Of a DNA stretch of 64,000 nucleotides, positions 1-64,000 are shown one piece after another (position 1 is the first letter of the stretch; the number at the start of each line of letters is the position of its first letter). The position numbers and the translations under genes were made by a program. The notes below the pieces were generated by a model. It did no database searches, had not been told where the DNA came from, and was given only the letters and a program-made list of their open reading frames with translations. The DNA lies in the IMG/VR virus record IMGVR_UViG_3300046660_000219, positions 1 through 64,000 of that record, one strand, 5' to 3'.

Positions 1-1913
1 GATTGCGGCGTAACCACCAACAGATTGTCGTAACCGTTGTCTAAAACAGTAGGCAACAACTCTGCTAGTGCATGACGATTAGACGCCTGCGAACCGGCCT
101 CGATTTCGTCCAGCACCAGTGTACGCAAGCGCGCGTCAATAGGCAAGCAGAGCTGTGTAGAAACGGCCATCAGCAACATGAACACCCGGCTCTCATGCCC
201 AGAAAAGGTAGATACGTTTGCGGCCGCACCTTTGCGGTTGGCGATCAACGCACCAGCTTGCCAATCAAACTCCACAGGATAACTGTAGAAATTCTGAGAG
301 TGTTCGTTGAGCATAGCCACAAGGTGCGCTCCTACCATTTCTAGGTATGGATTACGGGCGTTCTTGCTCTCAAGCGCCTTGAGCATTTCGCGGATCAGTT
401 CAACGTCTTCGGTTTCCGGCAGTTGATCTAACTCGCTGCTGACCGTAGCGAAACGCTTGGCAGACGCCGAGAACTCAAGCTGTTGCTCGCGGTAGTCTGA
501 CAGAGATCGGATATAATGCGATAGCTTCTCGTGGCTAGCCGCCAACGTGTCGTACTGTTTTTCAGCATCGTCTGTAGCCATGACGAAGCCCTTCTCGCGT
601 AGCGCTAGCTCATCCTTGGCGTCGTCTATGCGATTGACGTCGGGGCGCGCGGTCTTCGGTCGTTTTACCTTTTTAAGATTAAAATCGCATGTACGGTTAT
701 GCTGTGCGGCGTCCTCTAACTCGTCAAGGTCGCGCACCAGGGCCATAAAACCCTCCGGGCTAACTTTGAGCGATGCTTGAATGCTGTCGATCCTATTGGC
801 CGCAGTTGCAAGCTCGGCCGACATAACCGCTGCTGCTATTTCACCCTCGACGCGTCGTAATTCTTTGGACATGGTACGCAGCATGATATCGCGATTTATT
901 TTACCATTACATGTCGGGCATTTGTCGTTATCATGAGCGCCTTTGAGATGAGAAACGCTAACACGCAAGTGACTAAGCCTATCTTGCAGAGCCGTAGCAT
1001 GACGGAGAGCACGAGCGCGGTTACGCGGCGGCACGTGCTTACCGTAAACAACTTCCCAGATGTATGGCAGTTGGTGCGCGTTGAGTCGTGTGTAGATTTC
1101 ACGTGCCAGCTCTAGGCGTTTAACGTCGAGAGGGCGCGGTTTAGGCGCGGCTTCGTATTCGTCGAAGTCTTGCCACGCCTGGAGATCCGCTTCCCCATCT
1201 TTTACTATTTGCTTAAGAGCAGCATCGCTTTCATGGGCGAGCGGCCGCACGGTATCCAGTTGTTCGCCGAGACGTTCCGCTCGCTCACGAATGGTAGCCT
1301 TGCGGCTCTGCAACGTCGCCAGCTTTTCATCAATCTTCGGGATAACTCGGAAGCTGGAAACAGATGGCTGCAACGCGTCGATTTCAGTTTGCAACCGCGA
1401 ACGAATTTCCGCTGTCAGACCCTCGCGATCGTAGATGGCGGACATGGCCTTGCGCAGTGTATCGAAAACAGTAAGACCAACAATGTCAGCGAGCAACTCG
1501 TTGCATTGGGTTGCATTACCAGACAAGATCGTGCCGGAGCGCAGCGCCGAGATGTAGTTAACAGTAGAGAAAGCCGAGTACGACAACGGCATACGCTTCT
1601 TCAGCCAAGCCTTAGCCGTACCTTTAAGGCGAATCTCCTGGGCTTGATTGTCTTCCATGCACCGCCATGACGTCTTACCTTTAACGGCTTGGACGAAACA
1701 CGAAGCTGGGACGCCGTTGTTCTCCCACGATACGCCCAATGTAGAGCCAGCGGTCAGCTTGCTTTGATCGAAGAACACGTCAGGAATAGTCGCGGCCAAC
1801 ATGGATTTTCCCGCTGCGTTGTTACCAGTGACAATGGTAACTCCGTCACGCAGCGGGAGAGTCATGCGGTAGCCGAGATGACCGACACGCGAAACGCTGG
1901 TCAGCTTCGTCAT
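1..1913 (-). CDS. Rad50/SbcC (gp46-like) SMC-family ATPase, 3' end beyond left window edge
   Basis: Absent from the ORF track; translated by hand from ATG 1913: Walker A GNNAAGKS, coiled coil with CPTC zinc hook, signature FSGHE, Walker B LVLDE; frame open to the edge. Confidence 0.9.
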   Translation of the reverse strand, partial: MTKLTSVSRVGHLGYRMTLPLRDGVTIVTGNNAAGKSMLAATIPDVFFDQSKLTAGSTLGVSWENNGVPASCFVQAVKGKTSWRCMEDNQAQEIRLKGTAKAWLKKRMPLSYSAFSTVNYISALRSGTILSGNATQCNELLADIVGLTVFDTLRKAMSAIYDREGLTAEIRSRLQTEIDALQPSVSSFRVIPKIDEKLATLQSRKATIRERAERLGEQLDTVRPLAHESDAALKQIVKDGEADLQAWQDFDEYEAAPKPRPLDVKRLELAREIYTRLNAHQLPYIWEVVYGKHVPPRNRARALRHATALQDRLSHLRVSVSHLKGAHDNDKCPTCNGKINRDIMLRTMSKELRRVEGEIAAAVMSAELATAANRIDSIQASLKVSPEGFMALVRDLDELEDAAQHNRTCDFNLKKVKRPKTARPDVNRIDDAKDELALREKGFVMATDDAEKQYDTLAASHEKLSHYIRSLSDYREQQLEFSASAKRFATVSSELDQLPETEDVELIREMLKALESKNARNPYLEMVGAHLVAMLNEHSQNFYSYPVEFDWQAGALIANRKGAAANVSTFSGHESRVFMLLMAVSTQLCLPIDARLRTLVLDEIEAGSQASNRHALAELLPTVLDNGYDNLLVVTPQ

Positions 1914-1921
1914 GATTACTA

Positions 1922-3091
1922 TTACTTTCGTCTGTTGACCGTGTCACCGGCTTGAGGCAACTCCGCCTTCAACAAGCCTTCGGCAATGCCTGGGGTGAGT
2001 GCGTAGCCAAGAAGCACGTCAAAAAGAATGATAGGTGGAACGTTGCCAGCAGAGGCGTGCGTCAGGGCCATGCCGACCGCGCGTTGCAAACGCACAACGT
2101 CGCTGACGTTGAAATCACCGCGCTTCATACCCTTAGCTAAGGAATTGAATTGCTCGCGAGTGTCACCGTCAACCCACATGGACAGGCCAAGCAATGCTCG
2201 AAGGTATTTACCCATGGCCATAAGAGTAGACGTGGTGATTTGCTCGTACTTAGCGTTGCCATTGGTGTGGCCGCCGACAAGCAACGCGCCTAGCAGATGC
2301 AGCGCCCCGCGCTCATCCGCAACGTCTTCAATTGTAGTGGAACCACCTAGCGCAGTCAATACCTGCCTAGGATTGGCCAAGCTATGCAAAGCATTGTCGG
2401 ATAGCGTTGGCTTACCATAACGCTTGGCGTATTTATCCGCGAACTTACGCAGTGCTTGTGCATCCCATGATGGTGCACGGATAATAGTAAATCGATCCTT
2501 GAACGTAGCCAGCAGCTTGTTAGGCATGTTGGTACAAGCAATGAACAGCGCGCCGCCCGGTTTGGGGCGTTCCAGCGGGGTTAGCAGCGCAGACACCGCC
2601 TCTTCCGTCAGCTTATGAACTTCGTCTAGTAGATAGACCTTGCGCTTGCCGGGATGCGCCACCAACGGCATGTCGCACATCTCAACGATCTTGCGGATGT
2701 CTGCTACCTTACCATCAGTACCGCAATTGACTTCGTTCAGAAGCTTGTCGGGGATGTTACCGTTTTCGTCCATGACAAGTTCATTGGCGATGGCTTGCGC
2801 CAAAGTTGTCTTACCATTACCAGTAGGGCCGATGATCAGGATACCGCGCGAGGTTTGCGCCATCTCCGTGTAACTGTCGATCTGCGCAGGCGTGATGTTG
2901 TCCAGAGCTGCCAGGGAGCCTGGACGTGCGTCAATGTTCAGTTGGGTACGTGGAACGCGTACAGCGCCCCTGTCAGGCGTCCTTACGGGCTTGGTGGTCG
3001 TTGATGGAGCCACACCCCGATTGGGGCGCTCGCTACCAGTACGTCGCGTGGCAACAACCTTCTTGATAGGCTTGATGGGTGCTTTAGCCAT
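1922..3091 (-). CDS. AAA+ clamp-loader subunit, DnaX (gamma/tau)/RFC-like
   Basis: GPTGNGKTT; KVYLLDEVHKLTEEAVSALLTPLERP matches the DnaX DEVH...LLKTLEEP pattern; basic N-terminal extension, no Zn finger. Confidence 0.85.
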   Translation of the reverse strand: MAKAPIKPIKKVVATRRTGSERPNRGVAPSTTTKPVRTPDRGAVRVPRTQLNIDARPGSLAALDNITPAQIDSYTEMAQTSRGILIIGPTGNGKTTLAQAIANELVMDENGNIPDKLLNEVNCGTDGKVADIRKIVEMCDMPLVAHPGKRKVYLLDEVHKLTEEAVSALLTPLERPKPGGALFIACTNMPNKLLATFKDRFTIIRAPSWDAQALRKFADKYAKRYGKPTLSDNALHSLANPRQVLTALGGSTTIEDVADERGALHLLGALLVGGHTNGNAKYEQITTSTLMAMGKYLRALLGLSMWVDGDTREQFNSLAKGMKRGDFNVSDVVRLQRAVGMALTHASAGNVPPIILFDVLLGYALTPGIAEGLLKAELPQAGDTVNRRK

Positions 3092-3115
3092 AAAATGGTA
3101 TCCTGGGCTTGGCGC

Positions 3116-3157
3116 AAAGAAAAAGCCCCGCGACCTGTTGAGGGGCCACGGGGCTTT
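3116..3157 (-). terminator. Intrinsic terminator
   Basis: AAAGCCCCG...CGGGGCTTT stem with adjacent A-run (U-tract on minus strand). Confidence 0.7.
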
Positions 3158-3195
3158 GGTCGTCGTTAAACTAACGACGTGGAACCAGAGGTGTA

Positions 3196-4302
3196 TTAGC
3201 CTTCGATCGCGTCGGCCGGGACCGTCAAGGCCGGGATTGCTTCATCGTCGGCACGCACGTTCCCCAGTGCATCGCCATTGGCTTGCATGATGGCCGTGAG
3301 CACCTTGTTGAAATCGGCGGCTTCCAAGTTCTGCACGAACGCTTGGGCGTGCGCCGCTTCTTCCTCCGAAAAGGTAGAAACGTCGCCGACCATCTTGACG
3401 GCTTCGCGCACGATCTGACGCGTGTTCTTGGTGATCAGCGCGTCCTTAACGAACGGCGCGAGACCGTCGTACCACAGGCTGTCGAGGGTCGCCGCCGACG
3501 TCGTGATCAGGCCGATCAAGTTGTCGGTAGTCAGCAGGTTGTCGAGAGCTTCGCCGGGCGTCAAATCAGCGCTACCGTTTTCGATGGCGGCGTCCGCGAA
3601 GTCGTCTTCACCGCGCGGCGCGAGAACTTCGTCGTCCTCTTCCTCGCCGAAGACAACCACATCGTCGTCTTCACCATACACCGGCACGTCTTCCGCCGCG
3701 AGTTGATCTTCGCCTTCTTCGTGCAATTCCGGCAGATCATCGTCGTCATCGTCGTCGAAGTTGACGGCCGACATGTCGAAGTTGTTAGTACCATTATTTT
3801 CGTCATCGACGATCGTATCGTCGTCTTCGTCGTCAGCGTCTTCTTCGCTGTCGTCGCTTTGACCTTCCGTCGCGACCATCGCGTCGTCGTAGCGACCTTC
3901 CTTCAGGGCTTGCGCCATGTCGGCGGCAGCGGTGTAGATGATGGCCAAGCCAGCTTCCACGGCTTCTTCGATTTGACCCATACCGGTGCTGTTACCATTT
4001 CCGCCAGCACGCAGCGCGGCGACTTCGGCTTGCAGCTCGGCGTTCTCGGATTGCAGAGCGTCCAGGGCGGCTTGATTGGCCAGACGCTCTTGATTGAGTT
4101 CGTCTTGCAGGCGCTCGATGTCCTTGCGCGCGTCCTCCAGCAAGGTCTGAGCAGTGCGCGCGTCGGTCTGGTATTGCTTACCCAGCTCCTTCAGCCGCGC
4201 ACGCGACTCCATGGCTTCTTCGTAGGTCTTCGGCTTGGGGTTACCCTTTTTGACCGGGATAGCTTGTCCCGGCTTCACGGGCGGGCGAAGGATGGCGTTC
4301 AT
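3196..4302 (-). CDS. Hypothetical coiled-coil protein with long acidic region
   Basis: 368 aa; heptad-like N-terminal half, D/E-rich middle; own promoter and terminator. Confidence 0.8.
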   Translation of the reverse strand: MNAILRPPVKPGQAIPVKKGNPKPKTYEEAMESRARLKELGKQYQTDARTAQTLLEDARKDIERLQDELNQERLANQAALDALQSENAELQAEVAALRAGGNGNSTGMGQIEEAVEAGLAIIYTAAADMAQALKEGRYDDAMVATEGQSDDSEEDADDEDDDTIVDDENNGTNNFDMSAVNFDDDDDDDLPELHEEGEDQLAAEDVPVYGEDDDVVVFGEEEDDEVLAPRGEDDFADAAIENGSADLTPGEALDNLLTTDNLIGLITTSAATLDSLWYDGLAPFVKDALITKNTRQIVREAVKMVGDVSTFSEEEAAHAQAFVQNLEAADFNKVLTAIMQANGDALGNVRADDEAIPALTVPADAIEG

Positions 4303-4355
4303 GTAGTGATGTCCCTTTGCAAAGGTCCGGCAAGGTCGCCGGGTTGTGACCCCTT

Positions 4356-4384
4356 ATCTTAGCAGGTTAACGGGCCTTGCGCAA
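4356..4384 (-). promoter_or_regulatory. sigma70-like promoter TTGCGC-N17-TAAGAT
   Basis: Exact 17-bp spacer, GC just before the -10, upstream of the 4302 start. Confidence 0.5.
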
Positions 4385-4423
4385 ATATCCCGCCCTGTAA
4401 GGGGTTTAGATCAATTAGACGAG

Positions 4424-5029
4424 CTATTCCGCGAGCGCTATCACGTCTACGACATGACCGAAGTAGAGGTAGGTAAGACATGCTTGTCGATTAACGCCCA
4501 CGTCCGAATAGATGTTGTATGGGTTACCATTAATCAATCGCAAGACATGCGTAATGACCATGTTATTAGACGGATCATTCCAGTCCACGTCGATAGCTCG
4601 ACCCTCTAGAATAGCGTCCAAGCTGGCGCGCGGTAAACGGTAACTTACCAGCGCATGTAAGCGTCGATGAAAGGTAGCGCGCCCGGCGTTCAACGTAAGC
4701 ACCAGTTCCGCGTCATCCATGCTATACTTTACGCGGTTCAGTTCAGGGTGCGTGAAATCGTTAACATCTAGTGTCGGACGCACAATCGACAAGACGCTAG
4801 GGGCGTGCATGCCACGTGCCGTGATTACACCCGGCGCTATGCATTCAACCTCATAAAGGTATTCAACCTTGTCCTGGGCGCACAACAGCGCGTGATCGCC
4901 GACAGGATCTATACCTTTACTGGACCAACGTAGCTGGTTAATAGAACGTGGCGATAGCGTACACGCATGTACTGAGTTGTGTATAACGCCTCCACTGTAC
5001 ATGCGCGATAGATGTTTTTTACTAGCCAT
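4424..5029 (-). CDS. Hypothetical protein
   Basis: Track ORF 4424..5101; start moved to MASKK at 5029, abutting the upstream stop. Confidence 0.7.
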   Translation of the reverse strand: MASKKHLSRMYSGGVIHNSVHACTLSPRSINQLRWSSKGIDPVGDHALLCAQDKVEYLYEVECIAPGVITARGMHAPSVLSIVRPTLDVNDFTHPELNRVKYSMDDAELVLTLNAGRATFHRRLHALVSYRLPRASLDAILEGRAIDVDWNDPSNNMVITHVLRLINGNPYNIYSDVGVNRQACLTYLYFGHVVDVIALAE

Positions 5030-5030
5030 C

Positions 5031-5465
5031 TTAAGTCTTCCTACGAGAGCGCGACACCGGTATACGTACGTAGTCGTTGGCGTCATGAGGCGCGTAAACA
5101 ACAGTACCGGGTGTCATAGATTTTGTGATTTTAGCGTTGGTCGCTGGTTGAGCGCATGTGACGAAAGACACGTCGCGCATACGCAGATTGATCCAACGTA
5201 AATCAGTAGCTTGCCCATTGATGTAGACGGGTTCACGATCGGGAAGCTTACCGGTATGCAACCACTGCGCCAACCTTCCGGCGCTAAGTGCAATGCGTTC
5301 CCCGTTGAGCATAATACTGACAAATACCACACCGTCTACGTTCCAAGCTTGCAGACCAATCTTACCTTTTATACAGGATTCGTGGCGCTCACTAGACGGG
5401 ATAGTACTGATCTCACCTGTATGAGGATCATATTTGAGGTACAGGTTCCAGGCGATTGAAGACAT
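5031..5465 (-). CDS. Degenerate HNH_3-type endonuclease homologue
   Basis: YDPHTG...GRLAQWLHTGKLP...VYINGQATDLRWINLR versus canonical HRLAW...DHINGxxxDNRxxNLR. Confidence 0.65.
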   Translation of the reverse strand: MSSIAWNLYLKYDPHTGEISTIPSSERHESCIKGKIGLQAWNVDGVVFVSIMLNGERIALSAGRLAQWLHTGKLPDREPVYINGQATDLRWINLRMRDVSFVTCAQPATNAKITKSMTPGTVVYAPHDANDYVRIPVSRSRRKT

Positions 5466-5572
5466 CGCAGGCTCTCACAATAAATAGTAAATCCAGCGTG
5501 AGCCTCTGCGCGCACGGGTGGTTCTCGTCTAGCAAATTAGCAAAACCGTGTTTTGGCTGGAATCATGGCACG

Positions 5573-5602
5573 AAAAAAGCCCCCAGGAAATTCCTGGGGG
5601 CT
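5573..5602 (-). terminator. Intrinsic terminator after H1-like gene
   Basis: AGCCCCCAGGAA-A-TTCCTGGGGGCT with A6 run. Confidence 0.85.
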
Positions 5603-5637
5603 CTCTTCATTCAGAAACGGTAGCCGAAGCTAACGTC

Positions 5638-6309
5638 TTACTTCATCGAACGCGCGCGCGACTTCGGCTTAGCGGCAGCCTTGGCCGGAGCCTTGGCGGC
5701 GGGCTTCGACGGCTTCGCGGCCTTCGGCGCAGGCTTGGCAGCGCGTTGCGGCTTAGCCGGCGGCGTCGGAGCCTTAGCGGGCTTCTTCGGCGCGGCCTTG
5801 GCCGGAGCCTTAGCAGCAGGCTTGCTAGCCTTTTGCGGCTTAGCCGGAGCGGCAGCAGCGGGCTTCTTCTTCAGCTTGCTCGGATCGGTCTTCGAACCGG
5901 GCGGACGGCCAAGACGCTTGATCTTACGACCGCCCTTGGTCATGCCGGTCTTAATGGCACGCTTAACGGCAAGACCAATCTTCTTATTCCAAGCAGGCGT
6001 GCGGACTTGCTTGTGCGTCTTAGCAGCCTTCTTGGCGGCGACCGAAGCAGCCATATCCTTCTTACGCAGCTTGCCGGTACCCTTATCGACGATCATACCT
6101 TTCGGCACGTTCTTGACAGGGGCCTTGTTTTGCAGGACCGGCTTAGCCTTCGGCTTACGCGCGGCGACCGGTTCGGCCTTGTGCACCGGAGCCTTCTTCA
6201 CCGGCTTACCGGGCTTGGTCGGCTTCGCCGTGGTCGCGGTCGGGGTCTTCTTGGCGGGCTTCTGCGGCTTAGCCGGAGCGGCCGCCTTCTTAACGGGCTT
6301 ACGGGCCAT
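5638..6309 (-). CDS. Histone H1-like K/A/P-rich basic protein with AT-hook-like motif
   Basis: PAKPQK/KPAAKAPAK repeats; KRLGRPPGSK. Confidence 0.8.
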   Translation of the reverse strand: MARKPVKKAAAPAKPQKPAKKTPTATTAKPTKPGKPVKKAPVHKAEPVAARKPKAKPVLQNKAPVKNVPKGMIVDKGTGKLRKKDMAASVAAKKAAKTHKQVRTPAWNKKIGLAVKRAIKTGMTKGGRKIKRLGRPPGSKTDPSKLKKKPAAAAPAKPQKASKPAAKAPAKAAPKKPAKAPTPPAKPQRAAKPAPKAAKPSKPAAKAPAKAAAKPKSRARSMK

Positions 6310-6430
6310 GATTGGCTCTCCTATTCGAGTTGAGGACTTCCACTTGGTATCAACTCAACCCTTCGGAGGTCGGCGTCAATCCGTTGTGGCTTCGGACTTA
6401 ACAGTATTTAATTAGTAAGGTACGGTTAAG

Positions 6431-6459
6431 GGTATAGGCCTTTAGCATTTCACTGTCAA
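6431..6459 (-). promoter_or_regulatory. sigma70-like promoter TTGACA-N17-TATACC
   Basis: Consensus -35, 17-bp spacer, -10 lacking the last T as is common in Alphaproteobacteria. Confidence 0.6.
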
Positions 6460-6462
6460 CAC

Positions 6463-7836
6463 CTATCTCGTGCCTTGTCTGGGCTCGATACCCATAAACA
6501 ATTTCTGCGCCACAATCTTCTCTGCATACATGGGGAACAGCGTAGCTTCAATCTCAGACGGTCCAACCAATTTGGTCTGCGTAGATACCGATGTGACCCG
6601 AAGATCCTTGTCTGAGATGGTATCCAGATCAGTCACCCTCCACACTAAAGCATATTTGGCTTCAGCAATGATAGAGTTGTTGTCGATGATCCCGACTTCA
6701 GCAGGCAGGGTAACAGTAAGTGGGTTGGCCTTGACTACCTGATCGAGGCCAGCTTGCGCCGTATAGTTACTCACCTGACCCTTCAGCATTATATGGCGCA
6801 CAGTAAGATCAACGTGCGTAAGCTTTTGCGGCTGGTTTGAGATGTTGGTTACTTTTACCACTAAATCATCGAGCGGTGACTGTGCGAAATCTTTGAGATT
6901 AGGTGAAGGTGTACCATTGCTACCGATGGAGAAAGCAAACTGTAAGCCAGCCGCCGCGTCACGGTTGTTGCGTGCCAGGGTCCAGGCAACCGTGAAATAG
7001 CTAGGCAGTGAAGTTCGCCACGCCGCATAACCGCCCGGCTGAATAGTCCACACCGGAACCTTGGCGTTATCTTCGTCAAGGACAGCACCCTCTGCTTCAT
7101 ACGCATACTCGACCGGCAAGATACGATGCGTACCACCCCACAAAGAGTAACCACCGATGAAGCCGGTGTTTAGGCACAGCGGACAGGCGGTATGTGTCAT
7201 ACCTAAAAGGTATGCATTGTCGAGGAGCATCTGCTCCGGGTTCCAAGACTGCTCACCTTCGAAATCGGCGATTAGTTGATCGGAAAACAGACCATCCGTA
7301 TTATCCCATTCGTGGTCTAACGGGTTCTGACCTGGGCCACCCGGCGTCACACGACCGTAACCGTGCAGCGCCTCCAACGGATCAATGGTAGGCTCAACAT
7401 CACTATCTTTAGTAGCTTCGAAATGGTGAGCCGGTTCAGCGTCAGAAACCAACGGCTTTTCCCATTCGGTGTGACGATGCGCAGGCGACACGTCAACGGC
7501 GTGTACCTTAATACTGCTATAACCGTCGTTGACGCTCGGCACGTGAGGCGAGTCATCTATACTGACCACATTGGGATCGGTGTTGGGCTCATCTTCTGGT
7601 GCACCACCTCGACAAGGACACGTCTCCCCAGCGTACAGGCGTTGCCACAGAAAAAGAGTAACACCATCGATGTTGGAGATGGCTTCCTTCTGACGCCTAG
7701 CGCTGGCGGCGGCTAGGGCCGCTAACGTGTCGTTAGCATTATCACCAATACCTGTGTTGGCAGGCACAATACCGGGAGCAAGACCAACACCAGTCGGGTG
7801 TAGACTAACGCCCCCTTGTCGGGGTCCAAAGCGCAT
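6463..7836 (-). CDS. Putative virion (head-closure-like) protein
   Basis: CPC...CPLCLNTGFIGGY Zn-ribbon pattern recalled from jumbo myovirus structural proteins. Confidence 0.45.
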   Translation of the reverse strand: MRFGPRQGGVSLHPTGVGLAPGIVPANTGIGDNANDTLAALAAASARRQKEAISNIDGVTLFLWQRLYAGETCPCRGGAPEDEPNTDPNVVSIDDSPHVPSVNDGYSSIKVHAVDVSPAHRHTEWEKPLVSDAEPAHHFEATKDSDVEPTIDPLEALHGYGRVTPGGPGQNPLDHEWDNTDGLFSDQLIADFEGEQSWNPEQMLLDNAYLLGMTHTACPLCLNTGFIGGYSLWGGTHRILPVEYAYEAEGAVLDEDNAKVPVWTIQPGGYAAWRTSLPSYFTVAWTLARNNRDAAAGLQFAFSIGSNGTPSPNLKDFAQSPLDDLVVKVTNISNQPQKLTHVDLTVRHIMLKGQVSNYTAQAGLDQVVKANPLTVTLPAEVGIIDNNSIIAEAKYALVWRVTDLDTISDKDLRVTSVSTQTKLVGPSEIEATLFPMYAEKIVAQKLFMGIEPRQGTR

Positions 7837-7979
7837 GCGGCTCGTCCTTGTAAAAGGTAGTCATCAAGGGGCTGTTGCGCTAATTTGCTGATAACCGGGT
7901 CATCACGCGCGCCTGCCTACTCACAAGTAAATTAGCCCACGTGTCGAGTATGGGTATTAGAGTAAGCAGCGTCATAAGA

Positions 7980-8654
7980 ATGGAAAATCTCATGGCTAGC
8001 ACTCCTACAGTTGTATGGGAGGAAACAGTTTTAGGCCTGGACATGGGGACCAGCAATTTTGGCTGGTGCGTCATTCGTGTCAGGCTTATGACTGACGGAC
8101 GTTATCGTTTTCGCGTACTTGGTGGTGGCTTGATGGCTATGCCGCTGTCCAATCTCACGCATCAAGCTAAGGTGGAAAAAGTAACTGTCAGTCGCAAGAC
8201 CGGTAAGGCTAAAAAGACCAACGCCGGTAAGAGTGAGCCTCCGCTAGATGTGGGTGTGCATTTGTTCCTCGATGAGGTCTCCTACATATTCTCTACCTAT
8301 TATATAACGCGCGTAGTGGCAGAAAGGTTCATGTCACGGGGTAGGGGTGGAGACAGCACGATTGAGGCGATTAGCCTCATGATTGGCCTGATCCTCGCAG
8401 AGTGTAAAAAGCTATCTCTGCATTATACCGTTTTAGCGGCCGCCACGTGGAAGCTGACTTGTGCGCGGGCTGCAAATGACAAGGAAATTCTGCCTAAATT
8501 ATACGCCTATGCTAAGCGGCAATATGGTAAAGAGCCTCACGCTTTCGACGCTGCACTGATGGCGCTGTATACCGTTGTACCGACTGAGGCTATGCGCGAC
8601 GTTCTTAAAACCCAGTTCATCGATCACGTCGCTTCGCGACAAATAGAGATTTAG
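7980..8654 (+). CDS. RuvC-like Holliday junction resolvase
   Basis: VLGLDMG, VVAERF, TWK, HAFDA acidic-motif pattern. Confidence 0.75.
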   Translation: MENLMASTPTVVWEETVLGLDMGTSNFGWCVIRVRLMTDGRYRFRVLGGGLMAMPLSNLTHQAKVEKVTVSRKTGKAKKTNAGKSEPPLDVGVHLFLDEVSYIFSTYYITRVVAERFMSRGRGGDSTIEAISLMIGLILAECKKLSLHYTVLAAATWKLTCARAANDKEILPKLYAYAKRQYGKEPHAFDAALMALYTVVPTEAMRDVLKTQFIDHVASRQIEI

Positions 8655-8658
8655 AAAA

Positions 8659-8919
8659 ATGGCTACCAACAAACTGCGTTACCTTTCTATGCAGATACCG
8701 GCCGATCGGTTCCCGCCCAACATGAACCTCACACTAATTCCCGCCAATAGTCTCATAGGAAAACTATTGGCGGCCATTGATGGCACGGTAACTAAGAAGA
8801 TCGATAGTAAAGGAAATACTAGTGTACGTATTTCCGGCGCTTTGAAATCAGCAGGCGTCATCCCTGATGAATTTAAGCGCCGTAACAAGCTGGCCAGTAT
8901 TCCTAAGTGGGGTGAGTAG
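8659..8919 (+). CDS. Hypothetical protein
   Basis: 86-aa ORF tightly packed between neighbours. Confidence 0.65.
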   Translation: MATNKLRYLSMQIPADRFPPNMNLTLIPANSLIGKLLAAIDGTVTKKIDSKGNTSVRISGALKSAGVIPDEFKRRNKLASIPKWGE

Positions 8920-8920
8920 A

Positions 8921-9682
8921 ATGTTGATGGCTGATAATAGTACGAAAATACGCGTAGTTTGGGACGCTCGCTACAACTCCTTTGTGATGACGATTGACGG
9001 CAAAGAGCCAGAGTTTATCAGCGAGGCTACTGTTTCTGCACTAGGGCTTACGCCCGAGCAAATTCGCGAAGCAGATTCTTCCCTAAACACGCGAGACCGT
9101 CTTGCGGAAATGGGTATACCCGTCCGACCGTTAAAGTGGGAAGAGATTGCGAAAATCACGGGTGTAAGTTTAGAAGAAATGGTGGCTGAACTTACGAGTC
9201 TAAGCACCAAAGAACTCCCAACAGCGGTGCGATCTACCCCGGAGACACCCTCTCGCGGTTGTTGGATCGGCCCTCCGGCGATCGACAAACTAGACCTCGC
9301 CTGTAACCTAATCAATCGTGCGTTTGGTGAGGTCTGCTACTTGGTCGGTTCAGCCACACGTACGCGCGACTACCGCGACGTGGATGTGCGAATGATGATA
9401 CCGGATGAAAAGGTAAATCTCCTATTCGGCCCGATCCGACCTTTGGAGCACTACGCGCTGTTCAATCTGATCAACCTGTCTGTTACTATTTATCTGCGTG
9501 AACAGACAGGTCTACCGATTGACTTCCAAGTTCAATCACGTGAGCAGGCCAACAAGACCTATTCAGGCGAAGTGAAACACTCACGCCACCCGCTAGGCCT
9601 GCACTCGAAACTGTCGCGCGAACAACTCCCCGCGTGGATGACAATCGACTGGCCGGAGGACGTGGATGAGGACGACGATTAA
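8921..9682 (+). CDS. Pol-beta-superfamily nucleotidyltransferase-domain protein
   Basis: YLVGSATRTRDYRDVDV (GS..DxD) and downstream PIDFQ. Confidence 0.7.
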   Translation: MLMADNSTKIRVVWDARYNSFVMTIDGKEPEFISEATVSALGLTPEQIREADSSLNTRDRLAEMGIPVRPLKWEEIAKITGVSLEEMVAELTSLSTKELPTAVRSTPETPSRGCWIGPPAIDKLDLACNLINRAFGEVCYLVGSATRTRDYRDVDVRMMIPDEKVNLLFGPIRPLEHYALFNLINLSVTIYLREQTGLPIDFQVQSREQANKTYSGEVKHSRHPLGLHSKLSREQLPAWMTIDWPEDVDEDDD

Positions 9683-9741
9683 GTTCGTTTTTGTTTACCG
9701 TTAAATACGCCTACTATTGGGAAATCAACGGGGACGGATCA

Positions 9742-10200
9742 ATGAGATTAGCGACAACGCTGGTTCAGCAGCGTAATGATACAGATTGCGCGGTTTGCGC
9801 CGTCGCAATGGCCCTGGATTTGCCGTACGACCGGGTGATGGCAGCGGCAATGGCCGCCAAGTGCTACAGCCGGGAAAACGGTACATCAGCCGTGTACAAA
9901 GTACTGGAGAAGCTAGGGCTGTCGTATACCTTTCTCCAGGGTAAACCGATTGGTGATTTCACGACGCGCATGCGCGATTACGCGCTGTCTAACGACATAT
10001 TCCGCGACATGGTGTGGGGACGGCCGGCGATCATCACCGCCAAGTCGATCAACGGCGCATTCAGTCATGCCGTTTGGTACGACGGAGAGAAGGTGTACGA
10101 CCCCAGCGCACGTCAAGTGCATACGTCGCTGTGGACGATGGAGATCGAAGACACTATACTATTTGCACCAGGTTTTCGGAGTAGCGTAGAAAAGGTATAA
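9742..10200 (+). CDS. C39-like cysteine peptidase
   Basis: QQRNDTDCAVCAVAM...HAVWYDG..VYDP (Q, C, H, D residues). Confidence 0.7.
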   Translation: MRLATTLVQQRNDTDCAVCAVAMALDLPYDRVMAAAMAAKCYSRENGTSAVYKVLEKLGLSYTFLQGKPIGDFTTRMRDYALSNDIFRDMVWGRPAIITAKSINGAFSHAVWYDGEKVYDPSARQVHTSLWTMEIEDTILFAPGFRSSVEKV

Positions 10201-10205
10201 CTTCC

Positions 10206-10236
10206 AGGGTGTCGGCAATGCCGACACCCTTTCTTT
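10206..10236 (+). terminator. Intrinsic terminator
   Basis: AGGGTGTCGGCA-A-TGCCGACACCCT-TTCTTT. Confidence 0.85.
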
Positions 10237-10239
10237 GTG

Positions 10240-11320
10240 TCAAAATTCAGCAATGTTGCGTGTTTCGGAAGTATTTCTTGAAATATTGCCGGAAATTTCT
10301 CCGAAAACAGGCTAAACCGGAGGCCATAGAAGCATTGTAATTGTCTAGTGATCCAATGAGCTAGCCTAGTCTCCTCCTCTCCTTGGAATACACACTCCCT
10401 CCACTAATCTAGGGAGCTAGAGAGACAGCCTAATTCTTAATCACAGCCAAACAGGGTAACAGAGGCTAGACACACTAGACGCAGTCCTCTACGTCATTTT
10501 TCGGGCTCCCTACAAAAACGCCTATTTTCTACACTTTTCTTCAATTCTCCCCTCTACCCTCCCTACAGCTCAGCTTCAATACTCAAGCTTCCCATCTTTC
10601 GTACCTACCATTACGTGCTAAACGCTTTACAAACCTGAAGATTTTTCACACCTCGATTTTAGCTCCTAAAACGTACCCTAAAATCCGAACACCCTCTAAT
10701 CGCTTCTTTACGGTGCGCAGCACCTAATGCGCCAAGTCTACGCAAAGATTGGCCGTTTCTACACGTCTAAAATAAAAGGTATTTACCACTTTTACCAAGC
10801 GCCAGGTTTAGCAGACCTTTAGCTAAAATTTCCTAAAGCTCGCTAAACTTGAACGTTGCTTCTTTCTGGGGTCTAGACACGTCTAGACCCCTCCCACACG
10901 AGTAGTTCAAAATCACGTCTCTCGCTAACTTGGCACTTGGTAAAATTTGCTAAAGCACCTCCACGCTCCAAGTGCACTTACCATTGTAGCAATATTTCCG
11001 ACGATCCTGTGGATCACCCATGTCATGGCTAGATCGGGTGAGCCAGTGTCCTGTGTGACGTGACTACTCTTCAGAGCGTACGTACTGTGGACATCCTGCC
11101 TTGTCCATGGGTGTTGCCGTGGGACCTGTGGTGGTAATTTATTTTCAGGTTTGAGGGGCGTGGAGTGCGTAAAATGGTAAAGAAAACAGGACGTATTGTC
11201 CTCTGGGTGACAGGTGGTTTGGCTGTGTACGCGGTCCTGCTGTGGCTCGTCGGCATGGCGGGCTACTACTGGTTTGGACGTTGACAGTACTTGTGTGTTT
11301 GAAGTCGGGGACGAGTAGAG
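10240..11320. other. Large non-coding region, candidate replication origin or packaging site
   Basis: No credible ORF; top strand C-rich then G-rich; dyad-symmetric element 10849-10910. Confidence 0.45.
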
Positions 11321-11323
11321 ATA

Positions 11324-12196
11324 ATGGTAGGGTTTACGAAGCACGTAGAGTTGGTAGAGAGCGCCGGGGACGTGAGGCGCGTACAGGCCGTGGGGAAGCG
11401 GCGGTTTGGTCTGTTACGTCTGGTGCTCAACTACTTGCGCGCCGTGGGCTTGGTGACGGCCAAGGAAGCCAGGGGGCACTTGTCGGAGGTCAAAGCCTGG
11501 GTAGAGAAGTTCCGCCGTGCACCGGCCTTGTCAGCCTCGCTAGTGGAACTGTCTCGCATGGGTCGTAACGTCGTAACGTTGGCTGTTGATACCATTGTTG
11601 GCTTGCTGGAGACGCGGTTTACGGCCGAAGGCCTAGGGGCGTTTCCCAAGGTGGAGGTGAAGACTACCGTCATGCGTTTCTTCAGCAATCGACAGGCCTT
11701 GACGCGGCTACTTGATTGCCTGGGTGGTTCAGAAGTGCACGGGGTGGTGTATTGTCGTCGAAAAGGTAAGATGCGGGGTGTGGAAGTAGACTCCGTATTG
11801 GAGTGCTTGCGGGGCTTGGCTAGGCGTGAGGATCTTGCCTACATGCTGGACGTTGGGCCGGGCGGTGTGCACTTCCACTTCTTGTGCGCTAGAGAGGTAG
11901 CGAAAAAGGTAGAGGAACGGGTAAACAGGTTGGAGCTTGGTTTACAAGCCTCAGTGACGCCTAAAGTGGTGCGTGAGTATTGGCAAGAAGTCGCGCCTAG
12001 CAGAGACGTCCACACGTACTTGGCCTTGAAGTTGACGCCTGCCTTGCAGGGAGACGGGATTTCGCGTAGAGTGCGCCGTGAAGTAGGGACCGTGTTCCAC
12101 GACTCACGTGAGTTCGGCCGCGTCACCTGTCACCTCTCCCGTCATCGCAGTAGCTCTGAGTTAGGCGCGTCTTCGCGTCGGTCTCGTGCTGCCTAA
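11324..12196 (+). CDS. Hypothetical protein with HUH-endonuclease (Rep-like) motifs
   Basis: YMLDVGPGGVHFHFL and TYLALK. Confidence 0.45.
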   Translation: MVGFTKHVELVESAGDVRRVQAVGKRRFGLLRLVLNYLRAVGLVTAKEARGHLSEVKAWVEKFRRAPALSASLVELSRMGRNVVTLAVDTIVGLLETRFTAEGLGAFPKVEVKTTVMRFFSNRQALTRLLDCLGGSEVHGVVYCRRKGKMRGVEVDSVLECLRGLARREDLAYMLDVGPGGVHFHFLCAREVAKKVEERVNRLELGLQASVTPKVVREYWQEVAPSRDVHTYLALKLTPALQGDGISRRVRREVGTVFHDSREFGRVTCHLSRHRSSSELGASSRRSRAA

Positions 12197-12209
12197 AAGG
12201 TAAGGTATT

Positions 12210-12665
12210 ATGTCCACGCTCACGCACACTCACGTCACGCTGTCGCCGTCCTTTCCTGTTGAGCGTTCTTTGAACTTCAACGTACACATAGGTGAGGACG
12301 TCACGTTCAGCAGTACAGTGCTTGCGAGTGAGATACGTTTTCCCGGGCGCGTATCTTTTACCCTGTCGAAAGGGCGATTGACTCCTGACCTGTGGTGCGC
12401 GTGGATTCGCGCAACCAGTAAAGTTGATCGTGTTCGGGACGGACGTGTAATAGCGTTATTGAACGAGAATGGTGATCTATTTATTGCGCTACATCTGCGC
12501 CCGAATGGACAATTACTCTTTATGACACCCGAAGCTTGGGTCGTCCACTGTGCACTTGTCGGCGCGTTTGCTACGATGTTTGAACGTAGCGTTACGTTGA
12601 AAGGTGCAGAGCCCGTGCCGCTAGTGATCAGTGAACACATCAGGTTCATCTTCGATTTGAAATAA
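12210..12665 (+). CDS. Hypothetical protein, TPExW paralogue family
   Basis: LFIALHLRPNGQLLFMTPEAW. Confidence 0.7.
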   Translation: MSTLTHTHVTLSPSFPVERSLNFNVHIGEDVTFSSTVLASEIRFPGRVSFTLSKGRLTPDLWCAWIRATSKVDRVRDGRVIALLNENGDLFIALHLRPNGQLLFMTPEAWVVHCALVGAFATMFERSVTLKGAEPVPLVISEHIRFIFDLK

Positions 12666-12676
12666 AGGTACAAAAT

Positions 12677-13099
12677 ATGGAAAACGAAACCGTCATCACC
12701 TGTGGCGTCGGCGCGTACTCTGGCGGCACGTTGGACGTTACTTTTACCATCGACAAGGTGACTTTCTCCGAGCGCATCGATTACTTCGTGCTGCGTAACC
12801 ACGGTCGCCTGTACATCCATGTCGATCGTGACGTATTGACGCCGAAAGCCTACAAGAACTGGTGTGTCGTTACGCTTGGGCTAGTTGGTAAAAATATTAT
12901 GCTAGAGACCAGCACGGGTGAACCATTAACGGTAATGATCATCCGTTCGGATGAAGTGGCTTTCGTCACACCGGAATACTGGGGTGGCTACTGCGCGCTC
13001 TACGGTGCGCAAGAGATTGACGGCAAGGTGAGTTTGCCGGTTGGCGAAAAGACTATCGAAAAACTCTTCGGGTACCCTTTCACTTTTACACTGGTCTAG
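12677..13099 (+). CDS. Hypothetical protein, TPExW paralogue family
   Basis: PLTVMIIRSDEVAFVTPEYW. Confidence 0.7.
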   Translation: MENETVITCGVGAYSGGTLDVTFTIDKVTFSERIDYFVLRNHGRLYIHVDRDVLTPKAYKNWCVVTLGLVGKNIMLETSTGEPLTVMIIRSDEVAFVTPEYWGGYCALYGAQEIDGKVSLPVGEKTIEKLFGYPFTFTLV

Positions 13100-13103
13100 C
13101 GTC

Positions 13104-13304
13104 GTGCCTAGGTGGTTGCGCCTGTGGCGAGCGGCTTGGTACTTGCGGTGTAGGCGCGCTAGGATCTGTCACTGTTATTTCTGTGTCGGACGCACGGACA
13201 ACCGTCCGTGGTCGCCTAACGTCAGCCACGGCTTGTATTTGTGGGTCGGCAAAGACGGCGAACTGCACGGGCAGACAAAGAGCCGCATCGTGTCTCTGCA
13301 TTGA
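13104..13304 (+). CDS. Small hypothetical protein
   Basis: GTG-started part of track ORF 13041..13304 filling the gap between genes. Confidence 0.4.
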   Translation: MPRWLRLWRAAWYLRCRRARICHCYFCVGRTDNRPWSPNVSHGLYLWVGKDGELHGQTKSRIVSLH

Positions 13305-13318
13305 AAGGTTATAAGGGT

Positions 13319-13492
13319 ATGTCGAAAACAAAAGCCGCTTGGGCCAGTTTAGTGTACAATTTACGTGGTCTGCTCATGGACACACTATTGGCGTGGGCCA
13401 TGGAGGTAGCGCCGCCCGAAGACCAAGCCGCGCTCGCTGGTGCGTTATTACCTTTCCTTGAGCAACAACAGGAGAAGCTTGCTAATGGCTAA
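13319..13492 (+). CDS. Small hypothetical protein
   Basis: MSKTKAAW start; overlaps next start. Confidence 0.6.
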   Translation: MSKTKAAWASLVYNLRGLLMDTLLAWAMEVAPPEDQAALAGALLPFLEQQQEKLANG

Positions 13493-13736
13493 ATATCCGA
13501 CACCGGAAAAGGAAGGCCACTACTGGGCCAAGTTACGACTGCACGACGAGCCGGATCAGAATTCAACGGATTGGGAAGTCGTGCAAGTGTTCGACAACAT
13601 CTTGCGCCCGTGGTGCGAAGCCGACATTGAGACTGGTGAATGCATGATGGTGCATGTCCCAGGTCTTGGTGAAAGTCAGCCGATCGACCACTTCATCTGG
13701 GGTCCAGAAGTCGTCAAGCCGACAGAGCTTGGTTAA
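13485..13736 (+). CDS. Small hypothetical phage protein
   Basis: MAKYPTPEKEGHYWAKL..WEVVQV; AGGAG RBS. Confidence 0.7.
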   Translation: MAKYPTPEKEGHYWAKLRLHDEPDQNSTDWEVVQVFDNILRPWCEADIETGECMMVHVPGLGESQPIDHFIWGPEVVKPTELG

Positions 13737-13763
13737 TAATATTTCGTGAGGGGAGACAAGAAC

Positions 13764-14183
13764 ATGACAGAGCATTGGGCGGCAACGCAAAGCTTTGGGA
13801 TGACTTACCTAGAGTTAATGGTAAGATGGCGTGACGATAAGCGTACCGATTTCGCTTGCAAAGGCGTAGTGCCGTTAGACACACTAAGCCGCCTAGGCGT
13901 CGTGTGGTTGGATTTCGCTGTAGATGGTAAGACCCCAGCCTTCGGTAACCGCGCTCGTCAGCCGTACCTGCTGATGGATGAGCCGGGTGGTTTGCCACTG
14001 TGCGTCATGCAGTTGCGTGAAAACGGTAGAATCGCTTTCTTCACGCTAACGGCGTGGGCGGCTTTCTCATTGACGATTACTCTGGACGGCATGACGACGT
14101 TCGGTGTGACTGGGCCGCATTCCATTTGCACGAACACACTAACCACGATCGGCTTTGCGTTAACGAGGCAGGACCATGACTGA
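13764..14183 (+). CDS. Hypothetical protein, TPExW paralogue family
   Basis: PLCVMQLRENGRIAFFTLTAW; GGAG RBS. Confidence 0.7.
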   Translation: MTEHWAATQSFGMTYLELMVRWRDDKRTDFACKGVVPLDTLSRLGVVWLDFAVDGKTPAFGNRARQPYLLMDEPGGLPLCVMQLRENGRIAFFTLTAWAAFSLTITLDGMTTFGVTGPHSICTNTLTTIGFALTRQDHD

Positions 14184-14646
14184 AGAGTTCTTGCGTAATC
14201 GGACCATCGGCAGTGACAGCGAGTTTGAACTAGAAATAGTAATGGCTAGCGGTCAGCGCCATTCGCATTGGTTCACTTACGTGTCGTTACGCAACATGGG
14301 TGTCCTGACCGTCAGCATTGATCTAGAAAAGGTTTCAGATTACGAGCGGAGTCGCTTGCGGGAAACTGACTACCGGGCTGGGCAGATTGTCGGTGGTCAA
14401 TACGCCGCGCCATTTATGGTCGTGCAGATGTGCCGATCTGGCATATACCATTTGTTCACACCGGAGCGCTGGGCTGCTCAGCACATAATGCTTGGCGTGC
14501 CGCAATATCTTACTGCGACCGCGTCTTTGAACAACATTCGCTGCCAGGTTCCCGGTGACGAGCAAACACTCGTCACACAGTTATTGGTGCCTACGGATGC
14601 GATCAAGTCGGTTACCATTATTCATCATTCCCACAAGTTCGTGTGA
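14176..14646 (+). CDS. Hypothetical protein, TPExW paralogue family
   Basis: PFMVVQMCRSGIYHLFTPERW. Confidence 0.7.
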   Translation: MTEEFLRNRTIGSDSEFELEIVMASGQRHSHWFTYVSLRNMGVLTVSIDLEKVSDYERSRLRETDYRAGQIVGGQYAAPFMVVQMCRSGIYHLFTPERWAAQHIMLGVPQYLTATASLNNIRCQVPGDEQTLVTQLLVPTDAIKSVTIIHHSHKFV

Positions 14647-15392
14647 GTTCGTCCATGTCGCTACCATATTCCGCGTTTATGTCGCACAGTGGCAAGGCCT
14701 ACAGGCTCACTGAACTGTTCGTGGTCCTGGCGTTCTCTTCGCGGCCGGGTGAGGGTTACTCGCTAGGCTCGTACACGCTGCATGACTTGCACGCGGCTAG
14801 AGACGGCACGTTGCACGACTTCAACGCCGACGCGAAGCGGTTAGCCGACGCTAACGTTATTAAAGAAATCCCCTTCTACCGTTCGCATGAGTCGTACCTT
14901 TTATGGTACGACGGCATGCCGCTGGTTTTCGTCAAGATGTTGGACGACCACGTCGAACTGCATCACGTCATGGACTTGTTGGTGTCACGGCGGCTATCAG
15001 ATCGTCAAGAATCGCCATCGCGCTATCGTGACATCCTCGCCGAGCGTTTTAACGTCGCGCCAGCATCTATCACTACCATTACCAGCACCGACGGCGTGTT
15101 CTACAAGTCACCGCTGGGATCGCGCACATCGCCGCAACTACACCTTGCTATTCATCCTGTTGCGCGTCCGCCCGTGGATCCAGTCATATCCACGGCCATG
15201 CCACTGGACGCTGAAGAGAAGGCGGATTTACGGCTGGCGCTAGTTACTATTTCGGGTCTGATGTCTGTGCTCGAAAACCTAGAAAGAGAAGACGGCGATT
15301 ATGCGGTCCCTTCCATGGAGGATGTGCGCGAGTATACTCTGGCCCGCGCCTTCGTTGAGCGCATGAAGGCAAAGCACGGTATAAAGCTATAG
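14643..15392 (+). CDS. Hypothetical protein, possibly a divergent member of the same family
   Basis: GMPLVFVKMLDDHVELH segment; coupled start/stop overlap. Confidence 0.65.
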   Translation: MSSSMSLPYSAFMSHSGKAYRLTELFVVLAFSSRPGEGYSLGSYTLHDLHAARDGTLHDFNADAKRLADANVIKEIPFYRSHESYLLWYDGMPLVFVKMLDDHVELHHVMDLLVSRRLSDRQESPSRYRDILAERFNVAPASITTITSTDGVFYKSPLGSRTSPQLHLAIHPVARPPVDPVISTAMPLDAEEKADLRLALVTISGLMSVLENLEREDGDYAVPSMEDVREYTLARAFVERMKAKHGIKL

Positions 15393-15529
15393 TGAAGCTT
15401 CTGGGTCGGCTCCGCTAATTGAGATTCACACCCCGTGCATTTGCTTGCGCAGCCGTCCCGTGGTAGATTCCGACCACATTAGTCAGACGTGATGCGCAGG
15501 TTTGTGCTTACCTTTTGAGAGCACTCGCC

Positions 15530-16294
15530 ATGGCCCATGAAGACCGTGATTTCTTAGTCTGTTCTTTCCCGCCCTATCCGTCCTACCGCACCCACCCAGA
15601 CGGTACTAAGCGCAAGCGCCCCATTCTGGATTGGCTATATTACACAGCCAGTACGGTCATCGGCTTTAGCATCTGGCATAAAGGTAACCACGGGTGCGAA
15701 ACTTTCCCGCGTGGTCCTGGCGTATACGAAGCTGCTGCAAAGGCCGTGGCTAAAGACGAGCTGCTGCAAAAGATGGTGCAAGACAGTCTTGCGATGCATT
15801 CATTGTATAACAACGGTGCTATGCCGCTGTATTGCGGCGCAGTGGCTTTCCAGGCTATTGCACACCAGCTAGAGGTCGAGCGTTTTAGCTACCATTATCG
15901 TGTGACCGGTCGTTCGCTCAATCGCCGCAAACGTGAAGAACGTCTAGCTGTTGTCGCTGCCGAGGCCCTAAACCTAGCAACTAACCCGGTAGACAACCTG
16001 CTACACGTACATGAGTATGACGCTCTCGTTCGCATGATCGCTGCGTGTCTAAACCGACGTCTCATTCCATGGTGGAAGCATCCGCGTTGGCACGTACACC
16101 ACTGGCGTTTCAACTTCGAGTTGCCTAGGAACATCCGCCGCGCTTTCTTTGAAAAGTGTATCGTGTGCCGTACGGCCATTGGCTGGGGCAAGTCGCCGAC
16201 TGCGGACAGCCGTGGCTCCTACCATTGTGATTGCTATCCTTCCACGCCTGTTAATACCCCTGCTGTGGTGACTGCGGACCATGTCATCCACTGA
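15530..16294 (+). CDS. Hypothetical protein
   Basis: Long ORF; C-terminal Cys/His cluster. Confidence 0.65.
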   Translation: MAHEDRDFLVCSFPPYPSYRTHPDGTKRKRPILDWLYYTASTVIGFSIWHKGNHGCETFPRGPGVYEAAAKAVAKDELLQKMVQDSLAMHSLYNNGAMPLYCGAVAFQAIAHQLEVERFSYHYRVTGRSLNRRKREERLAVVAAEALNLATNPVDNLLHVHEYDALVRMIAACLNRRLIPWWKHPRWHVHHWRFNFELPRNIRRAFFEKCIVCRTAIGWGKSPTADSRGSYHCDCYPSTPVNTPAVVTADHVIH

Positions 16295-16589
16295 TCAGCC
16301 ACCCACCAAACCCGTCAAACCTAAGCGTTCACAGAGTAAAACCACCATGCACGCATCATCCTCCACTCAGGAAACGTTTACGGTTGTCAGTTATCCTAGC
16401 GGCAACCCAACTACCAGCGAAGAGACGCAGCATCCCGATTTCGACGCAGCTTTGGCGGCCTTCGCTATGCAGCAAGAAACGGTATCTATCGGAAAGGACG
16501 TCGTGCTGATGTACGATCATCCTGAGCTACGTGGACGTTGGGCTGACAGCCCAGAGTTCGAACACCTTTTCAGCGACACGAGGCACTGA
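16281..16589 (+). CDS. Hypothetical protein
   Basis: ORF track, operon packing. Confidence 0.55.
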   Translation: MSSTDQPPTKPVKPKRSQSKTTMHASSSTQETFTVVSYPSGNPTTSEETQHPDFDAALAAFAMQQETVSIGKDVVLMYDHPELRGRWADSPEFEHLFSDTRH

Positions 16590-16911
16590 TGAAACAATTA
16601 CTATTTCTTTCGCTGGCCGTAGTGCTAGTTGGTTGTGGATCAAAATCGCAGGAACCTTGAACGACGTCGTTCAAGGTGATGGCTTCACTATCCAACGTGA
16701 CTACTTGAACAATGTTGTCACGTGCAAGAGCGTGTACGGCGAAACATTCACGTTCACTGGTGCGGACGTCCGCACTGCTCACAGCGATTTTCTAGGCTCT
16801 GCCGGAGTTATTACCGTTAAGGACGATAAAGGCTTCGTCCGTAACATCCGCACCGACTCGGAAATCTGGTCGTGTGGCGGTGAAACAATAAAAGTAAAAC
16901 CACAGGAGTAA
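16531..16911 (+). CDS. Hypothetical protein (start uncertain)
   Basis: ORF track, operon packing. Confidence 0.55.
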   Translation: MDVGLTAQSSNTFSATRGTDETITISFAGRSASWLWIKIAGTLNDVVQGDGFTIQRDYLNNVVTCKSVYGETFTFTGADVRTAHSDFLGSAGVITVKDDKGFVRNIRTDSEIWSCGGETIKVKPQE

Positions 16912-16913
16912 TC

Positions 16914-17141
16914 ATGCCGAAAAAGTACACAGTGCGTGTTGAGCGCGTTATCAACAAACACATTTACGCCAAGGCTGGCGAAGTCGTCTATGACTATATG
17001 GGCTGCGACTATGGTCTCAGCGGTGACGACAGACGATTGACCGGAGACGAGCACACTTCGGTAACTAAACAGGCCGATGGGTCTGCACCGTCGTTTACCA
17101 TTCCCAAGCACCACTTGGAGGAAATCCAGGAGGACGCGTGA
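16914..17141 (+). CDS. Small hypothetical phage protein
   Basis: AGGAG RBS; YDYMGCDYGL...PSFTIP. Confidence 0.7.
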   Translation: MPKKYTVRVERVINKHIYAKAGEVVYDYMGCDYGLSGDDRRLTGDEHTSVTKQADGSAPSFTIPKHHLEEIQEDA

Positions 17142-17383
17142 TGCGGAAGTACAACAGTCCGTACCATGGCGGCTACGGTACGTGTAATGGTTTCGGAAGT
17201 GTATGGGTAGATGACGGGGTTGCGTCTAACTCTTACACTGGTGGCCCACCGTGTCCTAACTGCTTAACTATGCAAGACAAGCTAGCTAAAGCGATGGTTG
17301 CGACACCTAATCCGCCTGCGCAGCAACCCGTTCCCGTGGAACGTCCATGGCCATACTCGCACCACGTAATCATGGTTAAGTAA
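17138..17383 (+). CDS. Small hypothetical protein with CPNC motif
   Basis: AGGAGG RBS, coupled overlap. Confidence 0.6.
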   Translation: MMRKYNSPYHGGYGTCNGFGSVWVDDGVASNSYTGGPPCPNCLTMQDKLAKAMVATPNPPAQQPVPVERPWPYSHHVIMVK

Positions 17384-17408
17384 GTGTAGCGTAACGGAGT
17401 GCTCAACC

Positions 17409-17687
17409 GTGCGTAAATCATCAACGAAACGTGACGCCTTACTATACCGTTTAGGTATACTGCTGTTTCTGGTGAGTTGGCTTCTGGTCATGCAGGCTTT
17501 TGCACAGCTCGTGCAGCCTGCCTTGATCCCTAGCGAAGTGATCGGTGTCGTCAAACGTTGCACCAATTCCAAAGAAGATTTGGTGCAACTGTATGGTGGT
17601 ACGTTGGCGTTTCGCAAGGAGACGAAGACCGCTGTGGAAATTACACCGTTGCCTGCTGGAGATATAGGTAGTAACACCAGTTGTTAG
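17409..17687 (+). CDS. Small membrane-anchored hypothetical protein
   Basis: N-terminal hydrophobic segment; GGAG RBS. Confidence 0.55.
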   Translation: MRKSSTKRDALLYRLGILLFLVSWLLVMQAFAQLVQPALIPSEVIGVVKRCTNSKEDLVQLYGGTLAFRKETKTAVEITPLPAGDIGSNTSC

Positions 17688-18067
17688 GTATACTCATTTT
17701 GAGTATACCATTACAGAATAGGTAATTTAGACTCAACCAGAGGATGCTCACTCCTCGGTCGTCTATGTAAGGGTAAGATGATGATTAATCGCTCGCAATA
17801 TCTCCAGATGCTCGCTCACACCAGGGCTAGGTTGATGACTAACAAATAGTAATCTAGTGTGAACCAAGCTCCATACGATGCTGCCGAGATCAACGCTTTC
17901 CGCTTGCGTGCATTGCTAGCCTTCCACTATTGGAAGGAAATAATAGTGGTGGCGTTCTCGTCCATCGAGCCATACAACCTAATAGGTCATTGGCTGTACA
18001 CCGTGCTATTCGATCGTTGATCGCGCTAGCACAAAAACTGTAAGCTTTATAGTCGGGGGAATACACT

Positions 18068-18388
18068 ATGCACATTCTACACGCAGCTCCGCTGCAATCC
18101 GAAGCGATCATCAATGCCGCGCTTTGTTTGCGCGATTGCATCATGTCGTTCAGTACAAGTACTGACAGACCGTACGTCGCGGTGATTGTAAACACCGCCG
18201 ATATTGAACGCTTCGTCGATGATCAAGAACTGAAAGCGTTGAGTGGTGAAAGGGTAGTTGGCAATACGTTGCGGCTGACTTTCGCCGACATGAACGTCTA
18301 TCTAGATAAAGAGTATTTCGATCAACCTCTTCCGCCTGGACGTGCGTATATCGTCGCGGAGGATGCATTGGCGTCAGGCTATGCTTGA
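18068..18388 (+). CDS. Small protein resembling an isolated HK97-capsid A-domain segment
   Basis: VAVIVNTADIERF...TFADMNVYLD...LPPGRAYIVA. Confidence 0.45.
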   Translation: MHILHAAPLQSEAIINAALCLRDCIMSFSTSTDRPYVAVIVNTADIERFVDDQELKALSGERVVGNTLRLTFADMNVYLDKEYFDQPLPPGRAYIVAEDALASGYA

Positions 18389-19112
18389 CCCAGCCGAAAT
18401 TGATCTAACACCTGACGGTTCAATCGGTAACAGCGATGTCGTTCTGATAGATCGCTTTGCCGAACTTGCCGCGAGCTATCGCAAGCTTCACGAGGCGTAC
18501 ACTTACCGGATTGGTTCTGGTGATACCTCTTGTGCTGCGCGTGTACGCCAATACCCTATGCGTCAGCTAACCGTGGTCGAGAAGATCGGTGCTTTGCTGG
18601 ACTCAGCCGCGACGCATACCAAGATCGTAACGAAACTATACTACGCCCAAGAGCCAGTTTCCCGCCAAGAGCTTTGTGATATAGCGGGTATAATAGAGGC
18701 TTCATGGAACCCTACCATTGCTCGTATGCGGACGCTGACGAGCGTTAACATCACTTGTGTGAGTCGTTCGACGCACGTGTACGACGCCAAGACCGACACG
18801 GCGCAACGCGTGTCCTACTATGTTCTTGATGAAAGTGTACGGCAGCGGATTGACTTCGCTCTAGCACATAGCGTTGTAGCCTATGGTTCCGACGAAGCTA
18901 TTATTGCGGCGATCTTGGCGATGCTTCGTGTCAACCCTAGCATGTCAATAAATAGTATCGCTGATCGAACTGGCTATCGCGATATGCTGGATATCGTCAA
19001 GATCGTCGCCCGCCGGATGCTGATCAACGATTTGGTCAATCGTCGGGCCGGACTTTATCGCATCACCAGTGCCGGCTTAGCGCTTGTGCGCGCCGAAGGT
19101 AATTCGAATTGA
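18381..19112 (+). CDS. Putative winged-helix DNA-binding protein
   Basis: VSRQELCDIAGI and SMSINSIADRTG...LVNRRAGLYRITSAG wHTH-like segments. Confidence 0.55.
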   Translation: MLDPAEIDLTPDGSIGNSDVVLIDRFAELAASYRKLHEAYTYRIGSGDTSCAARVRQYPMRQLTVVEKIGALLDSAATHTKIVTKLYYAQEPVSRQELCDIAGIIEASWNPTIARMRTLTSVNITCVSRSTHVYDAKTDTAQRVSYYVLDESVRQRIDFALAHSVVAYGSDEAIIAAILAMLRVNPSMSINSIADRTGYRDMLDIVKIVARRMLINDLVNRRAGLYRITSAGLALVRAEGNSN

Positions 19113-19129
19113 AACCTAGGGAGGGCCTT

Positions 19130-19474
19130 ATGCAACACGACATCATCGCTATCATTCCGAAAGACGGGTTCACCGGTACGTACGTCGAGCCCGGCTCAAA
19201 AGCTGTTACCTTTAAAGAGGTAGATGAACACATCTGTAGGTTCCCTGTTGGCAGGATGAACCTGTTAAATCCGGAAGAGTCGCTTTGTTGTGGTGCTGGC
19301 GTCGTCAATCCGAAGGCCAAGCGCGGTCACGCTGCGTCCTATTGCTGCGAACATCTACCGCTGGTCGCCGTGAAGAACAAAGAGCCCAAAAAGAGCCGCC
19401 ACGGCACGCGCCAGCACTACCGCGAACAAGCGCCAGTTCTACAGTCCCGGTTCGAGGATTTCCTTGAAGGTTAA
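19130..19474 (+). CDS. GcrA C-terminal-domain-like protein
   Basis: EVDEHICRFPVG...CCG...SYCCEH matches the GcrA CxWPIGDP..FCG..PYCxxH pattern; no N-terminal HTH. Confidence 0.65.
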   Translation: MQHDIIAIIPKDGFTGTYVEPGSKAVTFKEVDEHICRFPVGRMNLLNPEESLCCGAGVVNPKAKRGHAASYCCEHLPLVAVKNKEPKKSRHGTRQHYREQAPVLQSRFEDFLEG

Positions 19475-19509
19475 AGGTACAAAATCACGTGGTCATTCAG
19501 CTAATAAGC

Positions 19510-19538
19510 TTGCGCCCGTGATACGGGATCGCTAGTTT
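19510..19538 (+). promoter_or_regulatory. sigma70-like promoter TTGCGC-N17-TAGTTT
   Basis: 17-bp spacer; same -35 as the 4379-4384 element. Confidence 0.45.
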
Positions 19539-19607
19539 AATCCAGTGAACCACAGAGGGCGGACTAGCTCTCGATTTTGACAATGAACCCACGAAAGGGA
19601 CTACCAC

Positions 19608-20477
19608 ATGAGCAAGGGTAACACCGCTCGCAAGTCGGCTGATGTCATCGACATCAAGACGCATCCGAAGGCCGCCAAGAACACCAAGGCCACCGCTCCG
19701 GCGAAGGCTGAGAAGACCACCAAGCAAGCTAAGCCGGAAAAGGCTAAGGCCGTTGCCGCTACCAAGCCCAGCACGAAGACCCCGGCCGTTGCGCCGAAGG
19801 CTCCCAAGGCTGCTGCCAAGCCCACTAAGGCTGTGGTTCGTACCGCGACGATCGTTGGCAAGGCTACCGACGCCAAGGCCCCGCGTGCGGCTAAGGGTCA
19901 CTTCCTGTTTGCGTTTGGTAAGAGTATCGCGCAACAAGCGCTGATCACCCGCGAAGTTCCGGCCGGTCTGCTGGTTTCGAATAAGGTTCCGGCTGTCGCC
20001 AAGCAACTGCTAACGGAGGGCGGTATCCTTTCGAAGGCTGTCGCTAAAGAAGCTGGCCTGGACTTCGCCGCCGTGGTCGCCAAGGTTTCGGAAAGCCGCA
20101 AGGCTCACGTGATCGCCAAGGCCACGTCGCTGTCGGTTACGCCGTATGCCGACAAGGCTAATCTGATCCTCCCGGTTACCGCTGCGGCCTTGGCTAAGGG
20201 CGTGTCGGCTCCGGGTGCTAAGGCCTCTTCGGCTAAGAACATCCCGGCCGCCGCCGTGAAGGTTCCGGCCAAGGTGTCGATCAAGGAAAAAGCTATCACT
20301 CACGCTAAGAACGTGAAGGCTGAAAAGGGTAAGACTCAAGCTGCTCCTAGCAAGCCGCAAAAGTCTGCTACCAAGGCCACCGCTCCGGCGAAGGCTGAGA
20401 AGACCACCAAGCCGGTGAAGTCCGGTAAGACGAGCGCCAAGGTTGAGGCTTCGGCCAAGCCGAAGCGCACGAAGTAA
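19608..20477 (+). CDS. Second histone H1-like basic protein
   Basis: K/A/P/T-rich tails around a small globular core. Confidence 0.75.
   Translation: MSKGNTARKSADVIDIKTHPKAAKNTKATAPAKAEKTTKQAKPEKAKAVAATKPSTKTPAVAPKAPKAAAKPTKAVVRTATIVGKATDAKAPRAAKGHFLFAFGKSIAQQALITREVPAGLLVSNKVPAVAKQLLTEGGILSKAVAKEAGLDFAAVVAKVSESRKAHVIAKATSLSVTPYADKANLILPVTAAALAKGVSAPGAKASSAKNIPAAAVKVPAKVSIKEKAITHAKNVKAEKGKTQAAPSKPQKSATKATAPAKAEKTTKPVKSGKTSAKVEASAKPKRTK
19683..20412 (+). repeat. 43-bp exact direct repeat (19683-19725 and 20370-20412)
   Basis: ACCAAGGCCACCGCTCCGGCGAAGGCTGAGAAGACCACCAAGC occurs twice. Confidence 0.9.
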
Positions 20478-20499
20478 ACCATTAAGCCGTAAGACGTCT

Positions 20500-20576
20500 A
20501 GCTAGGGGGTTATTCCTTCCCTTAGCTTTTCGCACGCTCGGAAACCCCGGCTCTCGTGATGGAGCCGGGGTTTTTC
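20500..20576 (+). terminator. Tandem intrinsic terminators
   Basis: AGCTAGGGGG..CCCTTAGCTTTT then AAACCCCGGCTC..GAGCCGGGGTTTTT. Confidence 0.8.
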
Positions 20577-20602
20577 TGTGTCTATGGGTCGGGAAATGGA
20601 CC

Positions 20603-21724
20603 ATGCGTAATACCTTTAAAGAGCGCTCTCATACACGTGACGATCGCCACACGGCGCGGCGCAAAGCACGCCAAGACAATCAAGCACGCATCATCGTTGT
20701 TGGCGATCTGCATCTTGATTGGAACCCGCGCTTTTTGCAGCAAGGCGAGCACGACAAGTACACCTTGGACGTTATGCGTCACGCTGTAGCGCGGGCCGTA
20801 TTTCATGACGCTCACGCGATAGTGTTTACTGGGGATGTCTTCGACACGCCACAACCCTCACAAGATGCGCGCGCCGTCTTATCTACCTTTCTTAACGAGG
20901 TAGCACAGAACCACCCCGAACTAACCCTGTGGTTTTACACGGGCAATCACGATACTGAGTCAGCGACAGTCTACAGCCTGCGTTGGTTGAAGCCGCTCTG
21001 CGGAAAAGGTAGAGTGTTGCACAACGTGCGTGTCACAAACCGGCCGCAACGGATCAAAATCAACGGCGCTAACGTCCTGATCTTGCCGTGGTTTGAAGCC
21101 AACGAACAGAACAACGAAAATGTAAAGAAACTGCTTATCGGCGGGCGGCAACTAGTGTTCGCTCACAACGAGGTGCGCGGTGCTCTAATGGATAATGGTT
21201 GGGTTGCCGATGGCCTCGACCTGTCCACTACGCAACACGCCTGGGTCATCGGACACTTGCACACTGCACAAGACCTCCACCAAGGCATGGTTACCTACGT
21301 TGGTACGCCCACCGCCCGTCACATGAACCATAAGACGCGGCGGATGCTGCTAGTGACTTTGACTCATGACGATGGTACAATGACGGCCGTCGAAAAGCAG
21401 GATATTCCTGTACCGCAGCCTTACGAATTAGTGGAAGGCTTACCTCCGAAAAGGTATGAGCCAAACACTTACTATAAGGTTCACCTTGAGCTAGGCGAAC
21501 CCGTTCCAAACAACCCGCAAGTGGTTGCTACCAAGCGGATCGGCGAGACGTCCACCAAGGACAAGAAGAAAGCTCACATAAAGGTACCGGCAACGCTCCT
21601 GCCCAATCCCACCGATTGGTTGGTTTCGCGTTTGGCTCCGGAAAAACAGGAGCGCGGCCGCGCACTGTTGATGCGGGCTATCTCCGAAAGTAAACAGCAG
21701 TCGTTACACGATCAAGACGCATAA
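20603..21724 (+). CDS. Mre11/SbcD (gp47-like) metallophosphoesterase nuclease
   Basis: GDLH, GDVFD, GNHD, AH, GHLH motifs. Confidence 0.85.
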   Translation: MRNTFKERSHTRDDRHTARRKARQDNQARIIVVGDLHLDWNPRFLQQGEHDKYTLDVMRHAVARAVFHDAHAIVFTGDVFDTPQPSQDARAVLSTFLNEVAQNHPELTLWFYTGNHDTESATVYSLRWLKPLCGKGRVLHNVRVTNRPQRIKINGANVLILPWFEANEQNNENVKKLLIGGRQLVFAHNEVRGALMDNGWVADGLDLSTTQHAWVIGHLHTAQDLHQGMVTYVGTPTARHMNHKTRRMLLVTLTHDDGTMTAVEKQDIPVPQPYELVEGLPPKRYEPNTYYKVHLELGEPVPNNPQVVATKRIGETSTKDKKKAHIKVPATLLPNPTDWLVSRLAPEKQERGRALLMRAISESKQQSLHDQDA

Positions 21725-21734
21725 AGGTAGAAGC

Positions 21735-22709
21735 ATGGCGCGCTACAATGGCGATGAGCGCATCACCAAGGAAGGCTCGGCGCAAGTCGAGTTTATCCTT
21801 TCGGAGCTGCGCGACAACGACATTCGGAACGAAGTAAAAGGCGAGCACGTTTGGGTGTCGTGCCCATTCCACGGTAATGGTACGGAAACAACCGCGTCAC
21901 GTCGCATCAATCTCAGTGATCCGCGCTATCCAACTGGCGAGTCTTTCTGTTTCGCGTGCTCGGAAGGCAAGGTCAAATCGTGGAATGCTCTTGCCGCCGC
22001 GCGAGGCCTCGCGCCTATGGACAACGGCGGCGGGGAGCGCAACGAAAACTGGCTCCGCATCCCTAGTGAAGCCGAGTTTTACGGTACGCGTTCGGCCGGA
22101 GAGGTTCTGCGCCTCTACAAGCGTCCCAAAGGCTCCTGGCGCAACATCGGGGCGCGTATGATGGAGCGTATGGAGACCCGTCTTATCCAGTCCAAGGACG
22201 GGACACGGGTTTATTTCCCAGTAAAGGTAGGTGGCATTGTAGTAGGCCACTGCGATGCCTGCCCAACTGGGGAGAGCAAGGACAAGTACCTGCTATCAGG
22301 ACCGTGGTCCAACAGCGTCATGTACCCTTACGATTACGTGTCGTTGATGTTGCGCAGCGGTAGTTATCGATACGTGGTCATTGTAGAGGGTTTGAGGGAC
22401 GCTCTTACCCTTATTCAGCGTGGCGTGCCAGCTCTGTGTATGTGGGGTACAGGTGCGTGGACGCGAGAGAAAACCAAAGCTATACGCGCTCTTGGTGCTA
22501 TGGTTGTCATCGCCACGGATGACGACGCGGCCGGGGACGGTGCACGTCGCAAGCTACGGGAAGTATTGACGGATCTTGATCCGGTTGATTTAGAGTTCCA
22601 CAACGGCGGCGACCCTGGTAAACTCAAGCGACACGAAGTGGACAAGATCAAGACTATGCTTGAGCGCACAGCGCGTACGCGTGGGTTCGTTAACCGTAGA
22701 GCCGCCTAA
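21735..22709 (+). CDS. DnaG-type DNA primase
   Basis: CPFH...CFAC Zn finger; TOPRIM VEGLRD and DDDAAG. Confidence 0.85.
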   Translation: MARYNGDERITKEGSAQVEFILSELRDNDIRNEVKGEHVWVSCPFHGNGTETTASRRINLSDPRYPTGESFCFACSEGKVKSWNALAAARGLAPMDNGGGERNENWLRIPSEAEFYGTRSAGEVLRLYKRPKGSWRNIGARMMERMETRLIQSKDGTRVYFPVKVGGIVVGHCDACPTGESKDKYLLSGPWSNSVMYPYDYVSLMLRSGSYRYVVIVEGLRDALTLIQRGVPALCMWGTGAWTREKTKAIRALGAMVVIATDDDAAGDGARRKLREVLTDLDPVDLEFHNGGDPGKLKRHEVDKIKTMLERTARTRGFVNRRAA

Positions 22710-22805
22710 TTTAGTTAGGAAGCGTTGCTTTATAAACAGTAACGTAATTGTTCTAGCTATGTGAACCGCAGACGTTGGTTCGCCCGTCTTCAGGAGTATC
22801 TATCA

Positions 22806-25800
22806 ATGGCCGACGTCGTCACAACTAAGAACTATAATTTGTCCGCTAAGTTCGACGAATTCAATGCTAAATACTTTGACGGTCGCTTGGACAAGATCCG
22901 CGTTGAGTGGGCCGATCTACCCGGTGCGCACGCGCTGTTCCAAGCTTACACTTACGGTAAGACGGGTGGCTATGTCGCCAGCAAAGCCAAGATCCTGATG
23001 GATAACCGTTATGAGCGGACGGAGCGTCTGCTTGACGGTAATCTTATTCACGAAATGGTACACCAATGGGTGGCTCAGGTATTGCGCAATCCGCAAGCAG
23101 AAAACGGTGGCCACAACGATCAATTCTACGCCAAGTGCGAAGAGATTCAGAAGCGCGCCGGGTTCAACATTCCGATCAACGAAGAGGATGCTAGCGACAC
23201 TCTAGGCGCGTCGGAAATCGAGCCCGTGTCTATGGTTCTTCTAGACTCGATCGGCGGTAATGCAGATCGGATTTACTTTGCTGTGATCGCCAATCGTGAG
23301 GCCGACGAGCTACAAAGTGATGGTCGGGATGTTGCGGATAGCACTCTTAAGAGTATGCTCCAACGCCTAAAGCGTACGGATGCTTCTGCCGTGATCGCTA
23401 CCATTCGTGATCCCGATATTGCGCTGTGGTGGCTAGAGGCGTCGCAGCGCGTGCGTGTGTATGACGGTCTGCACGAACTACAGACCAATAGCTTCTATTC
23501 GAGTTCAGAGCTAAGCGATAAACTGCGCGGATTTATGGCGGGTGGCCCTGGTGCTACTATTATAGCGCAGACTCTGTCCTCTACTCCAAATCAAATAACC
23601 CCTGTTGCTCCTGCGCCGGAAATCGATGCGCCAGCGCCTAGTGTTGGGGAGGCTGCGCCCAAGCGCGATCTGATGACGCCGTTCCCCAACCTACCTAGTG
23701 CTGAACAACCCAATAGCAGCAACGCACAGCGTTTCCTTTACCGTAATGTCTTTGGTCAAGGCTCTGGTGTTGAATATCCTTACGTACTGGCGGGTGTTAC
23801 ATCCGAAGGCTTACCCACCCTTCAGGCCACAGATGATCTTACGGAACTGGCGGAGACTGGTTCCGACTATTTCGTCAACATCACGGTGTTAGCTAAAGGT
23901 AGTGAATTAAAAGCTAATCGCGGTGCAGACTTCGCTCGTGCGTTGTCGCGTATTACTGTTACATCTGTGGCGCAGGGCAAGAGCCACAACTACTCCGGCC
24001 AAGACATCCGTACGTGTACGCAGTTGGCTATGGAAAACGGCTTGTTCGCGCAAGATCGCCTGACATCTATGTTGTCGTGGCTTAACGGTATGAACCCGGC
24101 TGTGTCGATCGACGTCTCCAAGTTGACAGCATCTAATATTATTCCGTGGTTCCGTGAGGCTGTTTATGATGCGACTAGCGGTGACCAAAAATTCACGGCG
24201 TTCGTCGCTTTGGCTTGTGGTCTAGGCTCCGCAGACGGCTCGTTGTATCTTGCGGATCGCGTGCTTATGATGCGGCCGGATTATCGGCCCGGTATGGCCA
24301 TGAACGCTATCCCGTTGCTGTCGTATCTGGTCGAAGTGTTCCCAGAGAAATTCTATACCAATATCGCTACCTCAGATTGGTCTGACGACGATTTTGATCG
24401 TGTGTTTTCCAACAAGGGTTTGCTGAAGAAATACAAGGCGCAAGGCGGGGACGCTGGTGTTGTAGAGGCACCACCTAAACCGGAAAAGGAAACAAGCCCG
24501 GTTGATGCACCGGTACCGGAAACTATCCTTTTGCACACCAATCCCGATGGCGATCCGTACGATCGATATTCTATCGTCGTGCTGGACAAGATTGAGAATG
24601 GTAAAGGCTTCATCAAGCAAGTTCAGGCGCAAGATGCAGCGGAATTAGAGCAATACCGCGAAGCAATGATTTTCGATCGTAACGATCCTAAATACCAAGT
24701 GCGATCGTTCGACATCAGTGTCTTACTACTGGAATTGGACGCCGTTCTCCGACGCTTCGACGTACGTATCACGAAAGAGATGTTGCTTACCTTTGTTGAT
24801 AGTGCGCTGGATCGTGACGATTTCGAGTTAGTCGATAGCACGCGTGTCAAGACGCTGGAACAATGGTTCTACCAATGGTTCGGCGAAACCTTCAAGTTCG
24901 ACACAGCCCTTCCTTACACCAAGGCTCTGTTGCAGCTCGCGGGCGCTATCACCAACGCCAAGCGTGATGACCCGGAGTTCAATCGCTACGTCTTGAAAGA
25001 GATGCGCATTGGCGACGGTAAGGACTCTCGCGTACACAACGCTGGACTCATGGCCCAGTTGATGTGGAATGGTAGATTCGGCTCCTCGACTGACTCGCTT
25101 GGTCTGTGGTTGTTGCGTTTGCTGCCTCCCGTTAGTACGGAGCTGATGGACGCCGGCCTCATCAACTATGAGGCTATTAGCTACACTTTCTCGCAGACGT
25201 CTGTTGCTACGTTGCGGGAACGTTGGTTGGAACTGCAAAAGCCTCCGACGCCATCGGTAATTGAGTACACGCAAGACGACGTCACGGAAAAGGGCTACAA
25301 GCCTACGCCGCGCATCTTTGACGAACGTCCGGATGCTGAAGACCTTCGTAAGGTGCAAGCGGATTACAGTATCAGTAAGGACGATTACACAGTGTTTTTG
25401 ATGCACGGTGGTCGTTGGCAAGTGTTCCTCAATCCTGGCGTTACTAGCCCTGTCCTTGAACCGGAGTCTACGGTGCGAGCACCCAAAGTCACTGCGCCCA
25501 CGGGTGCGCGATCTAATCTACAAATGGTACCGGATCCGGAAACCAAACGCCTCGTGCTTCGGGTGGAACCGGGCGACGAGCCGGAAGGTAAAAACCGTAT
25601 GGGTCAGGTTGGTAAACGTGAGGCTCGTCCGATCGCGGCGCTTCTTAACGTGGTTATGGCTAATGACCTCGACGCCGTCCTAGATTTGATCAAGGATGGG
25701 CGACGGAAAGAAGCGGCGCAGAAGGCGGCTCATATATCCGCACGCATGTTGCCGTACTTCAAAAGAACGGTAGAAGAGAAGCAACCGTTCGCGGGACTTC

Positions 25801-25967
25801 AACCGTGGATCGACGCCAACTTCGGCGAGGGTCTGCAAGGCCAGAAAGCGGCCATGTACGCCCTAGAGGGTCAACGGGCTAAGTTGACCACCAAACAGCG
25901 CCAGTACTTGACCCAAGAGAAGAACAAGCGAGAGATCTTCGGCCTGCTGGGCATCAAGTGGAAATAG
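22806..25967 (+). CDS. Large protein with N-terminal SprT-like metalloprotease domain
   Basis: FDEFNAKYFDGRL...HEMVH...GHNDQF; CAGGAG RBS before 22806. Confidence 0.8.
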   Translation: MADVVTTKNYNLSAKFDEFNAKYFDGRLDKIRVEWADLPGAHALFQAYTYGKTGGYVASKAKILMDNRYERTERLLDGNLIHEMVHQWVAQVLRNPQAENGGHNDQFYAKCEEIQKRAGFNIPINEEDASDTLGASEIEPVSMVLLDSIGGNADRIYFAVIANREADELQSDGRDVADSTLKSMLQRLKRTDASAVIATIRDPDIALWWLEASQRVRVYDGLHELQTNSFYSSSELSDKLRGFMAGGPGATIIAQTLSSTPNQITPVAPAPEIDAPAPSVGEAAPKRDLMTPFPNLPSAEQPNSSNAQRFLYRNVFGQGSGVEYPYVLAGVTSEGLPTLQATDDLTELAETGSDYFVNITVLAKGSELKANRGADFARALSRITVTSVAQGKSHNYSGQDIRTCTQLAMENGLFAQDRLTSMLSWLNGMNPAVSIDVSKLTASNIIPWFREAVYDATSGDQKFTAFVALACGLGSADGSLYLADRVLMMRPDYRPGMAMNAIPLLSYLVEVFPEKFYTNIATSDWSDDDFDRVFSNKGLLKKYKAQGGDAGVVEAPPKPEKETSPVDAPVPETILLHTNPDGDPYDRYSIVVLDKIENGKGFIKQVQAQDAAELEQYREAMIFDRNDPKYQVRSFDISVLLLELDAVLRRFDVRITKEMLLTFVDSALDRDDFELVDSTRVKTLEQWFYQWFGETFKFDTALPYTKALLQLAGAITNAKRDDPEFNRYVLKEMRIGDGKDSRVHNAGLMAQLMWNGRFGSSTDSLGLWLLRLLPPVSTELMDAGLINYEAISYTFSQTSVATLRERWLELQKPPTPSVIEYTQDDVTEKGYKPTPRIFDERPDAEDLRKVQADYSISKDDYTVFLMHGGRWQVFLNPGVTSPVLEPESTVRAPKVTAPTGARSNLQMVPDPETKRLVLRVEPGDEPEGKNRMGQVGKREARPIAALLNVVMANDLDAVLDLIKDGRRKEAAQKAAHISARMLPYFKRTVEEKQPFAGLQPWIDANFGEGLQGQKAAMYALEGQRAKLTTKQRQYLTQEKNKREIFGLLGIKWK

Positions 25968-25986
25968 ACAACACAGGGGGCGTAAC

Positions 25987-26205
25987 GTGTATGACGGAGA
26001 AACTGTAACCAGTACCCAAGAGCGTTGCGTAAGATCCTACGAGAAGACGGGCTTTCTCCGGTTGGTCGCGGCGGACTTAGAGCTGCCGTGGCAACTGGTA
26101 TATGTCCACCTTCGTGAGGCTGGTGTTAATGGTATTGCGTTCGACAACGACTTCACCCGTTGCGCCGCGCAGACCTATCGCACCGATCCACCGGACGATG
26201 ACTAA
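25987..26205 (+). CDS. Small HTH-like protein
   Basis: LRLVAADLELPWQLVYVHLREAGV. Confidence 0.5.
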   Translation: MYDGETVTSTQERCVRSYEKTGFLRLVAADLELPWQLVYVHLREAGVNGIAFDNDFTRCAAQTYRTDPPDDD

Positions 26206-26244
26206 AAGAAAGGGGATGGCACTGTAAACGCCATCCCCTTTCTT
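26206..26244. terminator. Bidirectional-type terminator hairpin
   Basis: AAGAAAGGGGATGGC / GCCATCCCCTTTCTT 15-bp stem. Confidence 0.8.
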
Positions 26245-26308
26245 CCGTTTGACGTGGTACAGTATTGTTAGTTTAGCTGAGACAATAACTCTTAGCTTAG
26301 GTGCTAAC

Positions 26309-26581
26309 ATGCAAGTCATCGCTACCATTCCCGAATTTTCTATCGCTGCTTTGGCTACCGCTTTAGACGAAGTGCCGCGCAGCGCTCACGCCTATATCCA
26401 AATGAACATGGCCGCTGAAACCTATGCTCGTATGGAACGTGATCCAAAATTCACTGACGTGTTCGATCCTATCTGCGCTGTTTCCGAAATCAATAAAGGT
26501 AACATGGGCTACCTATACGGTATGCTCGTGGTGCGTGTCGAGGGTCAAAATGTTGAGGCCCAGTTAATCACAAAACAATAG
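26309..26581 (+). CDS. Small protein resembling an isolated HK97-capsid A-domain segment
   Basis: MNMAAETYARMERDPKFTDVFDP...EINKGNMGYLYGMLVV. Confidence 0.55.
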   Translation: MQVIATIPEFSIAALATALDEVPRSAHAYIQMNMAAETYARMERDPKFTDVFDPICAVSEINKGNMGYLYGMLVVRVEGQNVEAQLITKQ

Positions 26582-26603
26582 TACTAAACCTGGGGAGGCC
26601 ACT

Positions 26604-27020
26604 GTGTTTGCTTTTTTCAAAGCGCGCCGATTAGCAACGCTTAAGTACTTCACCTTGCAGGATTACGAGAACGCATTTTACGAAGCCATGTTGCATATGG
26701 ATGGTACACAGCTAACGCCCTTCAACATGTACCTCGTGACCAACGACGACGGCCTTCTTACCCTCTCTAATCCGAGTATCTTCGGGTGGCTAAGCGCGAC
26801 TAGTCTAGGCGATGTAATGGCCGGCGAAGAAGGCAGCTTCTGCGGTTACCCCATTCGTTATGGTACCATTATGGATGGCGAGGGCGCTATCATGTTACGA
26901 TCTACCTTTTCACTATGGTGGCGTGGCATAGTGCAGGACTGGAAAGACGGTGTGTTCCCATTGTCAAGGTTGTTCCAGCGCCGCTATACAGCGCAGCTTG
27001 CGGAACCGCCCGCGAACTGA
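26604..27020 (+). CDS. Small protein resembling an isolated HK97-capsid A-domain segment
   Basis: MYLVTNDDGLLTLSNPSIF...DVMAGEEGSFCGYPIR; GGAGG RBS. Confidence 0.45.
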   Translation: MFAFFKARRLATLKYFTLQDYENAFYEAMLHMDGTQLTPFNMYLVTNDDGLLTLSNPSIFGWLSATSLGDVMAGEEGSFCGYPIRYGTIMDGEGAIMLRSTFSLWWRGIVQDWKDGVFPLSRLFQRRYTAQLAEPPAN

Positions 27021-27051
27021 TAGACTGACGGATCAATTTTCGGGGTCTACC

Positions 27052-27405
27052 ATGCCGCTGCAACGCTGCTTAAATGATAATACCTTGGGCTTCGACACAG
27101 CTAAGGGCTGCCCTACAAAAGGCTGCTACAGAAATGATAACGGACGCTGTGTCACGGTGACGCCGCCGTTGTCCACCAAACAGTTAACTGCGATAGCCGA
27201 CGTTGCTACCGAAATCACCACGGCTATCGACATTACACGGGACTGTACACCTACTATTACGGTTAACGCCCGCACTCAGCGGTTCTTCAACGCTAAGCGA
27301 CGTTTCTTTACCGAAGCCGATATAACCGCCGGGCAGGTAGAGTCTGCTCTGACACAAGGGATAGACTGGATAAGCATGGTGCACAGCTCTAAAGTTACTC
27401 TGTAA
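27052..27405 (+). CDS. Hypothetical protein, Cys-rich N-terminus
   Basis: ORF track; start moved to MPLQRC. Confidence 0.55.
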   Translation: MPLQRCLNDNTLGFDTAKGCPTKGCYRNDNGRCVTVTPPLSTKQLTAIADVATEITTAIDITRDCTPTITVNARTQRFFNAKRRFFTEADITAGQVESALTQGIDWISMVHSSKVTL

Positions 27406-27474
27406 TTGTGTACCACAACGTTAGTTTACTTGCGAACATAACCCCCTCGTTCTTTCGCTTTAGGAGCGACAACA

Positions 27475-28107
27475 ATGCAAGTGACTAACCCTATTCGCGG
27501 CAGCGCGAGCATGCAGACTTTTGCTGCTGAGCAAAAGCTTATCCAGGCTATCCGTGAATCCGAACATCCGGAACTCTTTGTAATCAACAATTCGGACCTG
27601 CCGGATCATCATAACCGGCCTACGGATCAGCAAGGCACTATCCTTATGCGGTGTTCGCAAAAAGGTATCAATGGCGATCACCGTATTCGTATACCGTCGT
27701 CGTTTGTGCCAATCCAACTTACCACACAGAGCCCGTGCACTAAGGACGATCTTCTAGCGTCGGCCGATCTGGCGCGCCTGCGCCAGACTAAGCGTATCAA
27801 GCTGATTAGCTATGAAGACGCTATGGACATCATCGATAAGGATGGTGAGTCCCGAGCTGAATACGATCGCGTCATGGCTATTGCTATGCGCATCGGTGAT
27901 TATACCGGTGCTGATACACAAGGTAACATTGGTGAGCCTACGGAGATTTCGCAAATCAACGGCCACCTGGAAACGGTTGTCGATGGCTATAAGAGCGGGG
28001 CTATGAGCCTGCCTCGCCTACGTGCCGAGGTGCGTCGCATGGAGCGTACGCTTAACCTTGAAGATATGGCTTACCTTAACCGGGAAGTTCCCGATTGGAA
28101 CAACTAA
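27475..28107 (+). CDS. Hypothetical protein, putative virion component
   Basis: AGGAG RBS; IPSSFVPIQLT pattern recalled from jumbo myovirus structural ORFs. Confidence 0.6.
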   Translation: MQVTNPIRGSASMQTFAAEQKLIQAIRESEHPELFVINNSDLPDHHNRPTDQQGTILMRCSQKGINGDHRIRIPSSFVPIQLTTQSPCTKDDLLASADLARLRQTKRIKLISYEDAMDIIDKDGESRAEYDRVMAIAMRIGDYTGADTQGNIGEPTEISQINGHLETVVDGYKSGAMSLPRLRAEVRRMERTLNLEDMAYLNREVPDWNN

Positions 28108-28116
28108 TTTAGTAGC

Positions 28117-28338
28117 GTGAGATACCTTAACGAGACCGTCCCTCTCGGTTTAAGGTAGTCGCTATCTTCGGATAGCGATTGGTTGATCGGTGGCTCAACC
28201 TCTCACCTTTTAGAGCGGCCAGTAAAGGCCGCTCGGACGACGCGTGAGTATGCAGCAGTAGGTCCACTTGCTTTCCCCTCAGCAGGTTCGGTATAACTGG
28301 TCTGGCGCTCGTGTAGCGCTTATACTCACGCGTCGTCT
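28117..28338 (+). ncRNA. Candidate structured non-coding RNA (four-way junction, hairpin, long-stem multibranch domain)
   Basis: Up to nine nested stems including a cUUCGg hairpin and a perfect 16-bp helix; no credible ORF; CTAATTTA upstream, terminator downstream. Confidence 0.75.
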
Positions 28339-28378
28339 TACAGTTAGTGTTCTAGTCTCCTGTGAAGTCCCTCACCTC

Positions 28379-28413
28379 AAAGCCCGTCAGGCCTCGTGCT
28401 TGGCGGGTTTTTT
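28379..28413 (+). terminator. Intrinsic terminator, near-identical copy at 62707
   Basis: AAGCCCGTCAGGC-CTCGT-GCTTGGCGGGTTTTTT. Confidence 0.85.
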
Positions 28414-28507
28414 CGTGTCCGTACACTTAGCATTTAGCTAATTTACTGTAGAACGGAACGCTACCCGCCGACGTTCCCACTGTTTTGTTATTCAAGGTTT
28501 CGAGCCT

Positions 28508-29530
28508 ATGAAGGACTCTCGTTCGTTTGAGGCTGTGACGCGTGAATTGCGTAGGCAAGAAGCCGTTGGCGAAAAGGTAATCGCTAGCATCAAGGCTTTC
28601 CGTCCAGCAGGCAAGGCCAAGATCACCTTGGCTAACGCTAGTATCATGCTCGGTAATGCCGAATCCGTGATGCGTGAAGTCTCCACGCTGCGCGACGAGC
28701 TACGCCTCAATGCGTTTGCGGTTGAGGCGCGCTATGTCCAGCGTAACGCGATTGATCTGGATACCCTTTACGACAATCTGTTGGCCGCCGCTAACGATCT
28801 AGTCGAAAAGGCCAGCCCGATAGCGCCACTGGGTGCGTGCACTGACGTTATCGATACCGTTACTGCGGCATTGGTAAACGGTGGTCAAAACTGGGCTGCG
28901 CGTACGTCGGCTTTTTCTGAAAGTCCGACGACATCGTTCATCATCGCTACCTATACACGTCAGCCTTATACGGATGGCGATAACAAGTTGGTGGTGATTG
29001 TGTCGGTCGAGTATCCAGACACCGGTTATGCCCCGACGTCGGCCCGCTACGCGCTCAGCGTCCTTTACGGACCACTTGAGGCCTATGTCTGGGAAGCCAA
29101 CGTTGTGCACCGTAGCTTCAGCGTCAACCTGGGTGCTGCTAGCAGCACTATTGGTACACGTGCCGCTGACATCATCGCTAGCCGCCTGGAACGTGATGAC
29201 GTGACTCTACGATTTAATCGTAGGTTCAAGCAACCACGTCGCGCTAACGAGATTCGTGCCGATGACATCTGCGGTATGAGCATTCTACCGTTAGCTATCA
29301 CCGATATGGACGAGGAGCGTTGTCTTCTTACTGTCGGTGTTGATCTGCCTGGATTGATCAGCCCTACGTCGCTAGTTGCACTAGGTAGCGAGATCAAGCG
29401 GCGCACGATTAACCAGCTTGGTATCCGCGATATCAACGTCACGGATGAAGCTACACTTGTTATCGGCTTTGTCCCAGAGACGGATATGTCGTTGGCGGCC
29501 GAGCGGATCAAGAAGCTAGCGCAACGATAG
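28508..29530 (+). CDS. Hypothetical protein, late cluster
   Basis: 340-aa ORF after CTAATTTA at 28438. Confidence 0.75.
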   Translation: MKDSRSFEAVTRELRRQEAVGEKVIASIKAFRPAGKAKITLANASIMLGNAESVMREVSTLRDELRLNAFAVEARYVQRNAIDLDTLYDNLLAAANDLVEKASPIAPLGACTDVIDTVTAALVNGGQNWAARTSAFSESPTTSFIIATYTRQPYTDGDNKLVVIVSVEYPDTGYAPTSARYALSVLYGPLEAYVWEANVVHRSFSVNLGAASSTIGTRAADIIASRLERDDVTLRFNRRFKQPRRANEIRADDICGMSILPLAITDMDEERCLLTVGVDLPGLISPTSLVALGSEIKRRTINQLGIRDINVTDEATLVIGFVPETDMSLAAERIKKLAQR

Positions 29531-29539
29531 GAGACGGCA

Positions 29540-30652
29540 ATGCTACTGTATCCGTCATCCAATACCGTTGTGTCGCAGTTTTTCGATCCCAGTGTGCTTA
29601 GCATCACGGTAGAAGCGCGAGATTTCAACGGTCTTAGCTTGCCAATCACACCGCCAACTAAAGCGGTTGATGGTACGTGGAGCGCTACGCTTACTATTCC
29701 TGCCGCCGCGCCATTGTGCACTGTTGCGACCGACTACTACACGCTGACGTGGATCAACGGCACTAGCCGCACTATCCTACAGTTTCAAGTAGTAGGTTAC
29801 AGTGAAGGTCAAGAAGAGCCACCGCCAGCCGCGCTAGGGATAATCAACCAAAACCTCTACGACCAAGTCATCCTACCGTCCAACACAGATACTATTTCTG
29901 TCTCACTGTTGGATTTGGCTGGCAACGTAGTGTTAACGGCTGATCCCAGTGATATCACGTTGGTCGGCGAGAATCCCGGAGGTAAACAGTATCACGTAAA
30001 GTTTGCACTGGGTAACAACGCACTGCCTGCTGGTGTGACGCTGTACATCGGTGAGTACATCATGCTTTGGGAGTTCGGTCAGGGTGCGTTACAGGCGCAA
30101 GAGTACCGGCAAACCTTCATGATCACGTCAATGACGGCAGCATTGGTAACTGGGCTGCGTAACTCTCTGAAGCAGGTTATGTCCGCTTGGTTGCCGCGTC
30201 ACCAGATGCACGACGTTGAGCTTATCGATTGTTTGTACCGGGCAGCAGATCGTATCAATACGGAGCCACCGCAAGCCTGGAACTTCACGCCCGATAGACT
30301 ACAAAAACTTGTACCGATGGCTTTGCGGGAGGCTGGTGTTTACGAGGTGTTGTCGCGACTCTATTTAGCTGAAGGTATGGCGGCGTTTGATTATCAAGGT
30401 GGTTCTATTTCCGCCAACATCGACCGCACACAATATCTTCAATCGCGTATGCAAGAGGCCACGTCGTGGTTGGATAGCCATCTGAAGCAAAACAAGCTCA
30501 TGGCCGCCCGCAAATCTGGTCTGTCGCCGATCGGTGCGCTGCGCATCACGGTTAGTCCGACCGGAAACAATAACAACTTCGCTGCTATTCGCCCAAGCAC
30601 GGCGGAAATGTTCGCGTTGAGCGGTGCTCGCTCTTACTTTTTTGCTTCCTAA
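29540..30652 (+). CDS. Putative neck/head-tail adaptor protein
   Basis: Ig-like N-terminal half; LYLAEGMAAFDYQGGSISANIDRT pattern. Confidence 0.5.
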   Translation: MLLYPSSNTVVSQFFDPSVLSITVEARDFNGLSLPITPPTKAVDGTWSATLTIPAAAPLCTVATDYYTLTWINGTSRTILQFQVVGYSEGQEEPPPAALGIINQNLYDQVILPSNTDTISVSLLDLAGNVVLTADPSDITLVGENPGGKQYHVKFALGNNALPAGVTLYIGEYIMLWEFGQGALQAQEYRQTFMITSMTAALVTGLRNSLKQVMSAWLPRHQMHDVELIDCLYRAADRINTEPPQAWNFTPDRLQKLVPMALREAGVYEVLSRLYLAEGMAAFDYQGGSISANIDRTQYLQSRMQEATSWLDSHLKQNKLMAARKSGLSPIGALRITVSPTGNNNNFAAIRPSTAEMFALSGARSYFFAS

Positions 30653-30680
30653 CCAAACATTTTCTTCGGAGTAACTTTCC

Positions 30681-31481
30681 ATGTCTAACATTCCTACCGT
30701 CGCTAACGTGCGTACTTTCGAAGTCGCTCGTGACAACACTGTCGCCAACGTTCTCGCCATCACTGGCGGTCGAGTGGAAACCGCTGCTGCGTACGACCAG
30801 AAGGTTCGCGACGTTACCGGCGGCAAGTTGGAACTGGTTCCCGGCTCGCTGCGAAAGGTTAAGACCGAAGTCGCCTCGGCGCTTCCGGCCGTAGCCTTCC
30901 ACGTGCGCGCCGTTCGTGAAAGCCTTCCTTACGAGGAAGCTGCGAATATGCGTACCGTTGTTGAGGCAAATGTTTTTGAAGACACGTCGGATTCCATCTG
31001 GCAAGTCGTCGAAGCTAACGGCGTGAAGCGTCTGCTGAAGAAGACCGACACGGATATCGGCGCTCTCCTCGCCAAGGTAGCTGCTACCAATGTGACCTTC
31101 GTTGCGGCTAGCACTTATGCTGCCAATGCGTTGGATCACTTCCAAAACGGTAACTTCATCGCTTACGCCAACGCTAATGGCGAGCTTGATCACGGTGTTG
31201 CCGTGCGCGGTGATGACGGTGCTATCCACGTCGTGTCGGTGTCTACCAATGAAATGGTAGCTATCGACGATGCGCAGGTCGTCGCCCATGCGCCGTTTAC
31301 GGCTGTCGCGGAAGAAGGTGATACGAGCGCTGAAGTGGCCAGTCTGAACGTCGTCACTGCTGCGCCGCTAGACAGCGGACAGCGTGTGCGTGTGAAAGAC
31401 TATTACCGTGTGCTCTATGAAAAGCGCGGTGAATTCTGGGCTATCCTGTCGACTCAAATCGACAACATGTTCAAGGCTTAA
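30681..31481 (+). CDS. Putative head/virion protein
   Basis: Strong codon bias, several ExA motifs, C-terminal DYYRVLY. Confidence 0.6.
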   Translation: MSNIPTVANVRTFEVARDNTVANVLAITGGRVETAAAYDQKVRDVTGGKLELVPGSLRKVKTEVASALPAVAFHVRAVRESLPYEEAANMRTVVEANVFEDTSDSIWQVVEANGVKRLLKKTDTDIGALLAKVAATNVTFVAASTYAANALDHFQNGNFIAYANANGELDHGVAVRGDDGAIHVVSVSTNEMVAIDDAQVVAHAPFTAVAEEGDTSAEVASLNVVTAAPLDSGQRVRVKDYYRVLYEKRGEFWAILSTQIDNMFKA

Positions 31482-31556
31482 TAGCTAAGAACGGTAAGAA
31501 ATCAGGGCGGGCCAATCTAGGTCCGCCCTTACTAACTGTATGTTTGAGGTGAACCG

Positions 31557-32375
31557 ATGCGAAACGCTCCGAAGGTGAGTGTCTTCCTTATGGACCAAAG
31601 CGCTCACAAGGCGCTGAACACGCTGGTGGATGCGTGGAGCACGGTGGTTAATCCCAACAGCGAAGAGGATATGGTAGAAACGCCGGAGCTTTCGCCAGAT
31701 AAACGCGCTGTGCTCATGCATGCCATTTTCGACAAGCTTTCTGAGATCGCGCCAGAACTAATGACTGGCGACATCGTCGATAACGGCGAAGATGACGAGC
31801 CTGATGAGGACTACGACGCAGACGAGTACGCTCGCGCCTTTGAGACGGCGGGTGACAAGGACATGTCAAAGTTCTACAAGGCCTTTATGGGTAAGATGCG
31901 TAATGGCGTTGCACCATGGCACAACAACGTGCAAGCTTTCCTGCGCTTCTGGGCTGATCTTGGCAATGCTACGGCTGCTAAATCCCCGGCGGTTGATGGT
32001 GAGATTGGTTACCGTTTATCCGTGGTTCCGGATGACGCTCTAGAGGTCGCGGGTGGCTCGTTGCCCACGCCGCTGTTGATGGCGTTGCAACGCTATGGTT
32101 TCCAGCGCAACCACAATGACTCTAGCCTCATCAAATACGAGTTGATGGGTGGCGGGGATTCGCTGCCTAGCGGTTTCCGCTTGGACGTGGTGCGCAATAC
32201 CAACGAACCTACGGGCCACTACGTAGTTACTCTTTTTGCTAACGTGAACACTACCCGCGATTTTGGTCGTCCTGTACGTGAGCGCACGTTAGACTCTAGT
32301 GTGAAGACTGACAAAATCATTGACGTTATCGGACAAATGATAACGCGCGCCAGTACACATGAAGTGGTGGGATAG
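31557..32375 (+). CDS. Hypothetical protein, putative internal head protein
   Basis: GAGGTG RBS; acidic linker followed by AFETA. Confidence 0.65.
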   Translation: MRNAPKVSVFLMDQSAHKALNTLVDAWSTVVNPNSEEDMVETPELSPDKRAVLMHAIFDKLSEIAPELMTGDIVDNGEDDEPDEDYDADEYARAFETAGDKDMSKFYKAFMGKMRNGVAPWHNNVQAFLRFWADLGNATAAKSPAVDGEIGYRLSVVPDDALEVAGGSLPTPLLMALQRYGFQRNHNDSSLIKYELMGGGDSLPSGFRLDVVRNTNEPTGHYVVTLFANVNTTRDFGRPVRERTLDSSVKTDKIIDVIGQMITRASTHEVVG

Positions 32376-32386
32376 GAGACGCGATT

Positions 32387-32710
32387 ATGGAAATCAAAGC
32401 AAGCGCGATGACCGCTGCTGGTATTGGTAGTTTGGTGGGAATGGTGCTAACCAGACCTACTTCGATTACCGAAGCAGTCCTGTCTCTGTTCACCGGTGGC
32501 GTTACAGCCTACTATTTAGGTGAAGAAGTCGCCAAACTCATCCACTTCAACAACGGTGCAGCAACCTTTCTCGTCGGTGCGCTAGGCATGGCGGCGTTGA
32601 AGATTCTGAATGCGTTGGTCACTAAGATGGCGTCCGATCCATTACTATTTGTTGATCGGTTGATCAGCACGTGGTTCAACCGTGGCGGTGCCGCCAAACA
32701 GGAGGCTTAG
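32387..32710 (+). CDS. Holin-like membrane protein
   Basis: 107 aa with about three hydrophobic segments. Confidence 0.55.
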   Translation: MEIKASAMTAAGIGSLVGMVLTRPTSITEAVLSLFTGGVTAYYLGEEVAKLIHFNNGAATFLVGALGMAALKILNALVTKMASDPLLFVDRLISTWFNRGGAAKQEA

Positions 32711-32717
32711 ACGCGCC

Positions 32718-33071
32718 ATGACATTTGACACTGTTGTAAACCTGCTAGCTGTTGTCTCTCTGGTCCTCACGAGTTTCGTGCTCGTGATGATACAGTTTCG
32801 TTACTACAGCTACAGCCGGTTCAATCCGCGCCGCCTCATGTATTTGACCGGTGCTGGAGCGTCTTTCACATTCGCAGTGCAAATTCTGGCGCGTACCTCG
32901 CCATTCTTCGATCCGCTGTTACGGTTTTTGCCGGTACAGCCGATCGAAAAGATTCTGGCGTTCATCGTCTTAGGTCTTGTACTGCACACGTGGTCACACC
33001 TATCGAGATCAGACCCGGATCACATCCGCAACACACCTATCATTCCTCACGAACTACTCCCCTGGAAATAG
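32718..33071 (+). CDS. Small multi-pass membrane protein
   Basis: Three hydrophobic segments; follows holin-like gene. Confidence 0.6.
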   Translation: MTFDTVVNLLAVVSLVLTSFVLVMIQFRYYSYSRFNPRRLMYLTGAGASFTFAVQILARTSPFFDPLLRFLPVQPIEKILAFIVLGLVLHTWSHLSRSDPDHIRNTPIIPHELLPWK

Positions 33072-33080
33072 ATAGCCGTC

Positions 33081-33776
33081 ATGCAAGGTCAACGGATGGG
33101 CAACAAGCGACGTGCGCGTACTGAAGACGCTGCACCTTGGGACGATGACGACAACACGTCCTTAACGGTATACTCTCACGACGTCAGCGCCGATACTAAG
33201 CCCCGCAAGAATGTGGTGCCTGGAAAAGGTAGCTTTCGCGGTGCACTGCCTGTTGCTGCTCCTACTGCTGATCTAGACGGCATTCAAGAGGGTCACGAAG
33301 CGTATGGTAAGGCCATGCGTCGGCTAGCCAAACGTGTTCGTGATCTCGATCGTCCGTATAACAGCGTCGCGATCAAGGAAGAGGCTACGCGCCAAGCGCT
33401 AGGCTCGATTATGCGCTTGGTGCAGTTGTCAGAACAACAGTACATTGAGACGCGTTCTGACAAATCGAGCTATGCGCACTCAAACCTTTTGTCTCAGCAG
33501 CAATCCTTGCTCGCTGAGATGGCTACGATGGTTACCACCGATGCTCAAGCTGAGCGGGTGATCGCCGAAGTCATGCGCCCGGCGTTTGCTGACGTTCTAC
33601 AGTTTGTAGTGGCAGAGATTGGCGCGATCCGCCAAGCTTTGACCAATGCTAAAGACATGGCCACGCTGCAACGCAATACTAATCAGTCTCTAGGTAACCT
33701 GTTGCGCTCTCTAGGGACGTACATGCAGGAAGCGTCAGACAAGGCTGAGAGTGAGACGGCACGTGCGCTAAAATAG
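33081..33776 (+). CDS. Alpha-helical hypothetical protein
   Basis: 231-aa ORF in operon. Confidence 0.7.
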   Translation: MQGQRMGNKRRARTEDAAPWDDDDNTSLTVYSHDVSADTKPRKNVVPGKGSFRGALPVAAPTADLDGIQEGHEAYGKAMRRLAKRVRDLDRPYNSVAIKEEATRQALGSIMRLVQLSEQQYIETRSDKSSYAHSNLLSQQQSLLAEMATMVTTDAQAERVIAEVMRPAFADVLQFVVAEIGAIRQALTNAKDMATLQRNTNQSLGNLLRSLGTYMQEASDKAESETARALK

Positions 33777-33788
33777 TAAGGTATCATC

Positions 33789-34151
33789 ATGCGGTACATG
33801 CGCGGTGCTCCCAACTACGGGCCACCTAAGATGGCAAAACCCCGTAGCGTGCTAACCAAACAGTACCGCATGCCTGATGCTTATGGTACGGCTGACGAAT
33901 GGGCGCAAACTCGCACGCATATCTTGCGGCGCGATAACTACACCTGTCAGTATAGGGGATGTGGTCTTTACCGCCCGCCTCCCAAGCATGGCGCTTTACA
34001 CGTGCATCACATCTTACCGTTATCTCGCGGCGGTACGAACGCGCACCACAACCTGATTACTCTGTGTCACCCTTGTCACGACAAGACGCACGAAGAGCTA
34101 GATCGGTCCCACGGTAAGACACCAAGGAAGCGCACTTATGGTCGCACCTAG
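33789..34151 (+). CDS. HNH endonuclease
   Basis: RDNYTCQ..C, VHHILPLSRGGTNAHHNLITLCHPCHDKTH. Confidence 0.9.
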   Translation: MRYMRGAPNYGPPKMAKPRSVLTKQYRMPDAYGTADEWAQTRTHILRRDNYTCQYRGCGLYRPPPKHGALHVHHILPLSRGGTNAHHNLITLCHPCHDKTHEELDRSHGKTPRKRTYGRT

Positions 34152-34605
34152 CCCACGCATCAAGCCGCTACCTTTTGGCAAGCCCACGCAGGTAACCAAG
34201 TTCGGTAGCGAGCGCTTCAGACCCGAGAACTTACCGCCGCTCAACATTCGTGAATGGGTGATGCTCAGTCCAGAAGGGCGCGCACATCTGTTCTCGTCTA
34301 CGTCAGATCAACAAGCCGCTGATACAAGCTTGAAACCTGTGTTCGGCAAGACCTTCGTGGAAATGCTGCAATTAGGATGGATGTCTATAAGTAATGGTAG
34401 CGTTCGTCTTCCGGTGATCACCATGTTGGCTGGTCACGATATGGGAATACGGCAGCTCGCGGCGTTTCGCGTAGTGCTGAACCGTTACCCTACGGATCTG
34501 ATTACTATTATCGTGCGTGCGTACAGCCCCCAAGATAAAGCCTACAACAACGTCGGTCAATTTCGTACAAAGATCGGTGCTGAAATGGGCGCGCGGGGTG
34601 GCTAA
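34138..34605 (+). CDS. Hypothetical protein
   Basis: 155-aa ORF overlapping HNH stop. Confidence 0.65.
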   Translation: MVAPSPRIKPLPFGKPTQVTKFGSERFRPENLPPLNIREWVMLSPEGRAHLFSSTSDQQAADTSLKPVFGKTFVEMLQLGWMSISNGSVRLPVITMLAGHDMGIRQLAAFRVVLNRYPTDLITIIVRAYSPQDKAYNNVGQFRTKIGAEMGARGG

Positions 34606-34635
34606 CTCGCTGCCGTCTAGTGGTGGGTTACTGTC

Positions 34636-35535
34636 ATGCTGCGACCGCGCCGCCAGCTATTGGTAGATTGCGACTTTAATCGGCCGTTCATGAATGGTTA
34701 CTATTATTGTCGCTACAACAAGATGCTGTTTCGTGCCTATCACCTGTTACTGCAAGATCCCAGGAGCGCCAAAGCACTACTAGGTCTGTTGCAGGACTTA
34801 ACGCCTAATTTTCGAGGCGTTGTGAACCGCACGCGTCATTCTATAGTTTTCACGCTATTCGCTGGTCGATTTATCGCGGCAACAGCTACCTACGATTTGT
34901 TTCACGACACGCTCATTGACGTGCGCTCGTATCAGCGCAGGAGTGGCCTTGCGCGTATGCTCGTAGGGTTCATTTGCCGACACTTCGGCCCCCGCCATAT
35001 CACAGCCCGCGCCAGCCTCGATGAGCCGGGTGCACCCACATATGTTCTGCTACCCTTTTACGCAAGTTTCGGGTACCAGATCATCCCCAACAGTGACAGG
35101 TTGATCCTAATGCCCCAACTCGCCGAAATCATCCGAGAAGACAAGGCCGACCTCGCGGAAGAGAGCGAGGAAATGGAAGGCAAGGATGGTGTTGAAGAAG
35201 CTGGCGCTGATCCGCTAGATAGTGATGAAACGCTAGCTTTGACGGCGGTCCGTGCGGCTGTTAGTCGCAACGATTCCGCCAAGCTGGCGCAGCTTTATCG
35301 CTTGCTTCACAAGCCCAATTCTGATACTGTTAACAGCTTGCTCGCCAGCCAAGATCGAACCCCGGCGGCACTGCTTACAGCTACCACTATCTACACGGTT
35401 GACTGGTTCGATAACCAGCCGTGGGCGGACTATCACAAATCGGAATTCGCTGCCGGTATGCTTCAGATGATCCATACTATTTTGGGTCAGACGAACATCG
35501 TCTGGGAACGCTACGCCAATCTGTCCGCCGACTAA
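34636..35535 (+). CDS. GNAT-like acetyltransferase domain fused to an acidic/helical domain
   Basis: VRSYQRRSGLARML and PFYASFGY. Confidence 0.55.
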   Translation: MLRPRRQLLVDCDFNRPFMNGYYYCRYNKMLFRAYHLLLQDPRSAKALLGLLQDLTPNFRGVVNRTRHSIVFTLFAGRFIAATATYDLFHDTLIDVRSYQRRSGLARMLVGFICRHFGPRHITARASLDEPGAPTYVLLPFYASFGYQIIPNSDRLILMPQLAEIIREDKADLAEESEEMEGKDGVEEAGADPLDSDETLALTAVRAAVSRNDSAKLAQLYRLLHKPNSDTVNSLLASQDRTPAALLTATTIYTVDWFDNQPWADYHKSEFAAGMLQMIHTILGQTNIVWERYANLSAD

Positions 35536-35563
35536 CATCAACCAGCGAACACCCGAGGACACT

Positions 35564-38500
35564 ATGTACGTTGACAAGCTTGGCGGTGATGTTTCGCACA
35601 CCGCGCTTTCGCTGGCTATGCCTGAGCATGCTCCGCTTCCCACGCGCGATAGGGAAATCGCCCTTACAAAGGGTAAGAACAAAACTCCGCGTACGGCTAT
35701 TGGTAAGGACATCGCAGCGAAGAACGAAGAGACGGCGCGCGAAGTCCATAACTCCTTGCGTCAGATTGGTCTTACCGTCGCCTATGCTAGCTTAACCGTG
35801 GCTACGTTCCTGCGTGGTGCTGGTTTACGTAGTCTAGATGATCGTGGTCAAGAAGTCGGTACGCTGCGACGTGAAACGGATCACGATCCGCAAAAGGCTA
35901 ACTCCATCGCGGCTGGCGCACTGTCTGCGGAAAGCTTGTTCAAGCACGCGGCATATGATGACGATACTATTACGTTCACGATGGGCAAGTTGAACGGCGC
36001 GGCGTCGATCATTATCGATCCCTATTCGGATAACTTCGAAACGGTAATCAAGCGTGTCCTCCCGGCGTACAACAAGCCGGTTGGTTACGAGAAAGCTGGT
36101 TACAGCTCGGTCAACCTCGATTTCGGTGACAAGACTGACGAAGATTTCGATCTTACCATTGCGTATGACGATCTAGTCAAGGCTATTCAAGGTACTGGTA
36201 TCGAACTGGACACGCCGCTGTTCTGTGGCAAAGCCAAGCTACCGAAAGGTGTGCGAATCGATATCAACCTGCAAGGGTCTATGCGCGCTAGTGTACAAAC
36301 GGTAACGTCATTCCCGTCGCTAGCGTCCCTGACTAATGGTAAGGGTAGCATAACGTCGAATATGTACGCCATCATGCCTGTCGTGGCCACCGTGAAGGTG
36401 ACTGTGCCAAAGGCCTGGGCGATGTGGGCGACGTACGCGGATAATGATTCCGAATTCGTCCCTACTCTGGCTATGTCGCACTTCTCTACTCTTCTGGCAA
36501 CCGCTGTCGGTACCAAAGGTGGTCGTAGCAACGGCATTACGAAGCGTGATCCGTTCGACAAGGAGAACGAAGCGAAGTTTGCGAACAACTTTGCCAAGAT
36601 CAGTGCGCGTATTAGTAACGTCGCCACGGCTAAGCGCCTAAATCAATCCCGTGCGAAGGTGCTGGGTTTTGAGGCTAAAATCCGTACCAATAAAGATGGC
36701 TACGCCATTCTTCCTAACGGCGAGTTGTGGTTCATTCCGCCGACCGACAATGTCGCGGAATTCGTCAAGCTTTCCAAGGAAGCTTCGGACGGCACGATTG
36801 ATGGTTCGCGCTTCGACTACCCGTCGCGTATCCTTTACGTCGATGCGGTCAACGAAGTCCTCGTGCACACTACGGCGTCATCTACCATTCATACGGTGGA
36901 CTTGCGCGGTAGTCGGCCGCTCGATGACATCTCGCAAGCTAAGTACAGCGCGACCTGGGCGTTAAACCCTACGGCGCTCAAGCACCTGTCGCTGTTTAAC
37001 GGTGCGGATCTTCCGGTCCCGGCTGCATTTATAGCTAGCCTTATCCGCAACAACAACAAAAACAACGAAGTACTAGCCAACGTCCCGTATTTCGCTGATC
37101 TCTGGCGACCTATTCCGGAGAACGGTTCACATGCGGGCGCATCTGCCATGCAAGCCGGTGACTGGTCGCAGCTCATCCGTCTAACAGACGGCAAGAATAC
37201 CTATATGATCAGTGACCCGGCAGAGCGTGAGCGTCTGTTGGGTATCTTGGCGCTTAAGCGTAGCAACGCTGATGTTGATCAAGAAACTGTATGGGCTGCG
37301 GAAAATCGTGTCATCGGTGCGATCCACGAAGCCGCCTTGGCCTTCACCACGGAAGCTCAAAAGTTTGCCGCTAGCGGTGGCCTAGAGCTGAACATGCCGG
37401 AAGGCGCACACAGCGTTTCGACCACGAACCAAGTGCGAATTGCGCTGTATGCGTTTACCCATTTGCTGTCGCGTTGGCCGGAATGTGAATCTAAGCGTCA
37501 GCGCAAGTTCTACGCCAACACACCCAAACCTCTTGATCGCATGGCTTTGAAAGACAAGCCTATTGCGATCCCAAACGTCGATATCGATACCGGTCTGTCG
37601 TACCTTTTCCCACACCAAGCGGAAGTGGTCCAGAACATCGATATCGCTGATCCGCCGGAAGCTGCGGTAATTGGTGGTGCGCCTGGTTTTGGTAAGACCA
37701 ACGTCATCATGGCGGACGTGTTGCTCTTGCTACAAAAAGGTAAGATCAAGCGCCCGCTGGTCGTTGTTCCGAACAAGTTGGAAGGCCAATTTATTAGCGA
37801 GATCAACCGCTTCACTCGCGGTCGGGTCAACGCTTACTGCGCCACCTTCCAAAACCTCAAGGACATGCAGTCGCCAGACGGCCTAAACTTCTCCTATGAA
37901 GAGACCGTCAAGTTCCTGCGCGATCTACCGCCGAATACCATTTTGGTTACCAACTACAACACGCTGACCAACAGCTTCTCGCAGTTCCCGCAACTGTATG
38001 ACTCGATGGCGGCGTACGATACGGTAGGCACGACGCAACAGCTCATGTCGTTCCCGTTCGTGGACATGTTCTATGCGGCGGGTGTGGACTACGTGTGCGG
38101 CGACGAGAGCCACAAGGTCAAAAACCTTAAGGCTGGTCGTGGTCAAGCGTTCTTAGCGCTTTGCGCCAAGGTCGATTACATCCGTCTGTCTTCCGGTACT
38201 ACCGTTAACAACGTGGTTTCTGACCTCGTTGGCCAGATGCAGAAGATCAATCCGCTGGCGCTGGGTGCATCGGTTGAGGCTTTCCAGAAAAGGTTCTTGG
38301 GCGGTGACAAGCAAGTCACTCGTGCAAGCCAAGCGGAAGACATCACCGAAGCCATGCGTGAATACGCTATGGTTATCCAAAAGGATAGTCGTAGCTGGGC
38401 GTACATGTTGCCGCCGTTGACGGAAATCTATCACCGCGTCGAGTTGACGACGCTGCAAGCTCGTTACTACGCCATTCTATTTTACAAGATGGCCGCGCTG

Positions 38501-41467
38501 ATCGAACGAGACGCTGCAAAGCGTAAGATCGATCTGCGTGAAGAGGACGATCTTGACAGCGGCGGACGTGGTAGGCGTCGGCGTCGTCCTAGTGACGATG
38601 AAATGGATGATGCTTCGCCGGAACAGTCGAAGCGCGACTCTATCATCGAAGCCATTTCGGCACGCCATTTCGGCGTGATCGATCGCTTCGTCAATTCGCC
38701 TGATACCTTTGTTGACTTCGTTGATGGTTCGTGGACCGCCGATGAAGAAGACGTGCGTCGGGCAAAGTTGAAGATGGATCCGCTTAGCCCAACTGAGCGC
38801 GCTTCTTGGCCGGCTATTGTTCCAAGTGACAACGACCTTGTATCGGTGAAGGCCAAGTGGGCGTATACCCTTATGTACGCCCACTTCAACATGCACGGTG
38901 CTCTTGCCGAAGTGCAGGCTAACCCTGGCTCGGCCAAGTTCCGCGCCGACCCTGAAAACAAGGTCATTACCCTTTCGCCGTACAAGGTTACCGGCACGCA
39001 CCTTTACGACAAGATGCCTGCTGACCTGAAAGCGATGACTGTCCGCTACCAAGCTGGTAACTTCGTGGAGGTTGAGCGCTTCAAACGCGACGACAAGATT
39101 AAGATTGTCGTCGCTGATGAGATCTCGATCACCGAAGGCCATAATCTACAAATGGCCTCGCGTACTATTCGTATGCAGGGCGTCTGGACGCCGGGCTCTG
39201 AAACTCAGGCCCTTGCGCGTACCCGTCGCCCCGATCCGGGTGGTAAGCGTCAACGATTGGGCTACGATCACATCGTGGCTACTCTTCCTGGCGCTAACGC
39301 TGGCGAAACCAAGCCTACCATTGACGATCTGCGTACTGCCCGTTTGTTAGCTAAGAAACTGTCTAACTCGCGTGTCGAGTTCGGTTACGAGCTGTCTTAT
39401 CAACGTGCGGTCGGTCAGGTTGTGTCGGCACTGCCGCCGGTCAAGATGAGCATGAAGAACATCGAGGAGTTCAAGACCGAACAACTTGCTGCTTACTTCG
39501 ATGCACTTACTCGCCTGAACAACTGGATGTACGACAGTTCGAAGGCGATGACCAAGCAAATTGGTAAGGAAATCTTCGAGGCTACAGGCGAACAGGTTAT
39601 CGATGAAAACGGTAATCCTATCGACCTCGGAAAGTTCGTCGCTGCTGCTGTCGTCAAGACCGCTGCTGCGCCGGAACTGCCCGGTTCGCGTCGCTCCTAC
39701 GTTCCGTGGGTTGGTGGTTCTGAACCTATCAACCCACTCGGCTTTGAAATGATACCGGTACGATCGGCCACACCGATTTCGCTGGAGGATGACGAAGACG
39801 ACGGTGACGAAGGCGATGACGATGATCTAGCCTATGAGCGTATTTCCAACAACGTCGAGATTGATATCGGCACTTATGTGATGACCGAATACGGTCCCGG
39901 TATCGTTTCGCGCGTTGGTCGCCGTAAACGTGGTTCTTGGGCTGCTGCGGATGACATGTCGCCCGATGCTTTCCACGACGCGTCGTTTTACTATATCTCG
40001 ATCCCGTCTATTCGTAATGGTAAAGAAGCGCTGAACGTCCGTCTTGCTGCCAACCGCATCTTCGTCCCCGTTGATGATAATGGTAAGAAGATGTTGCGTG
40101 ACGCGATTAAGAACCGCACAAGCACGATGGCTCCTGTGCCTAATCCCATCACGGGTAAGCAGGTAGAGGATGCGCGCGACCGTAAGGCCGGTCGCAAAGC
40201 GGAAGAAGATCGTCGCTCGAAAAATCCGTCTGATGATGGATCGTTCGCCGACTATTCCGCGCCGACCGCTGATGACTTCGACTTCGACGACGAAGACTTT
40301 GATTTCATCGTTGATGACGAAGACGAGGCAGCCGATCCCGTCGATATCCTCGCGGATATGCTTGATGAAAACGGTAACATTGACTTCAGCGATGAGGTTG
40401 ATGACGACGAAGACGAGACAGACGACCAAGCCGACGATGAAGAAGAGTTCTACGGTTTCGCTCTAGCCATCAACGGCCAACTGGCCTTGTTGGTGGACAG
40501 TGAAAGTCAGGAAGACAACGCCCTGGACGGTATTATTTCCGACTATGGCTTCAAACGCTTCCCGAACTTCACCCGTCTGCACATCAAAACCAAAGCGGCT
40601 CTAGACGCTGTGCTTACACGTCTGGCTAAGAAACGCTATGTCATTCCGCCCCAAAACATGGCTGAAATTCAAAGCCTTGCTAAGGGTTTGACGCAGCGTG
40701 GTGCGCTGAAGCAAACGGAACCGTTCAACTTCCGCGAAGTCACGAACTTCATGATGACGGAGCAACGTCGCGTGCCGGCTGGTACTAATGGTACGAAGCC
40801 GTTCCGTGTCTACGCTCTTGTTCAGCACGGGCTGTTCTATCTTGTCGCCTCTACGGACAAACATCCGTTCCGCGTCAAGCAAGCCTTTACTGATGCTGCC
40901 GCTGGTGTTGCTGGTGTCGGCAAAATCAAGGATTTCTACAACCAAGCTGTTATGTTCGTGAAAAACAAACGGCAAGCGCAAACCGTCGCGAATAACCTCA
41001 TTTCTGCTGGCCTGATCAGCAACGAAGAGGAGTTCCTGTCGGATCTAGCGGAATTCCGTGTCGGCGGTCCTGCTGCCGGCCTACTGAGTCCGCCGGAACG
41101 TGAAGAGCCGGCGGTACCTAAAACGGTACCGACGCCAAAGGCTCCCGTGCCTGCGCAAGTGACTAGCGATTACAGAGAAGGGCCTAACAACCCTGACGTG
41201 GAAAATCTCGCTGAGTTCCGTAACTTCCTGCAAGCCAATAAACCGGTCATGGTGCTCGTTAAGGGTACAATGCTGCCTACGGGCGTGCCTTACATGGTCA
41301 AGGGCTACAGTAACGGAGAGTTCGCGCTCTCGAATCGCAAGAACCAAGCGCGCGACGACTACGAGATGTTCCATGTCCCGGGTAAGGCCGACGTCAGGTT
41401 CGACAACACCAAGGGCCTGATGTACGTCGGAAAAACTGTATGGCGTCTGTCCTATACGGCGTCTTAA
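35564..41467 (+). CDS. SNF2-like (SF2) ATPase/helicase, 1967 aa
   Basis: APGFGKT, DESH, SGT, EGHNLQ, QALARTRR. Confidence 0.9.
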   Translation: MYVDKLGGDVSHTALSLAMPEHAPLPTRDREIALTKGKNKTPRTAIGKDIAAKNEETAREVHNSLRQIGLTVAYASLTVATFLRGAGLRSLDDRGQEVGTLRRETDHDPQKANSIAAGALSAESLFKHAAYDDDTITFTMGKLNGAASIIIDPYSDNFETVIKRVLPAYNKPVGYEKAGYSSVNLDFGDKTDEDFDLTIAYDDLVKAIQGTGIELDTPLFCGKAKLPKGVRIDINLQGSMRASVQTVTSFPSLASLTNGKGSITSNMYAIMPVVATVKVTVPKAWAMWATYADNDSEFVPTLAMSHFSTLLATAVGTKGGRSNGITKRDPFDKENEAKFANNFAKISARISNVATAKRLNQSRAKVLGFEAKIRTNKDGYAILPNGELWFIPPTDNVAEFVKLSKEASDGTIDGSRFDYPSRILYVDAVNEVLVHTTASSTIHTVDLRGSRPLDDISQAKYSATWALNPTALKHLSLFNGADLPVPAAFIASLIRNNNKNNEVLANVPYFADLWRPIPENGSHAGASAMQAGDWSQLIRLTDGKNTYMISDPAERERLLGILALKRSNADVDQETVWAAENRVIGAIHEAALAFTTEAQKFAASGGLELNMPEGAHSVSTTNQVRIALYAFTHLLSRWPECESKRQRKFYANTPKPLDRMALKDKPIAIPNVDIDTGLSYLFPHQAEVVQNIDIADPPEAAVIGGAPGFGKTNVIMADVLLLLQKGKIKRPLVVVPNKLEGQFISEINRFTRGRVNAYCATFQNLKDMQSPDGLNFSYEETVKFLRDLPPNTILVTNYNTLTNSFSQFPQLYDSMAAYDTVGTTQQLMSFPFVDMFYAAGVDYVCGDESHKVKNLKAGRGQAFLALCAKVDYIRLSSGTTVNNVVSDLVGQMQKINPLALGASVEAFQKRFLGGDKQVTRASQAEDITEAMREYAMVIQKDSRSWAYMLPPLTEIYHRVELTTLQARYYAILFYKMAALIERDAAKRKIDLREEDDLDSGGRGRRRRRPSDDEMDDASPEQSKRDSIIEAISARHFGVIDRFVNSPDTFVDFVDGSWTADEEDVRRAKLKMDPLSPTERASWPAIVPSDNDLVSVKAKWAYTLMYAHFNMHGALAEVQANPGSAKFRADPENKVITLSPYKVTGTHLYDKMPADLKAMTVRYQAGNFVEVERFKRDDKIKIVVADEISITEGHNLQMASRTIRMQGVWTPGSETQALARTRRPDPGGKRQRLGYDHIVATLPGANAGETKPTIDDLRTARLLAKKLSNSRVEFGYELSYQRAVGQVVSALPPVKMSMKNIEEFKTEQLAAYFDALTRLNNWMYDSSKAMTKQIGKEIFEATGEQVIDENGNPIDLGKFVAAAVVKTAAAPELPGSRRSYVPWVGGSEPINPLGFEMIPVRSATPISLEDDEDDGDEGDDDDLAYERISNNVEIDIGTYVMTEYGPGIVSRVGRRKRGSWAAADDMSPDAFHDASFYYISIPSIRNGKEALNVRLAANRIFVPVDDNGKKMLRDAIKNRTSTMAPVPNPITGKQVEDARDRKAGRKAEEDRRSKNPSDDGSFADYSAPTADDFDFDDEDFDFIVDDEDEAADPVDILADMLDENGNIDFSDEVDDDEDETDDQADDEEEFYGFALAINGQLALLVDSESQEDNALDGIISDYGFKRFPNFTRLHIKTKAALDAVLTRLAKKRYVIPPQNMAEIQSLAKGLTQRGALKQTEPFNFREVTNFMMTEQRRVPAGTNGTKPFRVYALVQHGLFYLVASTDKHPFRVKQAFTDAAAGVAGVGKIKDFYNQAVMFVKNKRQAQTVANNLISAGLISNEEEFLSDLAEFRVGGPAAGLLSPPEREEPAVPKTVPTPKAPVPAQVTSDYREGPNNPDVENLAEFRNFLQANKPVMVLVKGTMLPTGVPYMVKGYSNGEFALSNRKNQARDDYEMFHVPGKADVRFDNTKGLMYVGKTVWRLSYTAS

Positions 41468-41553
41468 GACGCTAGTTTAATGGAGAAGCGGTGGAGGTCT
41501 TAACGGGTCTCCACCGCATTACCATTTCAATCCAATCAAGGAACCATGCCGTC

Positions 41554-42303
41554 ATGAGTAAGAACAACCGCAACAATCGTGCGCAACCAGCCGCCGACAA
41601 GCCGACGACTGCGCCTGCTACCACTACCACGTTGGAAGAAGTGCTGAACAACTCCGCGTTCACCACCGGTACCAGCGATGATCAAACCAGCGCTGGCGGG
41701 GAACAGCAAGGTGGCGAGCAAAACAGTAACGCGTCAGAAGCTACTGAGCAGGGCTCAGACGGCAATAATGACTCCAATCAAAACGGTACTGACACTGGTT
41801 CTAACGGCGACGCTGCTGAGCTTGGCGCTGCTATTGGGGACAACAGTAATGGCGATCAGTCTAACAACGGCAATGTTGAGCAGGGTGCGCCAGTAGTAAC
41901 CGTCGCCACAACCATCGAAGACATACGCGCGGCATTGGTTGCGCAGTTAGCTCCGCCTACCTCCGCGCCGCCTGAATTGGTTACTGAAGATTCTGAGTTA
42001 GGCGCGGCTGCCGAAGAAGAAACGGTAGACGAGATCGTCGAAGTCGTCGAAGGTGACGAGTATCACCCGACTGACGAAGAACGTCTGCCGTGGCTGTTTA
42101 ACTACGGTAAAAACTGCCTGCCGAACATCCCGCAGAACACTACGTCTCTATGGGGTGCGTTCTGCATGGATTTCCCTGGTATGCTAGGTCACATCCGCTC
42201 GTCTCCGGATGTCAATCTGATCCAAAGCGCTTACAAGGAAATGTTCGAAGCTCGTACGGTTGATCCGGAAGAGTACGTGGCGGAAGCCCAAGGCGAACAA
42301 TAG
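41554..42303 (+). CDS. Acidic low-complexity hypothetical protein
   Basis: N/Q/D/E-rich N-terminal half; AAGGA RBS. Confidence 0.7.
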   Translation: MSKNNRNNRAQPAADKPTTAPATTTTLEEVLNNSAFTTGTSDDQTSAGGEQQGGEQNSNASEATEQGSDGNNDSNQNGTDTGSNGDAAELGAAIGDNSNGDQSNNGNVEQGAPVVTVATTIEDIRAALVAQLAPPTSAPPELVTEDSELGAAAEEETVDEIVEVVEGDEYHPTDEERLPWLFNYGKNCLPNIPQNTTSLWGAFCMDFPGMLGHIRSSPDVNLIQSAYKEMFEARTVDPEEYVAEAQGEQ

Positions 42304-42361
42304 TACTACGTGGCTAAAGCCCGGTGGCGCTTACCACCGGGCTTCCTTCCGTGAGGCTAAC

Positions 42362-42556
42362 ATGACTGTACCTTATCGTGATCCCTTCGAAGTGCATGAA
42401 GAAAACGCGACGCGCCTCCGCGAAGAAGCGGCGCGATCGCCTAGCCCTAACCTGAACGGTGATGAAATCGCCTGTGTGGTTGGTGGTTACGGTGAAGCCT
42501 CCATCCCTGCGTTGTTCGATCCCTCTACTCGTACTGTTTTTCCTGTCCGTAAGTAA
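42362..42556 (+). CDS. Small hypothetical protein
   Basis: GAGG RBS, MTVPYRDPF start. Confidence 0.55.
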   Translation: MTVPYRDPFEVHEENATRLREEAARSPSPNLNGDEIACVVGGYGEASIPALFDPSTRTVFPVRK

Positions 42557-42587
42557 TTCAATCGCGTGTCCTTGAAGGGTATTCGCC

Positions 42588-44417
42588 ATGATTCGAGGTT
42601 TTGGTAGCTACAGCGAGCGTGGCGGTGTTATTCAAGCTAGAGAAACCGCCTCTTCGCAACGGCGCGGCGCTGAGCTTGCCGTGCGTGGTCGCGCTGGTCG
42701 TAATGTTGAGACTGCTAGCGGTGGCGCTGCTGTTTCGTCCATGGGTTTTGGTGGTTTGACCGCCGACGATCTTAGCTTGAGCTACATCGGTGGTTCGGCT
42801 AGTCGTAACACCCAGAACACCTATAGCGCTCCGCCAGAAGTCTACAATTATTACGCTGCCATCTTCCGTGAAGATCATGTGTGTGGTGCGGCTGTGGAGC
42901 TGCGCTCTAACATTCCGTACGCGGCAGGCATGCGCCTGTCTGGTACCAAGGACGCTAGCCGTCTGAAGGTCTATCAAGATACCGTTTCCGCACTCCGCAT
43001 GGAGTCGATGATGGCGCGTATCTCGATCGAGCGTGACGCCATGGGTGCGTTCTTCGGCTCGTTGGATTTCAACGCAGAGAAGAAGACCTTCGACTCCATT
43101 CTACCCTTATCGCGTCTGGACATCACGAAGATCAAGTATCCGCCTGTACACGGTCTTGATCCTGTCGTGGACGTTAAGCCTAGCCAACTCATCATGGATT
43201 TGCTTGCGGATGCTAACGATCCGCGCGTCAAGCCGTTGCTAGACTGTGTTCCGGACTTCCTGAAGACCGCACAAGGCACAAACGGTGTAGCCGTCCCCTC
43301 TAAAAACCTCGTGTGGATCGCACGTCCGCACATCGATCCGCGCTACAATTCTATCTATCACCGCATCCTACCTATTTTCTTGATCGAACGTGCGTTGATG
43401 CGCGGTACCATTGAAGGCGCGCACCGCCGTCAAAAACCTATCCTACACCTAATGCTAGGACAGGGCGAAGAATGGGCTCCTACTCCGGAAGAATTTGACT
43501 TCGTCTCAGGCCTGTTCACTGATGCTGACGCCGACCCGCTTGGCGCTATCGTCGCGACGCGTGACAACATTAGCGTCAACGAAGTGCGCAGCCCACAAGA
43601 CTTCTGGAAAATCACGGACATCTCCGATCAGACGCTTACCTTTAAGCTACGTGCTCTAGGGATTAGCGAAGCCTTCCTGTCGGCCGACGCTTCATTCGCT
43701 AACGCGGACTCTGCCGTTACCGTTTTCATCGAAGGTCTGCGAGCTGAACGTAACCAAGTGGAAAAGCAAGTCTTCTATGACAAGTTGTTTCCGCAAATCG
43801 CCATGGCTAACTCGTTCTTCAAAGGTAAGAAGGGCGCTGCTGGCTCTAACATGTCGCTCAATTCGATTGATGACATCAGCAACCTCGACGTTCCTACCGT
43901 TGAATGGCGGCGTTCGCTCCAACCAGAAGGCGACGGCGCGTACATGGATCTGTTGGCCGCGCTAGAGGCTCACAATGTACCTATTCCGGTGCGTATGTTT
44001 GCTGCTGCGTCCGGCATCGATTTGAATACTCTTTTGGAAGCTTCCGAACAAGACGTCAAGGACCGTAAGGCCATTGCTGATTGGCGGGAGAAAATCAAGG
44101 AATTCCAGCCTGAAGATCCTGCGATGATGGGTGCTGAAGGTGGTGGAGAGTTTGCTAGAGCCTCGCTCTTCGATGCACTGGCGTCGCCTAACTCTCTGCG
44201 TCCGATTGGTGTTCTCAATCGTGATTACGGTGACGTAGAACGGTACGATCATGCACCGCTAGACGGTCGTGGTCATCGCCAACCGGCTTCGAAGAAATGG
44301 AAGCTTGAGAAGCGTGACGAAATACATCGTCTTCTGGCGCGCGTAACCGCGCAAGTGGCGCAAAAAGAGAACTACCACGCCCGCCAACGCGGGCTGTTGG
44401 TCGACGGTCAAGTGTAG
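42588..44417 (+). CDS. Probable portal protein
   Basis: 609 aa; IFREDHVCGAAVEL, KLRALGISEAFLSADASFANA, PTVEW patterns typical of portals; head-gene context. Confidence 0.65.
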   Translation: MIRGFGSYSERGGVIQARETASSQRRGAELAVRGRAGRNVETASGGAAVSSMGFGGLTADDLSLSYIGGSASRNTQNTYSAPPEVYNYYAAIFREDHVCGAAVELRSNIPYAAGMRLSGTKDASRLKVYQDTVSALRMESMMARISIERDAMGAFFGSLDFNAEKKTFDSILPLSRLDITKIKYPPVHGLDPVVDVKPSQLIMDLLADANDPRVKPLLDCVPDFLKTAQGTNGVAVPSKNLVWIARPHIDPRYNSIYHRILPIFLIERALMRGTIEGAHRRQKPILHLMLGQGEEWAPTPEEFDFVSGLFTDADADPLGAIVATRDNISVNEVRSPQDFWKITDISDQTLTFKLRALGISEAFLSADASFANADSAVTVFIEGLRAERNQVEKQVFYDKLFPQIAMANSFFKGKKGAAGSNMSLNSIDDISNLDVPTVEWRRSLQPEGDGAYMDLLAALEAHNVPIPVRMFAAASGIDLNTLLEASEQDVKDRKAIADWREKIKEFQPEDPAMMGAEGGGEFARASLFDALASPNSLRPIGVLNRDYGDVERYDHAPLDGRGHRQPASKKWKLEKRDEIHRLLARVTAQVAQKENYHARQRGLLVDGQV

Positions 44418-44430
44418 GAAGGGTAAGACC

Positions 44431-44700
44431 ATGTCAACCCCCGGTCCTATTCGCTACGTTCTGTTGGCCGATATAGACGCTATGGACGGGGACACTGTGC
44501 CAGTGTTTCTGTCTACCTTTATTAACGAGCACACGTGGGTAAAAGCTGATCGCTGGCAAGCGACGGCTGTACGCGATAAGGCGATGCTGTTCCACAACGA
44601 ATGGACCGCACGCTTCTTCTATTCGCATTGGCTTACTGCTGATGCGCAAGCCACCTTCCGTGTTGCTACCGTGCGACTGCCCGTTAAAGGCCGCGCTTAA
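44431..44700 (+). CDS. Small hypothetical protein
   Basis: 89-aa ORF in operon. Confidence 0.55.
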   Translation: MSTPGPIRYVLLADIDAMDGDTVPVFLSTFINEHTWVKADRWQATAVRDKAMLFHNEWTARFFYSHWLTADAQATFRVATVRLPVKGRA

Positions 44701-44718
44701 TCGCAAGGAAATAGTATT

Positions 44719-45084
44719 ATGAGTGTAGCTGTTCTGGTGTCTTCGGACCTAACTAATGCGGGTGGCGCGTTGGTCACTGATACCTTTTCTACTGTCACCG
44801 GTACGACGTATACAGTGCAGTCTACTGACGCCGGCAAGATCTTGCGCTTCACTTCGGCGACGGCTGTAACGGTAACTTTACCAGCATTGACTGCGGGCTT
44901 CAATTGTCTGTGGCGTCAAGTTGGTGCTGGTAAGATTAGTTTCGTCGTAGCTGTGACTGATCCTGTGCAAACCTTGCGCAACACGGACGCTTTTTCAAAG
45001 TCGTCTGGCCAGTACGCCGAGGGCAGTCTGTCCGTGGATCTGGTCACGACTGATTGGTACCTGTCAGGTTCGTGCGGCGCGTAG
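44719..45084 (+). CDS. Small fibre-type beta protein carrying the AVLxxxDLxxAGG tag
   Basis: MSVAVLVSSDLTNAGG; TYTVQSTDAGKILRFT...QVGAG. Confidence 0.7.
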   Translation: MSVAVLVSSDLTNAGGALVTDTFSTVTGTTYTVQSTDAGKILRFTSATAVTVTLPALTAGFNCLWRQVGAGKISFVVAVTDPVQTLRNTDAFSKSSGQYAEGSLSVDLVTTDWYLSGSCGA

Positions 45085-45103
45085 CTGTTATTAGGAAACA
45101 GTA

Positions 45104-45232
45104 ATGAGCAAGCTCGCTAGACGAACGGTGCTTAAGCGTGGTGTACCTGCAAACGCACTGTATAATCGTAGCGGTTCGTTGGTGCTGACCAACAAGACCG
45201 GCTCTCTAATCCTGACCAAAAAGGTAAGCTAA
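45104..45232 (+). CDS. 42-aa MSKLxRR peptide
   Basis: Hand translation MSKLARRTVLKRGVPANALYNRSGSLVLTNKTGSLILTKKVS; AGGA RBS; paralogue at 52124. Confidence 0.75.
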   Translation: MSKLARRTVLKRGVPANALYNRSGSLVLTNKTGSLILTKKVS

Positions 45233-45233
45233 C

Positions 45234-46898
45234 ATGGCGAACGCCCGTGGCTATTTGGCCGACTACATTAACGGCCTGACCGGTGACGAGCGTATCGAGG
45301 TTGGCAATGCGCTAGCTGCGATTATCTCCTACGATCCGGCGGCACTGGACCTCTATACCCGCTTCACTTCTGCACCCAATGAGGCGTACAAGCGTGCAAT
45401 CTCAAACCGTATCCGCCTGCTGAAAGAGGCGAGCATTTGGCCCACCATTGACGTCACCTACGCTCTTGCGGCTGCTGATAGCCAAGCAGCGGCGCGTAAC
45501 TGGGTAGCGGACACGAAAAACCTAACGGCTACTGGCTCACCTACCTTTACGGCCAACAAAGGCTTCACGGGTAATGGCACGAGCGCATACCTCGATACCG
45601 GCGTCAATCCTGGTGCTGGCGGCACGAAGGCTACGCAAAATTCAGCGTGCATAAGCTTCTGGTGTTTGTCGCTGCGTAACCCGGACGCTAGTATTACTGT
45701 TGGTGCACGTAACGCCGGCGCAACCTCGTTCATGGACATGAACCCGCGCTTGACGGGCGAGCTGATCCTAGGTCGCCTGAACAACGCTGGCGGTGGTTTA
45801 TTCAACAACACCGTCACGCTAGGCCATTTTACCATTAATCGTCCAAACTCAACGACGATTGAAATCTATCGCGACGGCCAATTGATCGGCTCTAGTACCG
45901 TAGCGTCAACCACGCCGCCTAACGCTAATCTGTTGATCCTGGCGCGACAAGTTGCCGGTGGCGCAGCAGAGTCTTTCTCGTCTGATCAGATCGCTATGGT
46001 TACAATTGGTTCGGCTCTGACCTCGCAACAGGTTGCCGCTCTCTACAAGGCCGATTGCGCCTACCTTGACGCTATTGCAGGTTCTAGCGACCTCATCGCG
46101 GCGTTTGGTGATAGCCTTACGGCTACCGGATCGAGCACCTATCTGGCTACGGCCGGTGGCTTGTTCAGTCCGACGCGTTCACCTGCTAACAATGGTATCG
46201 GTGGGCAGACCAGTACGCAGGTTGCCGCACGTCAAGGTGGTCTACCGGTAAAGCTAACGGTAACTAGCAATCAAATTCCGGCGTCGGGCACTGTTGCAGT
46301 GACAGCTAAGTCCATCGGTGACTACGGCGTCGACGATGGCCCAATCACGGTGAACGGCGCACAAAGTCTGGCTGGTACTTTGGCTGGTATTCCCGGTACG
46401 TTGGCGCGTGATGGTGCTGGCGCGTACACTTTCACGCGTACGGCTTCCGGCTCTATCACCGCATGTCCGCCGAACTCAGTCTTTACTGTCAGTCTTGCGA
46501 TTAACAGTAAGCAGATGACGCAGTGGCTTTGGGTTGGTACGAACTTCACGAGCCGTGCTTCTACCTTGGCTGATGCTGCCGCGATGATTGCGTTCCTGGG
46601 TCATAGTCGCTACCTTATCGTTGGTCCGTTGACCAAGACGACGGACAGTCCTTCCGTGGTCGCGGAAAAGGTTCAAACCAACACGGATCTAGCCGCCTTG
46701 TATGGCTCGAAATTCCGCAACATGTTGTCCATCCTGCAAGCCAGTAACGATGGTTCGGCGAACGACCTTGCGGACGTCGCCGCCGGCTATACGCCGCGTT
46801 CGCTTCGTGTGGATGAAGTTCACCTTACCACTACTGCTAATAACACTATCGTTGCCCCTACGATGTACAACGCGCATCTGGCCAACGGTTATGCTTAA
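45234..46898 (+). CDS. LamG/ConA-like lectin plus SGNH hydrolase, putative virion appendage protein
   Basis: FTGNGTSAYLDTG; GDSL, GIGGQ, GTN, DEVH. Confidence 0.75.
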   Translation: MANARGYLADYINGLTGDERIEVGNALAAIISYDPAALDLYTRFTSAPNEAYKRAISNRIRLLKEASIWPTIDVTYALAAADSQAAARNWVADTKNLTATGSPTFTANKGFTGNGTSAYLDTGVNPGAGGTKATQNSACISFWCLSLRNPDASITVGARNAGATSFMDMNPRLTGELILGRLNNAGGGLFNNTVTLGHFTINRPNSTTIEIYRDGQLIGSSTVASTTPPNANLLILARQVAGGAAESFSSDQIAMVTIGSALTSQQVAALYKADCAYLDAIAGSSDLIAAFGDSLTATGSSTYLATAGGLFSPTRSPANNGIGGQTSTQVAARQGGLPVKLTVTSNQIPASGTVAVTAKSIGDYGVDDGPITVNGAQSLAGTLAGIPGTLARDGAGAYTFTRTASGSITACPPNSVFTVSLAINSKQMTQWLWVGTNFTSRASTLADAAAMIAFLGHSRYLIVGPLTKTTDSPSVVAEKVQTNTDLAALYGSKFRNMLSILQASNDGSANDLADVAAGYTPRSLRVDEVHLTTTANNTIVAPTMYNAHLANGYA

Positions 46899-47016
46899 TA
46901 GTAGAATCGAGGTTGCACCAACCTTGGTAATTTAGTGCATGCAAGACGTGGCCCCGTTGCTTCATTGCTTCGGGGCCATTGTCGTATCCAGATTATCATT
47001 TGCGGTGGGACAACAC

Positions 47017-47790
47017 ATGGGGCGTAGGTCCAACTTCAAGCGCCATCCGCGCGACCTGTATAAGACGTGCGACATACGCGCCATCATACCTTTGTTGCCA
47101 CATATCAAACACGTTTCTGTTTACGCGGAAACGTGCGCAGGCGACTCCGATCTGGTGCGCCTGTTGCTACCACATGGCAAGCGACCAATTGCGCAGTACG
47201 ACATCGTTCCACTAAATAGAAGTGTAGAGCGACGGGACGCGTTCTCGCTTACTCGTGCTGATATGCGTGGCTGTGGTACTATTATCACCAATCCGCCGTG
47301 GGATAGGAAGCTGTTACATCCGCTGATAATGCACTTCCTGTCGCTGGGCGTGGACGTGTGGTTGCTGTTTGACGCGGCATGGTGTCAGACTTTGCAATCC
47401 GTGCCGTTTATGCCATACTGTCGCAAGGTGGTAGCAGTCGGTCGGGTCTGTTGGTTTCCCAAGACCAAACAGACCGGCAAAGAAGATGCTAGCTGGTACC
47501 ATTTCTCACCGTACAATGTCGGCGAAGACACCCTGTTCTTTGGCCGTATACCTTCCGACGCCATAAAGGGACAACATGGCTCGCACCTACAGTTTCAAGA
47601 CGAAAGCCGAGGCCGCAAGGTTCAAGCCCACGTACGAGGCGGCCAACAACGCCTTCCACAACGGCGACAGCATAATGCTGGACTCGGACTTCGAAGCCCT
47701 CAAAGAAGCGCTGCTGCCGTGGTATCCGGAAATAGAAAGCCACATCGGCGCAACGCAAAACGCTTCAGCACGCATGGTGCCTCTGCCTAA
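47017..47790 (+). CDS. DNA amino-methyltransferase (NPPW motif)
   Basis: MGRRSNF..RDLYKT, ETCAGDSDL, IITNPPW. Confidence 0.8.
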   Translation: MGRRSNFKRHPRDLYKTCDIRAIIPLLPHIKHVSVYAETCAGDSDLVRLLLPHGKRPIAQYDIVPLNRSVERRDAFSLTRADMRGCGTIITNPPWDRKLLHPLIMHFLSLGVDVWLLFDAAWCQTLQSVPFMPYCRKVVAVGRVCWFPKTKQTGKEDASWYHFSPYNVGEDTLFFGRIPSDAIKGQHGSHLQFQDESRGRKVQAHVRGGQQRLPQRRQHNAGLGLRSPQRSAAAVVSGNRKPHRRNAKRFSTHGASA

Positions 47791-49429
47791 TGCGATGACC
47801 AGTCAGGTTAAGGCGCGCAAAGATACGATTCACAAGTACGTGGATCGCATCGGACCTGACACCCACGGTTCAGCCAAAGCCGATGGCTCATCGTTGCAGA
47901 TCGTCAACGTCAAAGGCGTCAAGAAATTGTACTCTAGAGGTGACGCCAAGACCAATACCGGTCAAGACGTTAGCCATCTAATACCATTGTTGAAGATTGG
48001 TGAATGTCCGCCCGGTTACGCGATCCGCTTTGAGTGCGTGCTGACACGCGCGGCCTTTGAGCAAGTAAAAGTCATCACCAAGGGTAAGCGCATCAAGGAT
48101 TACACAGCGGCGCGTAACGTGGCGTCCAGTGGGATCGTCAACAACTCCCGCCCAGACCCTGCGATAGTTGCTCTCGCGTCTTGCCCGGCTTTTACTATTT
48201 ACAAGCCGAAGATGACGCCGCGCCAAGCCTTCGCCAGACTAGTTGAGCTGGGTTGGGAAGTGCCGCTCAATCAACCAATCACCGATCTGTCCCCTAGAGC
48301 ACTAACCCTATTGCTGAAGACGTGGGAGCGTACCGTTCCGTACGACATCGACGGTATCGTGCTGTCAAAGAACGTGCACGAAGCGCCAGTAGCCGGTAGC
48401 AATCCGCACCACAGCGTTGCGTTCAAGGTAGATAAGCCGCCACAAAAGGTAGTTGTCAGCAAGGTTGTTTGGGAGGCTTCACAATATGGTAGACTCAAAC
48501 CAGTCGCCCATTTCGTTACACCCGTCAACCTCAACGGAGCCGAGGTCAGTAAAGCCACCGCTCACGACGCAAGAATGGTTCGCACTAAACGTATTGGGCC
48601 AGGAGCAGAAATCTTCATTATTCGGTCCGGGGAAGTTATTCCGAAGATCGTCGGTGTAGCCAAGCCTGCACTTAAAGCGTCGTTCCCTAAAAAGGGTACG
48701 TACACGTGGAACGGTGCGAACATCGAGGCAGTGGGTGACAACTACCGGGCCGAGATCCTGACCCGTCAGCGTGTAGCGTTCTTCGCCGACATCGGCGTGC
48801 TTGGCCTAGGCGAGTCCGTGGCGTCCAAGCTGACGGCCCTGTCGATCCCAGAAATCGCCCGCAAGAGCCCGATTGAGCTACGGGCGCTGGGTGTGGGCCA
48901 AGCGGACTCAGTAAAGCTCCCAGCGGCCATTAAAAAGGCCCTGGAGACGACCTCCATGCCACGGCTCATGGCCGCGTCGTCGGTGTTTGGTTCTGGGTTC
49001 GGTCTGACCAAGGCCAATGCTGTGTGGGCTGTGCTAAAAGGTAACCCACCTAAAACCCGCGCGGAGCTTGTCGAACGCGTGGTCGCGCTGCATGGCTTCT
49101 CCAAGGTATCCGCTGAGTCGTTCGCCGCACGTTATGCGCAGTGGCTAAAGTTCCTCAAGGACTTACCCTTTAAACCGATCGTATCTGGCGGCTCTGGTAA
49201 ATTGGTCGGTAAGCTGTATGCGTTTTCCGAGTTCCGCGACAAGGAGCTGGAGAACTTCATCATAGACCAGGGTGGTCAAGTTAAAGGTAGCGTATCGAAA
49301 GCAACAACTGCTGTGTTCGCCCCTCCCGGTGCTAACAGCACTAAAGCGCAAAAGGCTAGATTGCTACAGGTGCCAATCGTACCGCCTAGCCAAGCGCGCG
49401 ACTTTATCGGGTATGAGCCTAAACCATAG
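47576..49429 (+). CDS. NAD+-dependent DNA ligase
   Basis: DSDFE, KADG, YDIDGIV, AFK, IRSGEVIPKI, HhH and BRCT-like tail. Confidence 0.9.
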   Translation: MARTYSFKTKAEAARFKPTYEAANNAFHNGDSIMLDSDFEALKEALLPWYPEIESHIGATQNASARMVPLPNAMTSQVKARKDTIHKYVDRIGPDTHGSAKADGSSLQIVNVKGVKKLYSRGDAKTNTGQDVSHLIPLLKIGECPPGYAIRFECVLTRAAFEQVKVITKGKRIKDYTAARNVASSGIVNNSRPDPAIVALASCPAFTIYKPKMTPRQAFARLVELGWEVPLNQPITDLSPRALTLLLKTWERTVPYDIDGIVLSKNVHEAPVAGSNPHHSVAFKVDKPPQKVVVSKVVWEASQYGRLKPVAHFVTPVNLNGAEVSKATAHDARMVRTKRIGPGAEIFIIRSGEVIPKIVGVAKPALKASFPKKGTYTWNGANIEAVGDNYRAEILTRQRVAFFADIGVLGLGESVASKLTALSIPEIARKSPIELRALGVGQADSVKLPAAIKKALETTSMPRLMAASSVFGSGFGLTKANAVWAVLKGNPPKTRAELVERVVALHGFSKVSAESFAARYAQWLKFLKDLPFKPIVSGGSGKLVGKLYAFSEFRDKELENFIIDQGGQVKGSVSKATTAVFAPPGANSTKAQKARLLQVPIVPPSQARDFIGYEPKP

Positions 49430-49458
49430 CCTAACCTTCGGCTAATTTACTATTGAGC

Positions 49459-49493
49459 AAGCGCGCTGGGTTCACCGCTCAGCGCGCTTTTTT
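49459..49493 (+). terminator. Intrinsic terminator
   Basis: AAGCGCGCTGGG..CTCAGCGCGCTTTTTT. Confidence 0.8.
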
Positions 49494-49581
49494 GTTGTCT
49501 AAATCACAGGCAAAATAGTATAGTGCTTGCTAGTCACGGCCAGACTGAGCCTATACTTAAGCCATCACTATGGGACGAATA

Positions 49582-50136
49582 ATGAGCTACGTAAGAGACA
49601 TAACAGAACGCACCATGCACGAGATAGCTGACCATTTTGGGCCTAAGCCCTTGACGCAAACTGATCTGGCTAACTATTGGAACGCCAGTGCTGTTGCGCC
49701 GCGAAAGGCTATGAAGCTGGACGTTACCGCGCGCCTAGCGCAAACAGGTGAGAAGGTCGTTACTACTATTAACGGTAAGGTGGAGACGGTAAATATCGCC
49801 AAGACTGAAAGCGTCGTAGTACGCAATCAAACAGGCGAAGAGTATATTCTGCCGTACTCTACCTTTAAAGATCAATACAGCGGACCACCAGTTAATGGAA
49901 CCTATCAGGAATACGAAAGCATCGGCTTCCGCTATGTCATGCCGTACGATGGCAACGCTACGCAGCTAGAGGCGTCGTGGGGTGAATTGCAGACGTTAGA
50001 GCCCGGCGACATGCTAGGTTGCCTGACTTCTGGTCCTAACGGTGACATCTACCGTATCGCCTACGACGCCTGGAAAGACGGTTACAGTTTCATCGATGAC
50101 GGAACTACCGACCCGCGCCTTAAGCTTACGGTCTAG
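49582..50136 (+). CDS. PGDYG-like domain protein with E14-x-A16 leader
   Basis: GEEYIL..F...Y, ASWGE, EPGDML, DIYRI. Confidence 0.6.
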   Translation: MSYVRDITERTMHEIADHFGPKPLTQTDLANYWNASAVAPRKAMKLDVTARLAQTGEKVVTTINGKVETVNIAKTESVVVRNQTGEEYILPYSTFKDQYSGPPVNGTYQEYESIGFRYVMPYDGNATQLEASWGELQTLEPGDMLGCLTSGPNGDIYRIAYDAWKDGYSFIDDGTTDPRLKLTV

Positions 50137-50147
50137 GAGCTTTATAG

Positions 50148-50663
50148 ATGAGCCACGTAGCTGCCAGACTCTCGCGCCTGTTTGCAGAATTCGCTCAACA
50201 AACCAGAGTTCAGCATGTGGTTATTGACGCCAAAAATGGTATGGGTGCGACGCCTAACGGCGCTGACATCGATTACTTTGGCGTCCAAGTTCGTATGAAG
50301 CCTCTTGTGTTTTTGGATCTAGCAGACAAGCTACGAGGCGGTGCACAACGCATTGCAGCTATAGCTAATAAAATCGAAGAAGGTGCTCCCATAGCACCAC
50401 CATTTCTTACTATTATGGTGCCGAGTAATTGGCGGGACGCTGATTTTTCCGGTGTGCTACCAAAGATCGTTGGACATGACGGTCGCCATAGAATGCGTGC
50501 TGTCGCGCAAGTATTTGGCCCAGAGCCTATACCAGTCAATCTTTTTCTAAAGTCGCCCGATCGTCAATGGCGGGGGTCTAACATTACGCCAGATGTTCTT
50601 GATCACCTTAGAAAGGGTATGATCGAGCAAGATGGTTCCCGTGTTGTACAAGATGCGTTCTAA
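50148..50663 (+). CDS. ParB/Srx-like domain protein with E14-x-A16 leader
   Basis: APPFL...IVGHDGRHRMRA. Confidence 0.65.
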   Translation: MSHVAARLSRLFAEFAQQTRVQHVVIDAKNGMGATPNGADIDYFGVQVRMKPLVFLDLADKLRGGAQRIAAIANKIEEGAPIAPPFLTIMVPSNWRDADFSGVLPKIVGHDGRHRMRAVAQVFGPEPIPVNLFLKSPDRQWRGSNITPDVLDHLRKGMIEQDGSRVVQDAF

Positions 50664-50674
50664 GGAAACAAGCC

Positions 50675-51202
50675 ATGAGCTTCGTCAAAGATATAGCAGA
50701 TAAAACCTTACGGGAAGTGGCTAATGCTTTTCCACTCGCGCACAGCCCGCACTACATCTATGACCCTGTAAATAGTTATCAGAGTGGCGCGGCTGCTGGT
50801 GCTTTTCTGTACTCGCAGGATCGCGGTAACTTCTGCCTTCTTCAACGTGGGCACGCCGGTGATCAATCCGGTACATGGGGCACGGCTGGCGGTTTATTAA
50901 ATCCAGGTGAATCAGAGGCCGATGCAATACCGCGTCTCCTGAAAAGCACTATTGGCTATATCGGTGAAATTGTAGCCCTGGTTCCCATCTACATTTACCA
51001 GCGTGCTGCTTTTACATACGAAACTTTCGCGGCTGTCGTGCGTGAAGAATTCGTACCAGATTTAACACCCGATATTACAGGTTTCCGGTGGGATAAATTC
51101 GGCCGCTGGCCTGATCCGTTGCACTACGGTTGGCAGGCGGTAATGGATGACAAAACTGCCTATGAGCGTGTGATGCAAGTAGACATCACTTACGGCCTGT
51201 AA
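50675..51202 (+). CDS. Nudix-fold protein, degenerate box, with E14-x-A16 leader
   Basis: LLQR...GTWGTAGGLLNPGES...RLLKSTIGY. Confidence 0.7.
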   Translation: MSFVKDIADKTLREVANAFPLAHSPHYIYDPVNSYQSGAAAGAFLYSQDRGNFCLLQRGHAGDQSGTWGTAGGLLNPGESEADAIPRLLKSTIGYIGEIVALVPIYIYQRAAFTYETFAAVVREEFVPDLTPDITGFRWDKFGRWPDPLHYGWQAVMDDKTAYERVMQVDITYGL

Positions 51203-51264
51203 CGATAATACTAGATCAGTATCCGCCTAATTTAAGTACTGAATAGCCCTAAGAGGAATACACC

Positions 51265-52113
51265 ATGGAACTCTGCCTTGCTATCATGCTGGCGGCTAAG
51301 AAGGCCGGTATCCTCGCTGGCGGTGACGGCAAGGACGGCACGCACGTCTATACCGTTGTTGACGCCCGTGATCCGGTTACCGTGGTCATTCGGCCGACTG
51401 GTCGTGCTACCCTTTCTACCGTTGAGAGTGACAAGGAACACCACTTCACGCTGAATGACGAGGATGACGTCGCTTCGCTGTTCGAGACCCTGGCCAAGAT
51501 GTTGATTGAGGAAAATCTCGACACCAAGGCTAACCGCTTGCTCAAGATTATCGAGTCAATGGGCGCTCAAGCCGACTCGGAGATTGAAGCGGACGGTGAC
51601 AATGCTACAGTTTCCGCCGATGACTCGGAAGAGGACGATACCAGTGAAGACGATGAAGAAGAGTACGAAGAGGAAGCTCGCGTGACCCAACCTTCTTTGC
51701 TGTCTAACAAGAGCGCCGCCTTAGACCTTTTTGAGCAAGAGTTAGCCACGGCGGCACAGCTTCCTATGCATATGCCTGCTGTGGATTTGGTTGTCGCTCC
51801 CGTTGAAACGGCGGCTAGCGCGTTAATGTCGTCGTGCGTTGATATGGTAGTGCTGACCAACATGACGAAGGGTGATTTCACGGTCTTTCAGATCATGGCA
51901 GCCTTAGCCGAAATGGTTGGTCATACCGACGCCGCGCGTATCTTCAACGCTGTGCAAACCTTCCACGAAGTAAATGGTATTCTGCCAGGCGGAGTAGGCG
52001 AACTGGCAGACCAGTGGATCTACAAGCTCATGGGCTATGTGGTTGACACGGCGGGTCCGATTACTGGTGCCGAGGTGCGCGGTACGCTCATCTCGTACAT
52101 GCCTATGATTTAG
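51265..52113 (+). CDS. Acidic hypothetical protein, putative head protein
   Basis: GAGGA RBS; acidic linker, EEA/ELA/ETA motifs. Confidence 0.7.
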   Translation: MELCLAIMLAAKKAGILAGGDGKDGTHVYTVVDARDPVTVVIRPTGRATLSTVESDKEHHFTLNDEDDVASLFETLAKMLIEENLDTKANRLLKIIESMGAQADSEIEADGDNATVSADDSEEDDTSEDDEEEYEEEARVTQPSLLSNKSAALDLFEQELATAAQLPMHMPAVDLVVAPVETAASALMSSCVDMVVLTNMTKGDFTVFQIMAALAEMVGHTDAARIFNAVQTFHEVNGILPGGVGELADQWIYKLMGYVVDTAGPITGAEVRGTLISYMPMI

Positions 52114-52123
52114 GAGCACCGTT

Positions 52124-52252
52124 ATGAGCAAACTCACTAGACGCTCTGTTGTGCATGGTAGCAGTGCTACCGTTTTACGCTCCGCTATTAATGGCGCAGT
52201 CCTTGTTTCTGCCATAAATGGTAAATTGTTGACTAGTGCTCGGAGCACCTAA
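52124..52252 (+). CDS. 42-aa MSKLxRR peptide
   Basis: Hand translation MSKLTRRSVVHGSSATVLRSAINGAVLVSAINGKLLTSARST; AGGAG RBS. Confidence 0.75.
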   Translation: MSKLTRRSVVHGSSATVLRSAINGAVLVSAINGKLLTSARST

Positions 52253-52253
52253 C

Positions 52254-53798
52254 ATGACCGTTCTAAACGAACTTGAATTGGCTTCTGCTGGTGGGGCTAC
52301 GGCTGCTAGTGTTCGTCAGCGGGCTATCTTGTCGGCACTACGGTTTACGCCTGGGGTATTGCCGCTGGCGGCTTCCGCTCCTACCGTAACGGTAGCTACT
52401 AACGGCACAGCGACAATCACCAGTACGGTTGACGTGTCAAAGACTACACCTAACACAACGATACCTGTAACGAATGCGAAAATCGCTACTGTTGGTACTC
52501 CGTTGAGAGCTGTGAATTCACAGCTTTTCATGGGTAATAGTATTCAACAAGATGCCGCTAACACCGCGACATCGCGTCGGTCCAATCGACAGCGTTATCG
52601 TTTTTTGTTTGACGGTCCAGTGTTTGAAGCCGCTTTTACCAATCGCCAGGGTCGCGTTTGCATCATGGTCGATGGTGAGATGGTGTTCAATGCTCAAACA
52701 GAGCCGCGTCTCCCTATACAGTTATTGAACGACCAAAATGCGTCATTGGTAAAGGTAGATTTCGGTACTAACACGCCGTCTCTTTACGCGTCCTTCGTTC
52801 AAAACAACGGCGCGCCCGCCGTTGGTGGTAGCGGTTACGTGGTAGGCGAAGTTATTACTATGACAGGTGGGACTTTTACTGCACCTGCAAAAATAAAGGT
52901 AACAGCGATAAATGCCGGTGCCGTGCTCTCGGGGCAGATCGTAGATCCTGGCATTTATTCAGTGTTCCCAAACAATAACGTCGCACAGGGATCAACCACA
53001 GGGTCTGGGACTGGTGCGACGTGGAACCTAGTCTCTAGTGCTAGACATTCGGTACGACGTATGCGCCGTATTGAAATTATAACGTCTGGCGATAACTATC
53101 AGCCATACGTGATAGGTATCAATGTTGGTGCACAAGATTGCGTGCAGCCGTGGCCCGTAGTTGGTCCGCGCATCCTGTTCCTTGGTGACAGTCTTGTCGC
53201 TAATACCTTTTCTGACTGGCCGACTGGTGGTTTTGCGGATCTATCTGGTCAGTTTCTTGGCCTGGATGACATCTGGATTTCTGGTCGCAGCGGCGAAGGG
53301 TATTTGCAGCAAGTTAGTGGCGTCAAGTTGCGTGATCGCCTAATCAACGATGTGTACGCATACACCCCGGACATCATTGTTACCTGCATGGGCTACAATG
53401 ATAAGGCGCAAGATCCTACGGCGCTACAAGCCGAGGTGCAGGCCTGTCATGCTGACCTTCTAACCAATCTGCCCAATGCATTCCATTTCGCGATGAACGC
53501 CCATCGTGATTACTTAACTAGCCTTACTCCTCCAGCTAACGTCACAAATGCTATCGCAGCCGGTATTAATGCGGCCTACGCATCTTATGCTAATCGGGCG
53601 CGATTTATCGACAGTGTAGCCTTGGGTTGGGATGTTGGTGGTAGTGGTACCGTAAAAGCACCGACTGGTGTTGGTACGAGTGATTTCTGGATATCCAGCG
53701 ATACACTGCACATGACGCAGGCTGGCCACGAGCGCCGCGCCTACTTGCTAGCGCAGGCTATCTACTCAGCTTCGCGGTCTATTCTGCTGAACATCTAG
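52254..53798 (+). CDS. SGNH hydrolase with fibre-like insert and variant tag
   Basis: MTVLNELELASAGG; GGSGYVVGE insert; GDSL, GYND, DTLH. Confidence 0.8.
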   Translation: MTVLNELELASAGGATAASVRQRAILSALRFTPGVLPLAASAPTVTVATNGTATITSTVDVSKTTPNTTIPVTNAKIATVGTPLRAVNSQLFMGNSIQQDAANTATSRRSNRQRYRFLFDGPVFEAAFTNRQGRVCIMVDGEMVFNAQTEPRLPIQLLNDQNASLVKVDFGTNTPSLYASFVQNNGAPAVGGSGYVVGEVITMTGGTFTAPAKIKVTAINAGAVLSGQIVDPGIYSVFPNNNVAQGSTTGSGTGATWNLVSSARHSVRRMRRIEIITSGDNYQPYVIGINVGAQDCVQPWPVVGPRILFLGDSLVANTFSDWPTGGFADLSGQFLGLDDIWISGRSGEGYLQQVSGVKLRDRLINDVYAYTPDIIVTCMGYNDKAQDPTALQAEVQACHADLLTNLPNAFHFAMNAHRDYLTSLTPPANVTNAIAAGINAAYASYANRARFIDSVALGWDVGGSGTVKAPTGVGTSDFWISSDTLHMTQAGHERRAYLLAQAIYSASRSILLNI

Positions 53799-53844
53799 TA
53801 GTGTAGATTACCATTACGCTCTAAACAATATAGGAGTTACAGCT

Positions 53845-54642
53845 ATGAGTGCGGAGCGTTTCATTGAGACCGCCGATTGTCATGGTTTCCAAGCCTATTC
53901 GCTGCATGATGTGCTAAACGGTAGAGAAGACGATGCCAAGCGCGCGTTAATCACTGCCGGTATGGAAGTCAGTGACGGTGCTAGCGGTGCAGCTCTGGGT
54001 ATGGGGTGGCTTGAAGCCGCCGCTAGTCACTACAATGTCTCGCGCGATCCGAAAGACTACGTCATTGCACCGGTTAGCATCCTCGTTTCGGGCATGCCTA
54101 ACCGCAATGGTGTAGCATTTCCTTTGCGCGAGCTTGCTGCGTTCGACGTCGAATACAAGCAAATGGCTTACGAGACGTGGACCCGCTCGCCGGTGTTCTA
54201 CGAACACGCCAACGAAGATCACACCAAAGCACTCGGCGTGATCTTCGACACGACGATGCGTCATGCGCCAGAATTCGCTGGAGACGTACTATTTCGTGTC
54301 AATGCGTTGTGTGGTGTTGACCGTACGCGTGCACCAATGCTGGCTAATCGTGTTTTGACAGGTAACCTTAAGACGTGGAGCATGGGTGCTAGCGTTGCGC
54401 AGTATCAGTGCTCGATCTGCGGTCACAAGCCGACCAAGACCAGCCGTCGCTGTGAGCATATGAGCCTGGACAACAGGCAAATGCGTACCTTTGTTGGTGC
54501 ATCCGGTCGCCCCCCTAAGCTCGCTCACTACACGTGCGCGGGCATTCGTGGTTTCGAGACTTCGATGGTTGAGATTCCCGCTTGGGCTTCAGCGCAAAAT
54601 GAGCCTAATCAGCTCATGTCGCTGTACTCCCCCGCCGACTAA
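53845..54642 (+). CDS. Prohead (capsid maturation) protease
   Basis: NRNGVAFP..EL, PVFYEH, GVIFD, WSMG..CSICG, SMVEIPA. Confidence 0.7.
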   Translation: MSAERFIETADCHGFQAYSLHDVLNGREDDAKRALITAGMEVSDGASGAALGMGWLEAAASHYNVSRDPKDYVIAPVSILVSGMPNRNGVAFPLRELAAFDVEYKQMAYETWTRSPVFYEHANEDHTKALGVIFDTTMRHAPEFAGDVLFRVNALCGVDRTRAPMLANRVLTGNLKTWSMGASVAQYQCSICGHKPTKTSRRCEHMSLDNRQMRTFVGASGRPPKLAHYTCAGIRGFETSMVEIPAWASAQNEPNQLMSLYSPAD

Positions 54643-54657
54643 TAAGGAAATAGTAAC

Positions 54658-56040
54658 ATGGCTACTGCCGTTTTGTCGGCTTCTGATCTCGCCACGGCGG
54701 GTGGTTCGATCAATCTTTCGACGCGTTTGCGTCGCCTTGCGGAAAGGGCTGCGCTAAGTAACCCTTTCGATACGCCGCCTTTGGTGGTTCCACCCGACTA
54801 CGCTAACTCTACGGCGCTCCTGCAAGGGCACGTCGTCAAGAGTGGCGGTAACATGTTCATGACGGTGACGGCTGGTACTACTGCATCTAGCGGTACGCCG
54901 TCTACAGCCAATGGTGACGCCAATACTAACGGTACGGCGGCCCTGGCTTTCATGGGACCTATACCGCGCACCGCCGACGATCCTAGCGCACCTACTGTTA
55001 CTTTCGTAACGAGTAACCCGGCGCTCGGCGTTGTCTGGGACCCGGTTGGTAATCCTACTCTTTATCGTGCACTAGGTGCTACGCCGCAAGCCTATCGTAC
55101 GTCTCTCTGGGAGCTGCGTTCTTTCGTCCCGGCTGCTAGTGCGGCTACTGTTTGTCGTAGCGCGGTCATTCAGACGATCGTGGACGATTTCAAGTTCGCT
55201 GTCTCCATCCCGTCGAATTCGCAAAGTGTGCGTATCGCTATTGACGGTCAATTCTACAGTGTGTCGAGCTGGAACCCTGGTGGTTCTGACTCCTGGGCTG
55301 TTTTTGACTACACCGGCAAAGCCGCGAAGAAGCATCGCCTCGTTAGTGTTTACACTAACAAGAGCACTAGCTATTTCGGTGGCGTGCAAACGACCACGGC
55401 TGGACAGATTCACACGCCACCCGTCTCTGACACCATCAGAATGGTAGAATGTGCTGACAGCCTTGGCGCTGGTGCTGGTCCTGGCCCGTGGGGTGCGGGT
55501 AACGCCCCGGCTGTCGCTTTCGGTTCGATGATCGGCGTCGAAGATGTGTGGGTGCTGTCTACCGGCTCGACCGGCGACATCGCTAACGCTACTAACACTG
55601 CGTACAATTACGCAGAGCGCGTTCCGCAGATCATTGCTCTCGCGCCGCATATCATTTGGATACCGACATCGACTAACGATCTCGTGTCCACTACGAGTGC
55701 GGTTACCGCCGCACGTGTCGCTACGCTGCAAGCGTTACGCGCTGGTTTGCCTAACGCAATCATCGTCAATGAAGGTATCTGGCCCGTTCTGAACGGTGGT
55801 AACACCGCTGCTGTGACGGCACTAGAGAACGCTGTAAAAGCGGCTCACGATACCGTTGTTGACGCGCGCATGTTCTGGGTTCCGCGTGCTACTGAAACGC
55901 CGCCGTGGATCACCAGCAACAACCGTGGTTGGAACATCGCGGCCGACGGCATTCACCCGCCTGACGCGGGTTCGTTGTACATCGCCCGTCAGCGTGCGCT
56001 CGCTTGGCGTCGCTACGTCCTACCGTTCTTGCAAGGCTAA
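54658..56040 (+). CDS. Tagged SGNH hydrolase
   Basis: MATAVLSASDLATAGG; ADSL, STND, DGIH. Confidence 0.8.
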   Translation: MATAVLSASDLATAGGSINLSTRLRRLAERAALSNPFDTPPLVVPPDYANSTALLQGHVVKSGGNMFMTVTAGTTASSGTPSTANGDANTNGTAALAFMGPIPRTADDPSAPTVTFVTSNPALGVVWDPVGNPTLYRALGATPQAYRTSLWELRSFVPAASAATVCRSAVIQTIVDDFKFAVSIPSNSQSVRIAIDGQFYSVSSWNPGGSDSWAVFDYTGKAAKKHRLVSVYTNKSTSYFGGVQTTTAGQIHTPPVSDTIRMVECADSLGAGAGPGPWGAGNAPAVAFGSMIGVEDVWVLSTGSTGDIANATNTAYNYAERVPQIIALAPHIIWIPTSTNDLVSTTSAVTAARVATLQALRAGLPNAIIVNEGIWPVLNGGNTAAVTALENAVKAAHDTVVDARMFWVPRATETPPWITSNNRGWNIAADGIHPPDAGSLYIARQRALAWRRYVLPFLQG

Positions 56041-56060
56041 CGCACAAAGGAAATACTATT

Positions 56061-57389
56061 ATGACAACTGCGGTCCTTGCTGCTTCAGATTTAGCCACGG
56101 CTGGTGGTGCGTTAGCTAACGGGTCGCGCTCGTTCACTGGTACGCGCGTCTATACGGGCATGGGTGTAACTGCGTCTACCGCCTATCCTGGCTACACTTG
56201 GCAACAAATGGTAGCTGCGCCTGGACCTTTTGACGCTGTGCGCTTGATTTTCGCCAACACTACCAACGCTGCCGTGACGATTGACGCGGTGTGTTGCGGC
56301 GCTACGTCTAGCATTGCCGCTTATGATAACGTCTCAGGTACGGGTGTCAGCGGTCGTGCGGCACAATGGGTGCTAGGGAAATTTACAGCACCGGGAGCGG
56401 CTAGCACAACGGCTGGTGTAATGCCTGCCAACACCAACGCTGACATTACGGTAGAAGCGCTGGCGGGTGGTGCTACCTTTGCTACCATTCCTTCGCTCTT
56501 CTATTCCGACTGGATGGCTTGTGAGAGTGTAGCGCGCACGGATGGCGGTACAAAGCCGTTGGTTTTGGTGCGCGCTTACATTTCCCAGGCTGGTGCTATT
56601 CCGCTGTTTGGTACGAACTCATCGATCCCGGATTGGGATGACGAGACCAAGATCGGACTGGTTATTCAGAACCGACAGAAGGTGAATGACTTCGTCACCG
56701 TTAACAACGGTAGCTACACTTTTGCCGGCGAATTCCCGAACAATCCCATTCTTGGCGTTGAGTTCGCCATGCGCGTTCCTACTATTACGATGGTAGGCAT
56801 TGGCGATAGTAAGGTGCGCGGTCAGGCCAGCACGCCTGACGGCTACAATTATATGGAGATTTTAGCTAACTCTGTCAGCACTTTGACGGCTCCTGTCATA
56901 CCGGCCATTTACGGATGGGGCGGCCAACAGACGTCGTACAATTTCTCGCGCTGGCAGAAGCTTATTGCGGCTGGTATCAAACCACAAATTGCGATCTTCT
57001 CGCCGTTCTCTCAGAACAACTGGACAGGTACGGCCAGCCAAGTGTCGTCGGCGCAATATGCTACTATTCAATTCGTACGCTCCTGTTGCGAACGCGGTAT
57101 CTTCCCTATCCTCGTGACCGGCGAACCTATTGGTGCGGTTGACGACAGCAGCCCTACTCTACAAGCAGATAATGCTAGAAAGCTGGTGAACACTTTCATC
57201 CGCAATCTTGAGAGCACTTACGTGGGTGTCTTCGACAACGCAACGGTTATGGGTGACGGTGCTACGCCAGAACGGTATAAGCCATCTATGGTTAGCTCTG
57301 ACCACGTGCACCCCAACCTTGTCGGTCATCAAGCTGCCGCTACAGCGGCGTTGCCGAAACTGCAAGCGATCCTCGCGCGTATTCGCTAG
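56061..57389 (+). CDS. Tagged SGNH hydrolase
   Basis: MTTAVLAASDLATAGG; GDSK, SQNN, DHVH. Confidence 0.8.
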   Translation: MTTAVLAASDLATAGGALANGSRSFTGTRVYTGMGVTASTAYPGYTWQQMVAAPGPFDAVRLIFANTTNAAVTIDAVCCGATSSIAAYDNVSGTGVSGRAAQWVLGKFTAPGAASTTAGVMPANTNADITVEALAGGATFATIPSLFYSDWMACESVARTDGGTKPLVLVRAYISQAGAIPLFGTNSSIPDWDDETKIGLVIQNRQKVNDFVTVNNGSYTFAGEFPNNPILGVEFAMRVPTITMVGIGDSKVRGQASTPDGYNYMEILANSVSTLTAPVIPAIYGWGGQQTSYNFSRWQKLIAAGIKPQIAIFSPFSQNNWTGTASQVSSAQYATIQFVRSCCERGIFPILVTGEPIGAVDDSSPTLQADNARKLVNTFIRNLESTYVGVFDNATVMGDGATPERYKPSMVSSDHVHPNLVGHQAAATAALPKLQAILARIR

Positions 57390-57410
57390 CACATTCAAGG
57401 AATAAATAGT

Positions 57411-58571
57411 ATGACCACAGCAGTTCTCGCCGCGACGGATCTATCTAAGGCAGGCGGCGCGCTAAGGCAGTTTCGCGCGGCGTTCTCCAAAACCGGTACG
57501 CTGGGAAATACCGATACTACCGGTATTTCGGATGGTGTGGCCACTTCAGAAACCAGTCGTGATGTCTTCATGTCGCCGCCGTATCAAGTTAGCGACATTC
57601 AACTGTGCTTCAGCAATATCTACATCAACTCATCCGGCGAAGCTGTCACTACTAACGACATAACGGTACAAGCGAACGTCGAGATCGCAGGTGTGTCTTA
57701 TCCGCTGTTCCAGGCCGGTCGCCGTAACATGGTGCTGGAGCCGGGTGCGGTTGACGTACCGTTTGATCCACTAGCCATCGACATTCCCGCTAACACTGCG
57801 ATGTACTATCGGGTCTACGTTAGTGTTTCGTCTGGTGGCGTGTGGCCGCGTGGGCGTTTCGGCCGCCATAATCGCGCAGGCGGTATTACTGCTGGCGCGA
57901 ACTCTACGGCGGCTATTGGTACGCTACCTAACGATCAAGGCCAGTACATTTACGGTCCCAGCCTAGTGCTAGGTCGTACCGTTGGTAACTCGGCTCCTAG
58001 TGTTCTTGTTGTTGGTGATAGCCTCGTGGCTGGGCAAGGTGACACTGGCGACGCTAACGGCGCAGTCGGCTTCGCGGAACGCGCACTGACTGGTGTAGTA
58101 GGTTACACTACCCTTACCAAGTCCGGCTATCTGATGACGTCGCTCACCAACTCGCACACGCGGTCGCTGGCGCGCTGCACGCAGTTCTGCTCATCGGCCA
58201 TCTTGGAGCTTGGCTCTAACGATATTTTCGGCTCGCACGTCAACCTTGCCACCATGCAAAGCCGTGCGGCGGCTGGTGCCGCGCTCCTGAAGAATCGTGG
58301 TCTCAAGGTCTTTATGACTACTATTATGCCACGTTCGAGTGGCGGTGTGTCGGCTAACCCTACCGATAGCGCAACCACGGCGGCGTACAATGATTGGCTG
58401 CGCCTAGGTCAGTCATTCATGGACGGTCTGTTCGACATTGCTGACATCTGTGAGACGACGCGGAATTCGGGTCTGTGGAAGCCGGCGCTGCAACCGGGTG
58501 ATGGCATTCACCCCAACGGTGCTGGTTACGCTACTATTTCTGCGGGCATAATCACCAGTCAATTGGTCTAG
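57411..58571 (+). CDS. Tagged SGNH hydrolase
   Basis: MTTAVLAATDLSKAGG; GDSL, GSND, DGIH. Confidence 0.85.
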   Translation: MTTAVLAATDLSKAGGALRQFRAAFSKTGTLGNTDTTGISDGVATSETSRDVFMSPPYQVSDIQLCFSNIYINSSGEAVTTNDITVQANVEIAGVSYPLFQAGRRNMVLEPGAVDVPFDPLAIDIPANTAMYYRVYVSVSSGGVWPRGRFGRHNRAGGITAGANSTAAIGTLPNDQGQYIYGPSLVLGRTVGNSAPSVLVVGDSLVAGQGDTGDANGAVGFAERALTGVVGYTTLTKSGYLMTSLTNSHTRSLARCTQFCSSAILELGSNDIFGSHVNLATMQSRAAAGAALLKNRGLKVFMTTIMPRSSGGVSANPTDSATTAAYNDWLRLGQSFMDGLFDIADICETTRNSGLWKPALQPGDGIHPNGAGYATISAGIITSQLV

Positions 58572-58594
58572 CCACACATAGAAAAGGTAGGATC

Positions 58595-58936
58595 ATGAAT
58601 GAGCGCCCGGTAATCCGCCGTTTGGCTAGTAAGGACGATCCAGAAGGCGTGACACGTTTTCGTTTCCCTTGTCCCGGCTGTGAGTATGGTCATTGGGTAC
58701 GTGTGAACGCAGCAGATTCTCCCAACTGGACGTGGAATGGCGACTTCGTGCGTCCTACCTTTTCTCCTAGCGTGCATGTCTTTCCTGGCGGCAGCCTGCA
58801 GACTAAAGCCGAAGGTGCGCGAGACGGCACGTGTCACAGTCACGTCATTGATGGCAACATACAGTTTCTTAGCGATTGCTGGCACGACCTCAAGAATCAG
58901 ACTGTGCCGCTACCGCCACTCGACTACGGAGATTGA
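58595..58936 (+). CDS. DUF6527-like Cys/His protein
   Basis: CPGC..H, WTWNGD..PTFSPSV, CHSHV.DG.IQFLSDC.H. Confidence 0.75.
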   Translation: MNERPVIRRLASKDDPEGVTRFRFPCPGCEYGHWVRVNAADSPNWTWNGDFVRPTFSPSVHVFPGGSLQTKAEGARDGTCHSHVIDGNIQFLSDCWHDLKNQTVPLPPLDYGD

Positions 58937-58939
58937 ACC

Positions 58940-59209
58940 ATGGCAGTTAAAGACGGCCGCACGCATAAGAGTAAAGCACATCGCAAAGCTATTTCAGACG
59001 GTCTACGCGCTTACCACGCCAACAAGAAGTTGGGTGCTTACTACAAGCTCGATTCTCCAAGTAAGTGGCGTAAAAACCTAAAGAGTTCTATGGCAAAGCT
59101 AGAGCGTGAGATTAAAAATAATTCCGCTAGAGGGCTGCCAGCAAATAGAGAAAAGGCTATGCTGGCCAGTTATGCCAAGCTGCTGGCTAAAGGCCCTCCT
59201 AGCAATTAA
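58940..59209 (+). CDS. Small basic protein
   Basis: K/R-rich 89 aa. Confidence 0.65.
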   Translation: MAVKDGRTHKSKAHRKAISDGLRAYHANKKLGAYYKLDSPSKWRKNLKSSMAKLEREIKNNSARGLPANREKAMLASYAKLLAKGPPSN

Positions 59210-59227
59210 TAATAGGATTAGCAAATT

Positions 59228-59623
59228 ATGCCTAGCAGCAAGTGGTTCAACAGCCTGTCGCCACAGCGCAGGAAAGCTTACCTTAAACAGCACAAGAAAT
59301 CCAAGTTCCACGGCAAGCCTGTCAGTGGAGCCAAACCGGTGATTGGCGCACGCCCTAGCCTGGGTGGTGCTATCCAACCGTCCACGGCGGTTAAACCCGG
59401 CCAAAAGGCCGCTGTAAAGCCGCCTGGGAGCCACTTACAGGGCGTGAAGCCCGGTGCGCCTAACCCCGAGGCCGAAAAGCCGATCAAGCTTGTCCCCAAG
59501 GCTCCTAGCGATCACGACGGCAAGGCCGCGCCCGCTAGAGACGTCAAGAAACCTGACCCGGCGCGGGTAAAGGGTTTCACCAACAAGGTCGGCGACGCGA
59601 TCCGTCGTGCGCTCAAGTCGTAA
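59228..59623 (+). CDS. Basic protein with WxxxxSP..Y...H..SK motif
   Basis: WFNSLSPQRRKAYLKQHKKSK. Confidence 0.7.
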   Translation: MPSSKWFNSLSPQRRKAYLKQHKKSKFHGKPVSGAKPVIGARPSLGGAIQPSTAVKPGQKAAVKPPGSHLQGVKPGAPNPEAEKPIKLVPKAPSDHDGKAAPARDVKKPDPARVKGFTNKVGDAIRRALKS

Positions 59624-59635
59624 GGAAATAGTAAC

Positions 59636-60880
59636 ATGGTAACTGCGGTCCTTGCTTCTACGGACATTGCTACGGCTGGTGGTTCACTAAAAGAGTATGT
59701 ACCACGTCGCTTGATTCACGTTGGGACGCGCTCTGGTAACAACGGTGTTGGACAATCAAACGGTACGAACCTTCAATTCAATACCGTTACCAACCATTAT
59801 GTGCCGATCGCCGCTCGCGGTTTGCGTTTGATGTACGTTAACTTTCAAGTAGCGCAGGGCGCTGCCGAGGCTGATCAAACGGCTGACATTACCTTGAAAG
59901 TTGGCGCACGTCCCGCTGGTGCGTCGCCCGGTAAAACCCAACCTGACGCGCCGTCAATTGGTACCTGCCGCCGTGTTACTTGGGGCGGTGCTGTGTCCAC
60001 GACACTGTTAGGATCAGTGTCCGCTGTCGTCGGTAGCACCAACGCAATATCGGATCCACTACCTTTTTATCTGCCCGGCAACACTCTGCTATCAGTGCAG
60101 ACGTACGCTACCTTGACGTCTGGTCAGTACTGGCGAGGGCGTGGCGTAATTAGTGGCCCCGGCGAACGTAACGAAGAAGGCGTTACCGTTACCGATCGCT
60201 CGATTTCTGGTGGTGCGGCTGGTACGGCTGCGTGGTCCATCGGGCCTAACCTTATTTTAGGTATCCCTGATAACCCTAATGCTAGATCTGTGGCCATTAT
60301 CGGTGACAGTATCGCTACCGATACCGGAGACACGGCCGATACTTCGACTGGTATTGTTGGTTACGTTGAGCGCGGGCTAGGTATTTCTGTACCTAACGCC
60401 AAATTCACGCGTGGTGGTACTAAACTCGCGCACTGGACCACGCGTAGCTATTCGCAAATGGATCTAATCGCGGCGTACTTCACCGATGCTATTATCGAAC
60501 TTGGCATTAACGACGTTGGCACGCCGTCTAGTCTTTCGACCATGCAGGCAGATGTTGGTGCGATCATCAACAAACTCCGAGCCCAAGGTCTGCGTATCTA
60601 TCTTGCTACGCTGACGCCGTGGACTACGTCCACTGACAGTTGGGTTACGACTACCAATCAAACGGTAACAGCTAACGAAGCTCTACGTGTTGCGTACAAC
60701 ACGTGGGTCCGCACTATGCCTTTGGGGATTGCTGGCGTGATCGAGGCGGCGGACATCGCTGAAACCGCCCGCAATTCTGGCATCTGGAAAGCAAATAGTA
60801 CGGCAGACGGTGTTCACCCTAACGCCGCTATGCACTTGCTGTTGTCCGCGTCTGTTACTCCTGCCATGTTTGGCTACTAA
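59636..60880 (+). CDS. Tagged SGNH hydrolase
   Basis: MVTAVLASTDIATAGG; GDSI, GIND, DGVH. Confidence 0.85.
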   Translation: MVTAVLASTDIATAGGSLKEYVPRRLIHVGTRSGNNGVGQSNGTNLQFNTVTNHYVPIAARGLRLMYVNFQVAQGAAEADQTADITLKVGARPAGASPGKTQPDAPSIGTCRRVTWGGAVSTTLLGSVSAVVGSTNAISDPLPFYLPGNTLLSVQTYATLTSGQYWRGRGVISGPGERNEEGVTVTDRSISGGAAGTAAWSIGPNLILGIPDNPNARSVAIIGDSIATDTGDTADTSTGIVGYVERGLGISVPNAKFTRGGTKLAHWTTRSYSQMDLIAAYFTDAIIELGINDVGTPSSLSTMQADVGAIINKLRAQGLRIYLATLTPWTTSTDSWVTTTNQTVTANEALRVAYNTWVRTMPLGIAGVIEAADIAETARNSGIWKANSTADGVHPNAAMHLLLSASVTPAMFGY

Positions 60881-60881
60881 G

Positions 60882-61112
60882 GTGGCGAAGGTTGTCAGCA
60901 AGAAAGGTAGCACGCAGAAAGATTGGTGGCACAGAATGTCACCGGAAGCGCGTGCTACCTATTTCCACAGCCACCCCAACAGCAAGCTACGCAAGGTGTC
61001 TGGCGTCAAGAAACCACTAGCCATTGGCGAGCTGTTGACCCTGCAAGACAAGCGGTTGCGCAAGCGTCGCGCCAAGTGGCACGACAGTAAAACCCGGCCT
61101 ATCCAGATCTAG
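60882..61112 (+). CDS. Basic protein with WxxxxSP..Y...H..SK motif
   Basis: WWHRMSPEARATYFHSHPNSK; GTG start right after upstream stop. Confidence 0.65.
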   Translation: MAKVVSKKGSTQKDWWHRMSPEARATYFHSHPNSKLRKVSGVKKPLAIGELLTLQDKRLRKRRAKWHDSKTRPIQI

Positions 61113-61124
61113 AAGGTTATGTAA

Positions 61125-61511
61125 ATGGTAGCCTTAGAGAACCCGTTCCGCACAATCCGTCTTAGCGCCAAGCTAATGCGCCGTGAGGGTTACCACTACG
61201 TGCCAACCTATGCACATTGGTGTCCTGGCTGTGAAGAGCTGCATGATTATGCCGTAGATCAACCATTTCGTAACGGCGCGCGTTGGTCGTTTTCTGGACC
61301 TCCGGATAGACCTAGCTTTTCACCTTCCATGAACATCTCGATCGGTGAGCCTGTCGAAGAGCGCTGTCATTATTACCTGACTGTTGGTGTCTTACAATTC
61401 TGTCCCGATAGCACGCATGCTTTAGCCGGACAATCTGTGCCACTTCCCGATATCCCACAACATATTTGGCTACGCGCCGGTATTAACCTTTCTTCGGAGA
61501 CGTCAACATGA
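61125..61511 (+). CDS. DUF6527-like Cys/His protein
   Basis: WCPGCEELH, WSFSG..PSFSPSM, RCHY..G.LQFC.DSTH. Confidence 0.75.
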   Translation: MVALENPFRTIRLSAKLMRREGYHYVPTYAHWCPGCEELHDYAVDQPFRNGARWSFSGPPDRPSFSPSMNISIGEPVEERCHYYLTVGVLQFCPDSTHALAGQSVPLPDIPQHIWLRAGINLSSETST

Positions 61512-62689
61512 CGACCGCTGTACTTAATGCTAATGATCTTGCTACGGCAGGCGGTCCGCGTCGCGTCATGCAAGTTGGTACTCGCTGCCAGATTCTGGGT
61601 ACGCCGGTGGCCTCAAAGAATAGTACCAACACGCTTACCCGTCACATCATTCCCATCGCCGCGCGCAACATTCAACTGGGTTATTGTAACTGGGCCGTCA
61701 CCTCAGTTAATAACACGCAAGGTGGCGAAACTGACGGCCCGGCGCAATACTCTCGAATGTCAGCAGGCTTCCTACCGGACTTTGCTGTAGCTAATGTTAT
61801 AGCCGCGCAATTCAGCGGTAAGACTACTCCGACGTTGGATGTTGGTGGTACTTTTATTTCTGATCCTATCGGTGTGTACATACCGGCCGGAACCGCTATT
61901 GGTGTTCGCAGCTCTATGGCTACGGCCACGGACGTTAACTGGTTCGGTGGTCTGACTACCGTTAGTGGTCTTACGGAGCGCACGGAATACGGTACGGTAG
62001 CCAGCCCGGTGACTGACAAGTCGCTCAGTGGTTCCATCGCTAATGGCCTTGGTGCTAGCTTCACGCCTACTCTTATTCTGGGTGTTCCTGTAAACCCATT
62101 GGCGCGCTCTGTTGCGATCATTGGCGACAGTATTCCCACGGGTACGGGCGACACGGCTGACGCCAGTACTGGCGCTATCGGTTATATCGAACGCGGCCTG
62201 ACCATGGCTGTACCTGCGTCTAAGTTTACTCGCGGTTCCGATCGCTTGAGTTATTGGGCGGTGCGTCGCTATTGCCGCATGTCTTTGATCACGAAGTATT
62301 TTACGGACGTGATCATCGAACTCGGTGTTAACGACTACCAATTGACGTTGTCTACCGCTTCGCAAATGCAGACCAACTTTATGGCTCTGCGTGATGAATT
62401 GCTTAGCGCCGGTATACGTGTTTGGGCGTGTACCGTTACGCCCGTTACCACGGGTACGGCTGGAGCCCAAACGCCAAGCACTTATGTGGCTGTACAGCAA
62501 GCCTATAACACTTGGTTACGCGCTGGTGTGGCTGGTGTAAGCGGGCTTATCGATGCTGCGCTTATAGCTGAAGGCGGTCTCAATACGGGTGTATGGGTGC
62601 AAGCTTATTTCGGTGATGGTACTCACCCTAATCAAGCTGGTTCTATTGCTATGTCGGCTGCACTTAACCCGGCTATGTTTGGATACTAA
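61508..62689 (+). CDS. Tagged SGNH hydrolase
   Basis: MTTAVLNANDLATAGG; GDSI, GVND, DGTH. Confidence 0.85.
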   Translation: MTTAVLNANDLATAGGPRRVMQVGTRCQILGTPVASKNSTNTLTRHIIPIAARNIQLGYCNWAVTSVNNTQGGETDGPAQYSRMSAGFLPDFAVANVIAAQFSGKTTPTLDVGGTFISDPIGVYIPAGTAIGVRSSMATATDVNWFGGLTTVSGLTERTEYGTVASPVTDKSLSGSIANGLGASFTPTLILGVPVNPLARSVAIIGDSIPTGTGDTADASTGAIGYIERGLTMAVPASKFTRGSDRLSYWAVRRYCRMSLITKYFTDVIIELGVNDYQLTLSTASQMQTNFMALRDELLSAGIRVWACTVTPVTTGTAGAQTPSTYVAVQQAYNTWLRAGVAGVSGLIDAALIAEGGLNTGVWVQAYFGDGTHPNQAGSIAMSAALNPAMFGY

Positions 62690-62706
62690 ACGCTAACTTT
62701 GGATTT

Positions 62707-62740
62707 AAGCCCGTCAGGCCTCGTGCTTGGCGGGCTTTTT
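62707..62740 (+). terminator. Intrinsic terminator, copy of 28380
   Basis: AAGCCCGTCAGGCCTCGTGCTTGGCGGGCTTTTT. Confidence 0.85.
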
Positions 62741-62862
62741 AGTGCCTATACCGTAAGCTATAACGCAATTATGCCGAAAAGCTAACCGTATAAGTCTAAT
62801 TCAATATAGCAAAGAACGCTAGCGGTATAGCTAGCCCGGTTAAACTCGCAAGGAGGCGGCTA

Positions 62863-64000
62863 ATGCCTAAGCCGAATAGCCTGCGTGGGAACGTGAACGC
62901 GGCCAATGGTCCCGCAGGCGCGCCGATGATCATTGGCGTCGCTTCGGGGGCTCGACCGCGAACCATTTCCACCGCCACCTATCAAGACGCAGTGGAAAAT
63001 CCTACTATTTCCCTGCGCACCAACCATTTCGGTATCGGCCAAGAGGTCGCTTCTCCGGTGGATGGTACGCCACTAACCCGCGTCGAAGAGCCGCAAGACG
63101 TCTCGGCCGCCGACCTTTTCGCCACTACGGCGAAAGTCGGTAGCTGTGAATTCTGCGCTACCGATCTTTACGCTGACAAACAAGTCGCGTCGCTGATCGA
63201 CGGCCATCAAGGCCACTGTGTGATGTGCGGTCACGGCGTCGCGTTCAAGGCGGAAACCAATCCGGTTACTGCTGAAACCCCTGCCGCCAATGTTGAAGCT
63301 ATCGAAACGGTACCCGGTGTTGCTCTCGCGAGCGATAACACTAACCGTTTCGCTTTCGACGACATGACCTTCGTTAACGAAGAGGGCGGCGAACCTAACC
63401 AAGAGGAAGCTGCCATGACGGATCGCGATAAGGACCGCGACGCTATCGTTTCGGCTCTTCGGCCGACTGTGATCGCATCCGATGCGAAGACCATGGACGG
63501 CGAGCCGGAAGGCGACGAAGACGAAGACGACACCGAAGAAGAGGACGAAGAACCGGAAGGCGAATCGTCTGAAGGTGGCGAAGAGAACACCGATGACGCT
63601 GCTGGCGATGCTTTCGCTGACGACGTTGAGAACGATGAAGAATCGGAAGGTGACGACGAAGGCGAAGACGACGATGACGAGGAAGAAAACGACGAGGAAG
63701 CTAATGCTAACCTCGACGCTCCTCCGGTTGTTGAACCTGTAGAACCTAGCGTTGACACGCCGCCTGCTGAAGTGGCTACCACGGAAGAGGCTCCGGCTCC
63801 TGTCGTGCCTACGGAAGTCATTGCGCAGCCTCCCGAGGCTGTTGCGGAACCTGTTACCGTTGTTGCTAACACGGAAGAACAGACGCCACCGGTTGAAGAG
63901 GCTCCTACGCCTACGCCGGATGCTACTGTTACGGCTGCTGACGTCGCCATCGATGATTATCAAGCCGTTGACATCAATACCGTTGATCTGACGAGCGCGG
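62863..64000 (+). CDS. Acidic scaffold/prohead-core-like protein, runs off right edge
   Basis: Absent from ORF track; AGGAGG RBS, MPKPNSLRG, CEFC..CVMC Zn ribbon, long D/E then P/V/E/T tract; frame open to the edge. Confidence 0.75.
   Translation, partial: MPKPNSLRGNVNAANGPAGAPMIIGVASGARPRTISTATYQDAVENPTISLRTNHFGIGQEVASPVDGTPLTRVEEPQDVSAADLFATTAKVGSCEFCATDLYADKQVASLIDGHQGHCVMCGHGVAFKAETNPVTAETPAANVEAIETVPGVALASDNTNRFAFDDMTFVNEEGGEPNQEEAAMTDRDKDRDAIVSALRPTVIASDAKTMDGEPEGDEDEDDTEEEDEEPEGESSEGGEENTDDAAGDAFADDVENDEESEGDDEGEDDDDEEENDEEANANLDAPPVVEPVEPSVDTPPAEVATTEEAPAPVVPTEVIAQPPEAVAEPVTVVANTEEQTPPVEEAPTPTPDATVTAADVAIDDYQAVDINTVDLTSA

What the first reader, a model, noticed from the sequence alone, without database searches (positions are those of the whole stretch)
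18381..19474. GcrA C-terminal domain without its DNA reader, paired with a wHTH protein
Seen: 19130 has the Cys/His GcrA C-terminal pattern but no N-terminal HTH; the adjacent upstream gene has wHTH-like segments. Known: Caulobacter GcrA binds sigma70 through its CTD and methylated GANTC through its NTD, and phiCbK-like phages carry GcrA homologues. Inference: a sigma70 hijacker or dominant-negative cell-cycle effector, possibly a split activator. It also implies an alphaproteobacterial host.
Basis: partly seen in the sequence, partly recalled or inferred. Interest (0 to 1): 0.6.

Follow-up and report, generated by a model that had tools for sequence, protein, structure and literature searches.

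The report
Phage GcrA sigma-binding domain without DNA reader

Summary
Gene 19130-19474 (114 aa, P0002) is a real but very divergent homologue of the GcrA sigma-interacting domain (SID).

- **Homology:** Pfam GcrA matches below its cut-off (E 0.0057). A SID profile built without P0002 ranks it first of 2603 six-frame ORFs of the phage (E 1e-5). It scores 22.5 bits against at most 11.0 for 5000 shuffles. hhalign gives 96% probability.
- **Fold:** in a scan of 48,161 solved chains, only GcrA SID chains match the model (5YIX_B, Z 5.9).
- **Binding model:** a complex model with controls places it on the published GcrA site of Caulobacter sigma-70 domain 2 (0.66, best control 0.00).
- **No DNA reader:** no GcrA DNA-binding domain exists in this gene or anywhere in the 206-kb phage.
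- **Upstream gene:** 18381-19112 is an orphan predicted to hold two winged-helix domains. Only adjacency links it to P0002, so the split-activator idea is untested.
- **Host:** an alphaproteobacterial host is plausible but not shown.
- **Novelty:** SID-only GcrA paralogues occur in many alphaproteobacterial genomes and viral metagenomes, so the architecture is not unique, only uncharacterised.

Verdict: a new variant of a known kind, of moderate interest.

The parts
18381..19112 (+). P0001, an orphan protein of 243 aa counted from the ATG at 18381 (in-frame alternatives are GTG 18342 and ATG 18363). It is predicted to have a helical N-terminus and two winged-helix-like domains, at about residues 65-150 and 170-243. 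Its start overlaps the stop of the upstream ORF 18068-18388.
   Evidence: ORF list and sequence. HTH_24 E 0.012 and HTH_AsnC E 0.057, both below cut-off. MarR PHROG E 0.026. All structural neighbours of the ESM Atlas model are wHTH families. No relatives found.
19119..19125 (+). Shine-Dalgarno-like GGGAGGG, 4 nt before the ATG of P0002 and 6 nt after the stop of P0001. The two genes are probably co-transcribed.
   Evidence: Read directly from the sequence.
19130..19474 (+). P0002, 114 aa plus a TAA stop: a GcrA-like sigma-interacting-domain-only protein.
19130..19204 (+). Residues 1-25. They hold no HTH and align with the C-terminal end of the GcrA linker (the motif I-I-P-K-D-G ... E-P against L-V-P-E-G ... 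R-P-E).
   Evidence: Alignments A2 and A4. The DBD HMM is negative. Low model confidence for residues 2-10.
19205..19372 (+). Residues 26-81, the SID core. Predicted zinc ligands are C36 (19235-19237), C54 (19289-19291), C72 (19343-19345) and H75 (19352-19354). Spacing is C-x17-C-x17-C-x2-H, against C-x14-C-x9-C-x2-H in GcrA. The longer loops are shared with P0003.
   Evidence: pLDDT is 76-90 over residues 21-80. 5YIX_B gives Z 5.9, rmsd 2.3 A, with all 48 residues aligned. GcrA ligand positions come from PMC5887438.
19373..19423 (+). Residues 82-98, a basic patch (K82, K84, K87, K88, R90, R94, R98). It sits where the GcrA basic patch (157-163) follows the SID.
   Evidence: Sequence. The role of the GcrA basic patch is described in PMC9976885.
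19424..19471 (+). Residues 99-114, an extra acidic and hydrophobic tail with no counterpart in GcrA or in P0003. It could be a partner-binding peptide; this is inference only.
   Evidence: Alignment A4. pLDDT 52-68.

Best explanation
P0002 is a phage-encoded, highly diverged copy of the GcrA sigma-interacting domain alone. It comprises the linker end, a CCCH zinc finger and a basic patch.

**Proposed mechanism.** It is made from the early/replication gene block. It folds around one zinc ion and docks on domain 2 of the host's housekeeping sigma factor, on region 1.2 and the coiled coil leading to the non-conserved region. GcrA binds the same site. P0002 therefore travels with sigma-70 holoenzyme to promoters.

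Without a DNA-binding domain it cannot read methylated GANTC. Two effects are expected:
1. It excludes host GcrA from sigma-70, blunting the host's S-phase GcrA regulon.
2. It gives weak, sequence-independent help to open-complex formation through its basic patch, as shown for DBD-less GcrA.

**Shown here:** homology, conserved zinc ligands, fold, absence of any DBD, and gene context.

**Modelled only:** binding to sigma-70.

**Inferred:** competition with GcrA, the effect on transcription, and the host.
For: **Homology**
- Pfam GcrA matches P0002 and its only relative P0003 in the same region of the profile.
- The independent SID HMM gives E 1.1e-5 and ranks P0002 first of 2603 ORFs.
- 5000 shuffles reach at most 11.0 bits against 22.5 for the real sequence.
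- hhalign gives 96% probability.
- The nearest ESM Atlas clusters are short GcrA-domain proteins.

**Fold**
- Of 48,161 representative solved chains, only two score Z 2 or more. Both are GcrA SID chains: 5YIX_B (Z 5.9, rmsd 2.3 A, 48 of 48 residues) and 7YE2_G (Z 4.3).

**Binding model**
- ipSAE is 0.66 (three runs, 0.55-0.69) and the best of 3 controls is 0.00.
- The runs agree in at least 60% of their contacts, and the partner's pLDDT is 56-63.
- This mark was reached by 51 of 78 solved complexes and 2 of 108 mismatched pairs.
- Sigma residues 128-149, 403-421 and 460-463 contact P0002 residues 28-31, 37-39, 43-51 and 75-81. These correspond to the published GcrA interface.

**Literature**
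- GcrA lacking its N-terminal domain still localises to sigma-70 promoters (PMC4647560).
- DBD-less GcrA keeps weak activity in promoting promoter melting, attributed to the basic patch (PMC5887438, PMC9976885).

**Phage context**
- The phage encodes no sigma-70 region 2.
- P0002 lies in a block with SbcD-like nuclease and primase genes.
Against: - No experiment supports binding. The complex pass may be the model's memory of 5YIX.
- The fold model used an alignment that contained GcrA SIDs.
- Several interface residues differ from GcrA: D124 to R42, P125 to M43, W120 to F38, F132 to C53. Both zinc-finger loops are longer (x17/x17 against x14/x9). D124A weakened binding in GcrA.
- The Pfam score is below the gathering cut-off.
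- The host is unknown, so the real sigma partner was not the one modelled.
- The nearest phages with cultured hosts, including the Rhizobium phages, lack the gene.
Confidence: 0.6

Rival explanations
1. Split activator. P0002 anchors to sigma-70, and its extra C-terminal tail or N-terminus recruits the adjacent tandem winged-helix protein P0001. P0001 supplies DNA recognition at phage promoters. This would be a two-protein analogue of full-length GcrA, or of T4 AsiA/MotA.
For: - The two genes are 17 nt apart with a strong ribosome-binding site between them.
- P0001 is predicted to be wHTH.
- P0002 has a 16-residue tail that other SIDs lack.
- The only relative, P0003, is also followed by a small HTH gene that overlaps its end.
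Against: - Adjacency within a long same-strand block of small early genes is weak evidence.
- P0001 has no relatives, so co-occurrence cannot be tested.
- The HTH neighbour of P0003 is unrelated to P0001, and its 110-aa upstream neighbour shows no similarity to P0001.
- Neither P0001 nor P0005 resembles the GcrA DBD.
- HTH genes are frequent in phage early regions.
Confidence: 0.12
2. The SID fold is kept but the partner has changed. P0002 binds something other than housekeeping sigma-70, such as another host protein or a phage protein, and is no longer a sigma cofactor.
For: - Interface positions are substituted, and two enlarged loops are shared with P0003.
- Divergence is extreme: one relative among 1.84 billion representatives.
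- The Pfam score is below the cut-off.
Against: - The hydrophobic anchor positions are conservatively kept: L110 to F28, L113 to V31, K119 to R37, W120 to F38, and P39, G41, Y71.
- The basic patch is retained.
- The complex model reproduces the canonical site, with controls at 0.00.
Confidence: 0.2
3. Non-functional remnant of a full-length phage GcrA that lost its DBD and is decaying.
For: Cultured phages with a SID carry full-length genes. P0002 keeps a stub of the linker.
Against: - The frame is intact, with a strong ribosome-binding site.
- All four zinc ligands and the basic patch are kept.
- P0003 has the same architecture and loop insertions at only 43% identity (phmmer), which implies selection on the short form.
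- SID-only genes are recurrent and coexist with full-length GcrA in 5 of 5 genomes checked.
Confidence: 0.05
4. Chance resemblance of a Cys-rich small ORF to the GcrA motif.
For: The Pfam hit is sub-threshold. Foldseek E-values are 0.9-1.2.
Against: argue against chance: it is the top hit of 2603 ORFs, it scores twice the best shuffle, hhalign gives 96%, and GcrA SID chains are the only structural matches among 48,161 chains.
Confidence: 0.03

Closest known systems
Caulobacter crescentus GcrA (PF07750; PDB 5YIX, 7YE1, 7YE2), specifically its sigma-interacting domain plus basic patch, residues about 88-173
   Same: - CCCH zinc finger with the C-R/K-aromatic-P-x-G, C-G and Y-C-x-x-H signatures.
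- Hydrophobic residues at the positions of L110 and L113.
- A basic patch directly after the domain.
- A predicted loop-rich fold that superposes on 5YIX_B (Z 5.9).
- A modelled docking site on sigma-70 region 1.2 and the coiled coil to the non-conserved region.
   Different: - No N-terminal m6A-GANTC-reading HTH and no long linker.
- Zinc-finger spacers of 17 and 17 residues instead of 14 and 9.
- D124, P125 and F132 are replaced.
- A 16-residue acidic/hydrophobic tail is added.
- The Pfam score is below the gathering cut-off.
Phage-encoded full-length GcrA homologues: phiCbK gp222 and relatives, Brevundimonas phage Bajun, Rhizobium phage RHph_X2_24, Synechococcus phage Ssp-JY42
   Same: Phage-borne and located in or near replication genes. 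They carry the same SID, and the literature presumes they act in host takeover (PMC3556154).
   Different: Those proteins are 169-235 aa with the DBD, and score well above the Pfam cut-off (phiCbK 88.5 bits). P0002 has the SID only and shows no tblastn match in the phage collection.
Uncharacterised SID-only GcrA paralogues of Alphaproteobacteria (57-aa Micavibrio-type and 106-133-aa Methylocystis-type) and short viral GcrA-domain clusters in the ESM Atlas
   Same: The same DBD-less architecture ending in a basic tail. They coexist with a full-length GcrA in the cell, just as P0002 would during infection of a GcrA-bearing host.
   Different: Those keep the canonical M-C-R-W-P-I-G motif, the x14/x9 spacing and Pfam scores of 46-60 bits. 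P0002 and P0003 form a separate, far more divergent branch with enlarged loops. I found no published function for any of them in the papers searched.
T4 AsiA (with MotA) and other phage sigma-70-binding appropriators
   Same: Works like, by inference: a small early phage protein that binds the host's primary sigma factor to redirect transcription. In T4 it acts together with a separate DNA-binding protein.
   Different: No sequence or fold relationship. AsiA binds sigma region 4, whereas the GcrA SID binds domain 2. The resemblance is recalled from general knowledge and was not tested here.

Membership tests
GcrA (Pfam PF07750) | Score at or above the Pfam gathering cut-off (26.9 bits) | tested here: not met
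   17.5 bits, E 0.0057, profile positions 93-147 of 155. The six-frame search gives 15.8 bits.
GcrA (Pfam PF07750) | N-terminal HTH DNA-binding domain that reads m6A-GANTC | tested here: not met
   Only 25 residues precede the SID, and an in-frame stop lies upstream. A DBD HMM built from 31 sequences gives no hit in P0002, P0001 or any of 2601 phage ORFs; the best E is 0.11.
GcrA (Pfam PF07750) | CCCH zinc ligands of the sigma-interacting domain (C118, C133, C143, H146) | tested here: met
   C36, C54, C72 and H75 are invariant columns in the 38-sequence alignment. The spacing differs: x17/x17/x2 against x14/x9/x2.
GcrA (Pfam PF07750) | SID fold as in 5YIX chain B | tested here: met
   The AF2 model has pLDDT 76-90 over residues 21-80. 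5YIX_B gives Z 5.9, rmsd 2.3 A, 48 of 48 residues. No non-GcrA chain among 48,161 reaches Z 2 or more. Caveats: this is a prediction, and the alignment contained GcrA SIDs.
GcrA (Pfam PF07750) | Conserved sigma-70-contacting residues | tested here: inconclusive
   Kept or conservatively replaced: L110 to F28, L113 to V31, K119 to R37, W120 to F38, and G123, Y142. Changed: D124 to R42, P125 to M43, F132 to C53.
GcrA (Pfam PF07750) | Binds domain 2 of the primary sigma factor | tested here: inconclusive
   The complex model with RPOD_CAUVC 128-487 scores 0.66 against a best control of 0.00 and shows the canonical interface. It is a model only, may reflect memory of 5YIX, and the true host's sigma is unknown.
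GcrA (Pfam PF07750) | C-terminal basic patch after the SID | tested here: met
   Seven Lys/Arg in residues 82-98. The position matches GcrA 157-163.
Winged helix-turn-helix regulators (MarR / AsnC / HTH_24 type), for the upstream protein P0001 | A significant match to a wHTH family profile | tested here: not met
   HTH_24 scores 15.6 bits against a cut-off of 21.9. HTH_AsnC gives E 0.057 and the MarR PHROG E 0.026. The PDB sequence search is empty.
Winged helix-turn-helix regulators (MarR / AsnC / HTH_24 type), for the upstream protein P0001 | H1-H2-H3 plus beta-hairpin wing fold | tested here: inconclusive
   The ESM Atlas model (pTM 0.66) has only wHTH families among its ten listed structural neighbours, all at TM below 0.4 by query. 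My AF2 model shows the helix-helix-helix-hairpin order but has pLDDT 40.

The most novel reading that the evidence does not exclude
P0002 and P0001 together form a phage sigma-appropriation pair. The diverged SID clamps onto host sigma-70 domain 2, displacing GcrA. Its unique C-terminal tail recruits the orphan tandem winged-helix protein, which reads phage middle or late promoters. This would be a modular, two-gene reinvention of GcrA, and a domain-2 counterpart of T4 AsiA/MotA. The many cellular SID-only paralogues would then be a general class of sigma-70 adaptor or competitor.
Probability: 0.1. Interest if true: 0.8.

Novelty: new variant of a known kind. Interest (0 to 1): 0.45.

Why it matters
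GcrA is the only known activator that pre-binds sigma-70 domain 2. Work on truncated GcrA showed that the SID alone reaches promoters and weakly promotes promoter melting.

A natural DBD-less SID in a phage gives a direct way to ask two questions. Do phages use this surface of sigma-70 for host takeover? And what do the widespread but unstudied SID-only paralogues in Alphaproteobacteria do?

If P0002 competes with GcrA, it would be a phage tool that uncouples the host cell cycle from transcription. It could also serve as a probe for GcrA function.

Tried and rejected
**Searches for relatives**
- The word search for P0002, for P0001 and for the P0002+P0003 alignment found only the queries themselves.
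- tblastn and megablast against the cultured-phage collection found nothing.
- Pattern scans of viral and genome contigs with P0001, P0002 or A1 found no relatives.
- I used the exhaustive representative search because the word search and family scans left P0002 open. It gave one relative, P0003.
- Five related jumbo phages (RHEph12, RHph_N46, PaBG, Yoloswag, RSL1) hold no SID and no P0001 homologue. The tool warns that an empty answer shows little.

**Other negative or rejected results**
- PDB sequence searches were uninformative.
- A second weak PF07750 hit at genome position 97517-97621 was rejected as chance. It contains a stop, lies opposite a 213-aa ORF, and matches only the low-complexity linker.
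- A weak SID-HMM hit at 63432 is an Arg-rich low-complexity stretch and was rejected.
- The single-sequence fold of P0001 was unusable (pLDDT 40).
- BLASTP shows no internal repeat in P0001. NCBIfam gave nothing useful.
- The phage has no CcrM-type methyltransferase, no sigma-70 region 2 and no CtrA box.
- Relatives cannot be drawn for a virus record.

**Not run**
- Read laying was not used. No holder on record is RNA.
Full report
**Setting.** The window is the first 64 kb of a 205,908-bp IMG/VR virus record rated complete. The DNA comes from a rhizosphere metagenome. Mean G+C is 53.8%.

The portal protein (42588-44417) is about 31% identical to portals of jumbo myophages. These include the Rhizobium RHEph12 group, Pseudomonas PaBG, Erwinia Yoloswag, Dickeya JA29 and Ralstonia RSL1. 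No nucleotide-level relative exists among cultured phages.

The finding lies in a long + strand block. Small orphan genes (14-19.5 kb) are followed by a Lys/Ala/Pro-rich protein, an SbcD-like nuclease, a Toprim primase and a 1068-aa protein with an SprT-like domain. This is an early/replication region.

**The observation.** P0002 (19130-19474, 114 aa) starts 4 nt after a GGGAGGG site. Its frame is closed upstream, so it has no hidden N-terminal extension.

Its sequence carries C36-R-F-P-V-G, C53-C54-G and Y71-C72-x-x-H75. In Caulobacter GcrA the sigma-interacting domain (SID) is a loop-rich CCCH zinc finger. Its ligands are C118, C133, C143 and H146, with spacing C-x14-C-x9-C-x2-H (PMC5887438).

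In a 38-sequence alignment of SIDs from phages and bacteria, C36, R37, P39, C54, C72 and H75 of P0002 fall in invariant columns.

**Is it more than chance?**
- Pfam GcrA hits P0002 below its cut-off: E 0.0057, 17.5 bits against 26.9, profile positions 93-147.
- The word search found nothing. I therefore spent the exhaustive search, which found one relative among 1.84 billion representatives. This is P0003, 88 aa, E 5.5e-4, 43% identity. P0003 gives its own sub-threshold GcrA hit over the same profile region.
- I collected 56 SID-bearing loci from viral and genome contigs. From them I built a SID HMM that contains neither P0002 nor P0003. Against all 2601 six-frame ORFs of the phage plus the two proteins, P0002 is the top hit at E 1.1e-5 and P0003 scores E 0.005.
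- Composition-preserving shuffles of P0002 reach at most 11.0 bits, against 22.5 for the real sequence.
- Profile-profile comparison of P0002+P0003 with the SID alignment gives 96% probability and E 4e-9.
- The ESM Atlas places P0002 next to clusters of 78-93-aa proteins that carry PF07750. Several of these clusters are viral.

I conclude that the homology is real, although the protein is an outlier of the family.

**Anatomy.**
- Residues 1-25 align with the last part of the GcrA linker.
- Residues 26-81 are the SID.
- Residues 82-98 are a basic patch. It sits where the GcrA basic patch (157-163) lies. In GcrA that patch contacts the non-template discriminator strand, and it explains the residual activity of DBD-less GcrA (PMC9976885).
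- Residues 99-114 are an extra acidic/hydrophobic tail found in no other SID.
- Both zinc-finger spacers are longer (17 and 17 residues). P0003 shares this feature, so it marks a sub-branch.

**Fold.** AlphaFold2 with the 38-row alignment gives pLDDT 76-90 over residues 21-80. Foldseek's two best PDB chains are GcrA chains, though not at significant E-values.

An exhaustive VIA-align scan of 48,161 representative chains finds only two chains with Z of 2 or more, and both are GcrA SID. 5YIX_B gives Z 5.9, rmsd 2.3 A, with all 48 residues aligned to model residues 19-81. 7YE2_G gives Z 4.3. The model used no templates. Its alignment did contain GcrA SIDs, so this result is not fully independent of the sequence evidence.

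**Binding.** I modelled P0002 with residues 128-487 of Caulobacter RpoD, the construct crystallised with GcrA SID.
- The score was 0.66 (three runs, 0.55-0.69), and the best of three controls scored 0.00.
- The runs agree in at least 60% of their contacts, and the partner's pLDDT is 56-63.
- The mark was reached by 51 of 78 solved complexes and 2 of 108 mismatched pairs.
- The confident interface covers sigma residues 128-149, 403-421 and 460-463, and P0002 residues 28-31, 37-39, 43-51 and 75-81.
- These map onto the published contacts. On sigma these are L128, L129, G133, A136, A143, D146, T147, T403, E411 and E418. On GcrA they are L110, L113, K119, W120, P125, F130, F132, Y142 and V149-Y151.

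The tool itself warns that a pass for a family with a solved complex shows likeness, not that this copy binds. Several interface positions are changed in P0002: D124 to R42, P125 to M43 and F132 to C53.

**No DNA reader.** A GcrA-DBD HMM built from 31 distinct sequences finds nothing in P0002, in P0001 or in any ORF of the 206-kb genome. The best E-value is 0.11, at a site I reject as chance. The phage also lacks a CcrM-type methyltransferase and any sigma-70 region 2.

**The upstream gene.** P0001 (18381-19112; the start may be 18342 or 18363) has no relatives by any search.
- Family hits are weak: HTH_24 E 0.012 and MarR PHROG E 0.026.
- The ESM Atlas model (pTM 0.66) has only winged-helix families among its listed structural neighbours. 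The aligned ranges point to two domains, at about residues 65-150 and 170-243.
- My own single-sequence model was poor but shows the helix-helix-helix-hairpin order.

So "wHTH-like" is reasonable but not proven. The link to P0002 is adjacency only, with a 17-nt gap. On its short contig, P0003 is preceded by an unrelated 110-aa ORF and followed by an overlapping 60-aa HTH gene of a different type. This is mildly suggestive and no more.

**How common is the architecture?**
- Of the 56 SID loci, 19 have no DBD in the same frame. The sample is biased by the search pattern.
- These include 57-aa proteins in Micavibrio-like and other alphaproteobacterial MAGs, and 106-133-aa proteins in Methylocystis-like genomes.
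- In five such genomes, each also encodes a full-length GcrA. Their SID-only genes pass the Pfam cut-off at 46-60 bits.
- Cultured phages with a SID carry full-length genes. These are the phiCbK group, Bajun, RHph_X2_24 and two Synechococcus phages.
- I found no paper describing the function of a SID-only protein.

The architecture is therefore recurrent and uncharacterised. P0002 is an unusually divergent viral example.

**Mechanism.** GcrA without its N-terminal domain still goes to sigma-70 promoters (PMC4647560) and keeps weak activity in promoting promoter melting. The most likely action of P0002 is therefore to occupy the GcrA site on the host's sigma-70. This would exclude GcrA and add a mild, sequence-independent stabilisation of open complexes. 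This part is inference. I give 0.6 to the sigma-binding cofactor or competitor model as a whole, and about 0.9 to the SID homology alone.

**Host.** Evidence for an alphaproteobacterial host:
- the taxonomic spread of SIDs;
- GANTC at 0.67 of its Markov expectation, 307 sites against 460;
- the rhizosphere source;
- Rhizobium phages as the best-covering portal hits, and the portal and NAD-ligase genes lying near each other (adjacent in those phages, about 3 kb apart here).

Evidence against certainty:
- portal identity is only about 31%, and Pseudomonas, Erwinia and Ralstonia phages score equally;
- the Rhizobium relatives lack the gene;
- full-length GcrA-like genes occur in Synechococcus phages, and SID hits occur on contigs labelled Patescibacteria, Saccharibacteria, Salinibacterium and Hydrogenedentota;
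- no CtrA box is present.

**Verdict.** The split-activator idea and the host claim remain open. This is a new, divergent variant of a known domain family, in an architecture that is common but unstudied. Interest is moderate.

Noticed in passing
window 19608-20477 (+): A 289-aa Lys/Ala/Pro-rich protein lies immediately downstream of P0002. It has histone-H1/AlgP-like low-complexity repeats and no Pfam, PHROG or NCBIfam match. It may be a DNA-coating protein.
   Followed up: partly
window 20603-25967 (+): A replication/repair block: an SbcD-like metallophosphoesterase (20603-21724), a Toprim primase (21735-22709) and a 1068-aa protein whose N-terminus is an SprT-like metalloprotease domain (22761-25967).
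   Followed up: partly
window 57411-58571, 59636-60880, 61508-62689 (+): Three paralogous lysophospholipase L1-like (GDSL-type) esterase genes lie in a row (phrog_8480, E 1e-37 to 1e-50). This is an unusual triplication for a phage.
   Followed up: no
whole phage genome (G000): Some palindromes are strongly avoided against a Markov expectation: CTGCAG 2 observed against 36 expected, GTCGAC 9 against 65, GGATCC 12 against 37, and GANTC 307 against 460. This suggests restriction pressure from the host and possibly a GANTC-methylating host.
   Followed up: partly
G000 ends (1-127 and 205782-205908): The 'direct terminal repeat' is exactly 127 bp. That is the size of an assembler k-mer overlap, so it more likely marks a circular assembly than true phage termini.
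   Followed up: partly
L002 740-1178: P0003 is the only relative of P0002. On a 2.4-kb Logan contig it is overlapped at its 3' end by a 60-aa HTH gene (weak Sigma70_r4_2, HTH_23 and DUF2802 hits). A dCMP deaminase follows, so this is probably another phage.
   Followed up: partly
L035, L040, L045, L047, L049, L051-L054, L056-L062, L065-L067; genomes G001-G005: DBD-less GcrA SID paralogues of 57-133 aa occur in many alphaproteobacterial MAGs and genomes. In 5 of 5 genomes checked they coexist with a full-length GcrA. I found no function reported for them.
   Followed up: partly
L008 (Synechococcus phage Ssp-JY42); L025, L037, L051, L055, L068: GcrA-like genes or SIDs lie outside Alphaproteobacteria and their phages. 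They occur in two Synechococcus phages and on contigs labelled Paceibacterota, Patescibacteria, Saccharibacteria, Salinibacterium and Hydrogenedentota. Mis-binning or prophages were not excluded.
   Followed up: no
G000 97517-97621 (+), locus L003: A weak PF07750 hit to linker positions 32-66 (E 3.5e-4). It contains a TAA stop and lies antisense to a 213-aa ORF. I judged it a low-complexity chance match.
   Followed up: yes
G000 107119-108496 (-): A cluster of four tRNA genes: Leu-TAG, Met-CAT, Leu-TAA and Arg-TCT.
   Followed up: no
window 42588-49429 (+): The portal gene is followed within 3 kb by an NAD-dependent DNA ligase. The two genes are directly adjacent in Rhizobium phages RHEph12 and RHph_N46. 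This may be a trace of shared ancestry.
   Followed up: partly

What the first reader, a model, noticed from the sequence alone, without database searches (positions are those of the whole stretch)
28104..28413. Self-contained, highly structured ncRNA candidate inside the virion gene cluster
Seen: CTAATTTA (28104), then ~270 nt with no credible ORF, a terminator (28379-28413), and a second CTAATTTA (28438) for the next gene. Domain 1 is a near-perfect four-way junction: GTGAGA 28117-22 pairs with TCTCAC 28201-06, enclosing TACCTTAA-CGAGA/TCTCG-TTAAGGTA, GTCGCTATC-TTCG-GATAGCGAT (cUUCGg loop) and GGTTGA/TCAACC. Next is hairpin GAGCGGCC/GGCCGCTC (28213-34). Domain 2 is a perfect 16-bp helix (28236-51/28322-37) enclosing about three weaker hairpins. 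G-U pairs and UUCG favour + strand RNA over a DNA palindrome. Inference: a late phage RNA, e.g. packaging/assembly RNA (pRNA analogue), protein sponge or anti-defence decoy. I do not recognise it as a known family.
Basis: partly seen in the sequence, partly recalled or inferred. Interest (0 to 1): 0.88.

Follow-up and report, generated by a model that had tools for sequence, protein, structure and literature searches.

The report
New structured RNA gene in jumbo phage
A roughly 300-base stretch between two genes of an uncultured PaBG-like jumbo phage encodes a stable, elaborately folded non-coding RNA with its own promoter-like motif and terminator. Its fold is kept by many compensatory mutations in the only known relative, it matches no catalogued RNA family, and its job is still unknown.

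Summary
A second CTAATTTA follows at 28438.

- **Fold strength:** z = -7.6. This is the most structured of 22 intergenic gaps in the window.
- **Conservation:** one relative exists (L003; flanking proteins 50-67% identical). It has the same architecture at the same spot, although blastn aligns only about 20-nt stretches at the two ends.
- **Covariation:** a model-guided alignment gives 98.5% paired cells and 23 base pairs changed on both sides, against 0-4 in register-shifted controls.
- **Strand:** the many G-U pairs make the fold specific to the + strand (L003: -129 versus -96.5 kcal/mol).
- **Known families:** nothing in Rfam 15 matches.
- **Promoter motif:** CTAATTT(A) recurs upstream of genes throughout this phage group, PaBG included.
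- **Related locus:** four more distant relatives carry a different structured RNA of about 230 nt in the same position. CM searches detect no homology between the two types.
- **Shared feature:** both types display C-rich apical loops.

Verdict: this is a real + strand ncRNA gene of a new, very small family. The function is inferred only. The most likely mode is a trans-acting RNA that works through its conserved exposed loops, as C-rich-loop sRNAs do. The pRNA and anti-defence ideas have no support yet.

The parts
28104..28111 (+). CTAATTTA promoter-like motif for the RNA; overlaps the TAA stop (28105-07) of the upstream 210-aa gene
   Evidence: All 6 exact copies in the window are intergenic and face a downstream gene. 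The same motif lies upstream of genes in L003, L019-L022, L032 and PaBG. Helix P1 starts 5 nt after the motif here and 4-5 nt after it in the B-type RNAs.
28112..28116 (+). Short 5' leader GUAGC; probable start region of the transcript
   Evidence: TAATTTAGTAG is identical in L003. No transcription start site was measured.
28117..28206 (+). Domain 1, a four-way junction. P1 (28117-22 with 28201-06) encloses P2 (28123-57, loop CCGUCCC 28136-42), P3 (28158-79, UUCG) and P4 (28181-200, loop UCGGUGGC 28187-94).
   Evidence: MFE and centroid structures. In L003, pairs changed on both sides number P1 2, P2 5, P3 4 and P4 6 of 7. The loops CGUCCC and UCGGUGG are invariant.
28213..28234 (+). Hairpin P5 (GAGCGGCC / GGCCGCUC), preceded by the conserved joiner UUUA
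   Evidence: L003 keeps GAGC/GCUC at the base with a different inner stem.
28236..28337 (+). Domain 2, a 17-bp helix P6 (28236-52 with 28321-37). It encloses hairpin P6a (28253-304, apical loop UUCCCCUC 28273-80) and hairpin P6b (28305-19).
   Evidence: P6 has 6 pairs changed on both sides and 3 G-U replacements in L003. L003 has the same three-way layout, with loop UUGCCCGUCCCUU.
28338..28378 (+). 3' linker, mostly unpaired, carrying a third C-rich motif GUCCCUC (28367-73) followed by ACCUC
   Evidence: L003 lacks it and has a 7-nt linker instead. It contributes to a weak sub-threshold RybB-like match (21.6 bits against a threshold of 40).
28379..28413 (+). Intrinsic terminator (GC-rich stem plus U6)
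   Evidence: Equivalent terminators lie at the same place in L003 and L019.
28438..28445 (+). Second CTAATTTA motif, the separate promoter-like site for the downstream 340-aa gene (ATG at 28508)
   Evidence: CTAATTTA-NT-R-TAGAAC is conserved in L003 and L019.

Best explanation
Window 28112 to about 28410 (+ strand) is a gene for a stable non-coding RNA of about 300 nt, and it founds a new family.

**Transcription (inferred).** It starts from a phage-group-specific promoter motif (CTAATTTA), probably read with the phage-encoded sigma-like factor known from PaBG. It ends at its own intrinsic terminator. The next gene has a separate copy of the same motif, so the RNA is an independent transcription unit. 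It may also form the 3' end of read-through transcripts of the upstream gene.

**Fold (shown by covariation).** A four-way junction (P1-P4), a hairpin (P5) and a three-way junction on a 17-bp helix (P6). This rigid scaffold holds a few invariant single-stranded loops.

**Mechanism (inferred).** It most likely acts in trans through those loops. Two or three are C-rich (GUCCCUC, UCCCCUC) and can pair with G-rich, Shine-Dalgarno-like sequences, as the C-rich-loop sRNAs sX13, 6C and RNAIII do. The alternative is that the loops hold a protein.

**Confidence by step.**
- Real, + strand, structurally constrained RNA: about 0.85.
- Independent transcript: about 0.6.
- Loop-mediated trans action: about 0.4.
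- C-rich loops pairing with G-rich RNA specifically: about 0.25.
For: - **Fold strength:** z -7.64. It is the strongest of 22 intergenic gaps in the window.
- **Homologue:** a single-sequence covariance model finds L003:8606-8823 end to end at the syntenic position (17.3 bits; E 6e-6 locally, 6e-4 in 76 kb).
- **Covariation:** 98.5% of cells are paired and 23 pairs changed on both sides, against 0-4 when partners are slid and 0 of 500 shuffles. Separate MFE folds of the two sequences give the same helices in the same order.
- **Strand:** L003 folds to -129.0 kcal/mol (z -6.9) on + and -96.5 (z -3.3) on -. At least 10 G-U pairs sit in the conserved helices.
- **Not coding:** there is no conserved ORF. 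Six-frame similarity is limited to the terminator and promoter and appears in all frames.
- **Promoter motif:** it recurs upstream of genes across the group, PaBG included. PaBG-group phages encode a sigma-70-like factor (PMC7412058).
- **Related locus:** more distant relatives carry another structured RNA at the same locus with motif, terminator and second motif. It shows 96.3% paired cells and 17 compensated pairs.
- **Loops:** C-rich apical loops recur in both RNA types while their stems change completely.
- **Precedent:** C-rich loops pair with G-rich sites near the ribosome-binding site in sX13 (PMC3771888) and 6C (PMC6486639, abstract seen).
Against: - Only two family members exist, so no R-scape-type statistic is possible. 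The pair counts come from an alignment fitted to the model.
- There are no expression data.
- No target has been identified. The loops pair with the downstream gene's 5' UTR no better than with shuffled sequence.
- GGGAC near 4 of 68 crude start sites is only a weak enrichment.
- The invariant non-C-rich loop UCGGUGG is unexplained.
- The host is unknown.
- The fixed position just upstream of the same gene in both RNA types would also fit a cis role.
Confidence: 0.55

Rival explanations
1. It is a cis-acting leader for the downstream virion-gene block. Either the folded RNA modifies RNA polymerase, or recruits a factor to it, so that it reads through the terminator at 28379-28413 (as HK022 put, EAR or N/nut do). 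Or it is simply the attenuated leader transcript of an antiterminated operon, like the lambda PR' 6S transcript.
For: - In both RNA types the element sits directly upstream of the same 340-380-aa gene, although the upstream neighbour differs.
- A strong terminator separates it from that gene.
- B-type loci carry a conserved 35-52-aa arginine-rich ORF immediately upstream of the RNA. Its composition recalls the arginine-rich motifs of N-type antiterminators (the comparison is from general knowledge).
Against: - A second copy of the same promoter-like motif follows the terminator in every relative. The downstream gene therefore need not depend on read-through.
- The element is about 230 nt, far larger than put (about 70 nt) or boxB.
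- A-type loci have no arginine-rich small ORF.
- PaBG lacks the element altogether.
Confidence: 0.15
2. It is a protein-binding scaffold or decoy. The RNA would sequester or organise a host or phage protein: a sponge for an RNA-binding regulator or nuclease, an anti-defence decoy, or an assembly/packaging RNA like phi29 pRNA.
For: - Rigid multi-helix scaffold with a few invariant loops (CGUCCC, UCGGUGG) while the stems drift.
- Fast turnover of the RNA at a fixed locus (A-type versus B-type) fits an arms-race molecule.
- Location next to head and connector genes.
Against: - No partner is identifiable.
- The neighbouring proteins give no RNA-binding signal.
- No Rfam pRNA match.
- The two conserved loops pair with each other only weakly: 5 bp including 2-3 wobbles, read by eye.
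- No repeat structure of the ToxI or CRISPR-mimic kind is visible.
- From general knowledge: jumbo myoviruses package DNA with a terminase and do not need an RNA, and PaBG does without this element.
Confidence: 0.15
3. It is a DNA-level element: a cruciform-prone palindrome cluster serving as an origin, pac site or recombination hotspot, and not a functional RNA.
For: In the window sequence the - strand also folds well (z -7.0), because most helices there are Watson-Crick perfect.
Against: In L003 the conserved helices contain at least 10 G-U pairs. The - strand loses 32 kcal/mol and drops to z -3.3. Selection therefore acts on the + strand RNA. The promoter motif and the U-tract terminator are also oriented for + strand transcription.
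Confidence: 0.03
4. It is a transcribed but functionless spacer or 3' UTR whose structure merely stabilises the upstream mRNA.
For: No terminator separates the upstream gene from the RNA in the A-type loci. Read-through transcripts would carry it as a 3' UTR.
Against: A stabilising 3' end needs only the terminator hairpin. Keeping six helices through 23 compensated pairs, together with invariant loops, is far more than that. In B-type loci the nearest upstream called gene, the K/A-rich protein gene, has its own terminator; that gene is not homologous to the A-type upstream gene.
Confidence: 0.07

Closest known systems
C-rich-loop regulatory sRNAs: Xanthomonas sX13, actinobacterial 6C, S. aureus RNAIII/RsaE type
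   Same: Stable stems present C-rich apical loops (GUCCCUC, UCCCCUC). In those sRNAs such loops pair with G-rich, SD-proximal motifs. sX13 acts without Hfq and 6C without RNA chaperones (PMC3771888, PMC6486639).
   Different: - No sequence or CM homology. sX13 gives only 17.9 bits against a threshold of 50, and only on the B-type RNA of L022. 6C gives nothing.
- This RNA is two to three times larger.
- It has multi-way junctions and a second invariant loop that is not C-rich.
- It is phage-encoded.
- No target is known.
phi29 pRNA (packaging RNA)
   Same: A phage-encoded structured RNA near morphogenesis genes. Loops could in principle mediate RNA-RNA contacts.
   Different: - No Rfam match.
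- Different architecture.
- No convincing self-complementary loop pair.
- The phage is a jumbo myovirus-like genome with a conventional portal, not a phi29-like podovirus.
Cis-acting antitermination RNAs and leaders: HK022 put, EAR, lambda nut/boxB with N, and the lambda PR' 6S leader
   Same: The layout is promoter, then structured non-coding transcript, then strong terminator, then morphogenesis genes. B-type loci add a small arginine-rich ORF.
   Different: A second promoter-like motif lies after the terminator. The element is much larger. No matches to Rfam (which includes EAR, per my recollection) reached threshold.
Phage- or prophage-associated structured RNAs of unknown function: T4 stable RNAs C and D, GOLLD, ROOL, HEARO
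   Same: Structured RNAs carried by phages whose existence was established by covariation before any function was known.
   Different: No CM match to any of them. This RNA is smaller than GOLLD and ROOL. It is not next to tRNAs (none in the window) and not next to IscB/TnpB-type genes.

Membership tests
Any Rfam 15 family (4227 covariance models) | Score at or above the family's gathering threshold | tested here: not met
   There are 0 matches in the whole window at gathering thresholds. With permissive filters the best are RybB at 21.6/40, sX5 at 15.9/50 and sX11 at 22.1/70 on L003. All of them overlap the terminator.
phi29-type pRNA | CM match to the pRNA family | tested here: not met
   No pRNA hit even at E up to 10.
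phi29-type pRNA | Two loops complementary between molecules, allowing ring formation | tested here: inconclusive
   The two invariant loops (CCGUC and GGUGG) could form only 5 pairs including 2-3 wobbles. This was read by eye. No covariation informs it.
phi29-type pRNA | Bound to the prohead connector and required for DNA packaging | not testable with these tools
   Needs prohead RNA analysis and in vitro packaging.
sX13 / 6C-type C-rich-loop sRNA | Homology to the family model | tested here: not met
   sX13 scores 17.9 bits against a threshold of 50, on B-type L022 only. Neither sX13 nor 6C gives a hit on the window RNA.
sX13 / 6C-type C-rich-loop sRNA | C-rich motifs exposed in apical loops of stable stems | tested here: met
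   Loops CCGUCCC (28136-42) and UUCCCCUC (28273-80), plus the unpaired GUCCCUC (28367-73). The loops are conserved in L003 and recur in the B-type RNAs while the stems change.
sX13 / 6C-type C-rich-loop sRNA | G-rich target motifs near translation starts, regulated by the loops | tested here: inconclusive
   GGGAC occurs upstream of 4 of 68 crude gene starts, against 1.1% background. There is no significant pairing with the adjacent 5' UTR. The host is unknown.
Processive antitermination RNA (put / EAR / nut) | The downstream operon depends on read-through of a terminator that follows the RNA | tested here: inconclusive
   The terminator is present. An independent promoter-like motif follows it in all relatives. 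Transcription was not measured.
Riboswitch or attenuator | An alternative pairing between the sensor domain and the terminator | tested here: not met
   No anti-terminator alternative appears in the MFE or centroid structures. In L003 the terminator stands alone after a 7-nt linker. No riboswitch family matches at threshold; the only riboswitch-class hit was SAM/SAH, 10.3/40 bits, E 9.2, on the - strand of L003.
tRNA, tmRNA or tRNA-like element | Cloverleaf recognised by ARAGORN or Rfam | tested here: not met
   ARAGORN finds no gene in the window. The four-way junction has 13-bp and 9-bp arms and no T-loop sequence.

The most novel reading that the evidence does not exclude
PaBG-like jumbo phages keep a dedicated 'RNA slot' just upstream of their connector gene block. 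The slot is filled by fast-evolving, independently transcribed structured RNAs: the A-type here and a B-type in more distant relatives. These RNAs share only their layout and their C-rich apical loops. They would form a new class of phage riboregulator or decoy that captures G-rich ribosome-binding sites or a C-rich-loop-binding host factor during infection, with turnover driven by conflict with the host.
Probability: 0.2. Interest if true: 0.75.

Novelty: categorically new. Interest (0 to 1): 0.62.

Why it matters
Very few structured RNAs of lytic phages have a known function, and none is described for the PaBG-like jumbo phages. This case offers a clean candidate: a compact architecture supported by covariation, defined ends, and conserved loops that point to obvious mutations to test. 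A second RNA type with no homology detectable by the models occupies the same locus in sister phages. If the RNA regulates translation or disarms a host factor, that would extend RNA-based host takeover or counter-defence to jumbo phages. If it is a cis element, it would reveal how this group switches on its virion genes. The caveat is that the family currently has two members, both uncultured, so nothing can be tested without synthesis or isolation of a relative.

Tried and rejected
- **Rfam:** gathering thresholds on the whole window; permissive mode on the window RNA, L003 and L022. Only sub-threshold hits appeared, driven by the terminators.
- **GenBank phages:** megablast and blastn found no match.
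- **Protein searches for more A-type members:** the downstream 340-aa gene and the upstream 210-aa profile each have only the window copy and L003.
- **Other relatives found through the connector:** contigs L023-L025 do not reach the RNA. L019 keeps only the terminator and the second promoter motif.
- **Protein-alignment scans:** metagenome and genome contigs gave nothing. Viral contigs gave only the source contig plus L032, which is B-type.
- **DNA-pattern scans:** patterns built on the 5' end and the conserved loops returned chance hits only. These were rejected by folding or by the CM.
- **A-type versus B-type homology:** R1 on the B loci and R2 on the window and L003 match only terminators and long hairpins.
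- **Loop pairing with the downstream 5' UTR:** no better than shuffled sequence, p 0.10 and 0.31.
- **Conserved small ORF in the gap:** none.
- **B-type arginine-rich ORF versus the C-terminus of the A-type upstream protein:** no profile similarity.
- **Neighbouring proteins:** the 340-aa model (pLDDT 79.6) has no PDB match and in BFVD matches only uncharacterised PaBG and phiRSL1 proteins. The 210-aa model is too poor to use, pLDDT 56.6.
- **MAFFT alignments of the two RNAs:** misaligned, so not used for pair counts.

Full report
**Source and context.** The window is bases 1-64000 of IMG/VR contig IMGVR_UViG_3300046660_000219, which is 205.9 kb long. GenBank phages show no nucleotide similarity.

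Gene order links it to the jumbo Pseudomonas phage PaBG (Baikalvirus) and more loosely to Achromobacter phage Motura. The order is SbcD-like nuclease, primase, SprT-like protein, head-tail connector, 1967-aa helicase, portal. A weak tblastn match of the connector supports the link.

The finding lies in the 400-nt gap between a 210-aa gene (27475-28107; PHROG of unknown function) and a 340-aa gene (28508-29530; no family). The connector gene follows at 29540. 'Virion gene cluster' is therefore only approximately right, because the RNA sits at the edge between replication/repair genes and the connector block.

- Two CTAATTTA copies, at 28104 and 28438.
- A four-way junction: P1 28117-22 with 28201-06; P2 28123-57; P3 28158-79 with UUCG; P4 28181-200.
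- Hairpin P5 at 28213-34.
- A 16-bp perfect helix (17 bp with a terminal G-U) at 28236-52 with 28321-37.
- A terminator at 28379-28413.

Inside the long helix the MFE has two branches rather than three. One is a composite hairpin with apical loop UUCCCCUC (28273-80). The other is a GC hairpin at 28305-19.

The + strand folds to -135.7 kcal/mol, z -7.64, and none of 100 dinucleotide shuffles does as well. Among 22 intergenic gaps of at least 120 nt in the window, this one is the most structured. Only TTG-start ORFs of 37 and 57 aa lie on the + strand.

**Relatives.** The downstream protein has a single homologue among 5.8 billion clustered proteins. It lies on a 12-kb Logan contig (L003, sample ERR9698291) with the same gene order.

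The flanking proteins are 50% and 67% identical, and the flanking genes are 56% and 65% identical at the nucleotide level. The 348-nt gap in L003 is barely alignable by blastn, which finds only about 20-nt matches at the 5' end and the terminator. MAFFT misaligns it.

Folded on its own, however, L003 gives the same helices in the same order. These are P1 enclosing three hairpins, then P5, then a 15-bp helix enclosing a hairpin with a C-rich loop and a GC hairpin, then the terminator (-129 kcal/mol, z -6.9).

**Covariation.** A covariance model was built from the window sequence alone (R1). With filters off it finds L003:8606-8823 end to end. The score is 17.3 bits, with E 6e-6 in the 800-nt neighbourhood and 6e-4 in 76 kb. 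It finds nothing else credible in the window.

On the resulting alignment (A10), 98.5% of comparable cells form standard pairs. Twenty-three pairs changed on both sides: P1 2, P2 5, P3 4, P4 6, P6 6. Sliding the 3' partners by 1-3 columns gives 0-4, and no shuffle out of 500 reaches the observed value.

Two caveats apply. There are only two sequences, and the alignment was fitted to the model. The independent folds do agree, and the invariant positions are the loops (CGUCCC, UUCG, UCGGUGG) and the joiner UUUAGAGC, not the stems.

**Strand and coding.**

- In L003 at least ten of the conserved pairs are G-U.
- Its reverse complement folds 32 kcal/mol worse, at -96.5 kcal/mol and z -3.3.
- The constraint therefore acts on + strand RNA, not on DNA palindromes.
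- Six-frame comparison of the two gaps finds similarity only over the terminator and second promoter, and in all six frames. That is DNA-level conservation. No ORF is shared.

**Ends of the transcript.** All six exact CTAATTTA copies in the window are intergenic and point at a downstream gene; 1.3 copies are expected by chance. CTAATTT(A) sits likewise upstream of genes in L003, L019-L022, L032 and in PaBG itself.

The PaBG group encodes its own sigma-70-like factor (PMC7412058). This makes a phage-specific promoter the natural reading, though that is an inference. No sigma-70 consensus promoter is present.

The first helix begins 5 nt after the motif. The terminator is followed 25 nt later by the second motif, and CTAATTTA-NT-R-TAGAAC is conserved in L003 and L019. 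The layout is thus promoter, RNA, terminator, promoter, gene.

The genes preceded by the motif have mixed functions, so 'late' is not established. In the A-type loci no terminator separates the upstream gene from the RNA. The RNA may therefore also end read-through transcripts of that gene.

**A second RNA type at the same locus.** Connector homologues at 40-43% identity led to four further contigs: L020, L021, L022 (NCBI GCA_034286235.1) and L032 (IMG/VR).

Upstream of their 371-381-aa homologue of the downstream gene lies a 0.7-0.8-kb gap. It contains, in order:

- a terminator;
- an uncalled, SD-preceded, arginine-rich ORF of 35-52 aa;
- ACTAATTTA;
- a structured RNA of about 230 nt;
- a terminator;
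- CTAATTTATTA before the gene.

This 'B-type' RNA has 96.3% paired cells and 17 pairs changed on both sides, 9 of them outside the terminator, against 1-4 in slid controls.

The two models do not cross-detect. R1 on the B loci and R2 on the window and L003 hit only terminators and long hairpins. The two types are therefore either unrelated or diverged beyond recognition. PaBG has no gap at this position.

What the two types share is layout and one feature. That feature is an apical loop carrying a C-run (GUCCCUC, UCCCCUC, CCGUCCCCGUCCC, ACCCCUC, GUCCCCG, ACCCCCG) on stems that differ completely between phages.

**Known families.** No Rfam 15 family reaches its threshold in the window. Permissive searches give only sub-threshold hits overlapping the terminators: RybB, sX5, sX11, sX13 and CC1840. 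ARAGORN finds nothing. Full-text literature searches turned up no description of an RNA in PaBG-like phages.

**Mechanism.**

*Shown:* a + strand RNA structure under purifying selection, with conserved single-stranded loops, flanked by a group-specific promoter-like motif and a terminator.

*Inferred:* an independent, stable transcript that acts through its loops.

The best-supported guess is antisense recognition of G-rich, SD-like sequences by the C-rich loops, as in sX13 (PMC3771888) and 6C (PMC6486639). The evidence for this is thin:

- GGGAC lies upstream of 4 of 68 crude gene starts, against 1.1% background.
- The adjacent 5' UTR is not a better partner than shuffled sequence.
- The host is unknown.
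- The invariant UCGGUGG loop is unexplained.

The rivals are:

- a cis-acting antitermination or leader element. The fixed position and the arginine-rich ORF in B loci favour it. The second promoter motif disfavours it.
No partner is identifiable, there is no pRNA match, and PaBG lacks the element.
- a DNA element. The strand asymmetry contradicts it.
- a mere 3' UTR stabiliser. Too much structure is conserved for that.

The neighbouring proteins gave no clue.

**Verdict.** This is a real ncRNA gene that matches no catalogued family, so at the family level it is new. Its likely way of working, conserved loops on a scaffold, has precedents. Interest is moderately high because of the clean covariation, the defined ends and the recurrent 'RNA slot' in sister phages. 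It is limited by the family size (two members), the lack of expression data and the unknown function.

Noticed in passing
L020:8047-8290, L021:8049-8291, L022:4900-5147, L032:3144-3386: A second, different structured RNA of about 230 nt ('B-type') occupies the same syntenic position in more distant relatives. It is preceded by ACTAATTTA and followed by a terminator and a second promoter-like motif. It shows 96.3% paired cells and 17 compensated pairs. Invariant elements include the loop UUCAGCCUUG and GCCAUAGAGGGCG. It also has a variable hairpin with a C-run in its apical loop.
   Followed up: partly
L020:7841-7999, L021:7846-7998, L022:4694-4849, L032:3000-3107: An uncalled but conserved ORF of 35-52 aa with an SD (GGAGTGC...ATG) and an arginine-rich C-terminus (NR..RRA....R.RKRR) lies just upstream of the B-type RNA promoter motif. 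It could be an RNA-binding partner. It has no profile similarity to the A-type upstream protein.
   Followed up: partly
window 10201-10924: A 724-nt stretch without ORFs follows a terminator-like hairpin. Its + strand is strikingly pyrimidine- and C-rich (ctcctcctctcc, ctccctccac, ctcccctctaccctccctac), with z -5.7. Its - strand is G-rich, so it is complementary in kind to the C-rich loops of the RNA. It may be another non-coding transcript or a regulatory region.
   Followed up: no
window 49442-49500: A CTAATTTA motif is followed within about 15 nt by a strong terminator-like hairpin (AGCGCGCTG...CAGCGCGC TTTTTT), ahead of the gene at 49570. This could be a very short transcript or an attenuator.
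   Followed up: no
window 7928-7935(-), 22706, 28104, 28438, 49442, 51227; L017 (PaBG) 1155 and 2335: CTAATTT(A) is a conserved promoter-like motif upstream of genes across the PaBG-like group. It is probably read by the phage's own sigma-like factor. In two cases (22706 and 28104) it overlaps the stop codon of the preceding gene.
   Followed up: partly
L020:8340-8400, L021:8436-8480, L022:5199-5250, L032:3440-3500; window 28455-28477: The 5' UTR of the downstream 340-380-aa gene carries conserved hairpins. In B-type phages these are GCYGCCACCGCAGG and CUAGGUGGCG...CGCCACCUAG. In the window it is GGAACG-loop-CGUUCC. This suggests post-transcriptional control of that gene.
   Followed up: no
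window 57411-58571, 59636-60880, 61508-62689: Three paralogous genes for SGNH/lysophospholipase-L1-like esterases (phrog_8480) lie close together, interspersed with other ORFs. The 554-aa protein at 45234-46898 matches a PHROG annotated as tail fiber protein.
   Followed up: no

What the first reader, a model, noticed from the sequence alone, without database searches (positions are those of the whole stretch)
44719..62689. Seven proteins share a 16-aa N-terminal tag (MxxAVLxxxDLAxAGG) on a diversified SGNH esterase arsenal
Seen: N-termini MSVAVLVSSDLTNAGG (44719), MTVLNELELASAGG (52254, variant), MATAVLSASDLATAGG (54658), MTTAVLAASDLATAGG (56061), MTTAVLAATDLSKAGG (57411), MVTAVLASTDIATAGG (59636), MTTAVLNANDLATAGG (61508). 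Similarity mostly stops after AGG. Six then carry different beta-rich domains plus an SGNH domain with intact Ser and DxxH; one is a non-enzymatic fibre-like module. The genes lie among head genes (portal, protease, scaffold), not tail genes. Known: phage SGNH domains de-O-acetylate surface polysaccharides. Inference: a plug-in docking peptide that mounts interchangeable deacetylases on a common capsid or fibre site, a cellulosome-like display on the virion.
Basis: partly seen in the sequence, partly recalled or inferred. Interest (0 to 1): 0.85.

Follow-up and report, generated by a model that had tools for sequence, protein, structure and literature searches.

The report
Shared docking tag on phage esterases
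One uncultured jumbo phage puts the same 16-residue N-terminal peptide on at least eight different proteins, mostly sugar de-acetylating enzymes, most likely as a plug that mounts them on the virus particle; the principle is known from tailspike phages, but it has not been described at this scale or with this kind of cargo.

Summary
Seven genes in the window start with the tag M-x-x-A-V-L-x3-D-[L/I]-x2-A-G-G (6 DNA pattern matches against 0.00 expected, plus one shorter Glu variant). An eighth copy lies elsewhere on the same 206-kb phage contig.

Six window proteins and the eighth are two-domain carbohydrate acetyl-esterases (beta-sandwich plus SGNH, catalytic Ser and DxxH intact). One is a small knob domain.

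The tag is an autonomous module:
- Invariant residues use 2-4 different codons each, so the peptide is under purifying selection.
- AlphaFold leaves residues 1-23 disordered.
- Close homologues (63-95% identical) carry other N-termini.
- One gene pair shares a 69-nt block, 100% identical, that is exactly the RBS plus the 16 tag codons.

A related tag heads a canonical tail-fibre protein and another esterase in two small phages. In other phages the esterase body sits in tail modules or forms the C-terminal half of long fibre-like proteins.

Best reading: a virion-docking peptide, as in the conserved N-terminal peptides of K1-5, SP6 and KP34 tailspikes. The docking site (tail or capsid) is unresolved. 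The argument "among head genes, not tail genes" fails. The main rival is a cleavable capsid-targeting leader. This is a new variant of a known kind, of moderate interest.

The parts
44719..45084 (+). Tagged non-enzymatic protein (121 aa): tag at 44719-44766 (MSVAVLVSSDLTNAGG), then a ~100-aa beta-sandwich knob
   Evidence: for the tag. AF2 pLDDT 90.4 with residues 1-22 unstructured. Best PDB match is the Pa223 capsid spike, E = 5e-6, then CBA120 TSP4 N-terminal region and T4 gp9. The domain occurs in 2,110 protein clusters, mostly at the extreme C-terminus. PHROG hits include families labelled virion structural and minor tail protein.
45234..46898 (+). Untagged member of the arsenal (554 aa): helical N-terminus, weak ConA/LamG-like domain, SGNH domain (GDSLT at 292, DEVH at 527)
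   Evidence: The internal YLATAGG at residues 303-309 lies inside the esterase domain.
52254..53798 (+). Variant-tag esterase (514 aa): MTVLNELELASAGG (core V-L-x3-E-L-x2-A-G-G), a middle region that matches a PHROG family labelled head decoration, and an SGNH domain at 307-494
   Evidence: This variant form occurs nowhere else in IMG/VR.
54658..56040 (+). Tagged esterase (460 aa), tag MATAVLSASDLATAGG, SGNH domain at 267-438 (ADSLG, DGIH)
   Evidence: (Pfam 27 bits, below the gathering score).
56061..57389 (+). Tagged esterase (442 aa), tag MTTAVLAASDLATAGG, SGNH domain at 247-425 (GDSKV, DHVH)
   Evidence: Phage homologues align only from residue 27-28 onward.
57411..58571 (+). Tagged esterase (386 aa), tag MTTAVLAATDLSKAGG; paralogue of the 59636 and 61508 proteins
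   Evidence: (phrog_8480).
59636..60880 (+). Tagged esterase (414 aa), tag MVTAVLASTDIATAGG; beta-sandwich plus SGNH
   Evidence: AF2 pLDDT 88.7 with residues 1-23 below 50. Foldseek matches two-domain carbohydrate acetyl-esterases and the C-terminal halves of 700-880-aa phage proteins. It is 79% identical to P0001 from residue ~22 onward.
59615..59683 (+). RBS+tag cassette: 69 nt (21 nt upstream plus exactly 16 codons), 100% identical to L081:810-878, with flanks 22-25% identical
61508..62689 (+). Tagged esterase (393 aa), tag MTTAVLNANDLATAGG

Best explanation
The 16-residue peptide M-x-x-A-V-L-x3-D-[L/I]-x2-A-G-G is a self-contained, flexible N-terminal module. A short linker joins it to at least eight different cargo proteins of one ~206-kb jumbo phage: seven two-domain carbohydrate acetyl-esterases (beta-sandwich plus SGNH) and one small knob domain.

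Most likely it is a virion-attachment (docking) peptide. It would bind a common acceptor site on a structural protein, so that enzymes which otherwise look like soluble bacterial esterases become particle-borne. There they would strip O-acetyl groups from host surface polysaccharide (LPS, capsule or EPS) during adsorption. Because all eight tags are essentially the same, the cargo would compete for equivalent sites and each virion would carry a mixture.

Shown here: the existence, number and selection of the tags; that the tag is separable from the fold; exchange of the N-terminus between homologues; a recent copy of the RBS+tag cassette; the esterase fold and intact catalytic motifs; tail-module or fibre-fusion contexts of homologous bodies; a related tag on a canonical tail-fibre protein.

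Inferred: that the tag docks, that the proteins are in the virion, and the substrate. The acceptor is unresolved: a tail-fibre or baseplate adaptor, or the capsid lattice.
For: Peptide-level selection:
- The seven invariant residues use 2-4 codons each. Codon pairs are 103 synonymous-different against 51 identical.

The tag is separable from the fold:
- Residues 1-23 of the 59636 protein have pLDDT below 50 in an otherwise confident model (88.7). Residues 1-22 of the 44719 protein are unstructured.
- P0001, P0002 and P0003 (79, 66 and 63% identical) align only from residue ~22 and have other N-termini.
- The L032 esterase and P0091 are 95% identical, but P0091 lacks the tag: the first ~16 residues are replaced.
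- A 69-nt block that is exactly the RBS plus 16 codons is identical between two genes whose flanks and bodies are otherwise unrelated.

The cargo looks like external, receptor-modifying protein:
- Foldseek matches acetylxylan, PVA and CE2 esterases.
- It also matches the C-terminal halves of 700-880-aa phage proteins, including 'tail fiber' and 'minor tail' annotations.
- Homologues lie after tape-measure and minor-tail genes (L004, L075) or are fused to an Mtd_N tail-fibre domain (P0008).

Context of other tag copies:
- A related tag (MAEAVLNTADILAAGG) heads a protein with tail-fibre repeats from residue 17, hitting 11 PHROG families labelled tail fiber protein (L082).
- The eighth tagged gene lies beside a Phage_tail_fib-domain gene and an endolysin.

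Precedents:
- 7-11-residue N-terminal peptides dock tailspikes on T4gp10-like adaptors (PMC6872550).
- Residues 2-41 alone anchor the Pa223 capsid spike (bioRxiv 10.1101/2025.06.11.659172).
- Virion SGNH domains de-O-acetylate O-antigen (PMC9569702).
Against: - There are no virion proteomics or structure, because the phage is uncultured.
- No acceptor was identified. No T4gp10-like domain was found in the ~85 kb of the genome that I could read. The fibre-like neighbours in L081 have no solved relatives.
- No protein apart from the esterase body is shared between the jumbo phage and L032 or L082 that could serve as a common partner.
- The tail-fibre context of L081 rests on a borderline Pfam hit (23.4 bits against a cutoff of 23) and a weak PHROG hit.
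- The L032 and L082 tags are short and diverged (31 and 19.5 bits), so homology with the jumbo-phage tag is probable but not proven.
- The AF2 body resembles monomeric bacterial enzymes, unlike the trimeric tailspikes for which docking peptides are documented.
- Six of the tagged genes flank the prohead protease gene, which also fits a cleavable leader.
Confidence: 0.55

Rival explanations
1. Cleavable capsid-targeting leader, as in the T4 internal proteins. The tag would direct the proteins into the prohead core, the prohead protease would remove it, and the esterases would travel inside the head and be ejected with the DNA.
For: - The T4 internal proteins are a diverse set that share only a conserved N-terminal capsid-targeting sequence (PMC3012670).
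- Giant-phage prohead proteases cut after Glu in an A-X-E type motif and can release short N-terminal propeptides of 20-24 residues (PMC10052503).
- The tag has [A/S]-x-D at positions 8-10, and the variant tag has Glu at that position.
- Six tagged genes flank the protease gene at 53845-54642 in one transcription block.
Against: - P1 would be Asp, not Glu, in 7 of 8 tags, whereas the portal N-terminus of this phage contains ordinary ARE and GAE motifs.
- Conservation continues six residues past the putative cut, up to AGG, and the copied cassette ends at codon 16, not 10.
- The cargo are polysaccharide esterase folds whose homologues sit in tail modules or fibre fusions.
- A related tag heads a canonical tail-fibre protein.
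- The eighth copy lies in a fibre and lysis neighbourhood.
Confidence: 0.15
2. Transient recognition tag. The peptide would be bound by a phage chaperone or assembly or localisation factor during folding or sorting, and would not be the permanent virion anchor.
For: - The tag is flexible and exposed.
- Small conserved genes of unknown function are interleaved with the tagged genes: two DUF6527 zinc-ribbon paralogues and two basic proteins.
- No acceptor protein was identified.
Against: - There is no evidence for such a factor.
- Known fibre chaperones act on C-terminal regions (general knowledge).
- The N-terminal position on a tail-fibre protein in L082 corresponds to the virion-proximal end.
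Confidence: 0.1
3. Double-glycine-type export leader. The tag would be recognised and cut after G-[G/A] by a C39-peptidase ABC transporter, so the esterases would be secreted from the infected cell.
For: - The published consensus is M(R/K)ELX3E(I/L)X2(I/V)XG(G/A) (PMC3140520).
- The tags share L-x3-[D/E]-[L/I] and a terminal G-G-[A/S].
- The 52254 N-terminus matches in register at M1, L4, E8, L9, G14 and A15.
Against: - No curated leader model matches the tags.
- No C39 peptidase domain was found in any of the window genes scanned against Pfam.
- The conserved basic and acidic residues at positions 2-3 and the hydrophobic residue at -4 are absent.
- The cargo are 40-55-kDa folded enzymes.
- One tag is followed by Pro.
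- A related tag sits on a tail-fibre protein.
Confidence: 0.05
4. Nucleic-acid-level element. The conserved 5' end would be a shared translation-initiation or recombination cassette, with no function for the encoded peptide.
For: - Five tagged genes in the window, and the eighth gene on L081, share the upstream AAGGAA(A)TA-type ribosome-binding sequence.
- One pair shares a 69-nt identical block that includes the RBS.
Against: - Apart from that pair, synonymous sites are scrambled while seven residues stay invariant.
- Upstream identity (0.54) is lower than tag identity (0.66).
- The 61508, 52254, L032 and L082 genes have different upstream sequences but keep the peptide motif.
Confidence: 0.05

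Closest known systems
Conserved N-terminal docking peptides of secondary receptor-binding proteins (K1-5/K1E/SP6 hepta- and undecapeptides; KP34 MALxxLV; KP32, Menlow and PhiK64-1 groups) - PMC6872550
   Same: A short, lineage-specific peptide at the extreme N-terminus of an enzymatic receptor-binding protein. The peptide is conserved while the downstream part is exchanged horizontally. It is proposed to plug into an adaptor on the virion.
   Different: - Here one peptide is shared by eight cargo proteins in a single genome; the known systems have one or two per docking site.
- The cargo are compact beta-sandwich plus SGNH esterases that look monomeric, not trimeric beta-helix tailspikes.
- No T4gp10-like acceptor has been found.
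- The host phage is a PaBG/RHEph12-related jumbo myovirus.
G7C gp63.1 / gp66 and Possum gp66 (SGNH deacetylase tail fibres) - PMC9569702
   Same: A virion-borne SGNH esterase that de-O-acetylates host O-polysaccharide and is attached through its N-terminus to another fibre or adaptor protein.
   Different: Those proteins have sizeable N-terminal attachment domains and are trimeric fibres, with a single esterase per phage.
Multi-depolymerase jumbo phages (PhiK64-1, RaK2) - PMC6872550
   Same: A jumbo phage that carries a large arsenal of surface-polysaccharide enzymes, some with conserved N-terminal peptides.
   Different: Their receptor-binding proteins use different N-termini to build a defined branched structure and are depolymerases. 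Here the tags are interchangeable and the enzymes are esterases.
T4 internal-protein capsid targeting sequence - PMC3012670
   Same: A roughly 10-residue N-terminal leader that is the only feature shared by a hyper-diverse set of proteins in one phage.
   Different: The T4 leader ends in a Glu cleavage motif and loads small proteins inside the head. Here the acidic residue is Asp, conservation extends beyond it, and the cargo are extracellular-type carbohydrate esterases.
Pa223 capsid spike gp52 - bioRxiv 10.1101/2025.06.11.659172
   Same: A short extended N-terminal segment alone anchors an RBP-like protein to the capsid. The model of the 44719 protein matches chain 9ny6_C (Foldseek E = 5e-6), probably in the C-terminal knob, judging by the sizes of the aligned region and of the knob.
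   Different: The Pa223 anchor is 40 residues long and unrelated in sequence, it is followed by a triple beta-helix, and there is one spike type per phage.
Cellulosome dockerin-cohesin display (analogy only, from general knowledge)
   Same: Many different carbohydrate-active enzymes carry one common docking module.
   Different: Dockerins are ~70-residue folded calcium-binding domains on a bacterial scaffoldin. There is no homology, and no scaffold has been identified here.

Membership tests
N-terminal docking peptide of phage receptor-binding proteins (anchor-branch systems) | Short conserved peptide at the extreme N-terminus of a protein with an enzymatic or receptor-binding body | tested here: met
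   Eight proteins start with the tag. The bodies are SGNH esterases or a knob domain.
N-terminal docking peptide of phage receptor-binding proteins (anchor-branch systems) | Peptide retained while the downstream part is exchanged, and the converse: the same body with other N-termini in other phages | tested here: met
N-terminal docking peptide of phage receptor-binding proteins (anchor-branch systems) | A partner protein with a docking domain (T4gp10-like) encoded by the same phage | tested here: inconclusive
   None was found by Pfam, PHROG or PDB searches of the genes I could read.
N-terminal docking peptide of phage receptor-binding proteins (anchor-branch systems) | The proteins are physically part of the virion, attached through the peptide | not testable with these tools
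   The phage is an uncultured metagenomic contig.
T4-type capsid targeting sequence | Common N-terminal leader on otherwise unrelated proteins of one phage | tested here: met
T4-type capsid targeting sequence | Leader ends at a prohead-protease site (L/I-x-E, or A-x-E in giant phages), and conservation stops there | tested here: not met
   Asp, not Glu, in 7 of 8 tags. Conservation, and the copied cassette, run to residue 16. Motif taken from PMC10052503.
T4-type capsid targeting sequence | Cleavage and packaging inside the head | not testable with these tools
   Needs proteomics of virions.
SGNH/GDSL hydrolase (cargo) | Family profile match, block I Ser, block V DxxH, and the alpha/beta/alpha fold | tested here: met
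   Pfam PF13472 in six window proteins (four above the gathering score) and in the L081 protein. Motifs intact. Foldseek matches to SGNH carbohydrate esterases at E = 1e-20.
Double-glycine leader / C39-transporter substrate | Leader matching M(R/K)ELX3E(I/L)X2(I/V)XG(G/A), with a cognate C39-peptidase transporter | tested here: inconclusive
   Partial match in register. No leader model hit. No C39 domain in the window genes scanned against Pfam. The host is unknown.
Pa223-type capsid spike | N-terminal attachment segment, triple beta-helix and TNF-like knob, bound at capsid 3-folds | tested here: not met
   There is a Foldseek match to the spike chain, probably to its knob. The 121-aa protein has no room for a beta-helix, and its N-terminal segment is unrelated. 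Capsid binding is not testable here.

The most novel reading that the evidence does not exclude
The tag is a universal, monomer-compatible plug that loads a stochastic mixture of eight or more different enzymes onto a high-copy lattice of the virion (capsid or tail sheath). Every particle would then be a multi-enzyme display surface, a cellulosome-like decoration system kept uniform by gene conversion of the RBS+tag cassette. That would be a mode of virion decoration not described so far, and a ready-made display handle.
Probability: 0.2. Interest if true: 0.8.

Novelty: new variant of a known kind. Interest (0 to 1): 0.55.

Why it matters
If the tag is a docking peptide, a 16-residue sequence would be enough to mount very different proteins on a jumbo phage particle.

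- It would explain how such phages assemble broad arsenals of enzymes against surface polysaccharides and exchange them quickly, by swapping the cargo behind a constant plug or by copying the plug onto a new gene.
- It would extend the anchor-branch principle from two-tailspike podoviruses to a many-to-one system with compact, probably monomeric enzymes.
- It would give phage engineers a minimal display tag.
- It also gives a simple rule for annotation: recurrent N-terminal peptides within one phage genome mark proteins likely to be attached to the virion.

Tried and rejected
- **Near-identical DNA in known phages:** none. The portal is only ~31% identical to RHEph12, PaBG and Yoloswag.
- **Close relatives in IMG/VR via the protease:** only the source contig itself.
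- **Tag pattern in metagenomes:** 63 single hits. All are chance or internal matches except L032.
- **Tag-directed search of 5.8 billion proteins (residues 1-40):** only the query itself.
- **Variant-tag pattern in IMG/VR:** chance hits only.
- **Other recurrent N-terminal motifs among homologues (MAYMKD..., MGILD..., MDPVTLG...):** not shared by several genes within a locus, so they are ordinary orthologues.
- **Shared partner protein among the tag-bearing phages:** none.
- **PDB sequence searches of the L081 fibre-like neighbours:** nothing.
- **Mtd_N-like N-terminus of the 1021-aa L081 protein:** not significant, E = 0.13.
- **tblastn of the 44719 protein against phages:** no match.
- **PaBG paper:** no information on proteases or fibres.
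- **Promoter scan:** no more sites than in shuffled sequence.
- **Sec, lipoprotein or SAR signal:** rejected by inspection. The tag has no basic n-region and no Cys, has an invariant Asp in a 16-residue stretch, and is followed by charged linkers.
- **Recent DNA repeat as the sole explanation:** rejected because of codon scrambling.

Full report
**Source and setting.** The window is the first 64 kb of IMG/VR contig IMGVR_UViG_3300046660_000219 (205,908 bp). It has no near-identical DNA among 50,697 phage records. The portal (42588-44417) is about 31% identical to those of the jumbo phages Rhizobium RHEph12, Pseudomonas PaBG, Erwinia Yoloswag and Ralstonia RSL1. A head maturation protease is encoded at 53845-54642. 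The contig continues beyond the window with an ATPase-like gene, a virion structural protein, the major head protein (contig 65652-66731) and the tail sheath (68497-70731). This order matches PaBG gp082-080.

**Observation.**
- The degenerate DNA pattern for the core occurs six times in the window against 0.00 expected.
- A six-frame PSSM scan separates the six canonical tags (46-56 bits) from everything else. The next best hit, at 26.7 bits, is an internal YLATAGG inside the esterase domain of the untagged 45234 protein.
- The 52254 tag is two residues shorter and has Glu for Asp, but it keeps the core V-L-x3-[D/E]-[L/I]-x2-A-G-G.
- Six tagged proteins carry a C-terminal GDSL/SGNH domain, four above and two below Pfam's gathering score. 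All have block I Ser and block V DxxH intact.
- The 45234-46898 protein is a further SGNH protein without the tag.
- The tag averages 70% pairwise identity while the bodies are 20-43% identical or not detectably similar. The proteins from 57411, 59636 and 61508 are real paralogues.

**An eighth copy.** A slightly looser pattern scan of IMG/VR found another tagged gene on the same contig, outside the window (L081:831-2066, 411 aa, SGNH at Pfam E = 7e-14). Its neighbours are:
- a protein matching a PHROG family labelled Hoc-like head decoration;
- two paralogous fibre-like proteins, one with a borderline Phage_tail_fib N-terminal hit and one with a weak tail-fibre PHROG hit;
- a 1021-aa protein of unknown function;
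- a GH46 endolysin.

**The tag is under selection as a peptide.** The seven invariant residues (A4, V5, L6, D10, A14, G15, G16) are each encoded by 2-4 different codons. Across gene pairs there are 103 synonymous codon differences against 51 identical codons. There is one exception. The 59636 gene and the L081 gene share a 69-nt block that is 100% identical: 21 nt upstream including the ribosome-binding site, plus exactly the 16 tag codons. The flanks are 22-25% identical and the bodies are unrelated. So the RBS+tag unit has recently been copied between genes, and its 3' boundary defines the tag as 16 codons.

**The tag is not part of the fold.**
- AlphaFold2 with a 35-sequence alignment models the 59636 protein confidently (pLDDT 88.7, pTM 0.88). 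Residues 1-23 score below 50, with only a short helix at 8-13.
- The 44719 protein (pLDDT 90.4) has no secondary structure before residue 23.
- Homologues 79, 66 and 63% identical to the 59636 protein align only from residue ~22 and have other N-termini.
- Phage relatives of the 56061 protein align from residue 27-28.

**What the cargo is.**
- The 59636 body matches two-domain carbohydrate acetyl-esterases: PbeAcXE (7toh), polyvinyl-alcohol esterase (9kr0) and CE2 (2waa), at E down to 1e-20.
- Among viral models it matches the C-terminal half of 700-880-aa proteins of Sinorhizobium, Rhizobium, Xanthomonas and Pseudomonas phages, plus Gordonia minor tail proteins. Some are annotated as tail fibre.
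- The 79% homologue P0001 lies after a tape-measure gene and before a lysozyme gene (L004).
- Other homologues follow tape-measure and minor tail genes, sit directly after an Mtd_N tail-fibre protein (L075), or are fused to Mtd_N (P0008).
- The 44719 body belongs to a domain found in 2,110 protein clusters, nearly always at the extreme C-terminus of proteins of 100-1500 residues. None of the other listed proteins has the tag.
- Its best structural match is the Pa223 capsid spike chain 9ny6_C (E = 5e-6), followed by the N-terminal region of CBA120 TSP4 and T4 gp9. Foldseek gave no aligned range. The size of the match (103 columns) fits the spike's ~93-residue C-terminal knob.

**The tag outside this phage.** It is essentially private.
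- IMG/VR holds it only on this contig, apart from L082.
- A search of 5.8 billion proteins directed at residues 1-40 returns only the query.
- Of 63 metagenome pattern hits, one is genuine. L032 encodes MVDAVLNSADIAAAGG followed directly by an SGNH domain, in a small phage contig with RusA and lysis-type genes.
- A protein 95% identical to it lacks the tag: the first ~16 residues are replaced.
- L082, a 21-kb viral contig, encodes MAEAVLNTADILAAGG followed from residue 17 by canonical tail-fibre repeats (11 PHROG families labelled tail fiber protein) and a SPRY-like end. The gene lies just downstream of the capsid gene.
- L032 and L082 also share the C-terminal motif of the upstream gene and a stop/start overlap. 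They therefore form one lineage with the same junction and different cargo.

**Interpretation.** These features fit a virion-proximal attachment peptide on exchangeable distal modules. That principle is documented for K1-5, K1E and SP6 (7- and 11-residue peptides), for KP34-type phages (MALxxLV) and for other Klebsiella phage groups (PMC6872550). SGNH tail fibres that de-O-acetylate O-antigen are documented for G7C and Possum (PMC9569702). Three things differ here. The use is many-to-one, with eight cargo proteins on one tag. The cargo are compact and look like monomeric enzymes. The tags are partly kept uniform by copying of the cassette.

**Where the tag docks.** This is open.
- For a tail site: homologous bodies lie in tail contexts, L082 is a tail-fibre protein, the L081 neighbours are fibre-like, and the documented docking peptides are on tailspikes.
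- For a capsid site: the Pa223 spike is anchored to the capsid by residues 2-41 alone, the 44719 protein matches that spike chain, part of the 52254 protein matches a PHROG family labelled head decoration, and eight competing cargo proteins would suit a high-copy lattice.
- Gene position does not decide it. The block also contains a DNA ligase and a NUDIX gene, relatives scatter their structural genes among replication genes, and the sheath gene starts 5.8 kb after the last tagged gene.

**Rivals.**
- A T4-like capsid-targeting leader cut by the prohead protease (PMC3012670, PMC10052503) is the most serious, because of [A/S]-x-D at positions 8-10 and the adjacency of the protease gene. Against it: the acidic residue is Asp, conservation and the copied cassette run to residue 16, and the cargo and the L082 fibre point to the outside of the particle.
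- A double-glycine export leader matches part of the published consensus. It lacks curated-model support, no C39 peptidase domain was found in the window genes scanned against Pfam, and the cargo size is implausible for that route.
- A purely nucleic-acid-level element is contradicted by the codon scrambling.
- A transient chaperone or sorting tag cannot be excluded.

**Verdict.** The docking interpretation is the best supported but unproven. The head-location argument is not supported. This is a new variant of a known kind, of moderate interest.

Noticed in passing
window 46939-47790 (+): A 283-aa ORF overlaps the predicted start of the NAD-dependent ligase gene (47576). It has a 40%-identical homologue in the unrelated small phage contig L082 (12706-13236, minus strand), so it is probably a real gene of unknown function, and the ligase start may lie further downstream.
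   Followed up: partly
window 58595-58936 and 61125-61511 (+): Two DUF6527 zinc-ribbon paralogues (31% identical) are interleaved with the tagged esterase genes. The second overlaps the start of the 61508 gene by 4 nt. Their function is unknown; they could be assembly factors.
   Followed up: partly
window 58940-59209 and 59228-59623 (+): Two small, very basic Lys/Arg-rich proteins with no family match lie between the esterase genes.
   Followed up: no
L004 9702-10349, L074 11224-11985, L075 11313-12095: In three unrelated (pro)phage tail modules the esterase gene is followed by a convergently oriented, smaller SGNH gene whose product has an N-terminal membrane-anchor-like segment. This is a recurrent gene pair of unknown meaning.
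   Followed up: no
L004 8221-9705 (P0001): The 79%-identical homologue of the 59636 protein has a Sec-signal-like N-terminus. It also has a degenerate stretch, AASGLAVAGK, that BLAST aligns with tag residues 7-16, possibly a relic of the tag.
   Followed up: partly
L032 about 10251-10330 (-) and L082 3434-3826 (-): The genes immediately upstream of the tagged genes in the two small phages end in the same motif (...LLSPVTGxxLxxAS) and overlap the tagged gene's ATG. These products are candidate partners of the tag in those phages. No counterpart was found in the jumbo phage sequence available.
   Followed up: partly
window 49459-49489 (+): The only strong intrinsic-terminator-like hairpin in the region (13 bp stem, then a T run) follows the ligase gene. 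It separates that gene from the tightly packed + strand block that contains the protease and six tagged genes.
   Followed up: no
window 35564-41467 and 22761-25967 (+): There are two giant proteins: a 1967-aa helicase-like protein directly upstream of the portal region, and a 1068-aa protein with an N-terminal SprT-like metalloprotease domain.
   Followed up: no
window 46137-46157 (residues 303-309 of the 45234 protein): YLATAGG, identical to the second half of the tag, occurs inside the untagged SGNH protein just after the GDSL block. It is probably coincidental, but it was the only other PSSM hit above 20 bits.
   Followed up: partly
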